Shown piece by piece: positions 1-64,000 of a stretch of DNA of 64,000 nucleotides. The translations under genes and the position numbers were made by a program. The stretch spans positions 704,001 through 768,000 of the forward strand of contig CAVSHB010000002.1 in NCBI GenBank assembly GCA_963727775.1, written 5' to 3'. A model generated the notes under the pieces. The model saw only the letters and a program-made list of their open reading frames with translations, was not told the DNA's origin and made no database searches. Source of the stretch: an uncultured Nitrospiraceae bacterium (GTDB lineage: Bacteria > Nitrospirota > Thermodesulfovibrionia > Thermodesulfovibrionales > SM23-35). How positions within the stretch are numbered: position 1 is the stretch's first letter; each line of letters starts with the position of its first letter.

Positions 1-632
1 GGTGACAATGCGCCTACAGACATGCTCCCGATCATTATCGGGAAAATCTCGCGGACCGGAGGGATGAATATGTCGCTTTTTTTATCTACGACGAGCTTGC
101 CGTCAACCTGCTTCAACGGCAACTCATCGGAAGGCAGAATCCTGCCGAGGAGCGTCCTCACGCGGAATTCGTGCCGCCCGGCATCCAACGCCGGGTCAGT
201 AAGCATGGAAATTCGTGTGAATTTGAGCCTGTCAATTGTTGAGATAGACGGGTCGTTTCTTCTGCCGCCGCGCTTGTATCCTTCTCCGCCTTTGTTTTTA
301 TAATGCAGAAATTTGTTTTGAGGGTTGTATTCAGGCTCTATGGCTTCGTTAGGGCAGACAAGGGTACAAGACCCGCAACCCGTGCAATAGCGGTCCATAT
401 CCGTTACCTGTGCGACTACATGAACGATCTTCCTCGTTGCTTCCGGTGTCGGGACAGGGCCTTCAGAAAAGACTGTCCGCTTAACATGTACCGTCGCTTC
501 GATGGCCTTAACCGGGCATACAGCCGTACATCTTCCACATCGGGTGCACCTATGGTCTTTCCATCGTACTATGTAAGGAAACTCTTTTAACGAGAGCTGA
601 TGATTTTTATCTAATTTTGCAGCTGGCTCCAT
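1..632 (-). CDS. Glutamate synthase-related subunit (N-terminal 4Fe-4S ferredoxin plus FMN-binding domain), runs off the window edge
   Basis: Not in ORF track; manual translation from ATG at 632 gives MEPAAKLDKNHQLSLKEFPYIVRWKDHRCTRCGRCTAVCP; window edge reads PIMIGSMSVGALS (GltB FMN-domain motif); overlaps stop of upstream GATase gene. Confidence 0.85.
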   Translation of the reverse strand, partial: MEPAAKLDKNHQLSLKEFPYIVRWKDHRCTRCGRCTAVCPVKAIEATVHVKRTVFSEGPVPTPEATRKIVHVVAQVTDMDRYCTGCGSCTLVCPNEAIEPEYNPQNKFLHYKNKGGEGYKRGGRRNDPSISTIDRLKFTRISMLTDPALDAGRHEFRVRTLLGRILPSDELPLKQVDGKLVVDKKSDIFIPPVREIFPIMIGSMSVGALS

Positions 633-1720
633 ACCTTAATCTCCTCTGCCTGAGGTTTGATAATTACCATGTCGTATTTCATCGGAAAGATATCTGTTGA
701 CTTGTTCCTGACCGGAACAGCACTGTCAAGTCCGCATTCCTCAGACATCAACGCATACTTGCCTTTAACTCCGCCGACCACTCCGGGTCTCAGTTTTTTC
801 GAATCATGTACCATAAAACAGGAGCCGTCAGGAACAAATCCGATAATCATATTCGGTCCATCGATACACAACGGCCTTAATGACTGTTTGATGAGCCTCA
901 GGGCCTCTCCGTCGTCTCTTTTCACGATGTCCGATTCCTTAATAGGCGTTATAACATCTTTATAATAGGTCAGCGGGAACCCGAGTTGCCTGACCGTATA
1001 ATGGAGTATGTGAGTGAAGACTTCACTGTCGCTGTTGTATCCGATATAACCTGGAAATCCCCTCCCCATGAGAAATTCCCGAATGGGTACAAACGCGGTA
1101 TTCTCGCCGTTCGTCATAGAGCAGTATCCCTGGATGAAGAAGGGATGGCAGGCATAGAGGTATATGGCGTAATTAGTATTCTGCCTGCCCTGCGCAAAGA
1201 TGATTTTTGCTTTTATGATGTCCTTATCAAGGCCGAAGAATTCGCCCACCTGGAGCGGATCGCCGACCTCTTTTAAGGTAATGACATCAGGATAAAATGA
1301 GAAAACGAATATCGATCCGTCCGGTTCTCCGATATTTCTCAGGGCAACGCGGGTTTTCATGAGGAGGTCTTCTTTTTCCCTTATCGGCCTGTTTTTAAAG
1401 GAGGCGGGATAGTCGTAGACTTTCGCAAAGTAATGATCGCGCGGCGCCATCCCCTTTACGCTTTTTAGCTCCGGCGCCCAATTATATTTGAGCTTAAAGC
1501 CTGCTTTGCCCATGAATGCATTGAGTACCTTGGCCCCGCTTTTTGAGCATATGCCCGAAAGGACCGGATAGGCCTTCAGTTTCCTGAATTCACCGCCGAG
1601 GTCCTTGAGCGTCAGTCCGAGACCGGAACCGTCATGTCCTTCCTTCATTGTTTCGAGGGCAAGGATGTTTTCCATAGGAGAGAAATATTCGTTTGATGTT
1701 ATAGCGGCCAATCTGCACAT
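611..1720 (-). CDS. Class II glutamine amidotransferase (glutamate synthase domain 1)
   Basis: N-terminal MCRL with catalytic Cys2; GRQNTN, HPF, NGEN, DSE motifs. Confidence 0.85.
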   Translation of the reverse strand: MCRLAAITSNEYFSPMENILALETMKEGHDGSGLGLTLKDLGGEFRKLKAYPVLSGICSKSGAKVLNAFMGKAGFKLKYNWAPELKSVKGMAPRDHYFAKVYDYPASFKNRPIREKEDLLMKTRVALRNIGEPDGSIFVFSFYPDVITLKEVGDPLQVGEFFGLDKDIIKAKIIFAQGRQNTNYAIYLYACHPFFIQGYCSMTNGENTAFVPIREFLMGRGFPGYIGYNSDSEVFTHILHYTVRQLGFPLTYYKDVITPIKESDIVKRDDGEALRLIKQSLRPLCIDGPNMIIGFVPDGSCFMVHDSKKLRPGVVGGVKGKYALMSEECGLDSAVPVRNKSTDIFPMKYDMVIIKPQAEEIKVWSQLQN

Positions 1721-1943
1721 TTATTTGCTCCAATTCTAAAATGGATATCTATACTCTCATTTACAGGCAAAAAAAGCGTCCGAACCATTTAAAACTGCCA
1801 TGATAACAGACGCTGTTAAACGGTATCCATTTATTGTAATTCTTTATAATAAAAAGAATAAAAACCCTTTGTCAACTTTTACGCGGTTTCCCTTCCTGAA
1901 TGGAGTTCTGAAGTTTATGGTACAATAAAAAAATTTTTCGAAA

Positions 1944-3935
1944 ATGAACGCAGAAAATTATTTCACTATAGGGGTCATGTTTTTTCTTTCCGGTGCGATT
2001 GTCTCCTTGATAATTCCCCGGGAAGTGAAAAAATACGGTTATATCCTTTCAACCGGCGGCTCTCTGTGCCTTCTAATTTCAGGAGTATATATTTCTTCCG
2101 GAGTGAAGATATACCTGCCCCCCATTCACATGTCATCGCTTTTTGAGTTTGCATTTCAGGCAGATTCCCTTTCAGGATTTTTCGTGGCTGTAATATCAAT
2201 TTTGGCCTTAGCTGTATCAATCTATTCCGTCGGCTATACGGAAAACATCAAGAATAAGGGGTTGATGGGATTTCTTTATAACCTTTTTATCCTGAGCATG
2301 TATGCGGTTATCCTGTCGGGCAATGTTATCACATTCCTTATTTCCTGGGAGACCATGTCTGTTGTTTCTTATTTCCTTGTAACATTCGACAGGGAAGAAA
2401 AATCAACAAAGGCCGGATTGGTATACGCCGTCATGACGCATATCGGGACAGCTTTTATAATAGCCCTCTTTTTTATCCTTTACAAATATACTGGGCAAAT
2501 GGACTTCCCGGGAATGAAAGCCTCGATGACAAAGCTTCCAACTGATATTAAATCACTCATTTTTATTTTTTCGGTGATAGGATTCGGCACAAAGGCCGGT
2601 ATTATACCTTTGCATACATGGCTTCCAAGGGCGCACCCTGCCGCGCCATCGAATATATCGGCACTGATGTCGGGGGTAATGATAAAGACAGGGATCTACG
2701 GGTTTATCAGGATAAGTATGGACATAATGGGGCAGTGTCCGGATTGGTGGGGGATAACGATAATTGTGATAGGCGCCGTCTCCTCTATCCTCGGCGTGTT
2801 ATACGCCCTTATGGAGCATGACATCAAAAGGCTCCTTGCCTATCACAGTGTTGAAAATATCGGAATTATACTCCTCGGCCTCGGGGCCTCTATGATGTTC
2901 AGGAGCAACGGCCTTTATACCCTTTCTGCCATAGCATTGATCGCAGGGCTTTACCATACGGTTAATCATGCGCTTTTTAAAGGCCTTCTCTTCCTCGGAG
3001 CGGGGTCTGTGATGCATGCCACGCATACTAACAATATGGAAGACATGGGCGGACTGATCAAGTCGATGCCTTTTACGGCGTTGACCTTTCTTATAGGCGC
3101 GGTATCGATATGCGCGCTGCCTCCGTTCAACGGTTTTGTGAGCGAATGGCTTACATATCAGGCGCTGATACTCGGGTTCCAATCATCTTCCATCACTGCC
3201 AAGATTATCTCACCCTTGGGGGGCGCCGCCCTCGCATTGACGGGCGCCCTCGCAGCGGCATGTTTTGTAAAGGCCTTCGGCATATCCTTCCTCGGAGCGC
3301 CGCGAAGCTTTCATGCGGAAGGTGCGAAGGAATCGTCATCCTCCATGATAATCGGCATGTCCATCCTTGCCCTCCTGTGTCTTGTGCTTGGGGTTGTCCC
3401 CGGCGCTGTGATAAACATGTTTTCGACTACGGCGTTCCTTCTTACAGGATCATACGGTATATCACCGGGCAACTGGTTCATTCATATCAATGAGACGATT
3501 GCTTCCCTTTCCCCTGCATCTATACTCATCACTGTAATCGTGATGTCCGTCGCCTCGGTAATTTTTATCATGCGCGTCGGAGGCAGAAAAAAGACGACAT
3601 ACGGTGATTCTTGGGACTGCGGAATGCCCGCGCTGACTCCGAGGATGCAGTATACCGCAACGGCGTTCACTAAGCCCATAAGGTTGATATTCAAAAAGAT
3701 ATATCTGCCGAGGAGGGAACTGAAGGTCTCTTATACGGTAAAGCCCCTTTTTGTAGAAGCCGTTAAATACAGCGGCGAGATAACCCCGTTTTTTGAAAAA
3801 TACCTTTATGATCCCGGTACGGTCTTTATCCACAAGTTAGCCGGAAAGGTGAGAGTGCTGCAATCGGGAAGCCTCCAGCTCTATCTCGGATATATTTTGA
3901 TAACCTTAATCCTGCTTCTTATTCTCGGAGAATAG
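1944..3935 (+). CDS. hyfB: Hydrogenase-4/Ehr antiporter-like membrane subunit (HyfB/EhrA)
   Basis: PLHTWLPRAHPAAPS and LLAYHSVENIG motifs; many TM helices. Confidence 0.9.
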   Translation: MNAENYFTIGVMFFLSGAIVSLIIPREVKKYGYILSTGGSLCLLISGVYISSGVKIYLPPIHMSSLFEFAFQADSLSGFFVAVISILALAVSIYSVGYTENIKNKGLMGFLYNLFILSMYAVILSGNVITFLISWETMSVVSYFLVTFDREEKSTKAGLVYAVMTHIGTAFIIALFFILYKYTGQMDFPGMKASMTKLPTDIKSLIFIFSVIGFGTKAGIIPLHTWLPRAHPAAPSNISALMSGVMIKTGIYGFIRISMDIMGQCPDWWGITIIVIGAVSSILGVLYALMEHDIKRLLAYHSVENIGIILLGLGASMMFRSNGLYTLSAIALIAGLYHTVNHALFKGLLFLGAGSVMHATHTNNMEDMGGLIKSMPFTALTFLIGAVSICALPPFNGFVSEWLTYQALILGFQSSSITAKIISPLGGAALALTGALAAACFVKAFGISFLGAPRSFHAEGAKESSSSMIIGMSILALLCLVLGVVPGAVINMFSTTAFLLTGSYGISPGNWFIHINETIASLSPASILITVIVMSVASVIFIMRVGGRKKTTYGDSWDCGMPALTPRMQYTATAFTKPIRLIFKKIYLPRRELKVSYTVKPLFVEAVKYSGEITPFFEKYLYDPGTVFIHKLAGKVRVLQSGSLQLYLGYILITLILLLILGE

Positions 3936-3936
3936 C

Positions 3937-4854
3937 ATGGAATATCTACAATTCATAATAATCATTATCTTTTCTCCGCTCATCCAGGGGACTATCAAGA
4001 AGCTTAAAGCAAACATGCAGGGCAGGGTGGGACCTGGAATATTCCAGCCTTACTATGACCTGATAAGGCTTTGCCGGAAAGACATGGTCATCTCCCGCGT
4101 ATCGTCATGGATATTCAAGGCGACACCTTACATAGTCTTTTCGTCAACTGCAGCTGCTGCCATGATTGTTCCTGTTATAACGACAAGCTACCGCTTCGGC
4201 ATGATGGGGGACGTCATAGCGTTGATTTATATCTTTGCGCTCGGGAGGTTCTTCATGGCATTGGCAGGACTCGACGCCGGGACTGCCTTCGGCGGCGAGG
4301 GCAGCAGCAGGGAAATGACCGTCGCGGTATTGGTCGAGCCGATGATGATGCTCAGCGTATTTACCGCTGCGATATCGGCAGGCTCAACGAATGTGGCGAG
4401 GATCGCTGAGGCGCAGAACGCTTTATATTCGCCGTCTCATATCCTTGCGCTGTCCGCGTTCATGGTGGCGATTGTCGCCGAGACGGGGAGAATCCCTATT
4501 GACAACCCCGACACTCACCTTGAACTGACGATGATCCATGAGGGGATGGTCCTCGAATATTCCGGCAGATACCTTGCGCTCATGGAATGGTCCCATTATA
4601 TGAAGCAGATGCTCTTGTTTACTATCGCCGTCGATATATTCTTTCCCATGGGCATTTCGGGCAATATCCAAATCTCCAGTCTTGCCATATCGTCGGTGGC
4701 GTATATGCTTAAAATGTTTTTTATGGCGGTTTTAATGGCAACAATAGAATCCACAAGGGCCAAGATGAGATTCTTTCAGCTCCCCGCGCTGCTCGGAGGG
4801 GCCTTTGTCCTTGCCATGCTCTCACTCTTAACGTACATCATGATGGGGAAATAG
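3937..4854 (+). CDS. hyfC: NuoH-like membrane subunit (HyfC/EhrB)
   Basis: QGRVGP and ETGRIPIDNPDTHLELTMIHE motifs. Confidence 0.9.
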   Translation: MEYLQFIIIIIFSPLIQGTIKKLKANMQGRVGPGIFQPYYDLIRLCRKDMVISRVSSWIFKATPYIVFSSTAAAAMIVPVITTSYRFGMMGDVIALIYIFALGRFFMALAGLDAGTAFGGEGSSREMTVAVLVEPMMMLSVFTAAISAGSTNVARIAEAQNALYSPSHILALSAFMVAIVAETGRIPIDNPDTHLELTMIHEGMVLEYSGRYLALMEWSHYMKQMLLFTIAVDIFFPMGISGNIQISSLAISSVAYMLKMFFMAVLMATIESTRAKMRFFQLPALLGGAFVLAMLSLLTYIMMGK

Positions 4855-4855
4855 A

Positions 4856-5515
4856 ATGAAAAACTGGATCCAGGTTTTTTCGATAATCGATTTCATCTCT
4901 GTCGGTATACTCCTGACGGCTATCGCAATGAACGCCCTCAAACGGCTTGAATCGTCCGTGAGGGCCTATACACTCAACTCATGGTTTCTTTCGTCCTTAA
5001 TCGCTATCGTGGCATTTATGGTTGGTGAGATGCACCTTTATATCGCATCTGCTACCACTTTATTAAGTAAAGGGATTATCATCCCGTGGTTTTTGAGGAA
5101 GATAGTCCGCCGGACAAAAGCCACGCATGACGCCGATCCGTATATCAGCAATACACTTTCGCTCACCATATCAGGGATCCTCGTAGCGGTTGTTTATACA
5201 TCTTTGAGGGAAGGGATTTTTGTTACCGGTTTTTCGAGAAACGTGCTTCAGATCTCGATAGCCGTGATACTGATCGGACTCTTCAGCATGATTGCCGGAA
5301 GAAAGGCGATAACACAGGTAATAGGGCTGCTGTTCATGGAGAACGGGCTTTTCCTGGCGGGCTTTTCCCTGACATTCGGCATGCCGGTTATTATTGAACT
5401 CGGGATTCTGTTCGACATGCTGATGGGCGTTATTATACTCGGCATTTTTGCCGTTCAGATTAAGCGCGTCTTCATATCGTCGGACCTCGATAAACTTACG
5501 ACACTGAAGGGATAG
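4856..5515 (+). CDS. hyfE: Hydrogenase-4 component E-like membrane subunit
   Basis: Hydrophobic 219 aa, GLLFMENG motif, operon position. Confidence 0.85.
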   Translation: MKNWIQVFSIIDFISVGILLTAIAMNALKRLESSVRAYTLNSWFLSSLIAIVAFMVGEMHLYIASATTLLSKGIIIPWFLRKIVRRTKATHDADPYISNTLSLTISGILVAVVYTSLREGIFVTGFSRNVLQISIAVILIGLFSMIAGRKAITQVIGLLFMENGLFLAGFSLTFGMPVIIELGILFDMLMGVIILGIFAVQIKRVFISSDLDKLTTLKG

Positions 5516-5520
5516 GATTA

Positions 5521-7038
5521 ATGATTGAAATACTATTGATACCAATTGTCACGTCCGCGATATGCTATGCATTGAAGAACTACAGGGTGATCGGCTATAT
5601 GAGTCTCGCCGGCGCTCTTGTCCTCGTGGTGTTTTCTGTGCCGGTGGTCCTTGCCTCCGTATCCCATTCCGTACGGATGCTGGGAGGTGTTCTTTATATG
5701 GACGCCCTTTCAGGATATATGATGGCTTTGGTAGTCTTCCTCTGCCTGATCTCCGCAATCTATTCCATAGGATATCTGGAGCATGAGCTGAAGGTCGGCC
5801 TTACTGATACAGCCGGGATAAGGAGATATTATGCGCTGCTTCACCTGTTTATTTTCACCATGCTCCTTGTGACCGTCTCGAACAACCTTGCCTTAATGTG
5901 GATCGCGGTAGAGGCCACGACGATAGTTTCTGCCGTGCTTATCGGTTTCGGTTTCAGGAAAAGGGCTTTGGCGATTGAAGCGGCATGGAAATATATAATC
6001 CTCTGCACCGTGGGGATCACCTTTGCTTTACTCGGTACTTTCATAACATACTACGCATCCACTGCGGTCATAGGGACGGAAGGTGTATTGAACTGGACTG
6101 AACTCAAAGATATCGCCGGCCGGCTTAACCCTTCGACGATGAAGCTCGCCTTTATCTTCGTGCTTGTCGGGTACGGCACAAAAGCGGGTTTGGCGCCCGT
6201 GCACAACTGGCTCCCCGATGCCCACAGCCAGGCGCCCAGTCCCATAAGCGCATTGCTTTCAGGCATACTTCTCAATACCGCATTCTATGGAATCATGAGG
6301 TTTGTGTCTCTGGTAGAGCCTTCAACAGGAGGTGCATTCACCGGCAATCTGCTGATTATCTTCGGGTTGTTGTCCGTGGGCCTATCTTCTATATTTATAC
6401 TTGTTCAGGACAATTACAAAAGGCTCCTTGCCTACAGCAGTATCGAGCATATGGGTATTATTTCACTCGGGATGGGTATCGGCGGTTTCGCGGGTATTTA
6501 CGGCGCACTGTTGCACATATTGAATCACGCGCTTTCGAAGCCGCTTATGTTCTTTGCTTCCGGGAAGATCCAGGCGCGTTTCGGTTCTACGAGGATAGAG
6601 AACGTGAGCGGGGTCTTGTCCACAATGCCGTTGCTAGGTACGCTCACATTCATAGGCGCATTCTCCCTCGCCGGGTCCCCGCCTTTTAATATCTTCATCA
6701 GTGAATTTACCATCCTGAAAGCAGGAGTGGACAAAGGGTTATGGCTTCCGGTCACGCTGTTCCTTGTCTTTGCGGTTATCGTTTTTTACGGGATAATCTT
6801 CGGGTTTGGGAAGATGCTTTTCGGAAAACCGACGGAGGAGAAAAACGGGGGGGCCGGACAACAGCTCGGGATGATAATGTCGAATCATCAGGAACCTCCC
6901 AGCTACGGCTTCCCGGGTTTCATGACCGACATAGTAATGGTTCTGATGGCGCTGACCATTGTTTTTCTCGGTATCAATATCCCCGGTTTTATTGATAATA
7001 CGATCAGTATGTGCGTTCACGTCTTAGGAGTCAAGTGA
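5521..7038 (+). CDS. hyfF: Hydrogenase-4 component F-like antiporter subunit
   Basis: GTKAGLAPVHNWLPDAHSQAP and KRLLAYSSIEHMG motifs. Confidence 0.9.
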   Translation: MIEILLIPIVTSAICYALKNYRVIGYMSLAGALVLVVFSVPVVLASVSHSVRMLGGVLYMDALSGYMMALVVFLCLISAIYSIGYLEHELKVGLTDTAGIRRYYALLHLFIFTMLLVTVSNNLALMWIAVEATTIVSAVLIGFGFRKRALAIEAAWKYIILCTVGITFALLGTFITYYASTAVIGTEGVLNWTELKDIAGRLNPSTMKLAFIFVLVGYGTKAGLAPVHNWLPDAHSQAPSPISALLSGILLNTAFYGIMRFVSLVEPSTGGAFTGNLLIIFGLLSVGLSSIFILVQDNYKRLLAYSSIEHMGIISLGMGIGGFAGIYGALLHILNHALSKPLMFFASGKIQARFGSTRIENVSGVLSTMPLLGTLTFIGAFSLAGSPPFNIFISEFTILKAGVDKGLWLPVTLFLVFAVIVFYGIIFGFGKMLFGKPTEEKNGGAGQQLGMIMSNHQEPPSYGFPGFMTDIVMVLMALTIVFLGINIPGFIDNTISMCVHVLGVK

Positions 7039-8606
7039 TGGAAAATATACTTAAGAAAGCCGCAGCAACGAGAGAATACCTGAATGAGCAGTATATAGAG
7101 GTAACGGAAAAGGACTTTAGAAATATTTGTATGTATCTTTATTTGGAAAAGGGGGCCTTACTGCGGCTCATGTTTGCAGCGGATGAAAGGGAAATCGACG
7201 GGACGTTCAGGATTTACACGGTGTTTTCCATCCCCGGCATAGACAGATTCTTTATAGTCGTCTTGCCTGTGAAGAATGAATGTCCTGCTTTTCCATCTAT
7301 TACCCATGACATTCCGGCTGCACACTGGTATGAGAGGGAGATCAATGACATGTTTGGATTGAAACCGGATGGGCATCCCGACCTGCGCAGGCTGATATTC
7401 CATGATTCCTTCCCCTCCGATTCACATCCCCTTAGAAAAGACTGGATCATTACCGGGAACGAATTGAAAGAATGGGGAGAAGGAATTGTTCAAAAAGAAC
7501 CCTACCGTTTTATGGAGGTTGAAGGTGAGGGCGTCTATGAAATTCCTGTCGGTCCCGTACATGCGGGGATAATCGAACCCGGACATTTCAGGTTCAGCGC
7601 TTTGGGCGAGACGATATTGTTCCTTGAGCCCAGATTATTTTATACACATAAAGGTACCGAAAAACACTTTGAGCATGTCGGTTTTATTAATGGTGTTGGG
7701 CTTGCCGAGAGGGTTTCCGGAACATCTTCTTTCTCTCATTCGTCTGCGTATTGCATGGCCGTGGAGAGGATGTCAGGGATTGAGATAACTGAAAACGCAA
7801 AAGCTATAAGGACTTTATTACTGGAACTTGAAAGATTATATAACCACATAGGGGACATAGGGAATATGTGCGCCGGCACAGGCCTTGCCGTGGGATATGC
7901 CAAAGGGGCCGTAATCAAGGAGAGGCTTATGCAGCTGAATGGAAGGCTTACCGGCAGCAGATATTTGAGAGGGGTGAACATTATAGGCGGTGTTCTTAAG
8001 GATGTATTCCTCTACAGAGACGATATCCTGTCAACGATCGACACAGTTACAAAAGAATACAAGGAGTTTATGGGCCTGCTGCTCGGTACGGTGTCACACA
8101 TTGAGAGGCTTGAGGGCACCGGTAAGTTATCAAAGGAGATCGCGGGCAGGCTGGGCGCGACAGGGATAGCTGCAAGGGCGTCGGGCATAAACGATGATAT
8201 CAGGAAGGCGCATCCACACCTGCTTTATGACGGACTTGACTTTGAAACACACACAATGTCCAAGGGCAATGTGCTCGCCCGCATGATGATCAGGGCCGAG
8301 GAGTCCGAGTGCTCGATATCCATTATAAAAACCCTCCTTGAAAAAGGTTATAAGGGAGGATTGAATATAGGGATGAAAGACATCCCGGCATTTTCTTCTG
8401 CCTTGGGCTATACCGAGACGCCGAGAGGGTCGGTATTTTACTGGGTCAAGTCGGATAAGAAAGGCAAGCCCGCAAGAGTAAAGTTGAGGTCCCCGTCCTA
8501 TTGTAATTGGCCTTTAGTGCCCTTTGCAGTCTACGGCAATATCGTGCCTGATTTCCCTTTATGCAATAAGAGCTTTAACCTCTCTTATTCAGGATGTGAC
8601 ATGTGA
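7038..8606 (+). CDS. ehrL: NuoC+NuoD-like large subunit of Ehr complex, lacking Ni-binding Cys motifs
   Basis: GPVHAGIIEPGHFRF motif; start ATG at 7038 overlaps hyfF stop (TGATG); ERVSGTSS and NLSYSGCDM replace the CxxC motifs. Confidence 0.85.
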   Translation: MENILKKAAATREYLNEQYIEVTEKDFRNICMYLYLEKGALLRLMFAADEREIDGTFRIYTVFSIPGIDRFFIVVLPVKNECPAFPSITHDIPAAHWYEREINDMFGLKPDGHPDLRRLIFHDSFPSDSHPLRKDWIITGNELKEWGEGIVQKEPYRFMEVEGEGVYEIPVGPVHAGIIEPGHFRFSALGETILFLEPRLFYTHKGTEKHFEHVGFINGVGLAERVSGTSSFSHSSAYCMAVERMSGIEITENAKAIRTLLLELERLYNHIGDIGNMCAGTGLAVGYAKGAVIKERLMQLNGRLTGSRYLRGVNIIGGVLKDVFLYRDDILSTIDTVTKEYKEFMGLLLGTVSHIERLEGTGKLSKEIAGRLGATGIAARASGINDDIRKAHPHLLYDGLDFETHTMSKGNVLARMMIRAEESECSISIIKTLLEKGYKGGLNIGMKDIPAFSSALGYTETPRGSVFYWVKSDKKGKPARVKLRSPSYCNWPLVPFAVYGNIVPDFPLCNKSFNLSYSGCDM

Positions 8607-9136
8607 TTAGAGAGATCCTTAAAAATATAACCGGGAAGAAGAAGGCAATCCCCTTCCCTGAAGGGTTCAATGTCTCCCCTGAGGAAGCCGCTGAAATCAT
8701 CTCGCTTCAGGAAGGGATCGACAGGGTCTTCAGCAGGTCATTCAGGATCAGGCAGGTGGACGCGGGCTCATGCAATGCCTGTGAGTGGGAATGCACCGCT
8801 CTCACCAATCCTGTTTATGACATCCAGAGATTCGGTATCGATTTTGTGGCCTCGCCGAGGCATGCCGACGCGCTCCTCATTACCGGCCCTATTTCGAGGC
8901 AGATGGAACTCGCGCTCAAAAAAACCTATATCGCAACGCCCGAGCCGAAGCTTGTTATCGCCTGCGGAGACTGCACGGTTGATGGCGGGGTCTATAAAGA
9001 CAGCTATGCCGTAACAAACGGCGTTGCCGACGTGGTCCCCGTTGATTGTTATATCCCCGGATGCCCGCCGACCCCGGTCCAGATAATCTTCGGGCTTCAC
9101 CGGCTTATAGAGAAGATGGTCCGGACGAAGAAGTAA
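8603..9136 (+). CDS. ehrS: NuoB-like small Fe-S subunit (HyfI/EhrS)
   Basis: DAGSCNACE, SPRHAD, GDC, IPGCPP motifs. Confidence 0.88.
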   Translation: MIREILKNITGKKKAIPFPEGFNVSPEEAAEIISLQEGIDRVFSRSFRIRQVDAGSCNACEWECTALTNPVYDIQRFGIDFVASPRHADALLITGPISRQMELALKKTYIATPEPKLVIACGDCTVDGGVYKDSYAVTNGVADVVPVDCYIPGCPPTPVQIIFGLHRLIEKMVRTKK

Positions 9137-9354
9137 CTTTGCCGGTAAATGCCCAAAGCATGGGCTGATCAGAGAACCGTCATTTTGGCCGTCGAACTTG
9201 CGTAAGAGCTCTGCTTATAAACGGAATCACTCAGGGCACGGTACTTCATCTACTACGCCCGTAGGAAGTTTTTATTACATGTAAATTACAACTTGCAAAA
9301 ACGCAACCTCAGGGCCAGATCAAGAGTGTGATTACGAGTTGAAATTGAAATATC

Positions 9355-11166
9355 TTAGAATATTATTCGAACTCCGCCTAATTCCTGAACCGAAAATATT
9401 TGTTTCTCTGTCAAAGAACCCATGAACATCATATTGTTAGGCACTCCTATTTCTTTTGAAAGGTGGTCAACAGTCTTCGGATTGAACTTTTCTTGCCGAG
9501 CTTGATATTCAATCTTCATATCAGGGAAAAGTTCACGAATTGCATTCAGATTTTTCTGCAGTTGTTCTTCTATTGATGGATCATCATGAATATAATAGCG
9601 CAATACTAAGACGTTATTGCTCACTTCATTTTGATTAATATAATTAAAAGCCCTAACTAAGCGGTTTAAATGACCTAAGCGTACAAAAAGCACCACCCGG
9701 ACATTTGTTATCTCTTCTATTTTTTCGTCAACTCCCTGACGCCACATCGAGAACTTAGCCAATGACTTGTCAATGAAAATCAAAATACCTTTGAGGATTG
9801 GAATACGGAGATACATAAGGATACCACCCGTAACAGCAGGGATAAAGTAGATAGCAAAATACCACAAAAAACGATAATCAATGATAAGATTTCCAATTAT
9901 TCCTGCAACAGTAGCTGAAGCACCTATAATTACTGTAGTCCAACTCGCAATATAGGTTCGCTTGAGTTCTTTGCGATTTACTTTTATGAGAGTATTGCCT
10001 AAGGCAAAGGCTGTCATGACTGAGAGGAAAGAGATGGTATACACTCCTGCTAGGGAAAGTAAATTCCCTTGCGTCAAATAAAGTATTGATATACAAAGGA
10101 TCATAAACCCAAAAATGATCCAAGGATAACTGCCTCGTCTGGTTGATTTGAGGAGAAATTGAGGAAAACATTGGTCCAAAGTCATGCGATGTACTAATCC
10201 ACTTACTCCTACATAACTGGTGAGCACGGCACCTGATAGCACCAAGCATGCGTCTAAGTCAATGAGTGTTTCAAGTGGATGATTACCTACCATCAATCCT
10301 AATTGGGAAAGGAGATTATCTTTTGCTTGAACAATTTGTGCCTCTGGCATTAAATTCAGAGCCAACAGCGCAATGAGCGGGTTGAATATGGTTACAGATA
10401 ACCACATATTTCTTAAAGTTATGCGAAATATACCTGATTGCTGCTGTTCAACATAGTTTGCTGAAGTTTCGAATCCGCTTACCCCCAGCATAGCAGCTGA
10501 GAACCCCAAGAAAAGTGATTTCAACCAATTGCCCTGCTGAAACATTAAATTCCAATTATTTACCCAATGCAATGGTACATGATGGACGAATATAATCCAA
10601 AGGCTTCCAAAAACAAAGATAGTAAGGGTGCCAATATGTAAAAGAAATATGATTAAGGCAACACGTGCAGAATCTTTGATTCCCGTGATAACGAGAACGG
10701 CAAAAATTATCATCACTGCTGAAGTAGTTTCCATGGATGGCAACGAAGGTACAAGATCCCTTAAATACTCTACCGACGTCTTGGCTGATACCACAGCTGT
10801 AGCAAGATAGGCGAGAAGACTAAGGCAAGCAGCAAAACCAGCATCAAACTTCCTGGTACTGTTCAATAAGCAATTATATACGCCGCCATCTAAGGGCAAA
10901 GCTTCTACTACTTCAATATATATCTTGCGATATAAATACAACACTCCTGCAACCAGAAGCAGAGCTATTGGCGCAAGGGCATGTGCGTAAACAATAGAAA
11001 TAGCCGAAACATAGAGACAGGATGAGGTGATATCATTTCCACAAAATGATGTTGCATACCAAGGTCCAAGGCCTTTTTTCTTGGCACCGTGAATGAGTTC
11101 TTCTGGTGTAAGAGCTTTTTCACCGGTTGGATGCTCTGAGAGTTCTGTTTCGGATAGATTACTCAT
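9355..11166 (-). CDS. APC-family amino acid permease with soluble C-terminal domain
   Basis: GNDITSSCLY, GFETSANY motifs, about 12 TM segments; likely ATG at 11166; AT-rich. Confidence 0.8.
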   Translation of the reverse strand: MSNLSETELSEHPTGEKALTPEELIHGAKKKGLGPWYATSFCGNDITSSCLYVSAISIVYAHALAPIALLLVAGVLYLYRKIYIEVVEALPLDGGVYNCLLNSTRKFDAGFAACLSLLAYLATAVVSAKTSVEYLRDLVPSLPSMETTSAVMIIFAVLVITGIKDSARVALIIFLLHIGTLTIFVFGSLWIIFVHHVPLHWVNNWNLMFQQGNWLKSLFLGFSAAMLGVSGFETSANYVEQQQSGIFRITLRNMWLSVTIFNPLIALLALNLMPEAQIVQAKDNLLSQLGLMVGNHPLETLIDLDACLVLSGAVLTSYVGVSGLVHRMTLDQCFPQFLLKSTRRGSYPWIIFGFMILCISILYLTQGNLLSLAGVYTISFLSVMTAFALGNTLIKVNRKELKRTYIASWTTVIIGASATVAGIIGNLIIDYRFLWYFAIYFIPAVTGGILMYLRIPILKGILIFIDKSLAKFSMWRQGVDEKIEEITNVRVVLFVRLGHLNRLVRAFNYINQNEVSNNVLVLRYYIHDDPSIEEQLQKNLNAIRELFPDMKIEYQARQEKFNPKTVDHLSKEIGVPNNMMFMGSLTEKQIFSVQELGGVRIIF

Positions 11167-11438
11167 TTCCGATGAACACGGGAGGAGAGCACTAAATGAC
11201 AAATGTTTCCCTTTATCTCATTCATTTTTGTCCTTTCTCTATTTACATTAACGATACTACATTTTCAACAAACTGTATATGTAAGAAAAATCATAATTTT
11301 ATGAATAATTCCCGTTGCCCAATGTAACATCGAGCCTGTAAATTATCTATTAATTAATCAATTTATTTATTGATTATTTTTTATAAGTAATGTATAAAAA
11401 ATATTAGATTTACATATTTGAGCATATGAGGAATAATT

Positions 11439-11669
11439 ATGTCTTATCAAATTAGTGATGGGACTAAAAAGCAGACACTCAGGTGCACGCGTGACTTTCA
11501 ATGTTTGAATGTCGGTTGCAACATATGCCGGACCTCAAAGAACCTTGAAAGCACTCCCATTATTAAAGGCCCTAAACATCTTTTCTGTTCTTACTTCCTG
11601 TCATATGGAACTATATTGTTTTGTCTGTGTCCCACCAGACATGAATTGCACAATCGTTATGGCGTATAA
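11439..11669 (+). CDS. Small cysteine-rich hypothetical protein
   Basis: GAGG RBS; 76 aa with 7 Cys ending CLCPTRHELHNRYGV. Confidence 0.55.
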   Translation: MSYQISDGTKKQTLRCTRDFQCLNVGCNICRTSKNLESTPIIKGPKHLFCSYFLSYGTILFCLCPTRHELHNRYGV

Positions 11670-11744
11670 CATCATACAAAACAAATTTTGGAGCGATGAT
11701 ACCTTAAGTCGCCGCATAAAGTTTCAAATAGAAATGAGAGTCAA

Positions 11745-14657
11745 ATGAGTCGGGCAGATACTAAGGCGAAAAAGGTGAAATGCTGGGAAGTTTTCAAGTG
11801 CAAAGAGAAAAAGTGTCCGGTTTATGAAGCAAAAGAACTGAACTGCTGGCTGATCTCAGGGACACACTGTCGAAACATTATCCATGGGAAATTCATAGAG
11901 AAGATGGAGATATGCCTCGGCTGCAAAGTTTATAAGGCGAATATAGACATCCCTTCTATGAAAAAGACTGCAAAAGTCTTAGATAAACAATTTAAAAATT
12001 TCAGGAACATTGTTCGGGAAAGAGACAAAGAACTTAGAAACGTAAGCATGGAATTGGCACTTAGTTTATCCGAGGTTTTCGAGGCCCTAAAGAAGATTTC
12101 ATCCGGAGACCTTACGGTGAGGATTCCTGAAACATCTGAAGTTGAATTGATCGAAAAGTTAAAACACTTAATTAATCTCACGGCCAAAGAAATCGGGGAG
12201 ATCGTCGACCAATCCCATGAAATTGCGATAGGGCTTGCCGAGCATTTCGATGTTTTGCACAGGGTATCGAGAGGCGAATTATACACCAGGGCGTCCGGCG
12301 GTTATCAGACAGAATTATTGGAATCACTGAAAGATGTAACAAACGATATGATTGACGGCATATCAGAGAAAATCGCAGAACGAATGGAGGCGGAGGAAGC
12401 TTTAAGGATTTCTGAAGAAAAATACCGCAACCTCGTCGACAACGCCCTGGTGGGAATATGCAAGACCAATCTGAAAGGCGATGTTCTCTATGTAAATGAA
12501 GCTTTGTTAAAGATAATGGAGATTGACTCCCCTGAAACAATAACCGGGAAAGGTGTCTTATCAGCATATAATAATCCTTCTAAAAGAGAGAGTTTGATTG
12601 AAGAGCTCAGAAGAAACAATAGGATAAAAAACTACGAAGTTGAACTGCTTACAGATACGGGAAAGATAAAAAAAGTGTTGCTCAATGCGATTCTCGAAGG
12701 AGATACCATATCGGGAATGGTGATGGACCTGACCGAACATAAGAAGACGGAGGAGGCCTTGAGGGAAAGTGAAAAAAGGTTCCGGGCTATCAGCAATACC
12801 GCTGCCGACGCCATTCTCCTTATGAACAATGAAGGCAAAATCTCTTACTGGAATCCTACTGCCGAAAAGATATTCGGTTATACGAGCGAGGAAGCAATGG
12901 GAAAAGATTTGCATATGTTTCTTGCCCCCGAAAGATATCATAAAGATTACAGGAGAGGATTCAGCAAATTCAGCAATACGGGAGAAGGCATCGCTATCGG
13001 GAAGACATTCGAATTTTTTGCTCTGAAGAAAGACGGCACTGAATTCCCTATCGAGGTCTCCACTTCAGCGATACAGATTAAGGGCATGTGGCACGCTATC
13101 GGCATCGTGAGAGACGTCAGTGAACGAAAGCTGGCTGAAATAGCTTTGACAATGTCCGAGCAAAAATATCGCACTTTATTTGAAGAATCAAAAGACGTCA
13201 TCTTCATCAGCACTCCTGACGGGACCTTTCTTGACATTAATCCTGCCGGCATCGAGCTATTCGGTTATTCTTCCAGAGAAGAAATGCTCGCAATCGACAT
13301 AGCCCGGGACCTTTATGTGAATTCCGACGATAGAAAAACCTGTTTGCGGATTATCGAAGAGCAGGGATATGTAAAAGATTATGAAGTGGAATTAAAAAGA
13401 AAAGACGGAAAACATGTGATTGCGCTTATGTCGAACGGAACAGTTCGGGACAACAAAGGAGAAATCATTGCGTATCGCGGAATCATTAAAGATATTACCG
13501 AACGGAAGCGTCTTGAGCAGCAGCTTCTTCAAGCGCAGAAAATGGAGGCGATAGGTCAACTTGCAGGGGGCATCGCCCATGATTTTAACAACATACTTAC
13601 TGCAATAATAGGGTATGGGAACATTATAAAAATGCAGATAGATAAAGACACCTCACTCAGCGCCTATATGACTTACATCCTCGATTCAGCTGAAAGGGCC
13701 GCCAAACTTACCCAGGACCTTCTGGCCTTCGGCAGAAGGCAGATGATCAGGCCAAACCCGGCAAACCTGAACGAGATCATAAAAGGGGTGGAGAAGATTT
13801 TACTCAGACTGATCGGTGAAGATATAGAGCTTTCAATATTTCTTTCAGAGAAGGACCTGACAATAATGGCGGACAGCACCCAGATAGAACAGGTATTGAT
13901 GAACCTTGCCACAAACGCAAGGGACGCAATGCCTGAAGGGGGGAGTTTAATCATTACCACAGATATTGTCGAAATCGATGAGCGGTTCATAAAAGTTTAC
14001 AACTACGGGAAAGCGGGCAAGTTCGTACTCATTACTGTCTCGGACACGGGCATCGGCATGGACGAACAGACAAAAAGCAGGATTTTCGAGCCGTTCTTCA
14101 CAACAAAGGAGATTGGAAAGGGGACAGGTCTCGGGCTTGCAATGTCGTATGGAATAGTGAAACAACATTATGGATTTATAAATGTATATAGCGAACCTCA
14201 AAAGGGCTCTGCATTCAAAATATATCTGCCCTTAATAAACGTTGGGAGTGTAAAAGTCAAGGAAAGAGAATTAGTAACGACACAAAAGGGAACGGAGACG
14301 ATCCTCCTGGCAGAAGACGATATGCTGGTCCGACAATTTTTACGTGATGTGCTTGAAGGCGCCGGATATACCATATTAGAAGCAGCGGACGGGGAGGATG
14401 CGATAAAGGTTTTCAATGAGGGCAAAGATAAAATCCGTATGCTCATCCTCGATGTCATAATGCCGAAGAAGAACGGCAAAGAGGTTTATGAAGCTATAAA
14501 AAAGACAAGTCCTCATATTAAAGCTATTTTTACGAGCGGTTATAGCGCGGATATTATTTACAAAAAAGGGGTCCTGGAAAGGGGGCTTGAAGTTATTCCC
14601 AAGCCTGTTTCATCAGATACCCTATTAATAAAGATAAGAGAATTATTGGACCGCTGA
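11745..14657 (+). CDS. Hybrid sensor histidine kinase (Cys-rich two-CW N-terminus, HAMP-like, 3 PAS, HisKA, HATPase, REC)
   Basis: CWE..C..C..CW..C..CxxC; AGGIAHDFNN H-box; GKGTGLGL; DVIMP receiver. Confidence 0.92.
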   Translation: MSRADTKAKKVKCWEVFKCKEKKCPVYEAKELNCWLISGTHCRNIIHGKFIEKMEICLGCKVYKANIDIPSMKKTAKVLDKQFKNFRNIVRERDKELRNVSMELALSLSEVFEALKKISSGDLTVRIPETSEVELIEKLKHLINLTAKEIGEIVDQSHEIAIGLAEHFDVLHRVSRGELYTRASGGYQTELLESLKDVTNDMIDGISEKIAERMEAEEALRISEEKYRNLVDNALVGICKTNLKGDVLYVNEALLKIMEIDSPETITGKGVLSAYNNPSKRESLIEELRRNNRIKNYEVELLTDTGKIKKVLLNAILEGDTISGMVMDLTEHKKTEEALRESEKRFRAISNTAADAILLMNNEGKISYWNPTAEKIFGYTSEEAMGKDLHMFLAPERYHKDYRRGFSKFSNTGEGIAIGKTFEFFALKKDGTEFPIEVSTSAIQIKGMWHAIGIVRDVSERKLAEIALTMSEQKYRTLFEESKDVIFISTPDGTFLDINPAGIELFGYSSREEMLAIDIARDLYVNSDDRKTCLRIIEEQGYVKDYEVELKRKDGKHVIALMSNGTVRDNKGEIIAYRGIIKDITERKRLEQQLLQAQKMEAIGQLAGGIAHDFNNILTAIIGYGNIIKMQIDKDTSLSAYMTYILDSAERAAKLTQDLLAFGRRQMIRPNPANLNEIIKGVEKILLRLIGEDIELSIFLSEKDLTIMADSTQIEQVLMNLATNARDAMPEGGSLIITTDIVEIDERFIKVYNYGKAGKFVLITVSDTGIGMDEQTKSRIFEPFFTTKEIGKGTGLGLAMSYGIVKQHYGFINVYSEPQKGSAFKIYLPLINVGSVKVKERELVTTQKGTETILLAEDDMLVRQFLRDVLEGAGYTILEAADGEDAIKVFNEGKDKIRMLILDVIMPKKNGKEVYEAIKKTSPHIKAIFTSGYSADIIYKKGVLERGLEVIPKPVSSDTLLIKIRELLDR

Positions 14658-14777
14658 AACCATTATCATATCCAAAATTGATTTCGTCTTTTTATGATTT
14701 CGTTTTTTTCAGGGAAGAACGGTATAATATTTTGACGGTGGTGGATATTATTATTCTCAGGAAAAGGGGAAATCGCG

Positions 14778-15074
14778 ATGGCGAAAAACAAAGACGATAA
14801 ACGGCTCATTCAGGATTTCAGATTACGTCAGAGCCGTCAATTCCTTGCTATAGCTGTAACGCTGATACTGCTTATATTTCTTACTTTAATATATAAACGG
14901 CCTGATATCTTCGGAAATGTTCCAAAGGATATTATATTTGCAGTGCAGGTTATGAGCATCGCTGCGTTTATCGGTTTCAGCTCTTTTAACTGGAGATGCC
15001 CCTCGTGTAAAAAATATCTGGGCGCAGATATCAACAGATGCATATGCAGACGCTGCGGGACAAGATTGCAATAA
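14778..15074 (+). CDS. Small membrane protein with C-terminal zinc ribbon
   Basis: Two TM helices then CPSC...CRRCG. Confidence 0.7.
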   Translation: MAKNKDDKRLIQDFRLRQSRQFLAIAVTLILLIFLTLIYKRPDIFGNVPKDIIFAVQVMSIAAFIGFSSFNWRCPSCKKYLGADINRCICRRCGTRLQ

Positions 15075-15116
15075 GGGGAAACTTAAAGAAAAGACGTTTT
15101 TATAGGAGCTAACTTT

Positions 15117-15461
15117 TTGGGAAACAGACCTCGGAAAATCAGGAGACTTCAGCCGAAAAAACCGGTAGAAGGCAAAACCGTTGCTGAAATTGTCAGGGAA
15201 TTAAAAGAGAGCACACCGTCTGCCGTCGATTACAGGGAACAATCCCTGAAAATCCACGGCCTGTTCTGCGCAAAATGCGGTAGAGAATTCGATTTCAAAA
15301 GCCGGAATCTGTTGACTGTGCACCACAAAGACGGGAACCGCCTGAATAACCCTCCTAATGGCTCTAATTGGGAGAACCTTTGCGTTTATTGTCATGACGA
15401 TGAACACAGCAGGGGACTTCTCGGAGATTATCTGAAAGGGAAAGACAGGAGACAGATTTAG
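15117..15461 (+). CDS. yajD: YajD-family HNH nuclease
   Basis: YREQSLKIHG..CAKCGREF..LTVHHKDGN..NWENLCVYCHDDEH. Confidence 0.8.
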   Translation: MGNRPRKIRRLQPKKPVEGKTVAEIVRELKESTPSAVDYREQSLKIHGLFCAKCGREFDFKSRNLLTVHHKDGNRLNNPPNGSNWENLCVYCHDDEHSRGLLGDYLKGKDRRQI

Positions 15462-15463
15462 AT

Positions 15464-17965
15464 ATGCCACGAAGTAAAGTAACTCCCGCACCATCGCCGG
15501 AATCGGGTGAGGATATCCGCACGGGACTGAGCGTTCAAGCTATCAGGCAATCCTTGCTTGATAATCTCTACTTCCACCTCGCAAAAATTTCGCAGACCGC
15601 AACGCTGAGCGACTGGTACACCGCGCTTGCGTATACAGTCCGGGACAGGATGATGCAACGCTGGGTCAAAACGCTCGGGAACTTTACGGAAGATCTTACG
15701 ATGGTTGCATACTTGTCTGCCGAATTTCTTTTAGGACCACAACTCGGTAATAACCTCATCAACCTCGGTATCTATAATGAGACCTTTCAGGCTGTTAAAG
15801 GGTTAGGTCTTAATCTGAACGAACTTATCGGACAAGAGAAGGAACCCGGTCTCGGCAACAGCGGCGTTGGAAGGTTCGCGGCCTGCTGCATGGATTCACT
15901 ATCAACGACCGGGATCCCGGCGATCGGGTACGGGGTGCGATACGAGTTCGGAGCGTTTACCCAGGAGATCCGGGACGGGGGGCAAGTCGAAATGACCGAC
16001 AAGTGGCTTCGCGCCAGCAACCCCTGGGAGGTCTCGCGCCCCGATATCACTTACAATATAAATCTCGGCGGCAGCACGGAGTCGTATTATGATGAGCAGG
16101 ACTGCTTCAGAGTGCGGTGGATTCCAAAGTTTTCTATCAAAGGGACTGCTTATGATACACCTTTATCCGGCTATAGGAGCGCTGCGACGAATCTGCTGCG
16201 TCTCTGGAAATCCGATTCTATCGAATCCTTTGACTGCGACGCCTTTAAAAACGGGGACTACTTCGGAGCGCTTAACGAGAAGATCGCTTCGGAATCAATC
16301 GGCAAGATACTCTATCCCGATGACGAACCATACGCCGGCAAACAGTTGCGGCTTGCCCAGCAGTATTTCTTTGTATCGTGCGCTCTCCAGGATATGATCC
16401 GCCTGCACCTCCTGCGCTGGAAAAACATCAGTTCTTTTTCTAACTCCTTTGCCGTGCAGCTGAATGATACCCAACCCGCGATTGCCGTGGCAGAACTCAT
16501 GAGACTATTGGTGGATGAACATCTGGTGAACTGGGACAAAGCCTGGTACATCACTCAGGACACCTTTTCATATACAAACCACACTTTTTTACCTGAAGCA
16601 GTCGAGAAGTGGCCGCTGTCTTTATTTGCGGGCATTCTCCCGAGGCACCTTGAAATCATCTATGAAATAAACCGGCGCTTCCTTGACGAGATATGGCTGA
16701 AATATCCCGATAATAACGAGAAGCTGTCCCATTTCTCTCTCATCGACGAGAGTGACCAGAAATATGTCAGGATGGCGCAATTGGCGGGACTGGGAAGCCA
16801 CACAATCAATGGGGTTTCAGAAACACACTCAGAGCTGCTTAAGGGTTCTATACTCCCCGAGCTTTATGAAGTATATCCCGAGAGGTTCATTAATATAACA
16901 GCCGGAGTGACACCCAGACGCTGGGTTATACTAAGCAACTCGAGGCTCGCTGGGCTTATCACAGATACAATCGGCGACCGATGGGTCACACAACCGGAAG
17001 AACTAAAAAAGCTTGAACCCTTTGCCGGCAACAAAGACTTTATTAAAAAGTGGCAACAGGTCAAGCTTGAAAATAAACGTGATCTCTCGCGAATCATTTA
17101 TGACAGGACAGGGACCACTGTCGATCCCGGCATGCTCTTCGACATCCAGATGAAGTGTCTGAGTGAGCACAAACGACAGCACCTTAATGTCCTCCGCATA
17201 ATAACTCTTTACAACGGGATCAGGAAAAATCCAAGCGCGAGCATCACTCCGCGTGCGTTCATCTTCGGAGGCAAATCAGCTCCCGGCAATTTTACAGCCA
17301 AGCTTATTATAAAACTGATCAATTCCGTTGCCGAAATGGTAAATGATGATCCGGACGTAGCAGGACGGTTGAAGGTTGTTTTCTTCCCGGACTTTAACGT
17401 AAAGAACGGACAAATGATTTACCCGGCTGCCGATCTCTCCGAACAAATATCTACTGCGGGGAGGGAAGCCTCGGGGACAGGGAACATGAAATTCTCCATG
17501 AACGGAGCTTTGACCATAGGCACGGCGAACGGGGCGAATATCGAGATAAGTCATGAAGTGGGCGCCGAAAACTTCTTCCTTTGCGGGTTGACGGCAGAAG
17601 AAGTATATAACATAAAATCTCAGGGCTACAATCCTATGGTTTACTATAGCGCCGATCAGGACTTAAAGGAAGCGATCGATCTTATCAGCTCCGGGTTCTT
17701 CTCCAAAAAAGATACAAACATGTTCAAGCCTTTGATTGACTCACTCCTTCGCCGTGATGAATACATGTCGCTGGCCGATTACCGGTCTTACATCGATTGC
17801 CAGGACCGCATAGACATTGCGTTTAAGGACCAGGAAAAGTGGACGCAGATGTCTGTCCTCACTGTTGCCCGGATGGGGAAGTTCTCATCTGACAGGGCCA
17901 TCCGCGAGTATAACGAAAAAATATGGCATGCCTCGCCTTTGAAAACCGACACGGAGAATGCATAA
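15464..17965 (+). CDS. glgP: Glycogen/starch phosphorylase homolog with substituted active-site residues
   Basis: 833 aa; EASGTGNMK PLP motif, YTNHT, FSSDR. Confidence 0.9.
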   Translation: MPRSKVTPAPSPESGEDIRTGLSVQAIRQSLLDNLYFHLAKISQTATLSDWYTALAYTVRDRMMQRWVKTLGNFTEDLTMVAYLSAEFLLGPQLGNNLINLGIYNETFQAVKGLGLNLNELIGQEKEPGLGNSGVGRFAACCMDSLSTTGIPAIGYGVRYEFGAFTQEIRDGGQVEMTDKWLRASNPWEVSRPDITYNINLGGSTESYYDEQDCFRVRWIPKFSIKGTAYDTPLSGYRSAATNLLRLWKSDSIESFDCDAFKNGDYFGALNEKIASESIGKILYPDDEPYAGKQLRLAQQYFFVSCALQDMIRLHLLRWKNISSFSNSFAVQLNDTQPAIAVAELMRLLVDEHLVNWDKAWYITQDTFSYTNHTFLPEAVEKWPLSLFAGILPRHLEIIYEINRRFLDEIWLKYPDNNEKLSHFSLIDESDQKYVRMAQLAGLGSHTINGVSETHSELLKGSILPELYEVYPERFINITAGVTPRRWVILSNSRLAGLITDTIGDRWVTQPEELKKLEPFAGNKDFIKKWQQVKLENKRDLSRIIYDRTGTTVDPGMLFDIQMKCLSEHKRQHLNVLRIITLYNGIRKNPSASITPRAFIFGGKSAPGNFTAKLIIKLINSVAEMVNDDPDVAGRLKVVFFPDFNVKNGQMIYPAADLSEQISTAGREASGTGNMKFSMNGALTIGTANGANIEISHEVGAENFFLCGLTAEEVYNIKSQGYNPMVYYSADQDLKEAIDLISSGFFSKKDTNMFKPLIDSLLRRDEYMSLADYRSYIDCQDRIDIAFKDQEKWTQMSVLTVARMGKFSSDRAIREYNEKIWHASPLKTDTENA

Positions 17966-18032
17966 TTAGGTCAATTGAGAATAAAAATTAGAATTAAAGA
18001 TGATAAATATCTGTGACATAACAAACAGTTTC

Positions 18033-18620
18033 TTAATGAAAAAATGGAATGCGGAATATTAATAGATAACCATTAAGCATAAATAGGCTTCCCAATCCGG
18101 CAGCTATCAAAGCAAAAAGGAATATGTATCTGGAAACTGCGAGAATAGAGATTGAAGCCATAACAATAGAAATTTGGAGCAGGACCTCCGCATAGTCAAA
18201 GTAAGGGTCTTTGCTACGATTTACGTCACGCTCATGTTCGAGATCCTTGGCATCCTGTTCGATCTTTTTCTTCTCAGCATTAAAGCGCAGTTCTTCGTCG
18301 CTTACTTTTTTCAGCATTGTTTCATATTTTTCTCTGACTTCCGGTTTTATTGAAGCTCCCCATTTGAGCAGGTCCGCTTCTATACGCATCTTCTCGATTT
18401 TATAGAAATGTTCCCGGATCACCTTAGACTGATAAAATGCCCACTGGTCAGAAGATTGCTGTTGCGCAAGAATCATCTCCTTCATCGCATTATTCCCTCC
18501 CAATGAGGTGATAGCGAGAATAACAGCAAAAATAGCGGTAGTGAGTGCGACCCGTCTTGTGAACTGTTTACCTCTTGCTTCTTCGAGTTCCTCAGTATTC
18601 GGAAGTTCAACTTCAGGCAT
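18033..18620 (-). CDS. DUF4337-like membrane protein
   Basis: ATG at 18620 with AAAGGAG RBS; QSSDQWAFYQSK motif, coiled region, C-terminal TMs. Confidence 0.75.
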   Translation of the reverse strand: MPEVELPNTEELEEARGKQFTRRVALTTAIFAVILAITSLGGNNAMKEMILAQQQSSDQWAFYQSKVIREHFYKIEKMRIEADLLKWGASIKPEVREKYETMLKKVSDEELRFNAEKKKIEQDAKDLEHERDVNRSKDPYFDYAEVLLQISIVMASISILAVSRYIFLFALIAAGLGSLFMLNGYLLIFRIPFFH

Positions 18621-18675
18621 TAAATTCACTCCTTTCCAAAGATTTGTTTTAAATAACTTTTTTTTATTAATCTCC

Positions 18676-18801
18676 ATACCCCGCCGTCTCTGCGGCGGGC
18701 ACCTTACGTCGTCGGGGTGCAGGGCGTCGGAGCGAAGCGCAGACCCTTGCCGACCCACGGGGTCTAATACCCCGTGGTGTCGAAACGAGCAAAGCGAGTT
18801 T
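18676..18801. repeat. GC-rich multi-hairpin REP-like element
   Basis: Hairpins CCCGCCG/CGGCGGG, GCACC/GGTGC, AGGG/CCCT around GCGAAGC, CCACGGGG/CCCCGTGG; ATACCCCG occurs twice; lies in AT-rich intergenic DNA. Confidence 0.6.
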
Positions 18802-19257
18802 AGTTTATTATATGACTTTATTTTGAAAATTACATTGAATATGATAAGTTTGCCCCGGATATATAATGCTCTTGGTTGAATAACAGCTACGTCCTAAAAA
18901 TACGGAAACCTTAAAGACTCGACCAAGATGGACAGTTCTCATGGTAAGATTATATCCATAGTTTCCATAATAGCTATTTACCAATATCTGGATATCTATA
19001 TGACATTTGTGTAAAAAAATGCTAAGTTTATAGTATGAAAATTGGATTCCTATTAATTCGTGTAAAAAATATTTAATTGGAGAAAATAAAGGCTGAAAGA
19101 ATTATTCTTCGTGGATGATTGCCCGTTTCAGTTTTTCCATTACAATAGAAGTAACCCCCGATATCCTGATAGTGTATGAAATCTTTGCGGTCGGCAAAAA
19201 CGCTGGGCGATCTTGAGGCGTTATCTCGGTGTATAAACTGTCACAGCTAACAAATTA

Positions 19258-20712
19258 ATGAATAAAATAGAAATACCAAATTCTGAAATAGAAATGAATC
19301 CTCTTTCGACATCGGATGAACTCGGGAGAGTTTTTTCCTGGAGGGGAAGAATATTCAGAGGCATTAATCCAAATCGGGAACTATTGGTAAATGAGATGTT
19401 CTCTTGCGGTATGCTTGATGAGCTTATCGAAAAAGGCTTTATCCCTAAGATCTGGATAACTGATTTCAAAACTGAGGACTATTCGATTGTGTTGGAGCAT
19501 GAGAAAGTTAACTTCGTTACTTATCCTCAGGAATGGAGCTTCTCGATGTTAAAAGATGCGACAATTCTTGTTCTAAAATTGAATAAGCTTACTAGCAAAT
19601 ATGGCTTTCAGACCAAGGACTGCCATGGTTATAACATTGTTTTTAATGGTTCAAGCCCGGTTTATGTAGATATCGGAAGTTTCGTTAGAGTCGGCAAAGA
19701 TTTAGAGAATTTTTCATATGGTTCTTCATACAATGAGTTTATGCAATTTTATTATTACCCTTTAAAAATTTGGAGTGACGGCAACTCTTATTTTGCAAAT
19801 GCAGTGATATATTACAGCAATATTTCTTTAATGGGCACGGATAGTTATTTAGCGTATAAATACGCTTTTATAAGATTCCCTGGCAAAAACCTCATTAAGA
19901 TTGTTAGGAGAATAGCGAACTTATGGGCACTTTATAAAATGGTTTTTGTAGCAGATGATAATCAAATATTAGGAAAATTGCCAACGCTTGGGAAAATAAT
20001 TATTTTCCTGAAAAAACATTATTTACTCCCATTCAATTTAACAAACTTTGAAAATCTTATAAAGAAGGTGGAAAAAATCAGCGCTCCTGAATTTGAATCA
20101 GCATGGAAAGATTACCAGAATGGATTGTGCCGAGAGAACAATGATCTTGTAGTAACGCCAAGATTCCAAAGGATAATTGACATCATTAAATGTTTCGATA
20201 TCGAAAGCATCACCGAATTGGCCGGTAATCAAGGAATTTTATCAGGTTTGATTGAACAGAATGCGAATGTCAAGAGAATTTTTTGCAGTGATTATGATCA
20301 CAATGCCGTTGAGAAAATGTATAACCGGCTGAAAAAAACCGATTCAACCATAACGCCCGGTATTCTAAATTTCGTTTATCCCCACGCTCATCTCGGTAAA
20401 ATTTCTGCTTTCGAAAGGTTCCGAGCAGATGCTGTGGTTGCTACTGCCATAACACATCATCTGCTTTTAACAGAGAAGATCAATATCGATTATATGATGG
20501 AGATTATGTCGCGATATACAAATAAGTATATCTTAATTGAATTCATGCCTTTAGGTCTTTGGGACCATGCTAAGCTCTGGGCTCCGCCGGTTCCTGATTG
20601 GTATAATGAAGAGACTTTCAAAAAATATTTTGAAAAATATTTCAGCGTCGCTTTGAAAGAACAATTGGAAAGTAATCGACTTTTGTTTGTAGGCATAAAA
20701 AAGAGAGCATGA
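19258..20712 (+). CDS. NoeA-like protein (kinase-like N-terminus, SAM-methyltransferase-like C-terminus)
   Basis: YPQEWSFSMLKDA, KDCHGYNI, YVDIGSF, ELAGNQG, AITHHLL motifs; AT-rich. Confidence 0.6.
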   Translation: MNKIEIPNSEIEMNPLSTSDELGRVFSWRGRIFRGINPNRELLVNEMFSCGMLDELIEKGFIPKIWITDFKTEDYSIVLEHEKVNFVTYPQEWSFSMLKDATILVLKLNKLTSKYGFQTKDCHGYNIVFNGSSPVYVDIGSFVRVGKDLENFSYGSSYNEFMQFYYYPLKIWSDGNSYFANAVIYYSNISLMGTDSYLAYKYAFIRFPGKNLIKIVRRIANLWALYKMVFVADDNQILGKLPTLGKIIIFLKKHYLLPFNLTNFENLIKKVEKISAPEFESAWKDYQNGLCRENNDLVVTPRFQRIIDIIKCFDIESITELAGNQGILSGLIEQNANVKRIFCSDYDHNAVEKMYNRLKKTDSTITPGILNFVYPHAHLGKISAFERFRADAVVATAITHHLLLTEKINIDYMMEIMSRYTNKYILIEFMPLGLWDHAKLWAPPVPDWYNEETFKKYFEKYFSVALKEQLESNRLLFVGIKKRA

Positions 20713-20820
20713 ATAGTTGTTACAATAGCTTAATAAGATTGAAGGGGTTGACAGGGAAGTTTTCACATAAACCACATGAAGGAGATTTTACAGGCCCTCG
20801 GCGCGGGCTGAGTGCAAGCC

Positions 20821-21288
20821 TTACTCGATAACCCAGACGGCGCAGTCCTTTGCGGTATGGAGGATCTTGTTTGAGGTGCTTCCGAAAAGGAATTCCTCTT
20901 TTTTCGAAATGCCCCGGCGACCGATGACCACGGTGCCGCAGGCGAATTTCTCCTGCTCATGGAGAATACATCCCGCTATCGAGGTGCACTCTTTCATCAC
21001 GACATGCGTCTTTATGTTTTCATCCCTGAATCCTGCTTCCATGAGCAATCTGCGGTATCCTTCGAGAATGCCCCTGGCCGAGTCATTCTTGTCTTTAATC
21101 CATACGGTCCGCTCGTTTTCAGACAGAAAATAATCTTCCGACGGTTCGGGGATGATCGTGACGAGAGTGATATGAAAGCCTGAATGACCGGTGAGAAGGT
21201 CCCTGACATACGACACTGCCCGAGATGTATTCTCGGATTCGTCGACCGCGATAAGGATATTTTTGTTATTTGTTATCTTTGGATCCAT
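20821..21288 (-). CDS. Universal stress protein
   Basis: ILIAVDES..., VIGRRG...FGSTSNKILH. Confidence 0.9.
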   Translation of the reverse strand: MDPKITNNKNILIAVDESENTSRAVSYVRDLLTGHSGFHITLVTIIPEPSEDYFLSENERTVWIKDKNDSARGILEGYRRLLMEAGFRDENIKTHVVMKECTSIAGCILHEQEKFACGTVVIGRRGISKKEEFLFGSTSNKILHTAKDCAVWVIE

Positions 21289-21308
21289 AAATTCACCCCT
21301 CGTTTTGG

Positions 21309-22307
21309 TTAAGCATTTTTAAGCTTGCACCTCATTGCCCGCAGATCATGAAGAAACTGGTCCGTATTGTCATAGAATATATTGGCGGTCACGGAGAAAT
21401 GGAGAAGGACATGATTGAGTTCATCGGGCACATAGGGATACACTTTCTGCAGGTTTATTACCCTATTGTTGAAAATAATATTCATGTCGCACGTCGCTAA
21501 CCGGTCAAGCGCGGGAGAGTTTGATTGCTGCAGCTGCTGGGTCGTGACGTCCCCGCGTCCTGTAAGGTATGCAAGGATATTCCCCAGGCCGAAAAGGTCA
21601 TAACCGAACATATTTTCCCCGTGCATGTAATTAAAGTCGAAATCAATCCAGCGGCTGTTTCCCGTTCCATCTTCTTTTATGATATGGTCCCGCCTGACAT
21701 CCCCATGTTTTTCCCCCTGTTGATGGAGAAAACGTATTGCTTCCACCAATTCAATGTATTCATCGAAAACCGAAGGGAAATAATTATAAAAATAATCTTC
21801 ATGGTTTGTGCCGAGTGTCAGTACAGCGTCAGCTAATGTCTTCCCCTTAATGTAGTCGACAATCCTTATAACATTGCCCGCAAAGTCTTTCAAAGAAAAC
21901 CCCTGCATAAAGCGGGGATGCTCCTTTGTGAGATCGAGGATTCTTGCCTCTTTTTTCGCGCTCCGGAAACAGTCGAAAACGATCCCTCCTACCGTGGCCT
22001 GAAAGCGCTCATGGAAGACGAGTTTGATAATCTTGACACTGCCGTCGGAAAGGTCCCGCGCGCGTTTGACCCAGTACTTCTGCTGCTCATCGATCCCGAA
22101 ACGGCCTTCACGCTCATTGTTTCGCACCAGATAAGGTTTGCCGCCGAGAATGACAACATCATCATAATCAACCCTGAAGAAATCCGTTGTGTCTGTTATG
22201 ACGTTCAACTGTTTCGGCACCCGGTCGGGACCGAGCCAGCGCGCGATCTTCTCCTTCAGTTCATCGCGGCTGAAATGTACGGCTTCTGTTTGAACCATTC
22301 CCTGCAT
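21309..22307 (-). CDS. Protein kinase-like protein
   Basis: GRFG, KIIK, HGDVRRDH, IDFD, DLFGLG resemble kinase subdomains. Confidence 0.65.
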   Translation of the reverse strand: MQGMVQTEAVHFSRDELKEKIARWLGPDRVPKQLNVITDTTDFFRVDYDDVVILGGKPYLVRNNEREGRFGIDEQQKYWVKRARDLSDGSVKIIKLVFHERFQATVGGIVFDCFRSAKKEARILDLTKEHPRFMQGFSLKDFAGNVIRIVDYIKGKTLADAVLTLGTNHEDYFYNYFPSVFDEYIELVEAIRFLHQQGEKHGDVRRDHIIKEDGTGNSRWIDFDFNYMHGENMFGYDLFGLGNILAYLTGRGDVTTQQLQQSNSPALDRLATCDMNIIFNNRVINLQKVYPYVPDELNHVLLHFSVTANIFYDNTDQFLHDLRAMRCKLKNA

Positions 22308-22351
22308 AATACCTTTCTTTTACCACATTACTTATGATCTTATCAATATAA

Positions 22352-23524
22352 TCAACTTTCCTGTATATCTAAGTATTTACTCTTCCTGCTGCCCTCGTAC
22401 AAAACATATTCAAGGAGCCTGCATTCTATCGCGCTGTTAAAAAATTGGATCCTTCTTTTTGCCCTTAACCCCACTTTCTTAGCCAGGCCGGGGTTTCCCG
22501 TGAAGATATACCCGGTATATCCCATGCACTTCTGCTTGAAGAAATCGCCGATCCACTTATACAAACTCTCAAGCTCTGTTATCTTACCCATTCGCTCTCC
22601 GTATTCGGGGTTAAGTATTACTGTCCCACCGCCGTCTGGAATTGCAGTTTCTGAAAAATCACAAATGCCGAATTCGATCAGATGCTCAACACCGGCGGTA
22701 GCGGCATTCTTCCTTGCAGCCTCAACCGCCATCGTCCTGATATCTGTAGCGATGATCTTAAAATCCAATGTTTTTCTTGCCTCTGTTTTTGCCTTTGCAC
22801 GCAGATCGTCCCACAGTGATTTATTAAACCCCTTTATGTGCATGAACCCGTAATTATTTCGTAAAAGACCGGGCGGCTTATTAAGAGCAATTAATGCCGC
22901 TTCAATGGCAAGGGTCCCGCTCCCGCACATCGGATTGATGAAATGTCCGCTGCCGTTCCATCCGGACGCCATGATAACTGCGGCGGCAAGCGTCTCCTGC
23001 ATCGGCGCTGTCATGGGTATCTTTCTGTATCCGCGCCTGGAGAGGGGTTCGCCGGATGTATCGAAATACAGGGAGCAATTATCTCCTTTCCAGTACAGGT
23101 TTATTACGGTCCTGTCTTGATCGGGACCGGAATCAGGGCGCTGCCCGCGCTTTTCCTTGATCCTGTCGACAACGGCATCCTTGACCTTTACATTCGCATA
23201 GCGTGAGTCCCTGATACCCGGATTATCCACACTCGATGTTACACAGATATACCCGTCCTCGGCTATATAATCCTCCCACGCTATCTTAGACACCTCCCTA
23301 TAGAGGGCTTCAGCGTCACCCGCAGTGAATTCCTTAATGAGAAAAAGGACGCGCTGTCCAGTCCGGAGAAGAAGATTAAGACGGAGAGTGTCGTTCATCG
23401 TCCCCCCGGTTGCAATGCCCGCAACGGTTTCATCGAGCACGGGAAATCCCAGTAGAAGGAGCTCTTCCTTTAAAAAAGGCGCTATCCCCTTTGCGCAAGT
23501 GATCAGAATCCTGCTTTTCCCCAT
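22352..23524 (-). CDS. THUMP-domain RNA methyltransferase (RlmL-like)
   Basis: THUMP region, LSRRGYR, APMQETLAAA, PMCGSGT, NPEYG. Confidence 0.88.
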   Translation of the reverse strand: MGKSRILITCAKGIAPFLKEELLLLGFPVLDETVAGIATGGTMNDTLRLNLLLRTGQRVLFLIKEFTAGDAEALYREVSKIAWEDYIAEDGYICVTSSVDNPGIRDSRYANVKVKDAVVDRIKEKRGQRPDSGPDQDRTVINLYWKGDNCSLYFDTSGEPLSRRGYRKIPMTAPMQETLAAAVIMASGWNGSGHFINPMCGSGTLAIEAALIALNKPPGLLRNNYGFMHIKGFNKSLWDDLRAKAKTEARKTLDFKIIATDIRTMAVEAARKNAATAGVEHLIEFGICDFSETAIPDGGGTVILNPEYGERMGKITELESLYKWIGDFFKQKCMGYTGYIFTGNPGLAKKVGLRAKRRIQFFNSAIECRLLEYVLYEGSRKSKYLDIQES

Positions 23525-23526
23525 GC

Positions 23527-23730
23527 CTATTTTCTTTTTTTGTACGATATATCTTTCCGGGCTGAGACAGTGATGATGAAATTCTCCGGCCGCAGGGCAG
23601 GGTCTTTCTCAAGCTCATCAGCAAAGATGTCGATTGCCTTTCGCATAAAGTCCGAGAAGTGTATGCCCTTCGGCAATGCAAGAATTCTCTGGCGTGTATT
23701 TTCGTCAAGCGGCACAGTATATTTTGCCAT
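23527..23730 (-). CDS. Small hypothetical protein, possible ribbon-helix-helix
   Basis: AGGAG RBS; MAKYTVPL...FSDFMRKAI pattern; 2-bp gap to next gene. Confidence 0.55.
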   Translation of the reverse strand: MAKYTVPLDENTRQRILALPKGIHFSDFMRKAIDIFADELEKDPALRPENFIITVSARKDISYKKRK

Positions 23731-23757
23731 CGCTACTCCTTAATGGGATTATTTCTG

Positions 23758-24567
23758 TTATCGTAAGACCAATGAAATTGCTCCGGTACTGCATGTGCCG
23801 CGGCACAATCCACAGCCAAAGCATTTGTGCGGATCAATGCGCGCAATCGAATTGCCGCTTTCCGTGACGCTGCGGATGGCGCTGAATTGGCAGGCTGCGT
23901 CACATAGTCCGCATCCGGTACATAATTCTTCATCGATCCTGCCCACATATTCAGCCCTTGCCATGGTCTCGACATGCACCCGGGTGAGAGTCCGCATGGC
24001 AAGACATTCGTCCGAAGAACAATTGCAGATCGCGCCTATAAAAGGTGTCATCATGGTCCAGATGGTATGGACGGCCCCCTGTTCTTCCATCTTTGCCATC
24101 TGTTTTATTGCTTCTTCCCGGCCTATGGATTCGAGGCCTTCATCCGAAGCTTTGCCGAAATAACTCATATCTATGTTTCTATACCAGGCTTCCGGGCCGT
24201 AGCTGATTGCATAACAGCAGCGCACCTCTTTTTTCTCGGTATTCCAGCGGCAGGCACACGGCATGCGGACAACGGTACTTGCATTCCTCACCAAATCGCT
24301 TATCTCTTCGATCGGCAGCACCTGGCCGAAATGCTCTTCCTTGGCTTTCTTTACCATCGCAATTCTTACGGCATTCGGGATGCGGCCTTTTTTCCTGAAG
24401 ATGGCTTCAAGTCTTCCCAAAGTCCGGAATCCTTCCCCGAAGGCGGAAGACAAAAAGTTTTCGATATAGTTGCGGCGTTTTAAATCGGACAGCAGATCAT
24501 TGGCATAATTAGCGGCATTCTTATACCATTTCTTTCCTTCTCCGTGTTTTGTGCAGAATTCACACAT
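23758..24567 (-). CDS. 4Fe-4S ferredoxin-domain protein
   Basis: Start MCEFC; CACR, ICNC, two CxxCxxCxxxC motifs. Confidence 0.85.
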   Translation of the reverse strand: MCEFCTKHGEGKKWYKNAANYANDLLSDLKRRNYIENFLSSAFGEGFRTLGRLEAIFRKKGRIPNAVRIAMVKKAKEEHFGQVLPIEEISDLVRNASTVVRMPCACRWNTEKKEVRCCYAISYGPEAWYRNIDMSYFGKASDEGLESIGREEAIKQMAKMEEQGAVHTIWTMMTPFIGAICNCSSDECLAMRTLTRVHVETMARAEYVGRIDEELCTGCGLCDAACQFSAIRSVTESGNSIARIDPHKCFGCGLCRGTCSTGAISLVLR

Positions 24568-24660
24568 CAGTTCTATTTTACGATTTCCGGCAAAAGCTCT
24601 GCAATCAACCACAAATTTCGGTAGTGTCTCAGTTGAATTTCGGAAAGATGCAACTCGGTA

Positions 24661-24876
24661 TTAGGGTCTTAAATTTGTGAAGGTACGATCTATAACGGCA
24701 TAAGCATTCATAATTAGAGAGCCAGAGTAATAATGATGTGTGTCGGAGCCGCGCGCTTTATCAATGGTCGAAAGTTTTCTGCATTGGAAAAGGATCTTAT
24801 CTCCCGAAATGGCACACCCAGGATCTCTATAGATTTTGTGTCCTTTCTTTTTTATTGAGTCAGTCTTTTTAGCCAA
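24661..24876 (-). CDS. Small hypothetical protein (possibly truncated)
   Basis: Overlaps stop of upstream gene; GAGG RBS-like; TTG start. Confidence 0.35.
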   Translation of the reverse strand: MAKKTDSIKKKGHKIYRDPGCAISGDKILFQCRKLSTIDKARGSDTHHYYSGSLIMNAYAVIDRTFTNLRP

Positions 24877-25309
24877 TTAACCCCTCATGTTCCAATTCAG
24901 AGCAAAGTTCCACAATTAATTTTAGGTCTAATTTGAGATCTCTCACAAGGTCGCTGTATCCAATAGAGTCGCCATGATGTGATTTAAAATATTTCTTAAT
25001 TTCACGTTTTGCGTCGTCCTTTGTTATATCGCGAAAAACTATTAATTCCTCTCGTTGAAGAGGCGTTAAATTTTTCATTTCTAAGGCTATAACCTGTAAC
25101 TGTTCCTTTATTTCTTTTAATAATGATATTGCTTCTCTACTGTCCCCTTTTTCGCTCAAGGCTCTTTTAACCGATTCGTCTATCATCATGCGCAGAGAAG
25201 GATCATTTATTGGGACATGATCTTCTGCCATCCAAGCAAGAACTCCTCGTGTTTTGCGTATTCCGAGCGTTCCTTTCAGTTGCGGCACATATCCGACAAT
25301 TTCGCTCAT
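24869..25309 (-). CDS. Hypothetical protein with probable C-terminal winged helix
   Basis: EIKKYFKSH..IGYSDLVRDLKLDLKLIVELCSELEHEGLI. Confidence 0.65.
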   Translation of the reverse strand: MSEIVGYVPQLKGTLGIRKTRGVLAWMAEDHVPINDPSLRMMIDESVKRALSEKGDSREAISLLKEIKEQLQVIALEMKNLTPLQREELIVFRDITKDDAKREIKKYFKSHHGDSIGYSDLVRDLKLDLKLIVELCSELEHEGLIG

Positions 25310-25935
25310 TCGAGTCCCCGTTTGGAAATGCTTACAGCTTCATCGAGAATTAACTGCGGCAAGTCTTCCGACACATTGCCAGCATAGGAAAAATAAACAG
25401 TGTGGAAAATAGATTTATTAGAGGGACGATCAATTGTTAAAGTATATAAATTCTTTCCATCAGCTAACTTTACCAATCTTACTCCTCGTACCTCATCAAA
25501 ATCATCTTGGGCCAGCTTAATTGGCAAAAGCATACGGCTTTTAAATTTTCCTCCAGCATATCTGAAGTTTGCAGTAACTTCAAAGGTCATCTTATTTGGT
25601 AGAGCTGTAAGACATTTCAGCATATCATCTACTGGCAATAATTTAGAATCGCCAGAAAGTTTTGCGAGAATGTGATCCGTATAATAAAAATAGACTTGGC
25701 ATTCCTTAGCATTAATCTTTTCTACAAGTGCACGAGCACTACATTTCTCTTTTTTTACCACATAATCGCTACCGAACTCGACAAAGTCATTGGTCTTTAC
25801 TATCTTTTGTTTTGGATAGCATTGTTTTAAGGCAGATAATATTGGCTTACTTATTGGCAGAGTCCCGTTTATTTCAAGACTTGTGGCATTATATTTCGAT
25901 AAATTAATTTCCATAATAGACAGAACCCGCGCCAA
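25306..25935 (-). CDS. Hypothetical protein (AT-rich)
   Basis: 209-aa ORF, ATGA overlap with next gene; start uncertain. Confidence 0.65.
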   Translation of the reverse strand: MARVLSIMEINLSKYNATSLEINGTLPISKPILSALKQCYPKQKIVKTNDFVEFGSDYVVKKEKCSARALVEKINAKECQVYFYYTDHILAKLSGDSKLLPVDDMLKCLTALPNKMTFEVTANFRYAGGKFKSRMLLPIKLAQDDFDEVRGVRLVKLADGKNLYTLTIDRPSNKSIFHTVYFSYAGNVSEDLPQLILDEAVSISKRGLE

Positions 25936-26035
25936 ACCTTTGCATCAAGTGCCTGATCATATTATATTATATTATTAGAATTCTGCAAGGGTAATCTGTC
26001 GCGAATCTTCAAGGTTTTTACAACCATATGCGCGC

Positions 26036-27721
26036 TCACCCCCTGGTTAAGTGTCTGTACTTGATGCGGTGCGGCTGGTCTGCTGCTGCGCCGAGACGGA
26101 TTTTCCTATCCATTTCGTATTCGGAATAATTTCCGTCGAACCAAACTACTTTGCTGTCTCCCTCGAAGGCGAGCATGTGAGTAGCGATACGGTCGAGGAA
26201 CCACCGGTCATGGCTTATGACAACGGCGCAGCCCGCGAAATTCTCCAAGGCCTCTTCCAGCGCACGCATGGTGTTTACATCCAGATCGTTGGTAGGTTCG
26301 TCGAGCAGAAGGACATTGGCCTCTTCCTTCAGCATGCGGGCGAGGTGCACGCGGTTCCTTTCTCCGCCGGAAAGCATGGAAACTTTTTTCTGCTGGTCGG
26401 ACCCCGAGAAATTAAAGCGCGCAACATATGCACGCGAGTTGAGCTGCTTCTTGCCGAGTTGAATGGAATCATTCCCGCCGGAGATGATCTCCCATATGGT
26501 TTTGTTCGGGTCAAGCACATCGCGGCTTTGATCGACATATGCAAGCTTTACGGTCTCTCCTGTCCTGAAGTCGCCTGAATCGGGCTTTTCCTGTCCGGTG
26601 ATCATCCGGAAAAGGGTCGTCTTCCCCGCCCCGTTCGGTCCGATGACGCCTATAATTCCACCGGGAGGAAGGGAGAATGTCATCCCTTCCATAAGGATAT
26701 TATCGCCGTACGCCTTACTCACGTTATCGGCTTCAATGACGACATTGCCCAAACGGGGTCCGGGGGGGATATAGATTTCAAACTCTTTTGAGCTTTTTTC
26801 AATATCCTGACCGAGCAAAGCCTCGTAAGAATTGATGCGCGCTTTTGCTTTTGCGTGGCGTCCCTTGGGAGACATCTGTATCCACTCAAGCTCCCGCTGA
26901 AGTGTCTTCTGCCTGTCGCTTTCTGTCTTCTCTTCCTGCTGCAGCCGGTTTTTCTTCTGCTCCAGCCAGGAAGAGTAATTACCTTTCCATGGAATTCCCT
27001 GACCCCTGTCAAGCTCCAGGATCCACCCGGCGACATTATCAAGGAAATAGCGGTCATGCGTCACTGCAATGACTGTTCCGGCATAGCTCTGCAGATGGTG
27101 TTCAAGCCAGGCCACTGTCTCGGCATCAAGATGGTTGGTAGGTTCGTCGAGGAGCAGGATGTCCGGCTTCTGTAAGAGAAGCCTGCAAAGGGCAACACGG
27201 CGCTTCTCCCCTCCGGAGAGGACCTTAACCGGGGTATCCGCAGCCGGACAGCGCAGGGCATCCATTGCCATTTCCAGACGCGAATCCAACTCCCATGCAT
27301 CCAGAGCGTCCAGCTTTTCCTGCACCTTGCCCTGACGTTCGATAAGCTTGTTCATCTCATCGTCCGACATCGGTTCTGTAAATTTTTCATTGATAAGGTT
27401 GTATTCGTGCAAAGCATCAACTGTTTCTTTTACCCCTTCTTCAACAATCTGCCTCACTGTTTTGCTGTTGTCCAGTTCCGGCTCCTGCTCGAGAAAACCC
27501 ACGGTGTGACCAGGGGAGAGTACTGTTTCGCCATTGAACTCTTTGTCCTTTCCCGCGAGGATATGGAGGAGGGAGCTTTTCCCGGACCCATTGAGACCGA
27601 TGACGCCAATCTTCGCGCCGTAAAAATAGGAGAGATAGATGTCTTTCAAAACCGGCTTCTTATCATAATATTTGCTTACCCCTATCATGGAGTAAATAAC
27701 CTTATTCGGTTCATTGCTCAT
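26036..27721 (-). CDS. ettA: Energy-dependent translational throttle ABC-F ATPase
   Basis: Two ABC domains, GAKIGVIGLNGSGKS, GNYSSWLEQK linker. Confidence 0.95.
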   Translation of the reverse strand: MSNEPNKVIYSMIGVSKYYDKKPVLKDIYLSYFYGAKIGVIGLNGSGKSSLLHILAGKDKEFNGETVLSPGHTVGFLEQEPELDNSKTVRQIVEEGVKETVDALHEYNLINEKFTEPMSDDEMNKLIERQGKVQEKLDALDAWELDSRLEMAMDALRCPAADTPVKVLSGGEKRRVALCRLLLQKPDILLLDEPTNHLDAETVAWLEHHLQSYAGTVIAVTHDRYFLDNVAGWILELDRGQGIPWKGNYSSWLEQKKNRLQQEEKTESDRQKTLQRELEWIQMSPKGRHAKAKARINSYEALLGQDIEKSSKEFEIYIPPGPRLGNVVIEADNVSKAYGDNILMEGMTFSLPPGGIIGVIGPNGAGKTTLFRMITGQEKPDSGDFRTGETVKLAYVDQSRDVLDPNKTIWEIISGGNDSIQLGKKQLNSRAYVARFNFSGSDQQKKVSMLSGGERNRVHLARMLKEEANVLLLDEPTNDLDVNTMRALEEALENFAGCAVVISHDRWFLDRIATHMLAFEGDSKVVWFDGNYSEYEMDRKIRLGAAADQPHRIKYRHLTRG

Positions 27722-27831
27722 TTTATTTCAAATCCTTTCTTTATTGTCCGCTGATATAATGTCGGTCGGCAGCGCATTACCTTCGCCCCTATAATAGTTA
27801 AGTTAACGGGAAATATATGACTTGACTGCTT

Positions 27832-28773
27832 CTAAAAAATAAGATTCTTTGTCCTCAGGATTTCCTTTGTATGTTCGATATCGTCTTTGATCTGTTTCCC
27901 GAGGCTGTCCGCATCCGGGAATGTGCGTTCCCCCCTTATCCTGTCTATGAAATATATCCTTATGTTTTCGCCCAAAAGATCACCTGAAAAATCGAACAGA
28001 TGCACTTCATAGCTCACAGCCTGATTGCCGAAGGTCGGGTTCTTGCCGATATTGGCGACTCCATCATAGATAGTCTCCCTAATTCCTACCCTAACGGCAT
28101 ACACGCCTTCCTTCGGAGCGATTTCAACGGGGGTTGTAATATTTGCCGTCGGGATATGCAAAATGCTTTGGCCTCTGCCTTTGCCTTTTATCACACTCCC
28201 CTCTATTGAGTACGCCCTTCCGAGGAAGTATGACGCCTCATGCACAGAGCCTTTTATAAGAAGGCTCCTGACCGTGCTGCTGCTGACGACATGGCCGTGG
28301 ACCTCGGCATTCCCGACCGCTTTGACCCCGAAGCCGTACTTTTCCCCGCGTCTTCTCAGTAGGTCGATCGAGCCCTTCTTGTTTTTTCCAAAGGCGTAAT
28401 TGACGCCGACGATTATATCCTTTACCTTCAGTTTTTCCACGAGTATCTTCTCTATAAAATCCTCGGGGAGCATGCCTGAAAAATCTTTCGTAAAGTTCAC
28501 ACAGAGTAAAACGTCGATCCCCATTGCTTCTATCAGTCTTGCCCTTTCATCGGATGTTGTGAGCAGTTTAAGATTTCTTTCCGGTGCGAGCACTTTCATA
28601 GGGTGTGGCTCAAACGTCATGACCATTGAAGTGCCGTTGATCTCTCCGGCCTTCTTCAGCACCAGCGAGAGTATTTTTTGGTGCCCGAGATGCACTCCGT
28701 CATAATTGCCTATTGTGAGGACCGTCTTGGGATAATTAGTTTTTAAGGATTCGAGACCTCTGATTATTTCCAT
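27832..28773 (-). CDS. ribF: Bifunctional riboflavin kinase/FAD synthetase
   Basis: GNYDGVHLGHQ, PTAN, EVH motifs. Confidence 0.95.
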   Translation of the reverse strand: MEIIRGLESLKTNYPKTVLTIGNYDGVHLGHQKILSLVLKKAGEINGTSMVMTFEPHPMKVLAPERNLKLLTTSDERARLIEAMGIDVLLCVNFTKDFSGMLPEDFIEKILVEKLKVKDIIVGVNYAFGKNKKGSIDLLRRRGEKYGFGVKAVGNAEVHGHVVSSSTVRSLLIKGSVHEASYFLGRAYSIEGSVIKGKGRGQSILHIPTANITTPVEIAPKEGVYAVRVGIRETIYDGVANIGKNPTFGNQAVSYEVHLFDFSGDLLGENIRIYFIDRIRGERTFPDADSLGKQIKDDIEHTKEILRTKNLIF

Positions 28774-29363
28774 GTCCTGCCTCTATAAAGTTCGCCGTAT
28801 ATTTTTTCTGCCTGTGCCTGTGTCTCTTCAATCGTGCCGTTATTATCTATTGCAAAATCGGACCGTTTGATTTTCTCCTTAACCGGGATTTGGGACCTGA
28901 GCCTCAAGGTTGCTTCTTCCCTGCCGACCCCCACCTTCGACAGGCGGTTGAGCGCCGTTTCCTCTGTCGTATATATAGTAATAGTCCTGTCAAACCTGTC
29001 CTCATATCCGCGTTCATAAATCAGGGGTATCTCGACTATTATAATCTTTTCCTTGCCGCTCAGTTTTTTTAATAAAAGATTTATCCTGCCGAAAACGAGC
29101 GGATGGATTATGTCTTCAAGTGCGTGTCTCAGTGCATCGTTTTTGAAAACTATGTCTGCGACCAGCTTTTTGTTTAAGCTACCGTTTTCATATAATACAC
29201 CATCGCCGAGAAGTCCTTTTATCTTATCGAGTACGTCCTTTTCGGTAACCAACGAAGCGACAATCTTATCCGCATCAAGGACCGATGCGCCAAGCTTTTC
29301 GAACATTGAAAGCACGGCGCTTTTACCCATCCCGTAATTACCTGTTAAACCGACCAAAAGCAT
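28764..29363 (-). CDS. coaE: Dephospho-CoA kinase
   Basis: GLTGNYGMGKS, DADKI, IIHP, EIPL. Confidence 0.93.
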   Translation of the reverse strand: MLLVGLTGNYGMGKSAVLSMFEKLGASVLDADKIVASLVTEKDVLDKIKGLLGDGVLYENGSLNKKLVADIVFKNDALRHALEDIIHPLVFGRINLLLKKLSGKEKIIIVEIPLIYERGYEDRFDRTITIYTTEETALNRLSKVGVGREEATLRLRSQIPVKEKIKRSDFAIDNNGTIEETQAQAEKIYGELYRGRTWK

Positions 29364-29423
29364 AAGCAGTATTATAACAATTTGTTCCCGCCAATATTTT
29401 TGGCGCGGAAAGGGGGTGCTATA

Positions 29424-30032
29424 TCAGTTTGCACCGGCTTTTCGCAGTAACTCCTGTATTTGAGAATTGAGGAAGGCGTACTTGAGTGCGGTATCTCCCT
29501 TGTTGCTTTTCACATGAACATCAGCGCCTTTTTTTACAAGCAGCTTAACTGCCTCAACCTTCTCGTTCAATGCAGCCAGCATTAAGGCTGTTTCTCCATT
29601 GTTATTCCGGAGGTTCATATCAGCACCTTTCGCAATGAGAAGCTTTGCAGACTCTGTATCACCTTTGAACGAGGCGATCATCAGCGCCGTGTATCCGTCA
29701 TCGTTTTTTGCGTTAATGTCGGCGCCTTTCTCAATGAGGAGCTTTACTGTTTCGCCATTATCATTAACCGCGGCCAGCATCAATGCTGTTTCTCCCTTTT
29801 GCCCTTTAACATTTACGTCCATACCGGCCTTTATGAATAATTCCATTGTTTCCCTGTTGCCGACCCCGGCCCTGCTGAGAAAAGACTCCGCGGAATACGT
29901 TACGCCTTTCTGCTCCAGTTCTTTTCTGTAGTTGTCCTTGCTTTTACAACCTGCAATGAGTACAAGCAGGACAAGAGAGAGAAAGAAGACAAAACGACAA
30001 ATATTGGTAGAAGTTATTTTCCAGTTAGCCAT
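29424..30032 (-). CDS. Ankyrin-repeat lipoprotein
   Basis: Lipobox IAGC; repeated GETALMLA..LLIEKGAD. Confidence 0.88.
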   Translation of the reverse strand: MANWKITSTNICRFVFFLSLVLLVLIAGCKSKDNYRKELEQKGVTYSAESFLSRAGVGNRETMELFIKAGMDVNVKGQKGETALMLAAVNDNGETVKLLIEKGADINAKNDDGYTALMIASFKGDTESAKLLIAKGADMNLRNNNGETALMLAALNEKVEAVKLLVKKGADVHVKSNKGDTALKYAFLNSQIQELLRKAGAN

Positions 30033-30305
30033 AATATTTAGCGCACCAACACCGATAAAACTGGAATATTATAGCAGATATGTAAGTCAGCGGTATGCAA
30101 GAAACAAGATCGATGACAAAAGACATGGCCACTCTCCCGGCGCAAAATAGCCCATCCAGGTCTGAGAAATAAAAAAATGTCAGGTACAGAACAGTGGGCA
30201 TTCAACTAACAATGAGTTACAGGGCACCATATATCCTGCGGAAAAGGGCACTCTACTATGCGGGGGGGCAAGACTGAAATGGATAGGAACTATACCCTCT
30301 CTCTA

Positions 30306-31241
30306 TTAGCCATTTGGCATCTGTCGTAAGCTCGTGATGTCGCGCAATGGCGAGTTGCCAAACAGACGGCTGTACTCTCGGCTGAATTGGGAGGGGCTCT
30401 CATAGCCGACCTGAAACGCTGCGGTTGTCGCATCCTGATTTTCGGCAAGCATCAACCGCCGCGCTTCGCTCAAACGCAACCATTTTTGATATTGCAGTGG
30501 GCTCATGGCCGTCAGCGCCCGGAAATGATGGTGGAAAGTCGATGTACTCATATTGACTTGCGTTGCGAGGTCATCGATACGCAACGGCTGTGTGAAGTTA
30601 CCCTTCAACCAATCGATTGCCCGCGCAATCTGCTGACTCTGACTTCCTGCCGACGCCATCTGGCGCAGACGAGCGCCTTGGTCGCTCACGAGCAAACGGT
30701 AAAAAATTTCCCGCTTGATGATCGGCGCAAGGATCGGAATGTCCTTCTGTTCATCGAGCAAGTCGATCAACCGTTGAAAGGCAGTTATCAGTGGCTGGGT
30801 GACCGCGCCGGTTGCCATTCCACGGCTCGATTGCTGCGGCCGCGGCGGCGGCAGGTTGCTGTCCACCATTAGTTGTGAAATCTCGCGCTGATCGAGTCTC
30901 AAAACGAGCCCCAGGTAAGGCTTTTCCCGGCTGGCATTGATAATCTGTACAACCGTAGGCAGATCCACGGAAGTGATCAAATAATGGTGAGCGTCATACA
31001 CGTACGTATCGTCTCCAAGCAGCACGCGCTTGGCCCCTTGTGCAACCACGCAGATGCGTGGCTCGTACATGATGCTTATCGGCGGGCTCGGTTCGCTCCG
31101 CTGGTGAAGTGCCAAGCCGGGGATTCCCGTCTCATACCGGTCGCCATTGTCAGTCCATCGGGCAATGCTCTCTCCCAACATTTCAAGGGCAACTTCCAAC
31201 CCTTTATTCTCAACCACAGGCTTACTGTCTTGTTTTACCAT
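30306..31241 (-). CDS. AraC-family transcriptional regulator (YqhC-like)
   Basis: MSPLQYQK, VGYESPSQFSREY HTH; divergent from oxidoreductase operon. Confidence 0.92.
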   Translation of the reverse strand: MVKQDSKPVVENKGLEVALEMLGESIARWTDNGDRYETGIPGLALHQRSEPSPPISIMYEPRICVVAQGAKRVLLGDDTYVYDAHHYLITSVDLPTVVQIINASREKPYLGLVLRLDQREISQLMVDSNLPPPRPQQSSRGMATGAVTQPLITAFQRLIDLLDEQKDIPILAPIIKREIFYRLLVSDQGARLRQMASAGSQSQQIARAIDWLKGNFTQPLRIDDLATQVNMSTSTFHHHFRALTAMSPLQYQKWLRLSEARRLMLAENQDATTAAFQVGYESPSQFSREYSRLFGNSPLRDITSLRQMPNG

Positions 31242-31453
31242 TTATATCCTCCTGTTCGTATATTAACAGACTTGAACCCGCTCTACAATATTTATCGCAT
31301 AGTTCGTACGATTAGGCAAGAAATAGACAGGATTGATCTACCTGCCTTTGTACTTTCAGCAGTACAATATAATCATCAATAAGGCGACGAATAGATGTGA
31401 GCAAAGTCTACAAAGTGCTTAAGCTCTAAAAAAATATAGGATAAAAAATTTAG

Positions 31454-32446
<993 letters not shown>

Positions 32447-32454
32447 TCGGTAGA

Positions 32455-33534
32455 ATGGAGGAAAAAGCAATGACAATGAATGTACGAGGTTACGCAGCAC
32501 AGTCCGCCAAGGATGCCCTGGCTCCATATCGCTTTGAACGTCGCGATCCGCGGCCTGACGACGTGATTATCGAGATACTCTACTGTGGCGTATGCCACTC
32601 GGATTTACACACTGTCCGCAATGACTGGGCTAGTTGGTTTCCCACTACGTACCCGGTCGTGCCTGGCCATGAAATCATCGGTCGCGTGGTAAGCGTCGGA
32701 CCGGTTGTCAGCCGCTTCAAGACAAACGATCATGTCGGTGTCGGCTGTATGGTCGATTCCTGCAGGCATTGTGAGGCCTGCGAGCAGGAACAAGAACAGT
32801 ATTGCGCGGAGATCGCGACATACACCTATAACCATATTGATCGCTATGATCACACGCCCACCTTTGGGGGTTATTCCGAGAAGATCGTCGTGTCGGATAA
32901 ATTCGTACTGAAGATTCCCGATGGGCTGGATCTCAAAGGGGCAGCGCCATTACTATGCGCCGGGATTACTACCTGGTCGCCACTGCGTCACTGGAAAGTG
33001 GGTAAGGGCAGCAAGGTTGCGGTTATCGGCCTCGGTGGACTCGGTCATATAGCGCTGAAACTGGCGAAAGCGCTGGGCACTCATGTCACGCTCTTTACCC
33101 GTTCGTCGGGCAAAGAGAAGGACGCGCGTCGCCTGGGTGCGCACAATGTTGTCCTCTCCACCGATAAAAGTCAGATGGCGTCTATACAGGGTCAGTTCGA
33201 TCTGATTATTGATACCGTACCCTATGTTCATGATCTTAATCTGTATCTGCCGTCACTGACGATCAACGGCACGCTGGTGCTTCTCGGATATCTGGGCGAT
33301 CTAGAGCCGCTCCTGAGCTCTGTTCCGTTGGTAATGGGGCGGAGATCGGTCGCAGGGTCCGTCATCGGTGGCATTGCCGAAACCCAGGAATTGCTCGATT
33401 TCTGCGGCAAGCATGGCATCACTTCCGATGTCGAAGTGATCAAGATTCAGGATATCAATAAAGCGTATGAACGCATGTTGAAAAGCGACGTGAAATACCG
33501 CTTTGTGATCGATATGGAGTCGCTCAAAGCTTAA
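32455..33534 (+). CDS. Zn-dependent NAD(P) alcohol dehydrogenase (YahK-like)
   Basis: CHSD, GHE, structural Cys cluster, GLGGLG. Confidence 0.93.
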   Translation: MEEKAMTMNVRGYAAQSAKDALAPYRFERRDPRPDDVIIEILYCGVCHSDLHTVRNDWASWFPTTYPVVPGHEIIGRVVSVGPVVSRFKTNDHVGVGCMVDSCRHCEACEQEQEQYCAEIATYTYNHIDRYDHTPTFGGYSEKIVVSDKFVLKIPDGLDLKGAAPLLCAGITTWSPLRHWKVGKGSKVAVIGLGGLGHIALKLAKALGTHVTLFTRSSGKEKDARRLGAHNVVLSTDKSQMASIQGQFDLIIDTVPYVHDLNLYLPSLTINGTLVLLGYLGDLEPLLSSVPLVMGRRSVAGSVIGGIAETQELLDFCGKHGITSDVEVIKIQDINKAYERMLKSDVKYRFVIDMESLKA

Positions 33535-33550
33535 TGCCGAGGAGGTTGTT

Positions 33551-34375
33551 ATGAAAAGTGTCACGGTTTTAATAGGATCTGGGTCGATAGGTGTTGCAAT
33601 CGCGCGCAGAGTGAGCGCTGGAAAACACATTCTGCTTGCTGATTTAAAAAAAGAGAATGCGGACGCCGCAGCCGCAGTTTTAAGTAACGCAGGATTTGAA
33701 GTCAGCACGGCGACCGTCGATGTATCCTCGCGCGAAGCAGTTAAGAGCCTTGCTCAGAAGGCTGCAACACTCGGAGATGTGACAGGAGTCATCCACGCTG
33801 CCGGAGTTTCACCCTCGCAAGCTTCGCCGGAGGCTATTTTGTCGGTTGATGTGTATGGCACTGCGCTTGTGCTTGAGGAATTTGGAAATATCATAGCGCG
33901 CGGAGGTTCCGGTGTGGTCATTGCCTCGCAATCTGGTCATCGCCTAGGCGCTCTTACAAATGAACAAAATAAACTTCTCGCCACCACCCCAGCCGATCAG
34001 CTTTTATCGCTTCCGATGCTTCAGCCTGATCAAGTGAAGGATTCCTTACACGCTTATCAACTTTCAAAACGCGGGAACGCTTTGCGGGTGATGGCTGAAG
34101 CTGTCAGATGGGGTAAGCGCGGCGCGCGAATCAATACGATTAGTCCGGGGATTATTATCACACCACTCGCGAAAGATGAGCTAACCGGTCCTCGCGGAGA
34201 AGGTTACCGTCGCATGATTGAGCTTTGCCCCGTAGGGAGAGCGGGCACGTCTGACGAGGTTGCCAATGTCGCAGCCCTTCTCATGGGTCCTGAAGGTACG
34301 TTTATCACGGGAAGCGATTTTCTGATGGATGGTGGAGTTACGTCTTCGTATTTCTTTGGTGAGCTTGCTCTGTGA
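33551..34375 (+). CDS. SDR oxidoreductase
   Basis: GSGSIG, YQLSK, ITGSDFLMDGG. Confidence 0.9.
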   Translation: MKSVTVLIGSGSIGVAIARRVSAGKHILLADLKKENADAAAAVLSNAGFEVSTATVDVSSREAVKSLAQKAATLGDVTGVIHAAGVSPSQASPEAILSVDVYGTALVLEEFGNIIARGGSGVVIASQSGHRLGALTNEQNKLLATTPADQLLSLPMLQPDQVKDSLHAYQLSKRGNALRVMAEAVRWGKRGARINTISPGIIITPLAKDELTGPRGEGYRRMIELCPVGRAGTSDEVANVAALLMGPEGTFITGSDFLMDGGVTSSYFFGELAL

Positions 34376-34449
34376 GGAGCAGCCGCCGGATCGGTCTACT
34401 GCGTTACGGCGAACGCGAGTTTAAATTACAGATATGAAAAGAGGGAGGC

Positions 34450-35079
34450 ATGAAAAAGATATTTTTTGTTCTACCGATCATCGCCATATTCCTTGTATTT
34501 ATGGGTGTTCGGGTTCAAATAGATTCTGCCGCAACGGAAATCAGTCCGTCGAAGTCGGGAAAGACAAGTCAAGAGAAAGCACTACCACCTTCAGGAACCA
34601 AAAGGATTCTGGTGGCCTATTTTTCCCGCAGTGGCAACACTCGTGAAATTGCCAATCAGATTCACAAGAGCGTGGGCGGCGTTATTTTTGAAATTCAGGC
34701 CGTAAATTTCTATCCTGATGATTATGAAGAGCTTAAAAAACAAGCAAAGCAGGAGCTGGTTTCCGGATACAAACCGGCATTGAAAACAAAAGTTGAGAAT
34801 ATCAAGTCATATGATTTGGTTTTCATAGGCTACCCTATTTGGTGGGGTACGTTTCCCGCTCCGGTAAGAACTTTTTTATCGGAATACGATTTATCGGGAA
34901 AAATTATTGTACCGTTTTGCACACACGCTGGAGGCGGTCTGGGACAAAGCATTACGGATATCTCAAAACTTTGCCCAAAATCGACCTTGCTGGATGGTGT
35001 TGCCATTTGGGGAAGGGATGTGAAAGGCGCGCAAAACGAAGTATCAGGGTGGTTGCGAAAAATTAAAATCACGAAATAA
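34450..35079 (+). CDS. Flavodoxin with N-terminal signal/TM segment
   Basis: YFSRSGNT, GYPIWWG, FCTHAGGG. Confidence 0.88.
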   Translation: MKKIFFVLPIIAIFLVFMGVRVQIDSAATEISPSKSGKTSQEKALPPSGTKRILVAYFSRSGNTREIANQIHKSVGGVIFEIQAVNFYPDDYEELKKQAKQELVSGYKPALKTKVENIKSYDLVFIGYPIWWGTFPAPVRTFLSEYDLSGKIIVPFCTHAGGGLGQSITDISKLCPKSTLLDGVAIWGRDVKGAQNEVSGWLRKIKITK

Positions 35080-35131
35080 GAAGATCAAATTAACAAACAA
35101 ATCGGGATTAATAATATGGAGAACGAAATAG

Positions 35132-35671
35132 ATGAGTAAAAAAGTATTAGTGTTGTCTGCCAGTCCGAGAAGGGGTGGAAATTCTGATCTACTGTGCGAA
35201 CAATTTATGAAAGGAGGGCAGCAGGCCGGACACCATACAGAAAAGATTTTTTTAAAGGATAAAAAAATCAATTACTGCAGGGGATGCGGTACCTGTCAGG
35301 GTAATGGAGGCACGTGTGTTCAGAAAGATGATATGGCTGAAGTCCTCGATAAAATGATAGATGCCGATGTGATCGTGATGGCGACACCTGTATACTTTTA
35401 TACCATGAACGCACAGATGAAGACACTGATTGACAGAACCTGCGCTCGTTATACCGAAATCAGAAATAAGGATTTTTATTTCATCGTAGCAGCTGCCGAC
35501 AGCAGCAAGCGGGCAATGGAGAGGACTTTGGAAGGATTCAGGGCATTCACATCCTGTTTGAGCCGAGCAAAAGAAAAGGGGATCATCTACGGAACCGGTG
35601 CATGGAAAATTGGAGACATTAAAGGAAGCAAGGCGATGACCCAGGCATATGAAATGGGGAAAAAAGTATAG
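35132..35671 (+). CDS. Flavodoxin-fold iron-sulfur flavoprotein
   Basis: SPRRGGNS, CRGCGTC..C, ATPVYF. Confidence 0.88.
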   Translation: MSKKVLVLSASPRRGGNSDLLCEQFMKGGQQAGHHTEKIFLKDKKINYCRGCGTCQGNGGTCVQKDDMAEVLDKMIDADVIVMATPVYFYTMNAQMKTLIDRTCARYTEIRNKDFYFIVAAADSSKRAMERTLEGFRAFTSCLSRAKEKGIIYGTGAWKIGDIKGSKAMTQAYEMGKKV

Positions 35672-35684
35672 AGAGGAGTATTAA

Positions 35685-35952
35685 GTGAGGCAAATCGCAT
35701 TACTTATAAAGAAGAAAATAGGATGGAGGAGAAGTGCGATATGTATACGCTTCTTGATCGCTCTTTTGTGTATTTACATCAGCCTGGAAGCAGGAGACCA
35801 GCAGCAGCTCCAAGAGAAAGAGAGGACCCCAACAATGGAACTTAATTGAAGAAATCAAACCAGAGGATTGGGCAGAGAAGGGCTATAAGCCGGATATTAT
35901 TAACAACTCGGAGAAGCTGTACAAGAAACCAGGATATAACCCATTTGAATAG
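35685..35952 (+). pseudogene. Deletion scar: N-terminus of a signal-peptide protein joined out of frame to C-terminus of a tautomerase-family gene
   Basis: GTG 35685 (GAGGAG RBS) to TGA 35849; second frame 35845-35952 reads IEEIKPEDWAEKGYKPDIINNSEKLYKKPGYNPFE*. Confidence 0.6.
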
Positions 35953-35980
35953 CACAGGAATCGACTAGATAAAAGGAAAG

Positions 35981-36313
35981 GTGATGCACATGACAAACAG
36001 TAACGAACAAAAAGCGATAGATGACTTAAAGGCTATAGCACCGGAATTTGCGAAACTTACACAAGACTTTCTTTTCGGTGATATTTGGAAACGCCCCGGA
36101 CTATCGCAGCGCGATAAAAGCTTAATTACTGTCACATGCTTAATTGCGCTGAATCGTATTGAGCAAATAGATTTTCATCTTAAAAAGGCTTTTGAAAACG
36201 GTCTCACGAAGGAAGAACTTGTGGCTGCAATTACGCATATTGCATTTTACGCCGGGTGGCCCACCGCAGCCTCTGGGTTTGTTCACTTGAAAAAAGTAAT
36301 TGATCAGCAATAA
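35981..36313 (+). CDS. Carboxymuconolactone decarboxylase-family protein
   Basis: LFGDIWKRPGLSQRDKSLIT, HIAFYAGWP. Confidence 0.9.
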   Translation: MMHMTNSNEQKAIDDLKAIAPEFAKLTQDFLFGDIWKRPGLSQRDKSLITVTCLIALNRIEQIDFHLKKAFENGLTKEELVAAITHIAFYAGWPTAASGFVHLKKVIDQQ

Positions 36314-36369
36314 ATTGATTGAGGAAAAAATTTGAGTTCAAAGGCCTGGTAAATTTCTAAGTCTTTAGC

Positions 36370-36402
36370 AAAGGCCACTGATTTCTCAATCAGTGGCCTT
36401 TT
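36370..36402. terminator. Probable intrinsic terminator between convergent genes
   Basis: AAGGCCACTGAT / ATCAGTGGCCTT stem followed by T run. Confidence 0.7.
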
Positions 36403-36478
36403 CGTGCAAGTGATTGATCTTACCAATGATCGCCGGCATTCTATGGCCGGATATGCTGTAGCGCACGAGACTATCGCA

Positions 36479-37282
36479 TCAGCTTAATATGATATCCACC
36501 TTTTCACCTACACCGATGTTAAAGTTTAATGATGCATTCCCTTTGTTTACAAAGAATTCAAGATAACCGAAGCTGTTTATCAAAGAATAGAGCCCCTTGT
36601 CTTCAGCTTCCGAATAAAAGTTTTTCAACGGCGCTTCTATACCTTTCACCACAATCTTCGGTTTCTTCAGTTGATTACCGCCGGAAGGGACATCTATTTT
36701 TTGGGCGGGTACGTTGGTTATGACATTCCCGAAATGGTCTATATAGATAACTTCACCCTCGATCATATTTTCGGACGAAGCCACCGGTTCGGGCATCTTC
36801 ATTGTTACGTAATCGGTGACGGGGTCTCCGAATTTCATTATATTAATTCCCTTGGACAGCCATCCGGCCACGGGTGCAAATACATCTCTGCCGTGAAAGG
36901 TCGAACTCTTACCGGGAAGGAAGTAATGCTCGGCGGTTATGTTGATAACGGTGAAGCTTTGGCTCAGGGAATAAATACGTGAAAATATACCGTTGTCGGG
37001 TCCTACAAAGTAATTGTAATCCGCGGCAACAAGGATGGGCCTGCGCGGAGAACCCACACTCGGGTCTACTACCACAACATGTATTGTATTATGAGGGAAA
37101 AATGTAAAGCTTGTTCCGATTGTGAAGGCTGCTTCGAGAATATTTTGCGGATTTATTTCATGTGTAATGTCTAAAACAACGGCCAAAGGATTTATGGAGG
37201 TTATGACGCCTTTCATTATTCCCACGAAAGGGTCTTTATAACCGAAGTCACTTGTTAATGTTATTATGGGACGATTTTCCAT
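36479..37282 (-). CDS. SAM hydroxide adenosyltransferase / chlorinase-fluorinase family (DUF62)
   Basis: ITLTSDFG, VVDP.VGS.RR, GPDNG, STFHGRDVFAP, IDHFGN. Confidence 0.92.
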   Translation of the reverse strand: MENRPIITLTSDFGYKDPFVGIMKGVITSINPLAVVLDITHEINPQNILEAAFTIGTSFTFFPHNTIHVVVVDPSVGSPRRPILVAADYNYFVGPDNGIFSRIYSLSQSFTVINITAEHYFLPGKSSTFHGRDVFAPVAGWLSKGINIMKFGDPVTDYVTMKMPEPVASSENMIEGEVIYIDHFGNVITNVPAQKIDVPSGGNQLKKPKIVVKGIEAPLKNFYSEAEDKGLYSLINSFGYLEFFVNKGNASLNFNIGVGEKVDIILS

Positions 37283-38183
37283 CGAGACCGCCGATTATGT
37301 CTTTAACATAACTTATACCCTTTTTTTCTAAATATGTCCATATGCCGTTTATGATCTCCACGGTCGCAGAAGGGTTCAAGAAATTTCCGGTGCCTACCTG
37401 CACTGCGGAAGCGCCTGCAAGCATAAACTCTATCGCATCTTCAGCTTTTATAATGCCGCCTATGCCGATGACAGGAATTTTTATCGATCTTGACGCCTCC
37501 CATACCATCCTGACTGCAATAGGTCTGATAGCAGGGCCTGATAAACCTCCGGTTATGTTCGCGAGTTTCGGTTCCCACGTTTCTATATCAACGGCCATTC
37601 CGGGTATAGTATTGATCAATGATATGGCATCGCTTCCCGACTCTTCCGCAACTCTCGAAAACCCGGGGATATCGGATACACTGGGGGAAAGTTTTGTAAC
37701 CAGAACGGAATTTTTTACAGACTGTTTTACTTTTGATACAAGTTTGGCAAGCGCCTTCTTATCGGTGCCGAAGGCGATCCCTCCTTTTTTCACATTCGGG
37801 CAAGAGACATTCAACTCTACGGCATCCACACCCGCGTCATCGAGCGCTTTTGAGAGCTTTACATATTCCCCGATGGTATTGCCCAGGATGTTGACAATCA
37901 CTTTTGTGTCGAATTTTCTCAGGTAGGGCAGTTTCTCTTTCAGGAATCTTTTCAGTCCGATATTCTGAAGGCCGATTGCATTCAGCATGCCGCATGGAGT
38001 TTCACATATCCTGGGAGAAGGGTTACCCGCCATGGGCCCTAATGATATTCCTTTAACAACGACAGCGCCGAGCAGGTTCAGGTCTACAAACTCCGAATAT
38101 TCCTCGCCATACCCGAAAGTCCCGGAGGCCGTCATAACCGGGTTTTTCAGCCGTAAGTGTCCTATGTTAACAGTAAGGTCCAT
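37248..38183 (-). CDS. pyrD: Dihydroorotate dehydrogenase 1B catalytic subunit
   Basis: ASGTFGYG, NVSCPN, GGLSG. Confidence 0.95.
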   Translation of the reverse strand: MDLTVNIGHLRLKNPVMTASGTFGYGEEYSEFVDLNLLGAVVVKGISLGPMAGNPSPRICETPCGMLNAIGLQNIGLKRFLKEKLPYLRKFDTKVIVNILGNTIGEYVKLSKALDDAGVDAVELNVSCPNVKKGGIAFGTDKKALAKLVSKVKQSVKNSVLVTKLSPSVSDIPGFSRVAEESGSDAISLINTIPGMAVDIETWEPKLANITGGLSGPAIRPIAVRMVWEASRSIKIPVIGIGGIIKAEDAIEFMLAGASAVQVGTGNFLNPSATVEIINGIWTYLEKKGISYVKDIIGGLDGKSSHNNINK

Positions 38184-38190
38184 ATCAAAT

Positions 38191-38300
38191 AAGGATATAA
38201 GGTTGCCCTTGAGCGGCTTTTTTCGCTGATAAGCGAAAACCTCGGAGGTCCCGAAAGCTTTCGGGACCGAGAATGAGCGAAAGGGGAAGCTTATATCCTT
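38191..38300 (+). repeat. Structured repeat family, copy 1
   Basis: Outer IR AAGGATATAAG/CTTATATCCTT; GAGCGG; TTTTCGCT-GATA-AGCGAAAA; ACCTCGGA-GGTCCCGAAAGCTTTCGGGACC-GAGAATGAGCG. Confidence 0.85.
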
Positions 38301-38309
38301 TATAAAAAG

Positions 38310-39086
38310 TTAATTTTCCCACACAATCTCCTCAAACGGGAAAACAGGGCCTTCCTTGCACACCCGTTTGTAGCCGCTGACTGTATTAACGGCGCATCCG
38401 AGGCATGCTCCGAACCCGCAGGCCATATTCTCTTCCAGTGACGCATATCCTCTTATATTTTTATCGGCGGCAATCTTTGACAATGCCTTAAGCATAGGCT
38501 TCGGGCCGCAGGCGTACATGACATAAGATGTATCAGCAATGGAATGAGAAGATAGAAAATCATTTACAATGCCGTCAACCATTCCTTTCTTTCCGAAGGA
38601 GCAGTCATCCGTGCAGATGAGCAGTTCATTCCCAGATTTTTCCAACTCGGCAAGCATAAGAAGTTCTTTCCTGTTCTTTGCGCCGTAGACTAAATACGCT
38701 TTTCCCGAATACGCTTCAGCCAAAGAAAAAATGGATGCTATCCCTGTACCGCCGGCAACTAATAATGGGGTCTTACCGTTTCCCGGTTTGGGGTATCCTG
38801 TGCCGAGTGGTCCGATTATGTTCACTATTCCGCCGCGTCTGAAATCCTTCATTAAGGATGTGCCTTTCCCAATTACCGTATAGATAAACTGGATTGTCTC
38901 CGATGTTCTCCTGAAATAACTGAAAGGCCTTTTCAGCAGCGGGTCGTATGTATTGCCTGTTTCTATCATATAGAACTGTCCCGGAGCGGGCTCAATTACA
39001 GGGGCCAGAGGTTCTGTTATAAGAAGATTGTTTTTGCTGTTTAAAGGGAGGTTATCGGTAATTTTTGCCTTGAAGTTTCTATTCAA
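38310..39086 (-). CDS. pyrK: Dihydroorotate dehydrogenase electron transfer subunit
   Basis: RPFS, GGTGIA, MACGFGACLGC, VCKEGPVF. Confidence 0.93.
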   Translation of the reverse strand: MNRNFKAKITDNLPLNSKNNLLITEPLAPVIEPAPGQFYMIETGNTYDPLLKRPFSYFRRTSETIQFIYTVIGKGTSLMKDFRRGGIVNIIGPLGTGYPKPGNGKTPLLVAGGTGIASIFSLAEAYSGKAYLVYGAKNRKELLMLAELEKSGNELLICTDDCSFGKKGMVDGIVNDFLSSHSIADTSYVMYACGPKPMLKALSKIAADKNIRGYASLEENMACGFGACLGCAVNTVSGYKRVCKEGPVFPFEEIVWEN

Positions 39087-39555
39087 ATCTTATCTCTAAT
39101 ATCTCATACTCCAGGGTCTTCGCGGGGGCTTTAATAATAACTTCATCGCCGATCTCTTTGTTCAGTAAGGCCTTTCCGACAGGAGAGCTTATGGAAATCC
39201 TTCCGTTCTTAACATCCGCTTCGTCGGGTCCGACGAGCATGAAAATTCTTTCCTCGTTACTGTCGAGGTCAAGTACCTTGACCTTTGCCCCGAAGGCGGT
39301 CTTGCTCTGGGAAATTCTTGACGGGTCTATGACATCCGAGAGGGCAAGCTTTGTTTTCAGCTCCTGTATCTTTCCCTCTATAAAAGACTGCCTTTCCTTT
39401 GCCGCATGGTATTCCGCGTTTTCGGAAAGATCGCCGTGCGCCCTCGCTTCTGAAATGTCCTTTATATTATTCGGCCGTTCGATCTTCAGAAGCTTTTGAA
39501 GCTCATCCTGCATCTTATGATATCCGTCAGGCGTGATCGGCATTCTTTTGAGCAA
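39079..39555 (-). CDS. greA: Transcription elongation factor GreA
   Basis: HGDLSENAEYHAAKE, ISISSPVGKAL. Confidence 0.95.
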   Translation of the reverse strand: MLKRMPITPDGYHKMQDELQKLLKIERPNNIKDISEARAHGDLSENAEYHAAKERQSFIEGKIQELKTKLALSDVIDPSRISQSKTAFGAKVKVLDLDSNEERIFMLVGPDEADVKNGRISISSPVGKALLNKEIGDEVIIKAPAKTLEYEILEIRFE

Positions 39556-39665
39556 ATTATTTCCCTCCCTGAATGAATTAATTTAACACTTTTATGGTAA
39601 ATTTTTCTATATTAGATATCATCACGGATGTCAACAAAATTCCAGAACAATTAAAGGAGCAAGCC

Positions 39666-41336
39666 ATGCGATTTTCGAAGATGCTTATACCGACATTGAG
39701 GGAAGTCCCTGCCGACGCAGAGGCAATAAGTCATATACTCATGTTAAGGGCTGGCTATGTGAGACAGCTTGCAGCCGGACTTTATATTTCCCTGCCGCTC
39801 GGCCTCAGGGTCACAAGGAAGATACACAGAATCTTGCGCGAAGAGATGGCCGCCATAGGCGCGCAAGAGATCACGCTGCCCGCGCTGCACCCGGCTGAGA
39901 TATGGCAGGAGACCGGAAGATGGTATGAGATCGGTGATGAGATGTTCAGGCTGAAGGACAGGTCAGGCCGTGATATGTGTCTCGGCATGACCCATGAAGA
40001 GATAATGACGTGGCTTGCCGCGAGAGAAATCCGGTCTTACAGAGACCTGCCTCAGGTCTGGTATCAGGTCCAGACAAAATTAAGGGATGAGGCCAGACCG
40101 AAGAGTGGCGTGCTCAGGACAAGAGAATTCATAATGAAAGACAGCTACAGTTTTGACGCTGACGAAGAAGGTCTCGAAAAGAACTATCAGCTCCATGCAG
40201 AAGCCTATCACAGGATCTTTTCAAGATGCGGGTTGAAGTATTACATGGTCCACTCGGATCCGGGCATGATGGGCGGCGCGACCTCTCACGAGTTTATGGC
40301 CCCGAGCGCGGCAGGTGAAGATGAAGTCGTGCTTTGCGATTCCTGCGGATATGCCGCCAATATGGAACTTGCCCTTTCGAATCCGAAGGCGATAGAAATA
40401 ATGGATTGGGAGTTGGAAGAGGTCCATACGCCCGAAAAGCGCACTGTTCAGGAGGTATCGAACTTCCTGAAGCTGAAACCCGAATATTTTATCAAGAGCC
40501 TGCTGCTTATCACGGACGACGGTCCTGTTCTTGCCCTTATGAGGGGAGATCAGGAGGCACACGAAAAAAAGCTCAACAGGATCATAGGCAGACACAGACC
40601 GGCGCAGAAGAGTGAGGTCAAGGAGATACTCGGCGTGGAGGCGGGCTTCATAGGACCTATGGACCAAAAGATCAGGATTATTGCAGATAACTCGATTAAA
40701 GAAGGCGTCTATGTAAGCGGCGCTAATAAACAACATTATCATGTGAAAGGAATAAGGCCGGACAGAGATTTTTCCGCCGAATGGCATGATATAACCCTTG
40801 CAAGAGACGGGGACTTGTGCGCGAAGTGTAATTCCCCCATAAGGATCGAAAAAGTGATCGAGATAGGCAATATCTTCAAGCTCGGCACAAAATACTCCGT
40901 CCCTTTAAATGCGCTCTATCTCGATGAGAAAGGGAGTGAGAAGCCGGTTGTCATGGGAAGTTATGGAATAGGGCCAGCAAGAATCGCTGCGGCTGCCATA
41001 GAACAAAACTACGACAAAGACGGGATCATATGGCCTAAGACCATAGCCCCTTTCGATGTTGTTATCCTGCCGTTGAATATGAATGACGCTAAGACGGTCG
41101 AGCTGGCCGAGAGATTTTACAGGGAGCTGACGGAGAAAGGTATAGAGGTCCTGATAGATGACCGTGAGGAAAGGGCGGGAGTGAAGTTCAAAGACGCTGA
41201 TCTCATAGGTATCCCGACCCAAATTATTCTTGGAGAAAAAAACCTGAAAGACGGTCTGGTGGAGATTAAGGACAGGAAGACAAAGGAAACAATAAAGATA
41301 AAGATTGAAGAAGTGGTGGAGAGAGTGAAAGCTTAA
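39666..41336 (+). CDS. proS: Proline--tRNA ligase
   Basis: MRFSK start with AAGGAG RBS; THEE, RDEARP..REF, GSYGIG, DADLIG. Confidence 0.96.
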   Translation: MRFSKMLIPTLREVPADAEAISHILMLRAGYVRQLAAGLYISLPLGLRVTRKIHRILREEMAAIGAQEITLPALHPAEIWQETGRWYEIGDEMFRLKDRSGRDMCLGMTHEEIMTWLAAREIRSYRDLPQVWYQVQTKLRDEARPKSGVLRTREFIMKDSYSFDADEEGLEKNYQLHAEAYHRIFSRCGLKYYMVHSDPGMMGGATSHEFMAPSAAGEDEVVLCDSCGYAANMELALSNPKAIEIMDWELEEVHTPEKRTVQEVSNFLKLKPEYFIKSLLLITDDGPVLALMRGDQEAHEKKLNRIIGRHRPAQKSEVKEILGVEAGFIGPMDQKIRIIADNSIKEGVYVSGANKQHYHVKGIRPDRDFSAEWHDITLARDGDLCAKCNSPIRIEKVIEIGNIFKLGTKYSVPLNALYLDEKGSEKPVVMGSYGIGPARIAAAAIEQNYDKDGIIWPKTIAPFDVVILPLNMNDAKTVELAERFYRELTEKGIEVLIDDREERAGVKFKDADLIGIPTQIILGEKNLKDGLVEIKDRKTKETIKIKIEEVVERVKA

Positions 41337-41389
41337 GTTTATTGACATAAGCAAATCCGGATTCTTATTTAAAAACTAACGAGGAAGAT

Positions 41390-42457
41390 ATGGAAGACAT
41401 GCAATATTGGATACTGAAAAAGGAAAAGTTTAACGACTTCATCTCAAGACTTTCTCAGATGCAGAAGCTGGTTGCTCCTGTTTCAAAGGGGTACAATAAC
41501 TTTGCATTCGAAGAAGTTACCACGGCCGCTGAGATCTCGCTCGTATATATCCCGACCGTACTGCCGCTGAAGAAATTCTTTATGCCGCAGCGTGAGACCC
41601 TACTGAAGTTTAAAACGGCCAAGGGGGCTAACGCTGAAGCCGTTGTCGAATATGAACCGATGACAATCTTCGGTGCTCACACCTGTGATCTTGCCGGTAT
41701 CCAGTGTCTCAATATGGTATTTTCCGAACGGCCGAAAGATTACAATTATCTGACGCGCAAGCACAAGATAACATTGATCGGATTGGAATGTAATGATTAT
41801 TGTGATGAATATGCGAGTTGTCATCTGGTAAATGCAAGTTTTCCCAGCGGCGGATACGACCTTTTTTTCACGGATTTGGGGGATTATTTCATCGTCCATG
41901 TCAATACCCAGACAGGAGATGACATAGTCGATGCAACCGGATTTTTTGAAAAGGCTGACGGGTCGCATATGAATGATCTGGAAAGATTGCGCGATCATAA
42001 GAGAAAAGTGTTCAATAACGAAGTCCCTATAGAAGGCAAGTATATACCGGAATTGTTCGACAGGTCTTTCAGGGCGCCGGTATGGAAAGACCTGAACGAA
42101 CGGTGCCTGGCATGCGGAAATTGCACGAATGTATGTCCGTCATGCTACTGTTTTGACATACGTGATGAGCTTGATCTGAGCCTGAAACGCGGGGTCAGGT
42201 ATCGCGTCTGGGATTCCTGTCAGCTTGAACCGTTCGCCAAAGTCGCCGGCGGCATAAATTTCAGGAAAGAGCGCTCAACAAGGCAGAGGCACAGGTATTA
42301 CCGTAAATTCAGGTATCCCGTCGACAAATTTTCGCGGTTCTTCTGCACAGGGTGCGGCAGATGCACCCGCACATGCATGGCCCGCATCAGCCTTAAAGAG
42401 ACCCTCAATGAACTGATAAAAGAGAGCGAGGACAGAGTATGGAAAAAGTGGCTTTAA
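41390..42457 (+). CDS. Sulfhydrogenase-type beta subunit (4Fe-4S dicluster)
   Basis: CLACGNCTNVCPSCYCF, CTGCGRC. Confidence 0.88.
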   Translation: MEDMQYWILKKEKFNDFISRLSQMQKLVAPVSKGYNNFAFEEVTTAAEISLVYIPTVLPLKKFFMPQRETLLKFKTAKGANAEAVVEYEPMTIFGAHTCDLAGIQCLNMVFSERPKDYNYLTRKHKITLIGLECNDYCDEYASCHLVNASFPSGGYDLFFTDLGDYFIVHVNTQTGDDIVDATGFFEKADGSHMNDLERLRDHKRKVFNNEVPIEGKYIPELFDRSFRAPVWKDLNERCLACGNCTNVCPSCYCFDIRDELDLSLKRGVRYRVWDSCQLEPFAKVAGGINFRKERSTRQRHRYYRKFRYPVDKFSRFFCTGCGRCTRTCMARISLKETLNELIKESEDRVWKKWL

Positions 42458-43275
42458 AAGATTCCAGTTATAGATTAAAAAAGGCAAAGATCCTTCATAC
42501 AAAAAAGCTGACTGCCAATGAAAAGTTTTTTGAGCTAGCGCTCAGAGACGGCAGTTCACTCGACCACGAACCGGGACAGTTTATTATGGTCTCTTTCCCC
42601 GGTATCGGAGAAGTACCCATTTCCGTCTGTTCATCTCCCGTGAAACGCGACTCCTTTGATCTCTGTGTCAGGGCTGTCGGCAAAGTCACCAGGAGTCTGC
42701 ATAAATTAAAGTCGGGAAATGAGATAGACATACGCGGACCTTACGGAAAAGGTTTCCCCATAAGGATCCTCGCTGGGAATGATTTATTGATCATCGCAGG
42801 CGGACTGGGTATCGCACCCTTGCGTTCTTTAATTACATATGTCCTCGACAACCGCCGCGATTTCGGAAAAGTCCATATTTTATTTGGCTGCAAGGAGCCA
42901 AAGGACATGCTTTTCGGAGATGAGCTTGAAGGCTGGAATAAGCGCACAGACCTCCATTATGCCTGTACGGTGGACCGTGCAGCCCCTGATTGGGCGGGCA
43001 ATGTCGGTGTAATCACAACGCTGATACCGGGTGTTGATATCGAACCGCAAAGAACGTTTGCTGCAATAGTCGGTCCTCCGGTCATGTATAACTTTGTCAT
43101 AAAAGAGCTGTTGGCCAAGGGAATTCCCGAGCGTCAGATCCTTTTGTCCTTCGAGCGCAACATGAAATGCGGCAATGGGAAATGCGGCCGCTGCCAGATC
43201 CAGAACCTCTATGTTTGCCAGGATGGGCCGGTTTTTAATTATGAACAAATCAAAAACTTGAGCGAGGCGTTTTAG
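42439..43275 (+). CDS. Sulfhydrogenase-type gamma subunit (FAD/NAD(P), 2Fe-2S)
   Basis: PGQF, GGLGIAP, MKCGNGKCGRC, CQDGPVF. Confidence 0.88.
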   Translation: MEKVALKDSSYRLKKAKILHTKKLTANEKFFELALRDGSSLDHEPGQFIMVSFPGIGEVPISVCSSPVKRDSFDLCVRAVGKVTRSLHKLKSGNEIDIRGPYGKGFPIRILAGNDLLIIAGGLGIAPLRSLITYVLDNRRDFGKVHILFGCKEPKDMLFGDELEGWNKRTDLHYACTVDRAAPDWAGNVGVITTLIPGVDIEPQRTFAAIVGPPVMYNFVIKELLAKGIPERQILLSFERNMKCGNGKCGRCQIQNLYVCQDGPVFNYEQIKNLSEAF

Positions 43276-43276
43276 G

Positions 43277-44017
43277 ATGAAGAAACCAAACGTTGGAATT
43301 TTCGATTTTGCCTGCTGTGAAGGATGCCAGTTACAGATCGCAAACATGGGCGAAGCTGTCCTGGATGTGCTCGGTTCCATAAATGTTCTGGAATGGAGAG
43401 AAGTCATGTCCGAAAAGTGGGGCAAGAACCTGGACATCGCCATCATAGAAGGAAGCATTACAGACCCGCATGCAGTTAAACGCATACAGCAGATACGGAA
43501 AAAAGCAAAGGTCCTCATTACCATCGGTTCCTGTGCAACAATAGGCGGGGTAAACGGCATGAAGAACAACTTCGACCTTAATGATATCAGACAGTATGTT
43601 TATGGAGGCAGCTACAGGTTCTTCCCGACAGAATTGACAAAGGCCGTTCACCAGGTAGTTAAAGTTGACTATTTTGTCCATGGCTGTCCAATGTATATCC
43701 CGGAATTTGTTACGGTTATAAAGGCTGCTTTGCAGGGTGTCCCTTATTATGTCCCCGATTACCCTGTATGTGTTGAGTGCAAACTTAATGAGAATGTATG
43801 TATGTATGACAGAAAAGTCACATGCCTCGGCCCTGTTACAAAGGCCGGATGCAACTCATGGTGCATAAATAACGGTAATATCTGTTACGGCTGCCGCGGC
43901 ATGGTCAGCAACCCTAATGAAAAAGGGGCTAAGGACGTGCTGGCTAAATACAGGATCCCTATGGAACTTATATTGAACAAAATGAATATGTACAACAAAT
44001 GCAGGGAGCTCGGCTAA
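43277..44017 (+). CDS. [NiFe]-hydrogenase small (delta) subunit
   Basis: CCEGC, GSCA, HGCP, CVEC, CLGP, CYGCRG. Confidence 0.9.
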   Translation: MKKPNVGIFDFACCEGCQLQIANMGEAVLDVLGSINVLEWREVMSEKWGKNLDIAIIEGSITDPHAVKRIQQIRKKAKVLITIGSCATIGGVNGMKNNFDLNDIRQYVYGGSYRFFPTELTKAVHQVVKVDYFVHGCPMYIPEFVTVIKAALQGVPYYVPDYPVCVECKLNENVCMYDRKVTCLGPVTKAGCNSWCINNGNICYGCRGMVSNPNEKGAKDVLAKYRIPMELILNKMNMYNKCRELG

Positions 44018-44018
44018 T

Positions 44019-45350
44019 ATGAAAAAAAACGTGAGTATAAATGTTGAATACCTTACAAGGGTTGAAGGGCATGGAAACATTGTTATCAATGTAAAAGACG
44101 GAAAAATAGAAACCTGCCGTCTGGACATAGTCGAAGCGCCCCGGTTTTTTGAAGGCATACTCCGTGGCCGTTCCATATTCGAAGCCCAGCATATCACGAG
44201 CAGGATCTGCGGTATCTGTGCCTGCGGACATACCCTCGCCTCAATACAGGCAGCGGAGGATGCCCTCGGCATCACTCCGACTGAACAGACAATAAAACTG
44301 AGGAAACTTTTGCTTCACCTCGAAATACTCGACAGTCACATTCTGCATATATATCTTTTAGTCGCCCCCGACCTGCTTGGAGTCAAAAGTTTTGCCCCGT
44401 TGATCAGCAGTCACAATGAAGTTGTCCGCAGGGCTTTACGGATGAAAAAGACCTGTAACGACCTCTGCGATGTTCTTGTTGGCCGCCATGTGCATCCGAT
44501 ATCTGCGATTGTCGGCGGGTTTACAAAATTACCACGATCTAAAGATCTGGACGCAATGCTCAATATGCTCACCGGTATGAGGGCTGATATGGAAGCGACC
44601 GTAGAATTGGCTGCTTCGCTGAGATTCCCTGAATTCGAGCGTGACACCGAATATGTGGGACTTGTGAGCGATGACGCTGAATATCCTCTGTTAATGGGAG
44701 ATATCGGTTCTACAGACGGCGTAAGAATGAATAAAAAAGATTATAAGAATATTACCAATGAGTTTATCGTCCCTCACTCCTCTGCCAAACATGCAAAGCT
44801 CAGCAGGGAATCATATGCAGTAGGCGCATTGGCCCGGTTTAATCTGAATGCTGAAAAGCTGCATCCAAAGGCCAAACAAGTGGCCTCTGCTGTGGGACTG
44901 AAGCCTAAATGCATTAATCCCTATCTGAATACTGTTGCACAATTAATAGAAAGTGTTCATTGTCTTGAAGAGGCAATAGCTATTGTAGAGGATTTGAAGA
45001 GCAAGCCCGTAAATTACGATGAGGAAATCGTTGTCGGGCTGAATGAGCAGCACAGGATTCCCGTAAGAGCCGGCAACGGCGTGGGAGCAGTAGAAGTCCC
45101 AAGAGGTATCCTCTTCCACAATTATCAGACCGATGAAAATGGGATCATTGTAAATGCCAATTGTATTATCCCTACAAATCAGAACACCGGCAATATTGAG
45201 TACGATATGATGAAACTTGTTCCTGAGATTCTTGATAAAAGTGAAGAGGAAATGGCCCTTGCTATTGAAATGCTGGTCAGGGCCTATGACCCCTGTATCT
45301 CATGTTCAACCCATCTTTTGGATATCAGGTTTGTGAACAACAAAGAATAA
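44019..45350 (+). CDS. [NiFe]-hydrogenase large (alpha) subunit, group 3b-type
   Basis: TRVEGHG, RICGIC (L1), DPCISCSTH (L2) plus C-terminal extension. Confidence 0.93.
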   Translation: MKKNVSINVEYLTRVEGHGNIVINVKDGKIETCRLDIVEAPRFFEGILRGRSIFEAQHITSRICGICACGHTLASIQAAEDALGITPTEQTIKLRKLLLHLEILDSHILHIYLLVAPDLLGVKSFAPLISSHNEVVRRALRMKKTCNDLCDVLVGRHVHPISAIVGGFTKLPRSKDLDAMLNMLTGMRADMEATVELAASLRFPEFERDTEYVGLVSDDAEYPLLMGDIGSTDGVRMNKKDYKNITNEFIVPHSSAKHAKLSRESYAVGALARFNLNAEKLHPKAKQVASAVGLKPKCINPYLNTVAQLIESVHCLEEAIAIVEDLKSKPVNYDEEIVVGLNEQHRIPVRAGNGVGAVEVPRGILFHNYQTDENGIIVNANCIIPTNQNTGNIEYDMMKLVPEILDKSEEEMALAIEMLVRAYDPCISCSTHLLDIRFVNNKE

Positions 45351-45368
45351 TTTTATCGGCTTTTATTG

Positions 45369-45554
45369 CTATTTTTCCGAATCTTTTTCTGCAAAAAATT
45401 TCGATAGAAATTCAGCGTCTTTTGGGGGCAAATCAAATTTCAGGCAGGCCTCGCCTACCAGCTTGGACAGGCCTGCGCCGGGGTTTTCGAGCCGCTCATC
45501 CGATATCCATTTGACCGCCCTTCTCAATTGTTCACCTTCCGGTAGAATGCTCAT
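45369..45554 (-). CDS. Small hypothetical protein
   Basis: AAGGAGG RBS; MSILPEGEQLRRAVKWIS. Confidence 0.7.
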   Translation of the reverse strand: MSILPEGEQLRRAVKWISDERLENPGAGLSKLVGEACLKFDLPPKDAEFLSKFFAEKDSEK

Positions 45555-45670
45555 TATTTTCCTCCTTTGAGATAAGTTTTATTTTCAAAAAATCATATGC
45601 CCGACAACTCCCGTATTTAAGTGTGATATATAAAATTATATCAGATTATAACCTACACTATTCACAAGAT

Positions 45671-45770
45671 TGCCGACAGATACATTATTTAAGCGGTTAT
45701 ATTCTTTCGAAGAAAGAATTTACCTCGGAGGCCCGATTCGTACCGGGCCGAGAATGAGCGAGAAAATTCT
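45671..45770 (+). repeat. Structured repeat family, copy 2 (3' outer arm lost)
   Basis: AAGCGG; ATTCTTTC-GAA-GAAAGAAT; ACCTCGGA-GGCCCG..CGGGCC-GAGAATGAGCG; 5' arm nearly identical to copy 3. Confidence 0.85.
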
Positions 45771-45808
45771 GCTCCCGGTGTAATGGCCCATGCCAAGAAT
45801 AGTTATGA

Positions 45809-46189
45809 TCAATGCGCTGAATCTTCCTCTGGGGGAAGCGAGTATTTCAGGACCGATCTTTTTTTCCTCTTCGCCTTTTGCTTTTTTATCTTTTCCCTTT
45901 TAATCCCCTCCGGTGTTGTGTCCTCTGACAATCCCTCAATCCTTTTAATAAGCTCCCTGCGTGCAAGAAAGCGGTTGATCGACTGGCTCCTGTCTTTCAT
46001 GCACTTCACTTCAATACCGGTCGGGATGTGTTTTAGATAGACGCAGGTCGATGTTTTATTGACATGCTGTCCGCCTTTTCCCGAAGAACGGACAAATTTT
46101 TCCTCGAGGTCCTTTTCGTGGATGTTGAGCGCTGCCATCCTTTCCCCCAGCCATCTGTTCTTTTCTTCGCTGACTGCAAAGGTTGTCAT
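45809..46189 (-). CDS. GGQ peptidyl-tRNA hydrolase, ArfB-like ribosome rescue factor
   Basis: RSSGKGGQHVNKT and basic C-terminal tail. Confidence 0.85.
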   Translation of the reverse strand: MTTFAVSEEKNRWLGERMAALNIHEKDLEEKFVRSSGKGGQHVNKTSTCVYLKHIPTGIEVKCMKDRSQSINRFLARRELIKRIEGLSEDTTPEGIKREKIKKQKAKRKKRSVLKYSLPPEEDSAH

Positions 46190-46255
46190 AAGTATTTGTT
46201 TTTCCCTTAATATTATTTGACAGCTATAACTAAGAATGGCTTATAATTTTGGTGA

Positions 46256-46879
46256 TTGGATATTATAATTAAAACAATGAAAGATATTATAAGAATACTG
46301 CCGAATACCTTTATCCCATTGTTTGTCGCGATGAATGTGTTCATGCTCATCCCGATTTTTATATCGATGACCAAAGAGATGACGACACCTAAGAGGCAGA
46401 AAGTCATATTGGACTCGATACTTACCGCTATTATTGTCAGTGTTTCATTCATAGCACTGGGAGAGGTGATCTTTAAAATCCTGGGGATCACCGCGGATGA
46501 TTTCAAGATTGCCGGAGGCCTTTTGCTCCTTGTGCTGGCGATCCTCGATCTCACGCATCACATTGAAGAACGGATGAAACCCGATGTCAAGATGGGTGTT
46601 GTGCCTATCGGCGTCCCTTTAATTGTCGGGCCCGCCGTGCTCACCAATATTCTCTTGCTCGTGGACCATTACGGCATCTTGCCGACGATCGTTTCTTTAG
46701 TGCTCAATCTCTTTATTGTCTGGATATCATTAAAGAACGCCGACGGAATCATAAAGATCGTTGGAAAGGGCGGGATAGTCGGGATATCCAAGGTCATGGC
46801 TTTGCTTCTTGCGTCTATTGCGATTATGATGATAAGGCTCGGCATTGAAAACATCATAAAAATAAGTATAAAAGGCTGA
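46256..46879 (+). CDS. MarC-family membrane protein
   Basis: FKIAGG, VVPIGVPLIVGPA; start uncertain. Confidence 0.88.
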   Translation: MDIIIKTMKDIIRILPNTFIPLFVAMNVFMLIPIFISMTKEMTTPKRQKVILDSILTAIIVSVSFIALGEVIFKILGITADDFKIAGGLLLLVLAILDLTHHIEERMKPDVKMGVVPIGVPLIVGPAVLTNILLLVDHYGILPTIVSLVLNLFIVWISLKNADGIIKIVGKGGIVGISKVMALLLASIAIMMIRLGIENIIKISIKG

Positions 46880-46893
46880 AAGGAGACCGCACT

Positions 46894-47373
46894 GTGCTTA
46901 TCGGTATTATGTCGGACACCCATGACAATCTGGTTCTTGTAAAAAAAGCTATCGGATTGTTCAATGACAGAAAGGTTGGATATGTCATACATGCGGGGGA
47001 CTACACATCACCCTTTACCCTGAAACTCTTTAAGGCGTTGAAATGCAAATATGCAGGCATATTCGGTAATAACGACGGAGACAAGTTGCTTCTCTCAGAG
47101 AGGGCTGAGGGAAATATTCATAATCAGCCCTATATTTTTACGCTGGAAGGCAAAAAAATTGTCGTAATGCATGAGCACAACGTTGCCGATGCGCTTGCCG
47201 ACAGCGGACATTTTGACCTTGTCATCTATGGACACACTCATAAGCCCGAAGTCAGGAAAGTCAATAATACCCTGGTCGTAAATCCCGGCGAAGTGGGTTC
47301 ATGGCTCTACGGTGAACCGACGGTGGCATTGGCGGACCTGGATAAAATGGAAGCGGAGATCATAGGACTTTAA
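46894..47373 (+). CDS. YfcE-like metallophosphoesterase
   Basis: SDTH, HAGD, GNND, GHTH, NPG. Confidence 0.9.
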   Translation: MLIGIMSDTHDNLVLVKKAIGLFNDRKVGYVIHAGDYTSPFTLKLFKALKCKYAGIFGNNDGDKLLLSERAEGNIHNQPYIFTLEGKKIVVMHEHNVADALADSGHFDLVIYGHTHKPEVRKVNNTLVVNPGEVGSWLYGEPTVALADLDKMEAEIIGL

Positions 47374-48281
47374 ACATCAATCCTTGTCAACCCTGCCTCT
47401 TCCGCCAGTTCTATGGCTTTGCCATATTCCTGGGCGGTGATCCTTCTGTCGAGGGGAGGGTGGCCGGATGCCTTGTAACAGGGATGGTACTGGTCCATGA
47501 TATTTATAAGGGTATTTTTTGAAATCCCGGCGATAAATTTTACCACTTCTTCAGTGCCCGCAATTCCTCCGGGCAATACAAGGTGCCTTACGAGCAGCCC
47601 TTTGAGTGCGATACCTTTGTTGTCTATCAATAGATCACCAACCTGTCTGTGCATTTCTTTGAGCGCGGCCTTTGCGGCTTCAGGATATCCTTCCGCCCTG
47701 GAATACTTGAGGGCCATCGCCGGGTCCATATATTTGAAATCGGGCATATAGATATCGACAATCCCATCGAGGATCTCTAATGCGTGGAGAGATTCGTATC
47801 CTCCGCAATTGTAGACGAGTGGAAGTTTCAGCCCTTTTTCGGAAGCGATCAGGAGGGACCTGAGTATTGCCGGCATCTGGTGCGTCGGCGTAACAAGGTT
47901 TATGTTGTGACAACCTTCCTTCTGGAGCGCAAGCATGACATCAGCGAGCTTTTCAAAAGATACCTCCACGCCTTCTCCAAGTTGGCTTATAGAATAGTTC
48001 TGGCAGAATATGCATCCGAGATTGCAATGGCCCATAAAGATTGTGCCTGAACCGAATCGCCCCACCAATGGCTTTTCCTCGCCGAAATGAGCGCCATAGC
48101 TTGATATGAAGGGCTTGCTCCCGGTTTTGCAGAATCCTTTCTCTCCAGCAGTCCTATCAACCTTACAGTTCCTCGGACAAAGGGTACAATCTTTCAGAAT
48201 CTCCTCCGCCTCCCTGAACCTATCAGCCAATACGCCCGGAGGAAGCCGGAGATAGGCCGGAGTGAATGAATAAGTGTCCAT
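47370..48281 (-). CDS. Radical SAM protein, PflX-like
   Basis: CTLCPRNC, HFGEE, CNLGCIFCQN, RHLVLP. Confidence 0.9.
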   Translation of the reverse strand: MDTYSFTPAYLRLPPGVLADRFREAEEILKDCTLCPRNCKVDRTAGEKGFCKTGSKPFISSYGAHFGEEKPLVGRFGSGTIFMGHCNLGCIFCQNYSISQLGEGVEVSFEKLADVMLALQKEGCHNINLVTPTHQMPAILRSLLIASEKGLKLPLVYNCGGYESLHALEILDGIVDIYMPDFKYMDPAMALKYSRAEGYPEAAKAALKEMHRQVGDLLIDNKGIALKGLLVRHLVLPGGIAGTEEVVKFIAGISKNTLINIMDQYHPCYKASGHPPLDRRITAQEYGKAIELAEEAGLTRIDV

Positions 48282-48299
48282 ATTTTTAGTTTACTGTGA

Positions 48300-48515
48300 A
48301 GTAGAAAAATAGGGAAGGTCAGGTGCGATGCAAGGAGCTATTTAACAAGTGACTCTATTTATCCAAAGGGCTCCGCACCCCTAAAATATTCTTTGTTGCG
48401 ACGTGCGTATAGATCATGGTTGTCTGGAGATTGGTGTGCCCTAAGAAAGGCAAAACTGCAAGATTACGAAAACTACATAATTGAAAGACGAATTAACGAC
48501 ATATTCGGACTTTAA
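48300..48515 (+). pseudogene. 5'-truncated cassette ORF remnant
   Basis: Open frame with no ATG, ending ..[10 protein letters not shown]; its TAA lies inside the R'' box of attC1. Confidence 0.5.
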
Positions 48516-48578
48516 CATCGCGCTACACTGGAGCGGCGTGAAACTACCCACGCCTCCCAGTGAGCTTGCGCGTTATGC
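48510..48578 (+). mobile_element. Integron attC site 1
   Basis: CTTTAAC-ATCGC-GCT(A)CACTGG...CCAGTGAGC-TTGCGC-GTTATGC with inner GGCGTG/CACGCC stem. Confidence 0.85.
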
Positions 48579-48592
48579 CGGAAAATAATCAA

Positions 48593-48622
48593 TTGACAGA
48601 AACACAAAACCAGAGGTATGAT
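48593..48622 (+). promoter_or_regulatory. Sigma70-type promoter of the TA cassette
   Basis: TTGACA, 18-bp spacer, TATGAT. Confidence 0.65.
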
Positions 48623-48647
48623 ATAAAGTAATACTGGAGGTGTTTTT

Positions 48648-48890
48648 ATGGGCAAAACAAAAATTGCGATAACGTTGGATGAACAGTACATTGATCAGCT
48701 GGATACATTTGTTAGTAAACATATTTTTCAAAATCGCAGCCAGGCTATTCAGGAGGCTGTAAAGGAAAAACTTGCGCGGATAAAACGCACCCGTCTTGCA
48801 AAAGAATGCGCGAAGCTTGATCCGACCTTTGAAAAGGCAATGGCGGATGAAGGATTAACTGAGGATCTGAGCCAATGGCCCGAATACTAA
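48648..48890 (+). CDS. CopG/RHH antitoxin
   Basis: KIAITLD..NRSQAIQEAV; GGAGG RBS; overlaps toxin. Confidence 0.88.
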   Translation: MGKTKIAITLDEQYIDQLDTFVSKHIFQNRSQAIQEAVKEKLARIKRTRLAKECAKLDPTFEKAMADEGLTEDLSQWPEY

Positions 48891-49213
48891 GGGGTGACAT
48901 TCGATGGGCCGATTTGAACCCTGTACGTGGCCGCGAGCAAGCAGGCTTACGGCCTGTTTTGATTTTAAGCCAGGATATTTTTAATGAAAGGTCGGGGACG
49001 GTTATTGCCGTGGCTTTAACCAGTCAGCCTCAGAAAGCAGGATTTCCATTGACTCTTGAATTAAAAACATCAAATTTACCTAAAGAGTCATGGGTAAAAA
49101 TAAGCCAGATTCGGACGCTTTCCGTCGGGAGAATTGGAAAAATAATCGGAAGAGCTTCTCCTGAGGAAATAGAACAGGTTGTGGACGGATTGAATGAGAT
49201 TATAGGCGCATAA
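48875..49213 (+). CDS. mazF: PemK/MazF-family toxin
   Basis: RGDIRWADLNPVRGREQAGLRPVLILS, SQIRTL. Confidence 0.9.
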   Translation: MARILRGDIRWADLNPVRGREQAGLRPVLILSQDIFNERSGTVIAVALTSQPQKAGFPLTLELKTSNLPKESWVKISQIRTLSVGRIGKIIGRASPEEIEQVVDGLNEIIGA

Positions 49214-49263
49214 CAAATCACTCGTGCGGTCTTTCACTACGTCGCACAGTTCAGTCGTTAGAA
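49208..49263 (+). mobile_element. Integron attC site 2
   Basis: GCATAAC-AAATC-ACT(C)GTGCG...CGCACAGT-TCAGTC-GTTAGAA; contains the toxin stop codon. Confidence 0.85.
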
Positions 49264-49287
49264 AAACAATAAAAGAGGATACCACTT

Positions 49288-49611
49288 ATGAACCAAGTAA
49301 TTGAAACAATTATGAAAAGAAGATCTGTCCGGCTTTAAGAATCAAAGCCAATCCCTGAGAAAATCTTGCAAACTTTAATCGATGCAGGCAATGCAGCCCC
49401 AACAGGCGGAAATGCACAAAACTGGAGATTTGCTCTGCTTGAAGAAGAAAAGAAAGGGGACCTCAGAGGTGTGCATGTTTATAAGTTCAAAATCACATCT
49501 ATCCGGTATCTCCTTTCATACCGAATGATTAAAGCCGGCTTGGAATTAATCATGATTGGTCCGCACGAAAATTATTATCGCGAACTCAAAGGTTATTTGA
49601 AACGAAGATAA
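49288..49611 (+). pseudogene. Chimeric remnant: nitroreductase N-terminus with in-frame stop fused to ParE/RelE-like toxin C-terminus
   Basis: MNQVIETIMKRRSVRL*ESKPIP..AAPTGGNAQNWRF then KKGDLRGVHVYKFK..YLLSY..IGPHENYYRELK. Confidence 0.7.
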
Positions 49612-49712
49612 AAAAAGTAACGTTCGCGGGTTCAGGCTTGCGATTATGCAAATAGAATTAGCCCTCAAGACAGTAAAAAAGCGGGTGGCCCAATGTTATA
49701 ATCAAAACGAGG

Positions 49713-50558
49713 ATGACAGATAAGGATTATTATAAGGTCCTCGGCGTAGATGAAAAGGCCGCTGCCGAGGATATTAAGAAAACCTACCGCAAATTGGCTT
49801 TTCAGTATCACCCCGATAAAAACCCGGGCAGTGAAGAGATGATGAAGGAGATCAACGAGGCCTATGCGGTCTTGTCCGATCAGAAGAAGAGAGAGGCCTA
49901 TGATTCTTTCAGGCATACATACGGTGCATCTGCAAGAGATTTGTTCAGACAGCGCTATGCAGAGCAGGACATCTTCAAAAATTCCGACATTTATCAGATT
50001 TTCGAGGAGTTGAGCAAGGCATTCGGTTTCAGTAGGCCGGAGGACATCTTCAGCCGCGGCAATTTCTACGGAAACCAATATAAGACCTTTGAATTTAAAG
50101 GCCCCGGAGTCTTCGGAAAGGGTACGTTTTTTTTCCGGCAGATGCCGACCGGTAACCGGGAGCATATGACAGGTCCACAGTTTCAAACGGAAGATACGGC
50201 CACGCGGCGGTCTTCTTTCTCATCCAGTCTTTTGCTGAAAGGACTGGGTCTGTTTCAGAAACATATGGCAAAAAAATACGGGCTGGAAATACCGGAAAAC
50301 GGCAGGGACTTGTATGACGTGATAAAAATTACGCCTGAGGAATCCGCAATGGGGAGTAAGGTCGGGTACCAGTACTCGAGAGGCGACAATCCCCGGGACC
50401 TTCTGGTCAAGATTTCTGCCGGAATACGAGACGGGCAAAAAATAAAACTTAAAGGTTTGGGTGAAGAAGGAAAGAATGGCGGGACAGCCGGAGACCTTTA
50501 CCTAAAAGTCAAAATTCGCATCCCGCTTCTTAAAAAGATATTGGCGTTCTTTAAATAG
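49713..50558 (+). CDS. DnaJ-domain protein (no zinc finger)
   Basis: [15 protein letters not shown]-terminal LKGLG..GDLYL. Confidence 0.88.
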
Positions 50559-50587
50559 GGATAATTAACTCACACTATTCAAAAGAT

Positions 50588-50700
50588 TGCCGACAGATGC
50601 AGTATTTAAGCGGATTTAAATTCTTTCGAAGAAAGAATTTGCCTCGGAGGCCCGATTTGTACCGGGCCGAGAATGAGCGTAAATACTGTATTTGTCGGCA
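50588..50700 (+). repeat. Structured repeat family, copy 3
   Basis: 21-bp outer IR TGCCGACAGATGCAGTATTTA/TAAATACTGTATTTGTCGGCA with 2 G-T pairs; same core. Confidence 0.9.
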
Positions 50701-50736
50701 CCCGAAAATTTATGAATTAAGTGGGTTAAATATCTT

Positions 50737-52401
50737 TTACTTCATAACTGCGCCGTTGCCCGCGGAACTGACCAGCTTAGCATACCTGGACAAATAGCCT
50801 TTTGTAATCTTCGGTTTCAGCGGCTTCCATTTATTCATTCTCTCTTTTATCTCTTTACCGGATAAAAGGACATCTATCTTTCTTGCGGCAATGTCTATCT
50901 TTATCCTGTCCCCGTCCTTCAGTATGGCTATTACTCCGCCTTCCATTGCTTCAGGGGATATATGCCCTATGCACGGTCCTCTCGTACCGCCGGAGAATCT
51001 TCCATCGGTTATCAGAGCGACCGATTCACTTAACCCCATACCTGCAATGGCCGCAGTCGGCGAAAGCATCTCACGCATGCCGGGGCCACCTTTGGGGCCT
51101 TCATATCTGATGACAACGACATTGCCGGGCTTGATCTTTCCGTTCATGATCGCCTTCATGGCTTCTTCTTCTGAATTGAAGACCTTTGCGTCGCCTTCAA
51201 ATTTCATCATGTTCCGGCTTACGGCAGACTGCTTGACGACCGCGCCGTCGGGCGCAAGATTTCCCCTCAATATCGCGATGCCTCCTTCCTTGTGGTAGGG
51301 CTTGTCCAGCGGTCTTATGACATTTTCGTCGACTATCGTTGCCGACGCGGTGATCTCGAATATTTTCATCCCGCTTACGGTCGTATTGTTGTTCAAGCTT
51401 TTACCAAGTCTTTTCATGACAGCGGGGATTCCGCCCGCCCAATCGAGGTCTTCGAGATAATGTTCGCCGCCCGGAAGCATATTGGCGATATGGGGCGTCT
51501 TTTTGCTGAGTATATCAAACGTCTCCAGCGGCAATTCAACGCCTGCATCATGGGCTATCGCGGGAATATGAAGTACGGTATTCGTCGAGCCGCCGAGGGC
51601 GAGGTCCACCATGATGGCGTTCTCAAAGGCCTTTCTCGTCATGATCTTTCTTGCCGTAACATTTTTCTTTATGAGGTCTACGATGCGCATTCCGCTTGCA
51701 AAGGCAATCCTTCTTTTATCGGCAGAGACCGCGAGAGCCGTAGCGCATCTCGGAAGGCTCATCCCGAGCGCCTCGGTAACACACGCCATGGTATTTGCCG
51801 TATACATGCCCTGGCACGAGCCTGCGCCCGGACACGCGCATAGTTCGAGGGCTTCAAGCTCGGCATCCTTTATCAGTCCCTTTTTATACTTGCCTATTGC
51901 TTCAAATGTGTCGTTTACGAGAGATAACCTTCTCCCTCCCATGCGCCCGGATAACATCGGTCCGGCAGTGACAACTATTGCCGGGATGTCTATTCTTGCA
52001 GCCGCCATAAGCATTCCAGGGGTTATCTTGTCGCAGTTTGTGAGGAGCACAAGGCCGTCGAACTGGTGGGCCTGCGCGACGGTCTCTACGAGATCGGCGA
52101 TCAGTTCGCGTGAAGGCAGGGAATAATGCATGCCGCTATGCCCCATGGCAATACCGTCGCAAATACCGGGGATCCCGAAAAAGAAGGGATATCCTCCGCC
52201 GGTATGCACCCCTTTTTCAATGTACCGCTCAAGGTCCCGCATACCGATGTGCCCAGGGATAATATCGGTGAAACTTGTCGCTACGCCGATGAAAGGTTTT
52301 TTCATCTCGCTTTTCGGCAGGCCTGTAGCGTAAAGCAGCGCCCTGTGCGGGACGCGCTCCAGCCCTTCTTTTATTGTCTTGCTCCTCATAAATACCCCCA
52401 A
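50737..52401 (-). CDS. ilvD: Dihydroxy-acid dehydratase
   Basis: [35 protein letters not shown]. Confidence 0.96.
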
Positions 52402-52489
52402 TAGTTATATAAATAAAAACTGAGAAATATGAAATGAGACAAAAATCTCTTATTGCTCAATTCCAACTTCTCAGTTCTTATTTCTGTTT

Positions 52490-52720
52490 CTAATTCAGTG
52501 TTTGAGTTTTCTTATGCTCTCGTACCAGCTCCGCCATTCTGTCTTTTCTCGCGAGTTTCTGTTTCTGGATCCTTTTCCGTTCTATTTCTTCTTCAGCGGT
52601 AAGGTAACGCTTGCTGTCGATCTCTGAAAGAAGGCCGTCAAGATTCCTGTGCTCCTCGCTGAGCTTTTTGAATTCATCATTTTCCTTTTTTAAGAATTCA
52701 ACAATCTCGTTCTCTTTCAT
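52490..52720 (-). CDS. DUF465/YdcH-like coiled-coil protein
   Basis: EFKKLSEEHRNLD..KQKLARKD; GGAGG RBS. Confidence 0.8.
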   Translation of the reverse strand: MKENEIVEFLKKENDEFKKLSEEHRNLDGLLSEIDSKRYLTAEEEIERKRIQKQKLARKDRMAELVREHKKTQTLN

Positions 52721-52819
52721 TTTACCCTCCTGTAAATAGATTTATAGATTTGTTTTTTGCATGGTCCGGATAAAATTGTCTTATTACAAAAAAACATTTG
52801 AGGCCTTTTTCCTATAAAA

Positions 52820-54179
52820 TTATATCTCCTGAATAATCCTTTCTGCAAGTTTATGAGAATTATCTATACAGTCGTTGACGCTGATCCCGCGATAGGCATT
52901 CCCGGTTATGTAAAATCTTTTAAATTTGACGATACAGGACTGTATCGTTTTAAGTCTTTTTTCGTGTCCCGGAGAATATTGGGGGATACCTTTTTTATGT
53001 GTGTAGACCTTCGCAAAATCAGGCTGTATCTTCAAGTCCATGATACCGTTTAACTCGTCCATAACTACGTTTATCAAATTTTCTTCAGACTGAAGCGCAA
53101 GCTCAGAATCTCCTGACCCCTCCCAGCATGCTCCTGAGCAGCACATGACCCTCGGGCGCTCTATTTGGAAAAATGCTTGAATCCCACAAGGTCCCGAGTA
53201 TCTTTCTGCCTTCCCTATTAGGGATCAAAAACCCGAACCCGTCAAGTGAGCGTTTTATCCTGTCACGTCTGTAACCGAGGCAGACTACTGAAATTGATGG
53301 ATAGTAGATTTCTCCGAGCGTTGAGGAAAGCTGTTTGTCAAAGTCTTTTGTCATTTCTGAAGATTCGAATGCAGGCGTTGCAAGGACAACGGCCTCCGTC
53401 TCGATGTTCGAACCATCGGACAAGTGGACAACATAAGAGTCCTTTGTTTTGTCGATTGAGACCGCCCTGGCTCCGGTCTTTAGCCTTTCTCCCATATAAT
53501 CCGATAGAGCATTGATCATTGTTTCCATCCCGCCCAGGAAAGAAGTAAGTGTCCCTCCGGGACCTGCCCCCACTTTTTTGCCAGTTTTTTTCGCCTCTCT
53601 CTGGAGTTTTATCAAAGCCCTTATAAGACTTCCGTATTTCTGTTCAAGTTCATATATCCTCGGGAAACAACTCTTAAGGCTCATCTTTTCGGGGTCACCG
53701 GCATAAATACCCGATGCCATGGGATCAATTAATTTCTCATAAGCCTCTTTGCCCAGTCTGCGTTTAGCAAACTTAGCCAGTGTCTCGTCTTCTCCACTGC
53801 CCTTTTGCGCAAATATTTCCCAAATAATCCTAATACGGCCCGGAAGGCTGAGGAGGTTTGAGGAGAAAAAAGCTGTCGCTGAATCAGGCAGGAGTTTCAG
53901 TTTTCCGTCAGAAAAAATATATCTTTTTCGTGCGTTATCATTGCTTCTTAAAGGTGTGAGGGAAAGCCTTGAAACAAGATCGAGTGTCTTCGGCTTATTA
54001 TCAAGGAAGCCGTTCACCCCGCCTTCACACAAAAAACCGTCCACCTTATCAGTCCATATCTTGCCGCCTGCTTTTTGTTCGGACTCAAGGACGGTGATGT
54101 CTAAAAAGGGCTTATTCTCAAGAAGAAAATAAGCCAAAGAAAGGCCGGTGATTCCCCCTCCGACGATTATTAATCTCAT
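52820..54179 (-). pseudogene. hemG: HemY-type proto/coproporphyrinogen oxidase, frameshifted near 53105-53110
   Basis: GGGITG FAD motif to RSMLGG in one frame; IPQY..GH, GNAYRGISVNDCI in another. Confidence 0.8.
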
Positions 54180-54293
54180 TTTATATCCATTAAAATTGTA
54201 ACATAATTGAGACCGATTTCACTATCAGTTATGAGCAAAGGGAAAATATGCTGTAGAATTTTGTTTTGGCCTATTTTTTATAAATTTGAACAG

Positions 54294-54443
54294 ACGGCAG
54301 GCATGTATGCATCAAAACCTCTTGAACGCAGGATTTGTGTCTATCGTTATTTAACGATAATAGTAAAAAATATAGGTTATTCGGATCATTGACCGCTTAC
54401 AAAGGAGCTGCACAAGAGCTTTTGATGCATACATGCCTGCCGT
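54294..54443. repeat. 150-bp element with 31-bp terminal inverted repeats (MITE-like or long hairpin)
   Basis: ACGGCAGGCATGTATGCATCAAAACCTCTTG / CAAGAGCTTTTGATGCATACATGCCTGCCGT, 30 of 31 complementary. Confidence 0.8.
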
Positions 54444-54485
54444 GAAATGCATTTGAAAACACTGAGATTTATGGACGGACTCTAA

Positions 54486-54599
54486 TAAGGGAGGATACAG
54501 TGTTTGAGCGGTTTTAAATTCTGTGAAGATTTATCGGAACAGAATTTACCTCGCAGGGCGATAGCCCGAGAATGAGCTCAAATACTGTGTCCTCCCTTA
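54486..54599 (+). repeat. Structured repeat family, copy 4
   Basis: Outer IR TAAGGGAGGATACAGTGTTTG/CAAATACTGTGTCCTCCCTTA; TAAATTCTGT/ACAGAATTTA; ACCTCGCA-GGGC-GATA-GCCC-GAGAATGAGC. Confidence 0.9.
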
Positions 54600-54644
54600 G
54601 TTTGCAAATATTTTATAAAGAATCATGAATAATAAGGAAGTCGC

Positions 54645-56489
54645 CTACGGGACTAAGGCTCTATGGGTCTTTATTGCCAGGGATAGGAAAGATTTTTTGT
54701 CAGAGGAATAAAGGATGATTCCCTTCCGCTCAAAATCATCCAGGATTGAATATACATCCCCGGATGATCTGCCGAGTTCTTCGGATACTTTATCGATCGG
54801 CTGGTATTTTTCGATAGCCGAAAGATAGATATCTTTTTCTATTGAACCGAGAAGGTACTTTAATCTCTGCGCGCCCCGGGATATATCGATCTGCAAGCCA
54901 TTAGGGAAATCGGTATATAACATATAATTATCCCGCGGATTCTTGTCTTTAATCTCTTCGACTTTATTCCTTATTATTCCTGATAACCTGTACTGTTCAT
55001 CGTCATTATCAAACTGATACGGATAGGGATAATTGGAATAAGACGGCATCGGAAAGTCTTTAAAGATAGACGAAAAGATAGACGCGGCGTGTCTTTGCAG
55101 GCCGTATTTTTCGATGTCCAGAAAAACAGGGCAGTCCGTCGGCAGATAGAATTCTCCGGGATAGATCTGAATATTTTCACTTACAAGTATATGGGTAATG
55201 AGGTCCATGACCCGGAGATTTTCCTTCACGTCGTTTTCCGTCATATTCGGGAAACATGTGAAAAGATTAAACTGGACAGGCACTCCCAATTCTGCGGCAG
55301 CCTTCAAGACCTCAACGTTTTTTAAAGCCGTAACACCCTTGTTCATTAGCCGGAGCAGCCTGTCACTGAACGTTTCGATCCCGATCTGGAAGTTTGATAC
55401 CCAATTGCCGAAGCGATGAATCGCCGACAGCACTTCTTTGTCCATTCTCTCAGCGCGAAATTCCGCATAGATAAAATTGAAGTCCTTGCCTTCAAGGTAC
55501 CCGGATATGTCCTTAATATTTTTCGGGTCCTTGAGCGCATCTGAATCCAGAATGAAAAAATTTCTGAGGTTCGAAGAAATACTCTGGTAGTATTCTATTT
55601 CTTCTTTCACACGCGCAGAGGTCTTTGCCTGGCACAGTATGTTGTATGATTCATCTGGACAGAAGCTGCACTTTTTCCATGGACAACCTCTTCCAAATTC
55701 AATCGGCAGAATGATGTCTCTGTGTTCTATGGGGAATTCGGTAAAATCATATTTGGGGAAGGGGAGAGAATTGATCGACACATTCGGTTTTGGTTTTGAA
55801 TCTCTGGTTTCTCCGGTTTTGTCTCTGAACACGACATTATAGAAATCTTTTCCGGAATCCGTGATATGTTCAAGCAAGTTTTCAATTGTCACTTCACACT
55901 CGCCGATACCCACGAAATCCAGGAAGTCCATATTTTTCAGCAGATCTTTGGCAAAAGTGCCTGAACAGTCTTTGCCTCCGACGATAGTTAGGATATCGGG
56001 ATATGAATGTTTTATCATCGAGCACAGCAGGAGAGAGCCGCTTAATTGGTAATGGGAGCAGCTGAAACCTATGAGTTTTGTGCCTTTTAAATACGGCGAC
56101 AGCTTTGAATAGGCCGACTTGATAAATGCGCCGGCTGTTTCCCTTATTTCTTCGAAGTCGTTTAATGTTAATCCGAGCGAAGCAAGGCGGTCTGCGAAAC
56201 GGTCTTTTGAATTTTGATACCTCTCCTCAAAAAGGAGTGTTGCGAAGACATAATCCAGTCCCATGTATTCCACGCCGGACTGTTCTGTAAGTTTAAGCAG
56301 ATTGTCGGTGATTCTCGGATCAAAATTTCTAAGGAAGGAAAGAAACTCGAGATGAAGATGAAAGGTTTTGGCACTTTTCCCTTTCTCCGCCAGGTAAGAT
56401 TGCATAATGCCGAGGTTGATGTTAGGTATATTGGCAAACCATTTTGATATAAATCTCGCATAGGGCATGGAAACAAAGATAAAATCCAT
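54645..56489 (-). CDS. B12-binding radical SAM enzyme, resembling RiPP-maturation class B methyltransferases
   Basis: VSMPY..PNINLG N-terminus, GFSC, VGG, GECE, RGCPWKKCSFC, QIGIETFS. Confidence 0.8.
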   Translation of the reverse strand: MDFIFVSMPYARFISKWFANIPNINLGIMQSYLAEKGKSAKTFHLHLEFLSFLRNFDPRITDNLLKLTEQSGVEYMGLDYVFATLLFEERYQNSKDRFADRLASLGLTLNDFEEIRETAGAFIKSAYSKLSPYLKGTKLIGFSCSHYQLSGSLLLCSMIKHSYPDILTIVGGKDCSGTFAKDLLKNMDFLDFVGIGECEVTIENLLEHITDSGKDFYNVVFRDKTGETRDSKPKPNVSINSLPFPKYDFTEFPIEHRDIILPIEFGRGCPWKKCSFCPDESYNILCQAKTSARVKEEIEYYQSISSNLRNFFILDSDALKDPKNIKDISGYLEGKDFNFIYAEFRAERMDKEVLSAIHRFGNWVSNFQIGIETFSDRLLRLMNKGVTALKNVEVLKAAAELGVPVQFNLFTCFPNMTENDVKENLRVMDLITHILVSENIQIYPGEFYLPTDCPVFLDIEKYGLQRHAASIFSSIFKDFPMPSYSNYPYPYQFDNDDEQYRLSGIIRNKVEEIKDKNPRDNYMLYTDFPNGLQIDISRGAQRLKYLLGSIEKDIYLSAIEKYQPIDKVSEELGRSSGDVYSILDDFERKGIILYSSDKKSFLSLAIKTHRALVP

Positions 56490-56666
56490 ATTTTTTATTA
56501 TTGACTAAATCCAGCCTTTTTTCCAAGTGATCTTCTTTTATTGCTCTGAGGGAGGAAAGAATCGGGCATCATATACATATACATACCGGTCTAATGAAAC
56601 AATGCGCAGTTTGCTTTTTTTATAAATAATTTTTTATGCTAAATATAATATTAACTTTTTGGAGGT

Positions 56667-57023
56667 TTGGTGATGACTATAACTGATAAGGCTGCCGAAA
56701 AGGCAAAGGCCATATTGGCCGTTGAAGGAAAAGACAACTGGGGCATTAAGATTTATGTCGCCGGTGAAAGCTGCTGCGGGCCGTCATTCGGGCTCAATTT
56801 CCAGGAAACCCAGATGCCTGACGACGAAGTCGTCGAAAAAAACGGGGTTAAGGTATATATCGACAAACAGACTTCGGAAACACTTTCGGAACGGGAACTC
56901 GACTATTATATGGGTGCTGACGGAGAGGGCTTTATCTTTACCGGTGGGGTTTCATCCTGCGGCACAGGCGGTTCATCGTGCGGCTCCGGCTCCGGCTGCG
57001 GTTCAGGCTGCGGTTCAGAATAG
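56667..57023 (+). CDS. HesB/IscA-family Fe-S protein with Gly/Ser/Cys-rich tail
   Basis: ITDKAAEK, SCCGPSFGL, GVKVYID, tail SCGTGGSSCGSGSGCGSGCG. Confidence 0.8.
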   Translation: MVMTITDKAAEKAKAILAVEGKDNWGIKIYVAGESCCGPSFGLNFQETQMPDDEVVEKNGVKVYIDKQTSETLSERELDYYMGADGEGFIFTGGVSSCGTGGSSCGSGSGCGSGCGSE

Positions 57024-57034
57024 AGCTGCAATAA

Positions 57035-58006
57035 ATGTATCCGGTCCATAGACCAAGAAGGTTAAGGAAGAACGCGACTATCAGGAGAATGGTGAGGGAG
57101 ACCTCATTATCTCCTGATTGTTTTATTTACCCCCTTTTTGTTACCTTCGGCAAAGGCGTAAAAAAAGAGATCTCTTCAATGCCCGGTTGTTTCCAGGAAT
57201 CCGTTGATTTGATCGTCAAACACGCCAAAGAGGTTTATTCCCTCGGGATCCCTGCCGTATTGCTCTTCGGCATCCCGGAACACAAAGATGAAATCGGTTC
57301 AGGCGCATACGATGAGCATGGCGTTGTACAGAAGGCAATTGGGGCAATTAAGAATAAAGTGCCTGGCCTTTATGTTATCACGGACGTCTGCATGTGCGAG
57401 TACACAAGCCACGGCCATTGCGGCATCATAAAGAATTGCGATGTCCAGAACGACCCGACACTCGAACTATTAGCGAAAGAGGCCTTCTCCCATGCAAAGG
57501 CGGGCGCTGATATGGTCGCTCCGTCGGACATGATGGACGGAAGGGTTGAGGCTATAAGACTCGTACTCGATGAAAATGGGTTCGAGGAAATCCCGATAAT
57601 GTCCTATGCCGCTAAATACGCGTCCGCCTTCTACGGGCCGTTCAGGGAAGCGGCAGAGTCTACTCCGCAATTCGGCGACAGGCGGTCATACCAGATGGAC
57701 CCCGCAAACAGGCGAGAGGCGTTGAAAGAGGTGGCGCTTGATATCGAAGAAGGCGCGGACATTGTGATGGTGAAACCGGCGCTTTCGTACCTCGACATAA
57801 TCTCCGATGTTCGTGATTCATTTGATGTTCCCGTTGCCGCTTATAACGTAAGCGGAGAGTATTCTTTGGTAAAGGCTGCGGGAAAACTCGGCTGGATCGA
57901 TGAACAGCGTGCTATGATGGAGATCCTTACCTCAATAAAGAGGGCGGGCGCAGACCTGATCCTCACCTATTTTGCTAAAGAAGCAGCAAAGATTCTGAAT
58001 AAGTAA
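57035..58006 (+). CDS. hemB: Porphobilinogen synthase
   Basis: [26 protein letters not shown]. Confidence 0.96.
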
Positions 58007-58075
58007 TCAGCTACCAGAGTTTACCTATCAATCAACTGCGATATTTCGACCTTCTCCGTTAAAACGTATCCCTCT

Positions 58076-59983
58076 TTAGACATGGCTGCTTTCTCCATAC
58101 ATCCCCAGCCAATTTATAAAGTCCTGTGGGGCTAACGGCTCACTAAAAAGAAACCCTTGCGCTTCATCACACTTCTGGGAACGCAAAAATTCCAGTTGAT
58201 CAACATTTTCAACCCCTTCAGCAATCACTTTTAACCCCAGGCTGTGTGACATCGCAATAATCGCCTTGGAAATCGACTTATCATTAGGGTTTATCGCAAT
58301 TGAATGTAAAAAGGATTGGTCAAGTTTTATCTTGCTCAGTGGTAAGTATTTAAGATAACTTAAAGATGAATAACCAGTTCCAAAATCATCAATAGAAATG
58401 TTTATCCCAAGAGTTTTTAATTCATTGAGCGTCGACAAAGCCAAATCTGAATCCTGCATGACTGCACTTTCTGTGAGTTCCAGTTCTAAATACTTTGATT
58501 CCAGATTTGTTTCTTCTAATATATTCATCAACATTTTTACAAATGTTTTGTGCTTAAGCTGATGCATTGAAACATTGACTGACAGGACAATCGACGGAAG
58601 CCCGGCTTCCTGCCATGCTTTGTTCTGAGCGCAGGCAGAACGTACTATCCATTCGCCTATGGGTTGAATAAGACCCGTTTCTTCTGCTAACGGGATAAAC
58701 CGCATCGGAGGCAATAAACCATAATGGAGATTATGCCAACGCATTAGCACCTCCGCACCAACAACTTTCCCACTTTTCAAATCCACTTCCGGCTGGTAGT
58801 GCAAAATGAACTCCTTCTGCTGGAGTGCCTTATGTAGATAGCTTTCCATTTTTATTTTTTCCATAACATATGCATTGATTGACGGTGTATAGAATTGATA
58901 GTTGTTCCTTCCCTGTTCTTTGGCATGATACATGGCCGCGTCTGCATTTTTTACAAGTGATTCCAGATCGTTACCGTTTTCAGGAAAGATGCTGATGCCA
59001 ATACTCCCCGTGGTATAGATTTCTTTATTATTGATTACAAATACCTCAGATAGTTTTTCAAGGATTTTATTTGCAACGACAGAAGCAGCGTCAGTATTAT
59101 TTATATCACAAAATAGAAAGAGAAATTCATCGCCTGACAGACGGCTGACTGTATCACCTTCACGCATGGTATCCTGTAAACGCTTTGACACTGCCTGAAG
59201 AAAGAGATCACCTGTATTGTGACCAAATGTGTCGTTGATGAACTTGAACCTATCCAGGTCAATGAACATAATAGCTAATGATCGCTTATGTCTGCGTGCT
59301 TTTGCCAGTTCTTGTCTTAAACGATCATCGAATAAAGAACGATTAGGCAGACCTGTCAGGGTATCGTAAAAAGCAAGCTTTTTTATAATCTCTTCATTTC
59401 TCTTGCGGTCTGTAATATCTTCGCAAATCGTAATAATAGAAAGAACTTCTCCCTTAGTATTTTTAACTACATCCGACATTAAATATACAGGAAAGTTAGT
59501 GCCGTCTTTTCTTACATTAATGCTTTCTCTTTTATATGTGCTTTGTATCTGTTCGGGCATGGGTTTCCATATTTCAGGTGGACTAAATACTCGGGCTTCA
59601 GTGCCGAATAGATCTATATCGCTATAACCGTGCATTTCAGCATCAGCAGGATTTGAATAGATAATCTTTCCCTTTGCATTGCTGATGGTTACACCTATTT
59701 GCATATTATCAATGGCCTTTTTCAATGAAAGAAGAGTTTCTTCATCTCTCTTATGATCGGTAACCTCATGTTTCCATCGGCGATATAACAACAAGATAAG
59801 CCACAATAAATAAAGAAAAATGAAATTGATGATGAGTTCTATTGCAGGGAAACTTGTATATATGCTTACAAGTTCTTCGAGGATATGGATAAAATTCAAC
59901 GTTAACTTGAAAAAAGTGACAATGAAGGCAAGGAATAGGATAATGGATAGATAGAGGAGAGTTTGACTTTTCCTTTCCTTCAT
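58076..59983 (-). CDS. Membrane PAS-GGDEF-EAL protein
   Basis: 2 TM, PAS, RLSGDEF, EVL, DDFGTGYSS; start 59983 is a best guess. Confidence 0.9.
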   Translation of the reverse strand: MKERKSQTLLYLSIILFLAFIVTFFKLTLNFIHILEELVSIYTSFPAIELIINFIFLYLLWLILLLYRRWKHEVTDHKRDEETLLSLKKAIDNMQIGVTISNAKGKIIYSNPADAEMHGYSDIDLFGTEARVFSPPEIWKPMPEQIQSTYKRESINVRKDGTNFPVYLMSDVVKNTKGEVLSIITICEDITDRKRNEEIIKKLAFYDTLTGLPNRSLFDDRLRQELAKARRHKRSLAIMFIDLDRFKFINDTFGHNTGDLFLQAVSKRLQDTMREGDTVSRLSGDEFLFLFCDINNTDAASVVANKILEKLSEVFVINNKEIYTTGSIGISIFPENGNDLESLVKNADAAMYHAKEQGRNNYQFYTPSINAYVMEKIKMESYLHKALQQKEFILHYQPEVDLKSGKVVGAEVLMRWHNLHYGLLPPMRFIPLAEETGLIQPIGEWIVRSACAQNKAWQEAGLPSIVLSVNVSMHQLKHKTFVKMLMNILEETNLESKYLELELTESAVMQDSDLALSTLNELKTLGINISIDDFGTGYSSLSYLKYLPLSKIKLDQSFLHSIAINPNDKSISKAIIAMSHSLGLKVIAEGVENVDQLEFLRSQKCDEAQGFLFSEPLAPQDFINWLGMYGESSHV

Positions 59984-60201
59984 TGTTCGCTCATTTTGTG
60001 TAAAAAACCAGTTAGTTTTTCTGAACATTTTTGCTTTCAAAGTGAGGACAGCGTATTTTCAGGTTTAACTTCAAATTCTTTGAGCAAGGACTAAATATAT
60101 TGCATGTCTGAGAAAGGCTATTTCTGTTGATGCAACTAATATTTAGACTTATTTTATACCCCACAAAAATATGTTGAGGTGAAGGAAAAAATCATCGTTA
60201 C

Positions 60202-60561
60202 TTAATTTGATTTCACAAGCAAGACGTCAGCAACAATTTCTTTGCTGCTATTTTCTGACTTCGTTACTTTCTGAAGAGTGAAATCTTTTCCGCAAACAAT
60301 TTTTGCAACATCTTCTGTTTTTAGGTTGGAGAACTGTTCTTGAGTTACAGCCCATGTTACCGGTCCAACAGTTACTGCTTTTCCCTCGCAATATCCTGCC
60401 ACTATCGCGGTGACGTTCCCAGTTTTGTTGTCATAAGTTGCTCCCAGTCTTCCCGAAACTATAGAGACTGATGAATCCGCATAGGCCAGAGTTGCTCCGA
60501 TGGAAATCGATACTAATAATAAAGCCATGAATAGCAATCTCACTGCGCTCTTTTTACACAT
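60202..60561 (-). CDS. Small secreted hypothetical protein
   Basis: MCKKSAV start after GAGGG; signal peptide ending AYA; two Cys in mature part. Confidence 0.7.
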   Translation of the reverse strand: MCKKSAVRLLFMALLLVSISIGATLAYADSSVSIVSGRLGATYDNKTGNVTAIVAGYCEGKAVTVGPVTWAVTQEQFSNLKTEDVAKIVCGKDFTLQKVTKSENSSKEIVADVLLVKSN

Positions 60562-60689
60562 ACCGCCCCTCGCTTTTTTTATAGACAACAGTTTATAAGA
60601 GAAAAACACAACCCTCTGAAAGATTTCTTCCTTCACTCTCATCCAGACAAAAATGTCTTTGTACCTTTTTCTACTACAATACACTTTAA

Positions 60690-60728
60690 ATGTTAAGGAA
60701 AAAGCAACCTCTTGTCAAGGCAACCTCT
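60690..60728 (-). promoter_or_regulatory. Sigma70-type promoter with direct repeats flanking -35
   Basis: Minus strand AGAGGTTGC-C-TTGACA-AGAGGTTGC..., 17-bp spacer, TAACAT. Confidence 0.5.
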
Positions 60729-60738
60729 GGGCTTTTTT

Positions 60739-62085
60739 TTAAAAAAAGTGTTTAAAGGGAAATTTTGACTTTTTCCCTTTTTTGAGAAGTTTACCTATCT
60801 CTTCAGGGGGAAGAGGAAGGCTGAATATGTTACCCTGAAGTTCATCACATTTGAGGGAACGGATGAGTTGCATCTGTTCCTTCTTTTCCACGCCTTCAGC
60901 TACGACCTTCATATTCAGCGTATGAGCTAAAGCGATAATCGCCCTTGCAATAACCTCGTCTGTAGGACTGAATGAGACTGAAGATATGAAAGGCTCTACA
61001 ATCTTCAGCTTGTTTATAGGAAAATATTTAAGGTAACTGAGGGAAGAGTAGCCAGTTCCAAAATCATCGATAGAGATACTCACACCTATCTTCCTTAACA
61101 CTTTAAGTGCCTTAACAGTACGCTCCAGATTTTTCAAAAAGATACTCTCTGTTAATTCTAATTCGAGGAATTTAGGTTCAAGCCCGGTATCTTCAAGCAC
61201 TCTGCTTACGATATATGTTATGTCTTCTTCATGGAATTGACGGGATGAGATGTTCACCGCAATACGTAAAGGTTTGAGGCCGGCTTCCTGCCAAACTTTA
61301 TTTTGTTTGCAGGCTGTGCGGAGGACCCATTCACCGAGTGGCACAATAAAGCCTGTTTCTTCCATTAAATAAATAAAGCTCTTTGGATAAATTAAGTTAC
61401 TCCCTGGCTTCTGCCAGCGAACAAGGGCCTCCAGGCCGGTTATCATCCCTGATTTAAGGTCAATTTGCGGCTGGTAGTGAAGGATGAACTCTTCACGTTG
61501 GAGTGCAAATTTCAGATCATTCTCCATTACCATTCGCTCAAACGCCCTTTCAGTTAAAGCTGGCGAATAGAATTGATATGTGTTTTCCCCGAGTTCCCTT
61601 GAGCGTTGCAAGGCTGTATAAGATGTATTGAGGAGAGCTTTAGGACTATTCCCGTCGTTTGGATAGACGCTGATTCCGACATTAATTGGCACAATCAATT
61701 TATGGTTTTTAAGAGTAAAAGGTGATTCTAAAGAGGCAAATATCTTTCTGGCTATTAGGGCGGCATCTTCAGCATGTCTGATCTCGGGTAGCAAAATCAT
61801 AAACTCATCTCTGCCAGGTCGAGCCACAATATCGCTCTTTCTTACACAAGCTTTTAGACGTTTTGCTATCGCCTTTAATAATTTATTGCCATAATTTTCA
61901 CCAAGTGTATCGTTAATTAGCTTTAAACGATCAATGCAGATAAACAAAATAGCCGCAATATTTTTATTTCGGGCTGCAAGTGCAAATGCCTGTGTTACAT
62001 AGTCAAAGAAGACATTTCTGTCAAGAAGCCCTGTCAAGGGATCGCAGGAAGCAGTTTTATTTACAGTTTTTTTCTGGTCTTTCAA
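60739..62085 (-). CDS. GGDEF(degenerate)-EAL protein
   Basis: RPGRDEF, EAL, DDFGTGYSS, KIVEPF. Confidence 0.88.
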   Translation of the reverse strand: MKDQKKTVNKTASCDPLTGLLDRNVFFDYVTQAFALAARNKNIAAILFICIDRLKLINDTLGENYGNKLLKAIAKRLKACVRKSDIVARPGRDEFMILLPEIRHAEDAALIARKIFASLESPFTLKNHKLIVPINVGISVYPNDGNSPKALLNTSYTALQRSRELGENTYQFYSPALTERAFERMVMENDLKFALQREEFILHYQPQIDLKSGMITGLEALVRWQKPGSNLIYPKSFIYLMEETGFIVPLGEWVLRTACKQNKVWQEAGLKPLRIAVNISSRQFHEEDITYIVSRVLEDTGLEPKFLELELTESIFLKNLERTVKALKVLRKIGVSISIDDFGTGYSSLSYLKYFPINKLKIVEPFISSVSFSPTDEVIARAIIALAHTLNMKVVAEGVEKKEQMQLIRSLKCDELQGNIFSLPLPPEEIGKLLKKGKKSKFPFKHFF

Positions 62086-62396
62086 TTCAAGTCTTTTTCA
62101 GCTCCCGTGAGCTGTCTGTCGATCGAACAAGTATCCCGATCACTATCTGAAAAGCATTAAAAATTGCAAGGACATCTTATTGCCCTATTTTTCGTTTCAT
62201 CACTAATCTGACATGTCATTGGGATATCTTTAAATCTTTCTGACTCTAATTAGAATACAAAAATATTGATTTTGTCAAATATTCAGATTAAAAGTAGGCA
62301 ACTCTATTTTGTTGATTCGTGTTTGTATTGTCGCATCATAGAACAAGCTTTCAAAATCTCGCTTAGAATAGGAAGTACTTCAGTAATTCTGACCCT

Positions 62397-62879
62397 TCAT
62401 GCGACTCTTGTTTCTTGCTCTTTTCCTTTCAACCTTTGCCTGTAAGCGTCATAATCAGGCACGAAGCGCTCGTACGCTTCGGACATTAATGATGACGAAA
62501 TTATGAAGTCCGCCGAGGCCCGGTTGCACGCTACGGGAATGTTCCAGACTACGGCTATCCTCAAAAGGGCTTTCACGTCAGGATCGTGAGGCTGCGGTTC
62601 AAGAGGGTCCCAAAAAAAGATCAGGAAATCAATGATCCCTTCTGCTATCTTTGCGCCAATTTGCTGGTCGCCACCCAATGGGCCGCTTTGAAGTTTGATG
62701 ATCTCAAGCCCGAGTTCCTTCTCCAGAATAGTACCCGTCGTTCCCGTGGCATACAGCTTGTGCTGGGCAAGAAGCTCTCTATTAAATTTTGCCCATTGCA
62801 GAAGATCAGATTTCTTATTGTCGTGGGCAACGAGGACGATATTCTTCCTCTGCTCCATTTCTATCTTTTTAGATTCCAT
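62397..62879 (-). CDS. mgsA: Methylglyoxal synthase
   Basis: [42 protein letters not shown] before ATG 62879. Confidence 0.95.
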
Positions 62880-62963
62880 AGAATTGTCCTCCTTATTCAA
62901 AGTAATCTCTCCATCCAGATTCTTATTTGCACTACGCACAATTATATCAGGTTCGAGGGATTT

Positions 62964-63575
62964 TTAAATTAAGCCCTTCTCCCTGTAAATGGACAGAAAA
63001 ATGTCCTCTTTCTTATGCATCAATGTCACCGACCGGGAAAAGGTGGTAATCGCAAATTGAAGGATATCTTCAGGCTTCACATAAAATAATTCAACGTTTC
63101 TTTGAGGAACATAGTATGTCAGAAGGTTTAGATGTAGGGCCTCTCTGCAGAATCCGAAAAGTTTTTTCAGCACATTCTTCATGGATTCCTCAATCCCGGC
63201 AACCCTGAGGCTGAATACACCACAGATAAAAATCACCTCAAACTTTTGCCTAAACTCTGTCTCTTCTATATCTATGGCACTAAACTCTGCCTCGGGATAT
63301 TTCTTCTTAGCAAGTGTAATCAAATTCTCGTTGACGTCGATCCCGCAATAACTTAGAGAAATCCCCTTTCCCCTGATGAATCCGTAAAAATCTCCCTTCC
63401 CGCATCCGAAGTCGAGGACCTTTTTGCCTGAGATATTGCCTGCAATAGTAAGGAGGGTCTCATACCTCCGCTGCTGGCCTTCGGGGGTCCATCTCACGGC
63501 TTGCGGCGAATCACCGAAGTCTTTCAGGTGCCTGTCATAGAAGCTCAAAAGCTCTTTTTTGCCGAGGGGGTCCAT
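62964..63575 (-). CDS. Class I SAM-dependent methyltransferase
   Basis: VLDFGCGKG, GIDVN. Confidence 0.88.
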   Translation of the reverse strand: MDPLGKKELLSFYDRHLKDFGDSPQAVRWTPEGQQRRYETLLTIAGNISGKKVLDFGCGKGDFYGFIRGKGISLSYCGIDVNENLITLAKKKYPEAEFSAIDIEETEFRQKFEVIFICGVFSLRVAGIEESMKNVLKKLFGFCREALHLNLLTYYVPQRNVELFYVKPEDILQFAITTFSRSVTLMHKKEDIFLSIYREKGLI

Positions 63576-63652
63576 TTTTTTTAAGATATACTTATTATAG
63601 TCTTAGCCGGCAGGATTGGAAACCCTGTTCCCAATACAAGAAATAAGATATC

Positions 63653-63764
63653 AATGCGGGAGACAGTATTTGAGCGGCTTTAAATTCTGTGAAGATTTAT
63701 CGGAACAGAATTTACCTCGGAGGGCAACAGCCCGAGAATGAGCGAAAATACTGTCTCCCGCATT
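63653..63764 (+). repeat. Structured repeat family, copy 5
   Basis: Perfect 19-bp outer IR AATGCGGGAGACAGTATTT/AAATACTGTCTCCCGCATT; core as in copy 4. Confidence 0.9.
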
Positions 63765-63825
63765 TCCAGATAGTTCACGAATGATAGGGGTTGATGTTAA
63801 AATATATAAAAGAAAAGGAGTCTGT

Positions 63826-64000
63826 ATGGGCGAGTTTAAATATAAGGAATATACTGAAGAGGAAAATCGGATTTACAATGAAGCGATGGATAAGATAATG
63901 CGAGGCTTAGAAGACGGACTGAGCTTTCATGCCGCGTGCAGTGCTGCTCCTGTTGCGGATGAGGAGTTGAAAGCTTTCATTTTAGATGATGCTCTCAAGA
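63826..64000 (+). CDS. Hypothetical protein, partial at window end
   Basis: AAGGAG RBS; MGEFKYKEYTEEENRIYNEAM..., open to edge. Confidence 0.7.
   Translation, partial: MGEFKYKEYTEEENRIYNEAMDKIMRGLEDGLSFHAACSAAPVADEELKAFILDDALK

Follow-up and report, generated by a model that had tools for sequence, protein, structure and literature searches.

A mobile, gene-less repeat family with a conserved core and a predicted three-way-junction fold in Nitrospirota and other bacterial phyla

Inspection of the window, a 64,000-nucleotide stretch of contig CAVSHB010000002.1 from an uncultured Nitrospiraceae bacterium, revealed five copies of a repeat in which a closing stem (P1) and two hairpins (P2 and P3) surround a fixed core. 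A preliminary description of this DNA had placed all five copies and their layout correctly, a covariance model returns exactly these five within the window, and the gene contexts are, as it reported, co-directional (copies 1 and 4), convergent (copies 2 and 3) and divergent (copy 5). The features are as follows.

38191 to 38300, plus strand: copy 1, without end repeats, between pyrK and pyrD (both on the minus strand)
38213 to 38219, 38240 to 38247 and 38268 to 38278, plus strand: core of copy 1, with P2 at 38220 to 38239 and P3 at 38248 to 38267
45652 to 45667, plus strand: 5′ IS1380-type terminal repeat of copy 2, one mismatch to the pattern
45671 to 45759, plus strand: copy 2, with 5′ P1 arm, core, P2 and P3 present and the 3′ P1 arm lost
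50565 to 50568, plus strand: left TTAA target duplication of copy 3
50569 to 50725, plus strand: copy 3, a complete 157-bp miniature element
50569 to 50584 and 50710 to 50725, plus strand: 16-bp end repeats of copy 3
50588 to 50700, plus strand: Y-shaped part of copy 3, with core at 50610 to 50616, 50642 to 50649 and 50668 to 50678
50726 to 50729, plus strand: right TTAA target duplication of copy 3
54486 to 54599, plus strand: copy 4, a GCA-bulge variant without the 5′ IS1380-type end
54508 to 54514, 54549 to 54556 and 54567 to 54577, plus strand: core of copy 4
63652 to 63765, plus strand: copy 5, without clear end repeats
63674 to 63680, 63715 to 63722 and 63733 to 63743, plus strand: core of copy 5

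Copies 1, 3, 4 and 5 yield three-armed folds with z scores of -7.9 to -9.6 against 200 shuffles, and the z score drops to -2.05 in copy 2, which retains its 5′ end repeat, carries one altered T in the core and has indeed lost the 3′ P1 arm. Across 30 diverse copies two-sided changes occur in 22 of 29 pairs, and 92.5% of the cells pair vs 41-52% in slid controls, upholding both the three-armed fold and the covarying stems. The P1 arms do vary from copy to copy, as had been claimed, but not independently: copies 2 and 3 belong to a single arm family, and homology extends to all arms. The unit length of about 110 bp given earlier is too short, the intact unit being larger, as in copy 3 with its terminal inverted repeats and TTAA duplication. 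A scan for promoters and terminators around copy 3 found none.

Around the junction lies a near-invariant core of ~25 nt that is shared across phyla, an invariance partly built in by scanning the collections with exact core patterns (333 matches, from which 50 that failed the P1 filter and 8 duplicates were dropped; one of the analyses used 39 of the 41 non-Nitrospirota loci). The fixed core also takes in a TT after GCGG-N, which lies outside the search patterns and is present in 139 of 147 non-redundant copies, and a tandem G.A/A.G pair is found in 82 of the 147. Variants of P1, P2 and P3 occur in mixed combinations: in the source genome one P2 family is found with four P1 families and one P3 family with five, and in a planctomycete metagenome-assembled genome (MAG) similarity in P1 does not go with similarity in P2 or P3 (rho about 0). 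Loop inversions, whole-element flips and arms lengthened by inverted copies are visible as well. The idea that P1 arose by inverted copying of target DNA found no support; the arms share a positional profile, and the empty sites (20 stretches of an empty congener) are too diverged.

Copy 3 lies between IS1380-type inverted ends that match four whole IS1380 elements, located on another contig of the source genome, encoding an NF033539 protein and likewise flanked by YTAR. The absence of a cognate transposase noted in the preliminary description is thus correct within the window but not for the genome, where the matching IS1380 family lies outside it. Both end repeats are present in 31 of 69 parsed copies in the source genome and in 45 of 206 elsewhere, compared with a background of 99 in 6000 random 60-mers per end, and identical YTAR 4-bp duplications flank 11 of the 31 two-ended copies here and 19 of the 45 elsewhere. 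Readings of these flanks as integron attC or Xer dif sites were dropped, since the flanks are IS1380 ends with duplications. With their matching inverted ends and short target duplications, the shelled copies appear to be IS1380-derived miniature elements (MITEs), and they resemble IS1380-family MITEs (NF033539 / PF13701) in being gene-less, with 16-bp inverted ends, 4-bp YTAR duplications and a total length of 147-195 bp. In contrast to such MITEs, the interior is no fragment of the IS1380 element, appears constrained for spread, and is shared with copies in other phyla that have another shell or none. The family as a whole does not depend on IS1380 ends: an IS1380-type end is absent from 16 of the 69 copies here and 139 of the 206 elsewhere, and the IS1380 transposase (E≤1e-40) is found in only 11 of the 57 family genomes, a count to be read with the loss of repeats from MAGs in mind.

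A whole-genome search returned 74 profile matches of at least 45 bits in the source genome, some in back-to-back pairs, vs 2 weak matches in the reversed genome, making the five copies members of a 74-copy family. Copy number ranges from 0 to 79 among the 57 family genomes, 52 of which carry the repeat, and spans 0 and 68, or 0 and 48, within single genera. The same 25-nt core has multiplied in MAGs of a planctomycete (118 copies, vs none in 39 of 40 relatives), Competibacteraceae (46), Gemmatimonadetes (37), Desulfobacteraceae (12) and Saccharibacteria (4). At least six phyla retain this one junction, with changes in stems, transposon shell and host. At orthologous sites, filled spacers stand against short ones in sequence too diverged to place the insertion junction; at a few of them the element is present in several genera, and one is occupied in both orientations. 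These observations show patchy bursts and indicate that the gene-less repeat is mobile and dispensable. In viruses, none of 53 pattern matches was confirmed by the covariance model, plasmid and phage collections gave no match, and no replication-strand bias was seen (29 vs 40, with a weak GC skew). The family was not found described in a search of the open-access literature, motif-survey supplements aside; PMC11109978 contains no passage on Nitrospirota, planctomycetes or Patescibacteria.

Rfam searches with the whole window, 20 diverse loci and copy 1 gave no family, known ribozymes included, at gathering thresholds or E≤10, in agreement with the preliminary description, which did not recognise the repeat as a known family; copy 1 gave four chance matches far below gathering. 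Likenesses to twister-sister, HDV-like and c-di-GMP RNAs were rejected on the same grounds and on topology. The repeat shares with the small self-cleaving ribozymes (hammerhead, twister-sister, HDV-like and others in Rfam 15) a compact junction, a near-invariant core and free stems, but differs in its simple nested topology, with no pseudoknot evident, and in its DNA-type loops. As an intergenic palindromic repeat, sometimes back-to-back, it recalls REP/REPIN/BIME sequences, which, as summarized in PMC3733652 and PMC11893778, are presumably acted on as single-stranded DNA in trans by RAYT (Y1 HUH) transposases; however, the GTAG tag is missing from the alignments. The RAYT-like genes here have flanking repeats of their own, unrelated to the family; ends of IS200 genes are likewise unrelated, two IS200 copies merely abutting elements.

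Another likeness, judged from sequence, is that to the CGTC repeats (REPs, dRS3, NTS, SRM) cut by Ssn nucleases (Di Nocera 2013, PMC3733652; Chenal 2025, PMC11893778), which are also dispersed intergenic quasi-palindromes with an oriented fixed flank and patchy high-copy bursts. When P2 is removed, the minus strands of 143 of 147 copies fit the published SRM 3′ half-pattern, and those of 137 of 147 fit the 5′ half-pattern once its first two letters are dropped; the fit extends to the C behind the palindrome that PMC11893778 singles out as most important for binding. This match is effectively one observation, with a chance of about 4e-4 before allowing for the choices of strand, excision and dropped letters. 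The repeat does not qualify as a member: the full SRM tag (HGTC) is matched in 0 of 147 copies, an extra base breaking the CGTC tag; the additional hairpin, together with a closing stem of 20-25 bp, creates a three-way junction; the length is 90-150 nt vs 20-50 nt; and the strand that bears the stable loops is the complement of the one with the SRM-like reading. Association with small GIY-YIG genes is also lacking, a copy occurring at only 1 of 37 GIY-YIG loci, at a distance of about 1.3 kb, compared with 4 of the 37 for true SRMs; the small gene is absent from the source genome, where, as in 3 of 5 other-phylum genomes, only UvrC-sized matches are found.

No linked gene emerged, and no enzyme acting on the repeat was found. 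The 336 neighbor proteins fall into 299 clusters, the larger of which are orthologous sites, a Pfam scan of 117 of the 336 gave only one transposase, and none of 12 Y1 loci taken from genomes rich in the element has a copy. An IS91-like Y2 gene beside one locus (L290) was set aside as a single case, none of 8 homolog loci having a model match; no fixed position of the IS91 type is visible in the downstream stretches of the Y2 homologs inspected.

The preliminary description had taken the covarying stems as a sign of structural selection. The covariation is present but does not by itself establish such selection, as stems can be repaired or inverted by template switching (PMC8794818). Strand asymmetry and the distribution of private and shared mutations are better evidence. 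In P1, G.T pairs outnumber A.C pairs by 105 to 27, an excess that is not significant in P2 (25 vs 13) or P3 (18 vs 8) and that agrees as well with RNA as with DNA or with deamination of one strand. The 225 unique hairpins include 22 GNA triloops, which have unusual stability in DNA (PMC3201870), vs 5 on the other strand, and 18 GNNA loops vs 0 (GNRA 10, GNYA 8). One strand folds better and has DNA-type loops. In 38 sibling copies picked on P1 alone, private changes per site amount to 0.52 in the core vs 0.40 in P1, and the core is damaged in 11 of the 38; core changes are 12 private and 1 shared vs 16 and 13 in the stem (Fisher p=0.03; one subfamily). Core mutations arise at a normal rate after insertion and rarely spread, a pattern that says the core matters for spreading and not for the host, although the private/shared result could reflect gene conversion.

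The explanation we favor, to which we assign about an even chance, is a selfish module recognized as single-stranded DNA by a putative enzyme. The invariant three-armed core would fold in single-stranded DNA, the plus strand probably being the folded one, and would be recognized by a putative nicking or recombining enzyme, the repeat acting as DNA rather than RNA. Whole units would move when a DDE transposase, here that of IS1380, takes the shell; resident copies may exchange their hairpin heads by recombination in the invariant junction, and the long stem may be repaired or flipped by template switching. Copies with an intact core would found new copies more often. The core itself may derive from the CGTC/SRM hairpin-repeat lineage by gain of a second hairpin and the closing stem. 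Counting against this reading, a DDE transposase needs only the ends and offers no reason for a shelled copy to need its core. A broader proposal, which we consider possible but tentative, makes the core the unit for recognition or catalysis in a new cross-phylum class of mobile elements, either a single-stranded junction substrate for a new nuclease or recombinase or a new small ribozyme. It would improve spread so much that miniature elements of several unrelated IS families have captured it independently, and it would also spread without a shell.

It is rather unlikely that the core works as RNA, either as a new small self-cleaving ribozyme or as an RNase-processing or polar signal carried by mobile shells, with active-sense copies purged from operons. 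The near-invariant junction bases and the G.T bias in P1 are consistent with such a role, and of 36 co-directional spacers in the source genome only 6 have the folded strand as mRNA strand, a depletion of 6 vs 30 that RNA-level activity explains at least as well as the single-stranded DNA module; the antisense, divergent and convergent counts (30, 20 and 18) fit the background proportions of spacers (991 co-directional, 413 divergent, 320 convergent), and the planctomycete shows the same direction (6 vs 14). However, the bias is weak at other loci (24 vs 37, p=0.12) and reversed in one MAG (8 vs 5), and sense copies are tolerated between pyrK and pyrD (3 of 6) and in a planctomycete operon. 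The lack of any Rfam match, the absence of UUCG (0 of 225 loops) and of a GNRA preference, and the DNA-transposition marks left by shell-borne spread also argue against it.

Less probable still is passive cargo, that is, an ordinary miniature transposon with pairing kept by template switching and a core fixed only through gene conversion and exact-pattern searches. The clear IS1380 ends and duplications, the neutral decay of cores after insertion, and the inversions, flips and extended arms, which template switching can produce (PMC8794818; see also PMC8604942), fit this reading, but unrelated shells carry the same core, as do shell-less copies, the TT outside the search patterns is also fixed, and the placing of tandem G.A pairs, G.T pairs and stable loops on a single strand would not be expected from symmetric repair. 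Moreover, no convincing core-less IS1380 shell was found in the source genome except one deletion derivative. Of the roles named in the preliminary description (mobile ncRNA, ribozyme or HUH/REP-type substrate), the REP-type single-stranded substrate is favored, while a host ncRNA is unsupported: within genera copies are gained and lost, cores decay once inserted, and one orthologous site holds the element in both orientations. A regulatory RNA kept by the host, such as a 3′-end stability element or a CsrA/RsmA sponge, is highly improbable: GGA occurs in 51 apical loops vs 7 on the other strand, in loops that presumably resemble CsrA sites, many copies lie shortly behind stop codons and some sites are filled in several genera, but csrA was not found in the 96.8% complete source genome, 5 of 57 family genomes have no match, inserted copies are under no purifying selection and in most cases the folded strand is not the one transcribed.

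Dispersed repeats in bacteria are, for the most part, short hairpins linked to a single lineage and a single enzyme. Should the core be passive cargo, the family would serve as a warning that searches for RNA motifs can be misled by covarying stems in repeats. Structure-specific single-stranded DNA enzymes can serve as tools, as the Ssn family shows, and the retention of one junction across phyla points to a structure-specific single-stranded DNA enzyme or an RNA activity not yet described.

The Y-shaped repeat, in which a closing stem (P1) carries two hairpins (P2 and P3, the head) joined by near-invariant core linkers, is a real family that has no entry in Rfam, where our search was without match; literature searches found no account of it. 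The five copies reported for the window were confirmed by a sequence check, and a covariance model trained on 30 diverse copies returned exactly these five (forward-strand positions, with associated features):

38191-38300: copy 1, no clear shell of terminal inverted repeats
45671-45759: copy 2, 5' shell end kept
50569-50725: 157-bp unit, overlooked at first, that has inverted ends of 16 bp and a TTAA at either side and encloses copy 3 (50588-50700)
54470-54485: end of a different IS family (~1.6 kb; the genome has several complete copies), abutting the 5' arm of copy 4
54486-54599: copy 4, no clear shell
54645-56489: neighbor of copy 4, RiPP-maturation-type radical SAM protein (TIGR03975, below cut-off)
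63652-63765: copy 5, no clear shell

The proposed three-armed fold holds for four copies, far better than for shuffled sequences; copy 2 has lost its 3' arm as noted. Genome-wide, a profile built from exact matches detected 74 copies scoring 45 bits or more in 3.43 Mb versus two weak matches in the reversed genome, and the covariance model found 73 (150 of 783 candidates scored); no copy is spanned by a called ORF. Copies of different subfamilies are often arranged back to back, shell against shell, within 26-143 bp of each other (e.g. C1:266711-266989 and C3:471817-472107).

Across genomes, 333 pattern matches yielded 283 that passed a strand-neutral closing-stem test, 275 of them distinct and 147 non-redundant. 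Along the plus strand the order is P1 arm, commonly GA, GCGG-N-TT, hairpin P2, CCTCG(G/C)AG, hairpin P3, CGAGAATGAGC, usually GA, P1 arm. Since neither the TT following GCGG-N (139 of 147) nor the flanking GA/GA (82 of 147, the remainder often Watson-Crick) was part of the search patterns, both constitute independent evidence of constraint. The stems covary as described, with two-sided changes in 22 of 29 pairs and 92.5% of cells pairing versus 41-52% when slid. Template switching, according to PMC8794818 and PMC8604942, produces flips and loop inversions, and stem covariation alone is thus weak evidence of selection. The junction admits two registers, between which invariant bases do not discriminate: TT/AA plus CTC/GAG in one, and GG/CC, TC/GA and a second tandem G.A in the other. 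In one subfamily (L253, L254, L256, L280, L281, L328, L083, L133, L138), P2 has a conserved internal loop and an extra hairpin while the P3 loop is fixed as GCTG, possibly making an extra contact; Parcubacteria contribute at least one member, L083.

The earlier statement that no cognate transposase lies in the window is qualified by four whole elements on contig C1 that have ends matching those of copy 3, encode an IS1380-family transposase and lack the core. Of the 69 parsed copies in this genome, 31 have both IS1380-type ends, and 11 of these 31 lie between identical YTAR duplications; for copies elsewhere the figures are 45 of 206 and 19 of 45. Neither end is present in 16 of 69 copies here and 139 of 206 elsewhere. 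Ends similar to the ~1.6-kb IS family abut two further copies of the repeat. At C1:672113-672729 and C3:133614-134228, an IS200-type element terminates directly within a copy's terminal repeat, which suggests that the A/T-rich end is a target. A core-less derivative at C4:4089-4150, with the 5' end repeat and a short hairpin, apparently arose by deletion between direct repeats located in its two P1 arms.

The repeat is not confined to one order. It occurs in 52 of 57 genomes of the family at 0-79 copies, with both 0 and 68 copies within one genus and 0 and 48 in another; a narrower pattern applied to the phylum at large matched 5 of 201 genomes, and a GTDB scan matched at least 116 stretches. 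Relatives with similar copies bear Thermodesulfovibrionales or Nitrospirota labels, so this genome presumably belongs there as well. Among loci titled non-Nitrospirota, 27 of 39 score with the covariance model, three of the 27 belonging to its training set; two of the 27, L054 and L089, carry the Nitrospirota-type unit and look misbinned. Whole genomes hold 118 (planctomycete G279), 46 (Competibacteraceae), 37 (Gemmatimonadetes), 12 (Desulfobacteraceae) and 4 (Saccharibacteria) 3' cores, with 0 in controls, and 39 of 40 relatives of G279 have no copies. Judged by eye, the Competibacteraceae and Desulfobacteraceae copies have different, TA-flanked inverted-repeat shells, a few other loci have further shell types, and the G279 copies have none. 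No copy was confirmed in the viruses, phages and plasmids searched. At L430 (C4 of G279), one open frame, read by eye, takes in a minus-strand copy and the beginning of a type IV pilin-like gene, whose start codon could be the ATG within the core.

The nearest known repeats are NTS/SRM, which PMC11893778 describes as oriented hairpins cut by Ssn GIY-YIG nucleases and recognized only as ssDNA. Once P2 is excised, 143 of 147 copies match the 3' half of the SRM pattern on their minus strand, and 137 match its 5' half less the initial two letters. Since the core does not vary, these matches amount to one observation, with a chance of ~4e-4 before the choices of strand and excision, and common descent is therefore given roughly an even chance. 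Membership fails, as the full tag, altered in the element, fits 0 of 147, the stable loops lie on the opposite strand, and of 37 GIY-YIG loci just one has a copy in its vicinity. Links to RAYT, IS200, IS91-type Y2 and CsrA proteins were checked and are unsupported; at L290:1-600 only a few bases separate the end of a divergent IS91-like Y2 transposase gene from the copy that follows, and its tested homologues are arranged otherwise. Neighboring genes revealed no recurring family beyond orthologous sites. Two long RAYT-like Y1 genes (C3:395453 and C2:791752, frames of 314 and 288 aa) are bracketed by inverted repeats of their own (~20 bp), which have no relation to the Y-shaped element.

One strand of the element is favored: P1 mismatches on the plus strand are G.T in 105 cases versus A.C in 27 (P2 and P3 weaker, not significant), and folding energy is lower on that strand in 129-131 of 145 copies. 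RNA motifs favor GNRA and UUCG loops. Among 225 unique hairpins UUCG was absent, GNNA loops numbered 18 versus 0 on the other strand, their third base showing no bias toward purines (GNRA 10, GNYA 8), and GNA triloops, a DNA-stable motif according to PMC3201870, numbered 22 versus 5. These loop types favor ssDNA over RNA and argue against RNA-level activity of the core, which we consider doubtful. Counting for it and against an ssDNA reading, no more than 6 of the 36 copies in co-directional spacers of this genome have their folded strand on the mRNA side (p=7e-5). The transcribed orientation appears to carry a cost, for which RNA cleavage, polarity and nicking of the displaced DNA strand are candidates. 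Orientation fits background in the remaining three spacer contexts, and sense versus antisense counts elsewhere are 6 versus 14 (G279), 8 versus 5 (Gemmatimonadetes) and 24 versus 37 (other loci).

In 38 sibling copies chosen on P1 alone, private substitutions per site were 0.52 in the core, 0.40 in P1 and 0.65 in outer parts, and 11 cores were damaged. Shared/private counts were 1/12 for the core and 13/16 for P1 (p=0.03). The scarcity of shared core changes indicates that damaged cores rarely leave descendants, although gene conversion could contribute; that the element is passive cargo is unlikely. The freedom with which private changes hit the core indicates that cores, once inserted, enjoy no protection by the host, and a role as host regulator is highly improbable. 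Modules mix: a single P2 family is found alongside four different P1 families, and a single P3 family alongside five; the 44 copies analyzed in G279 comprise 37 P1, 13 P2 and 8 P3 families, with P1 and head similarity uncorrelated. Of 30 genomes drawn from throughout the order, 2 hold the element in the pyrK-pyrD spacer; with four loci added because they bear it, the six copies lie three per orientation, with related P1 arms and different heads. Element-less spacers there contain other palindromic repeats (L222, L213), one a CGTC-like inverted pair, and the site looks like a repeat hotspot.

The element can best be regarded as an elaborate relative of REP/SRM repeats that spans phyla and is carried by miniature transposons, which in this lineage are of IS1380 type; it would, with an even chance in our estimation, be recognized as ssDNA by a putative enzyme.
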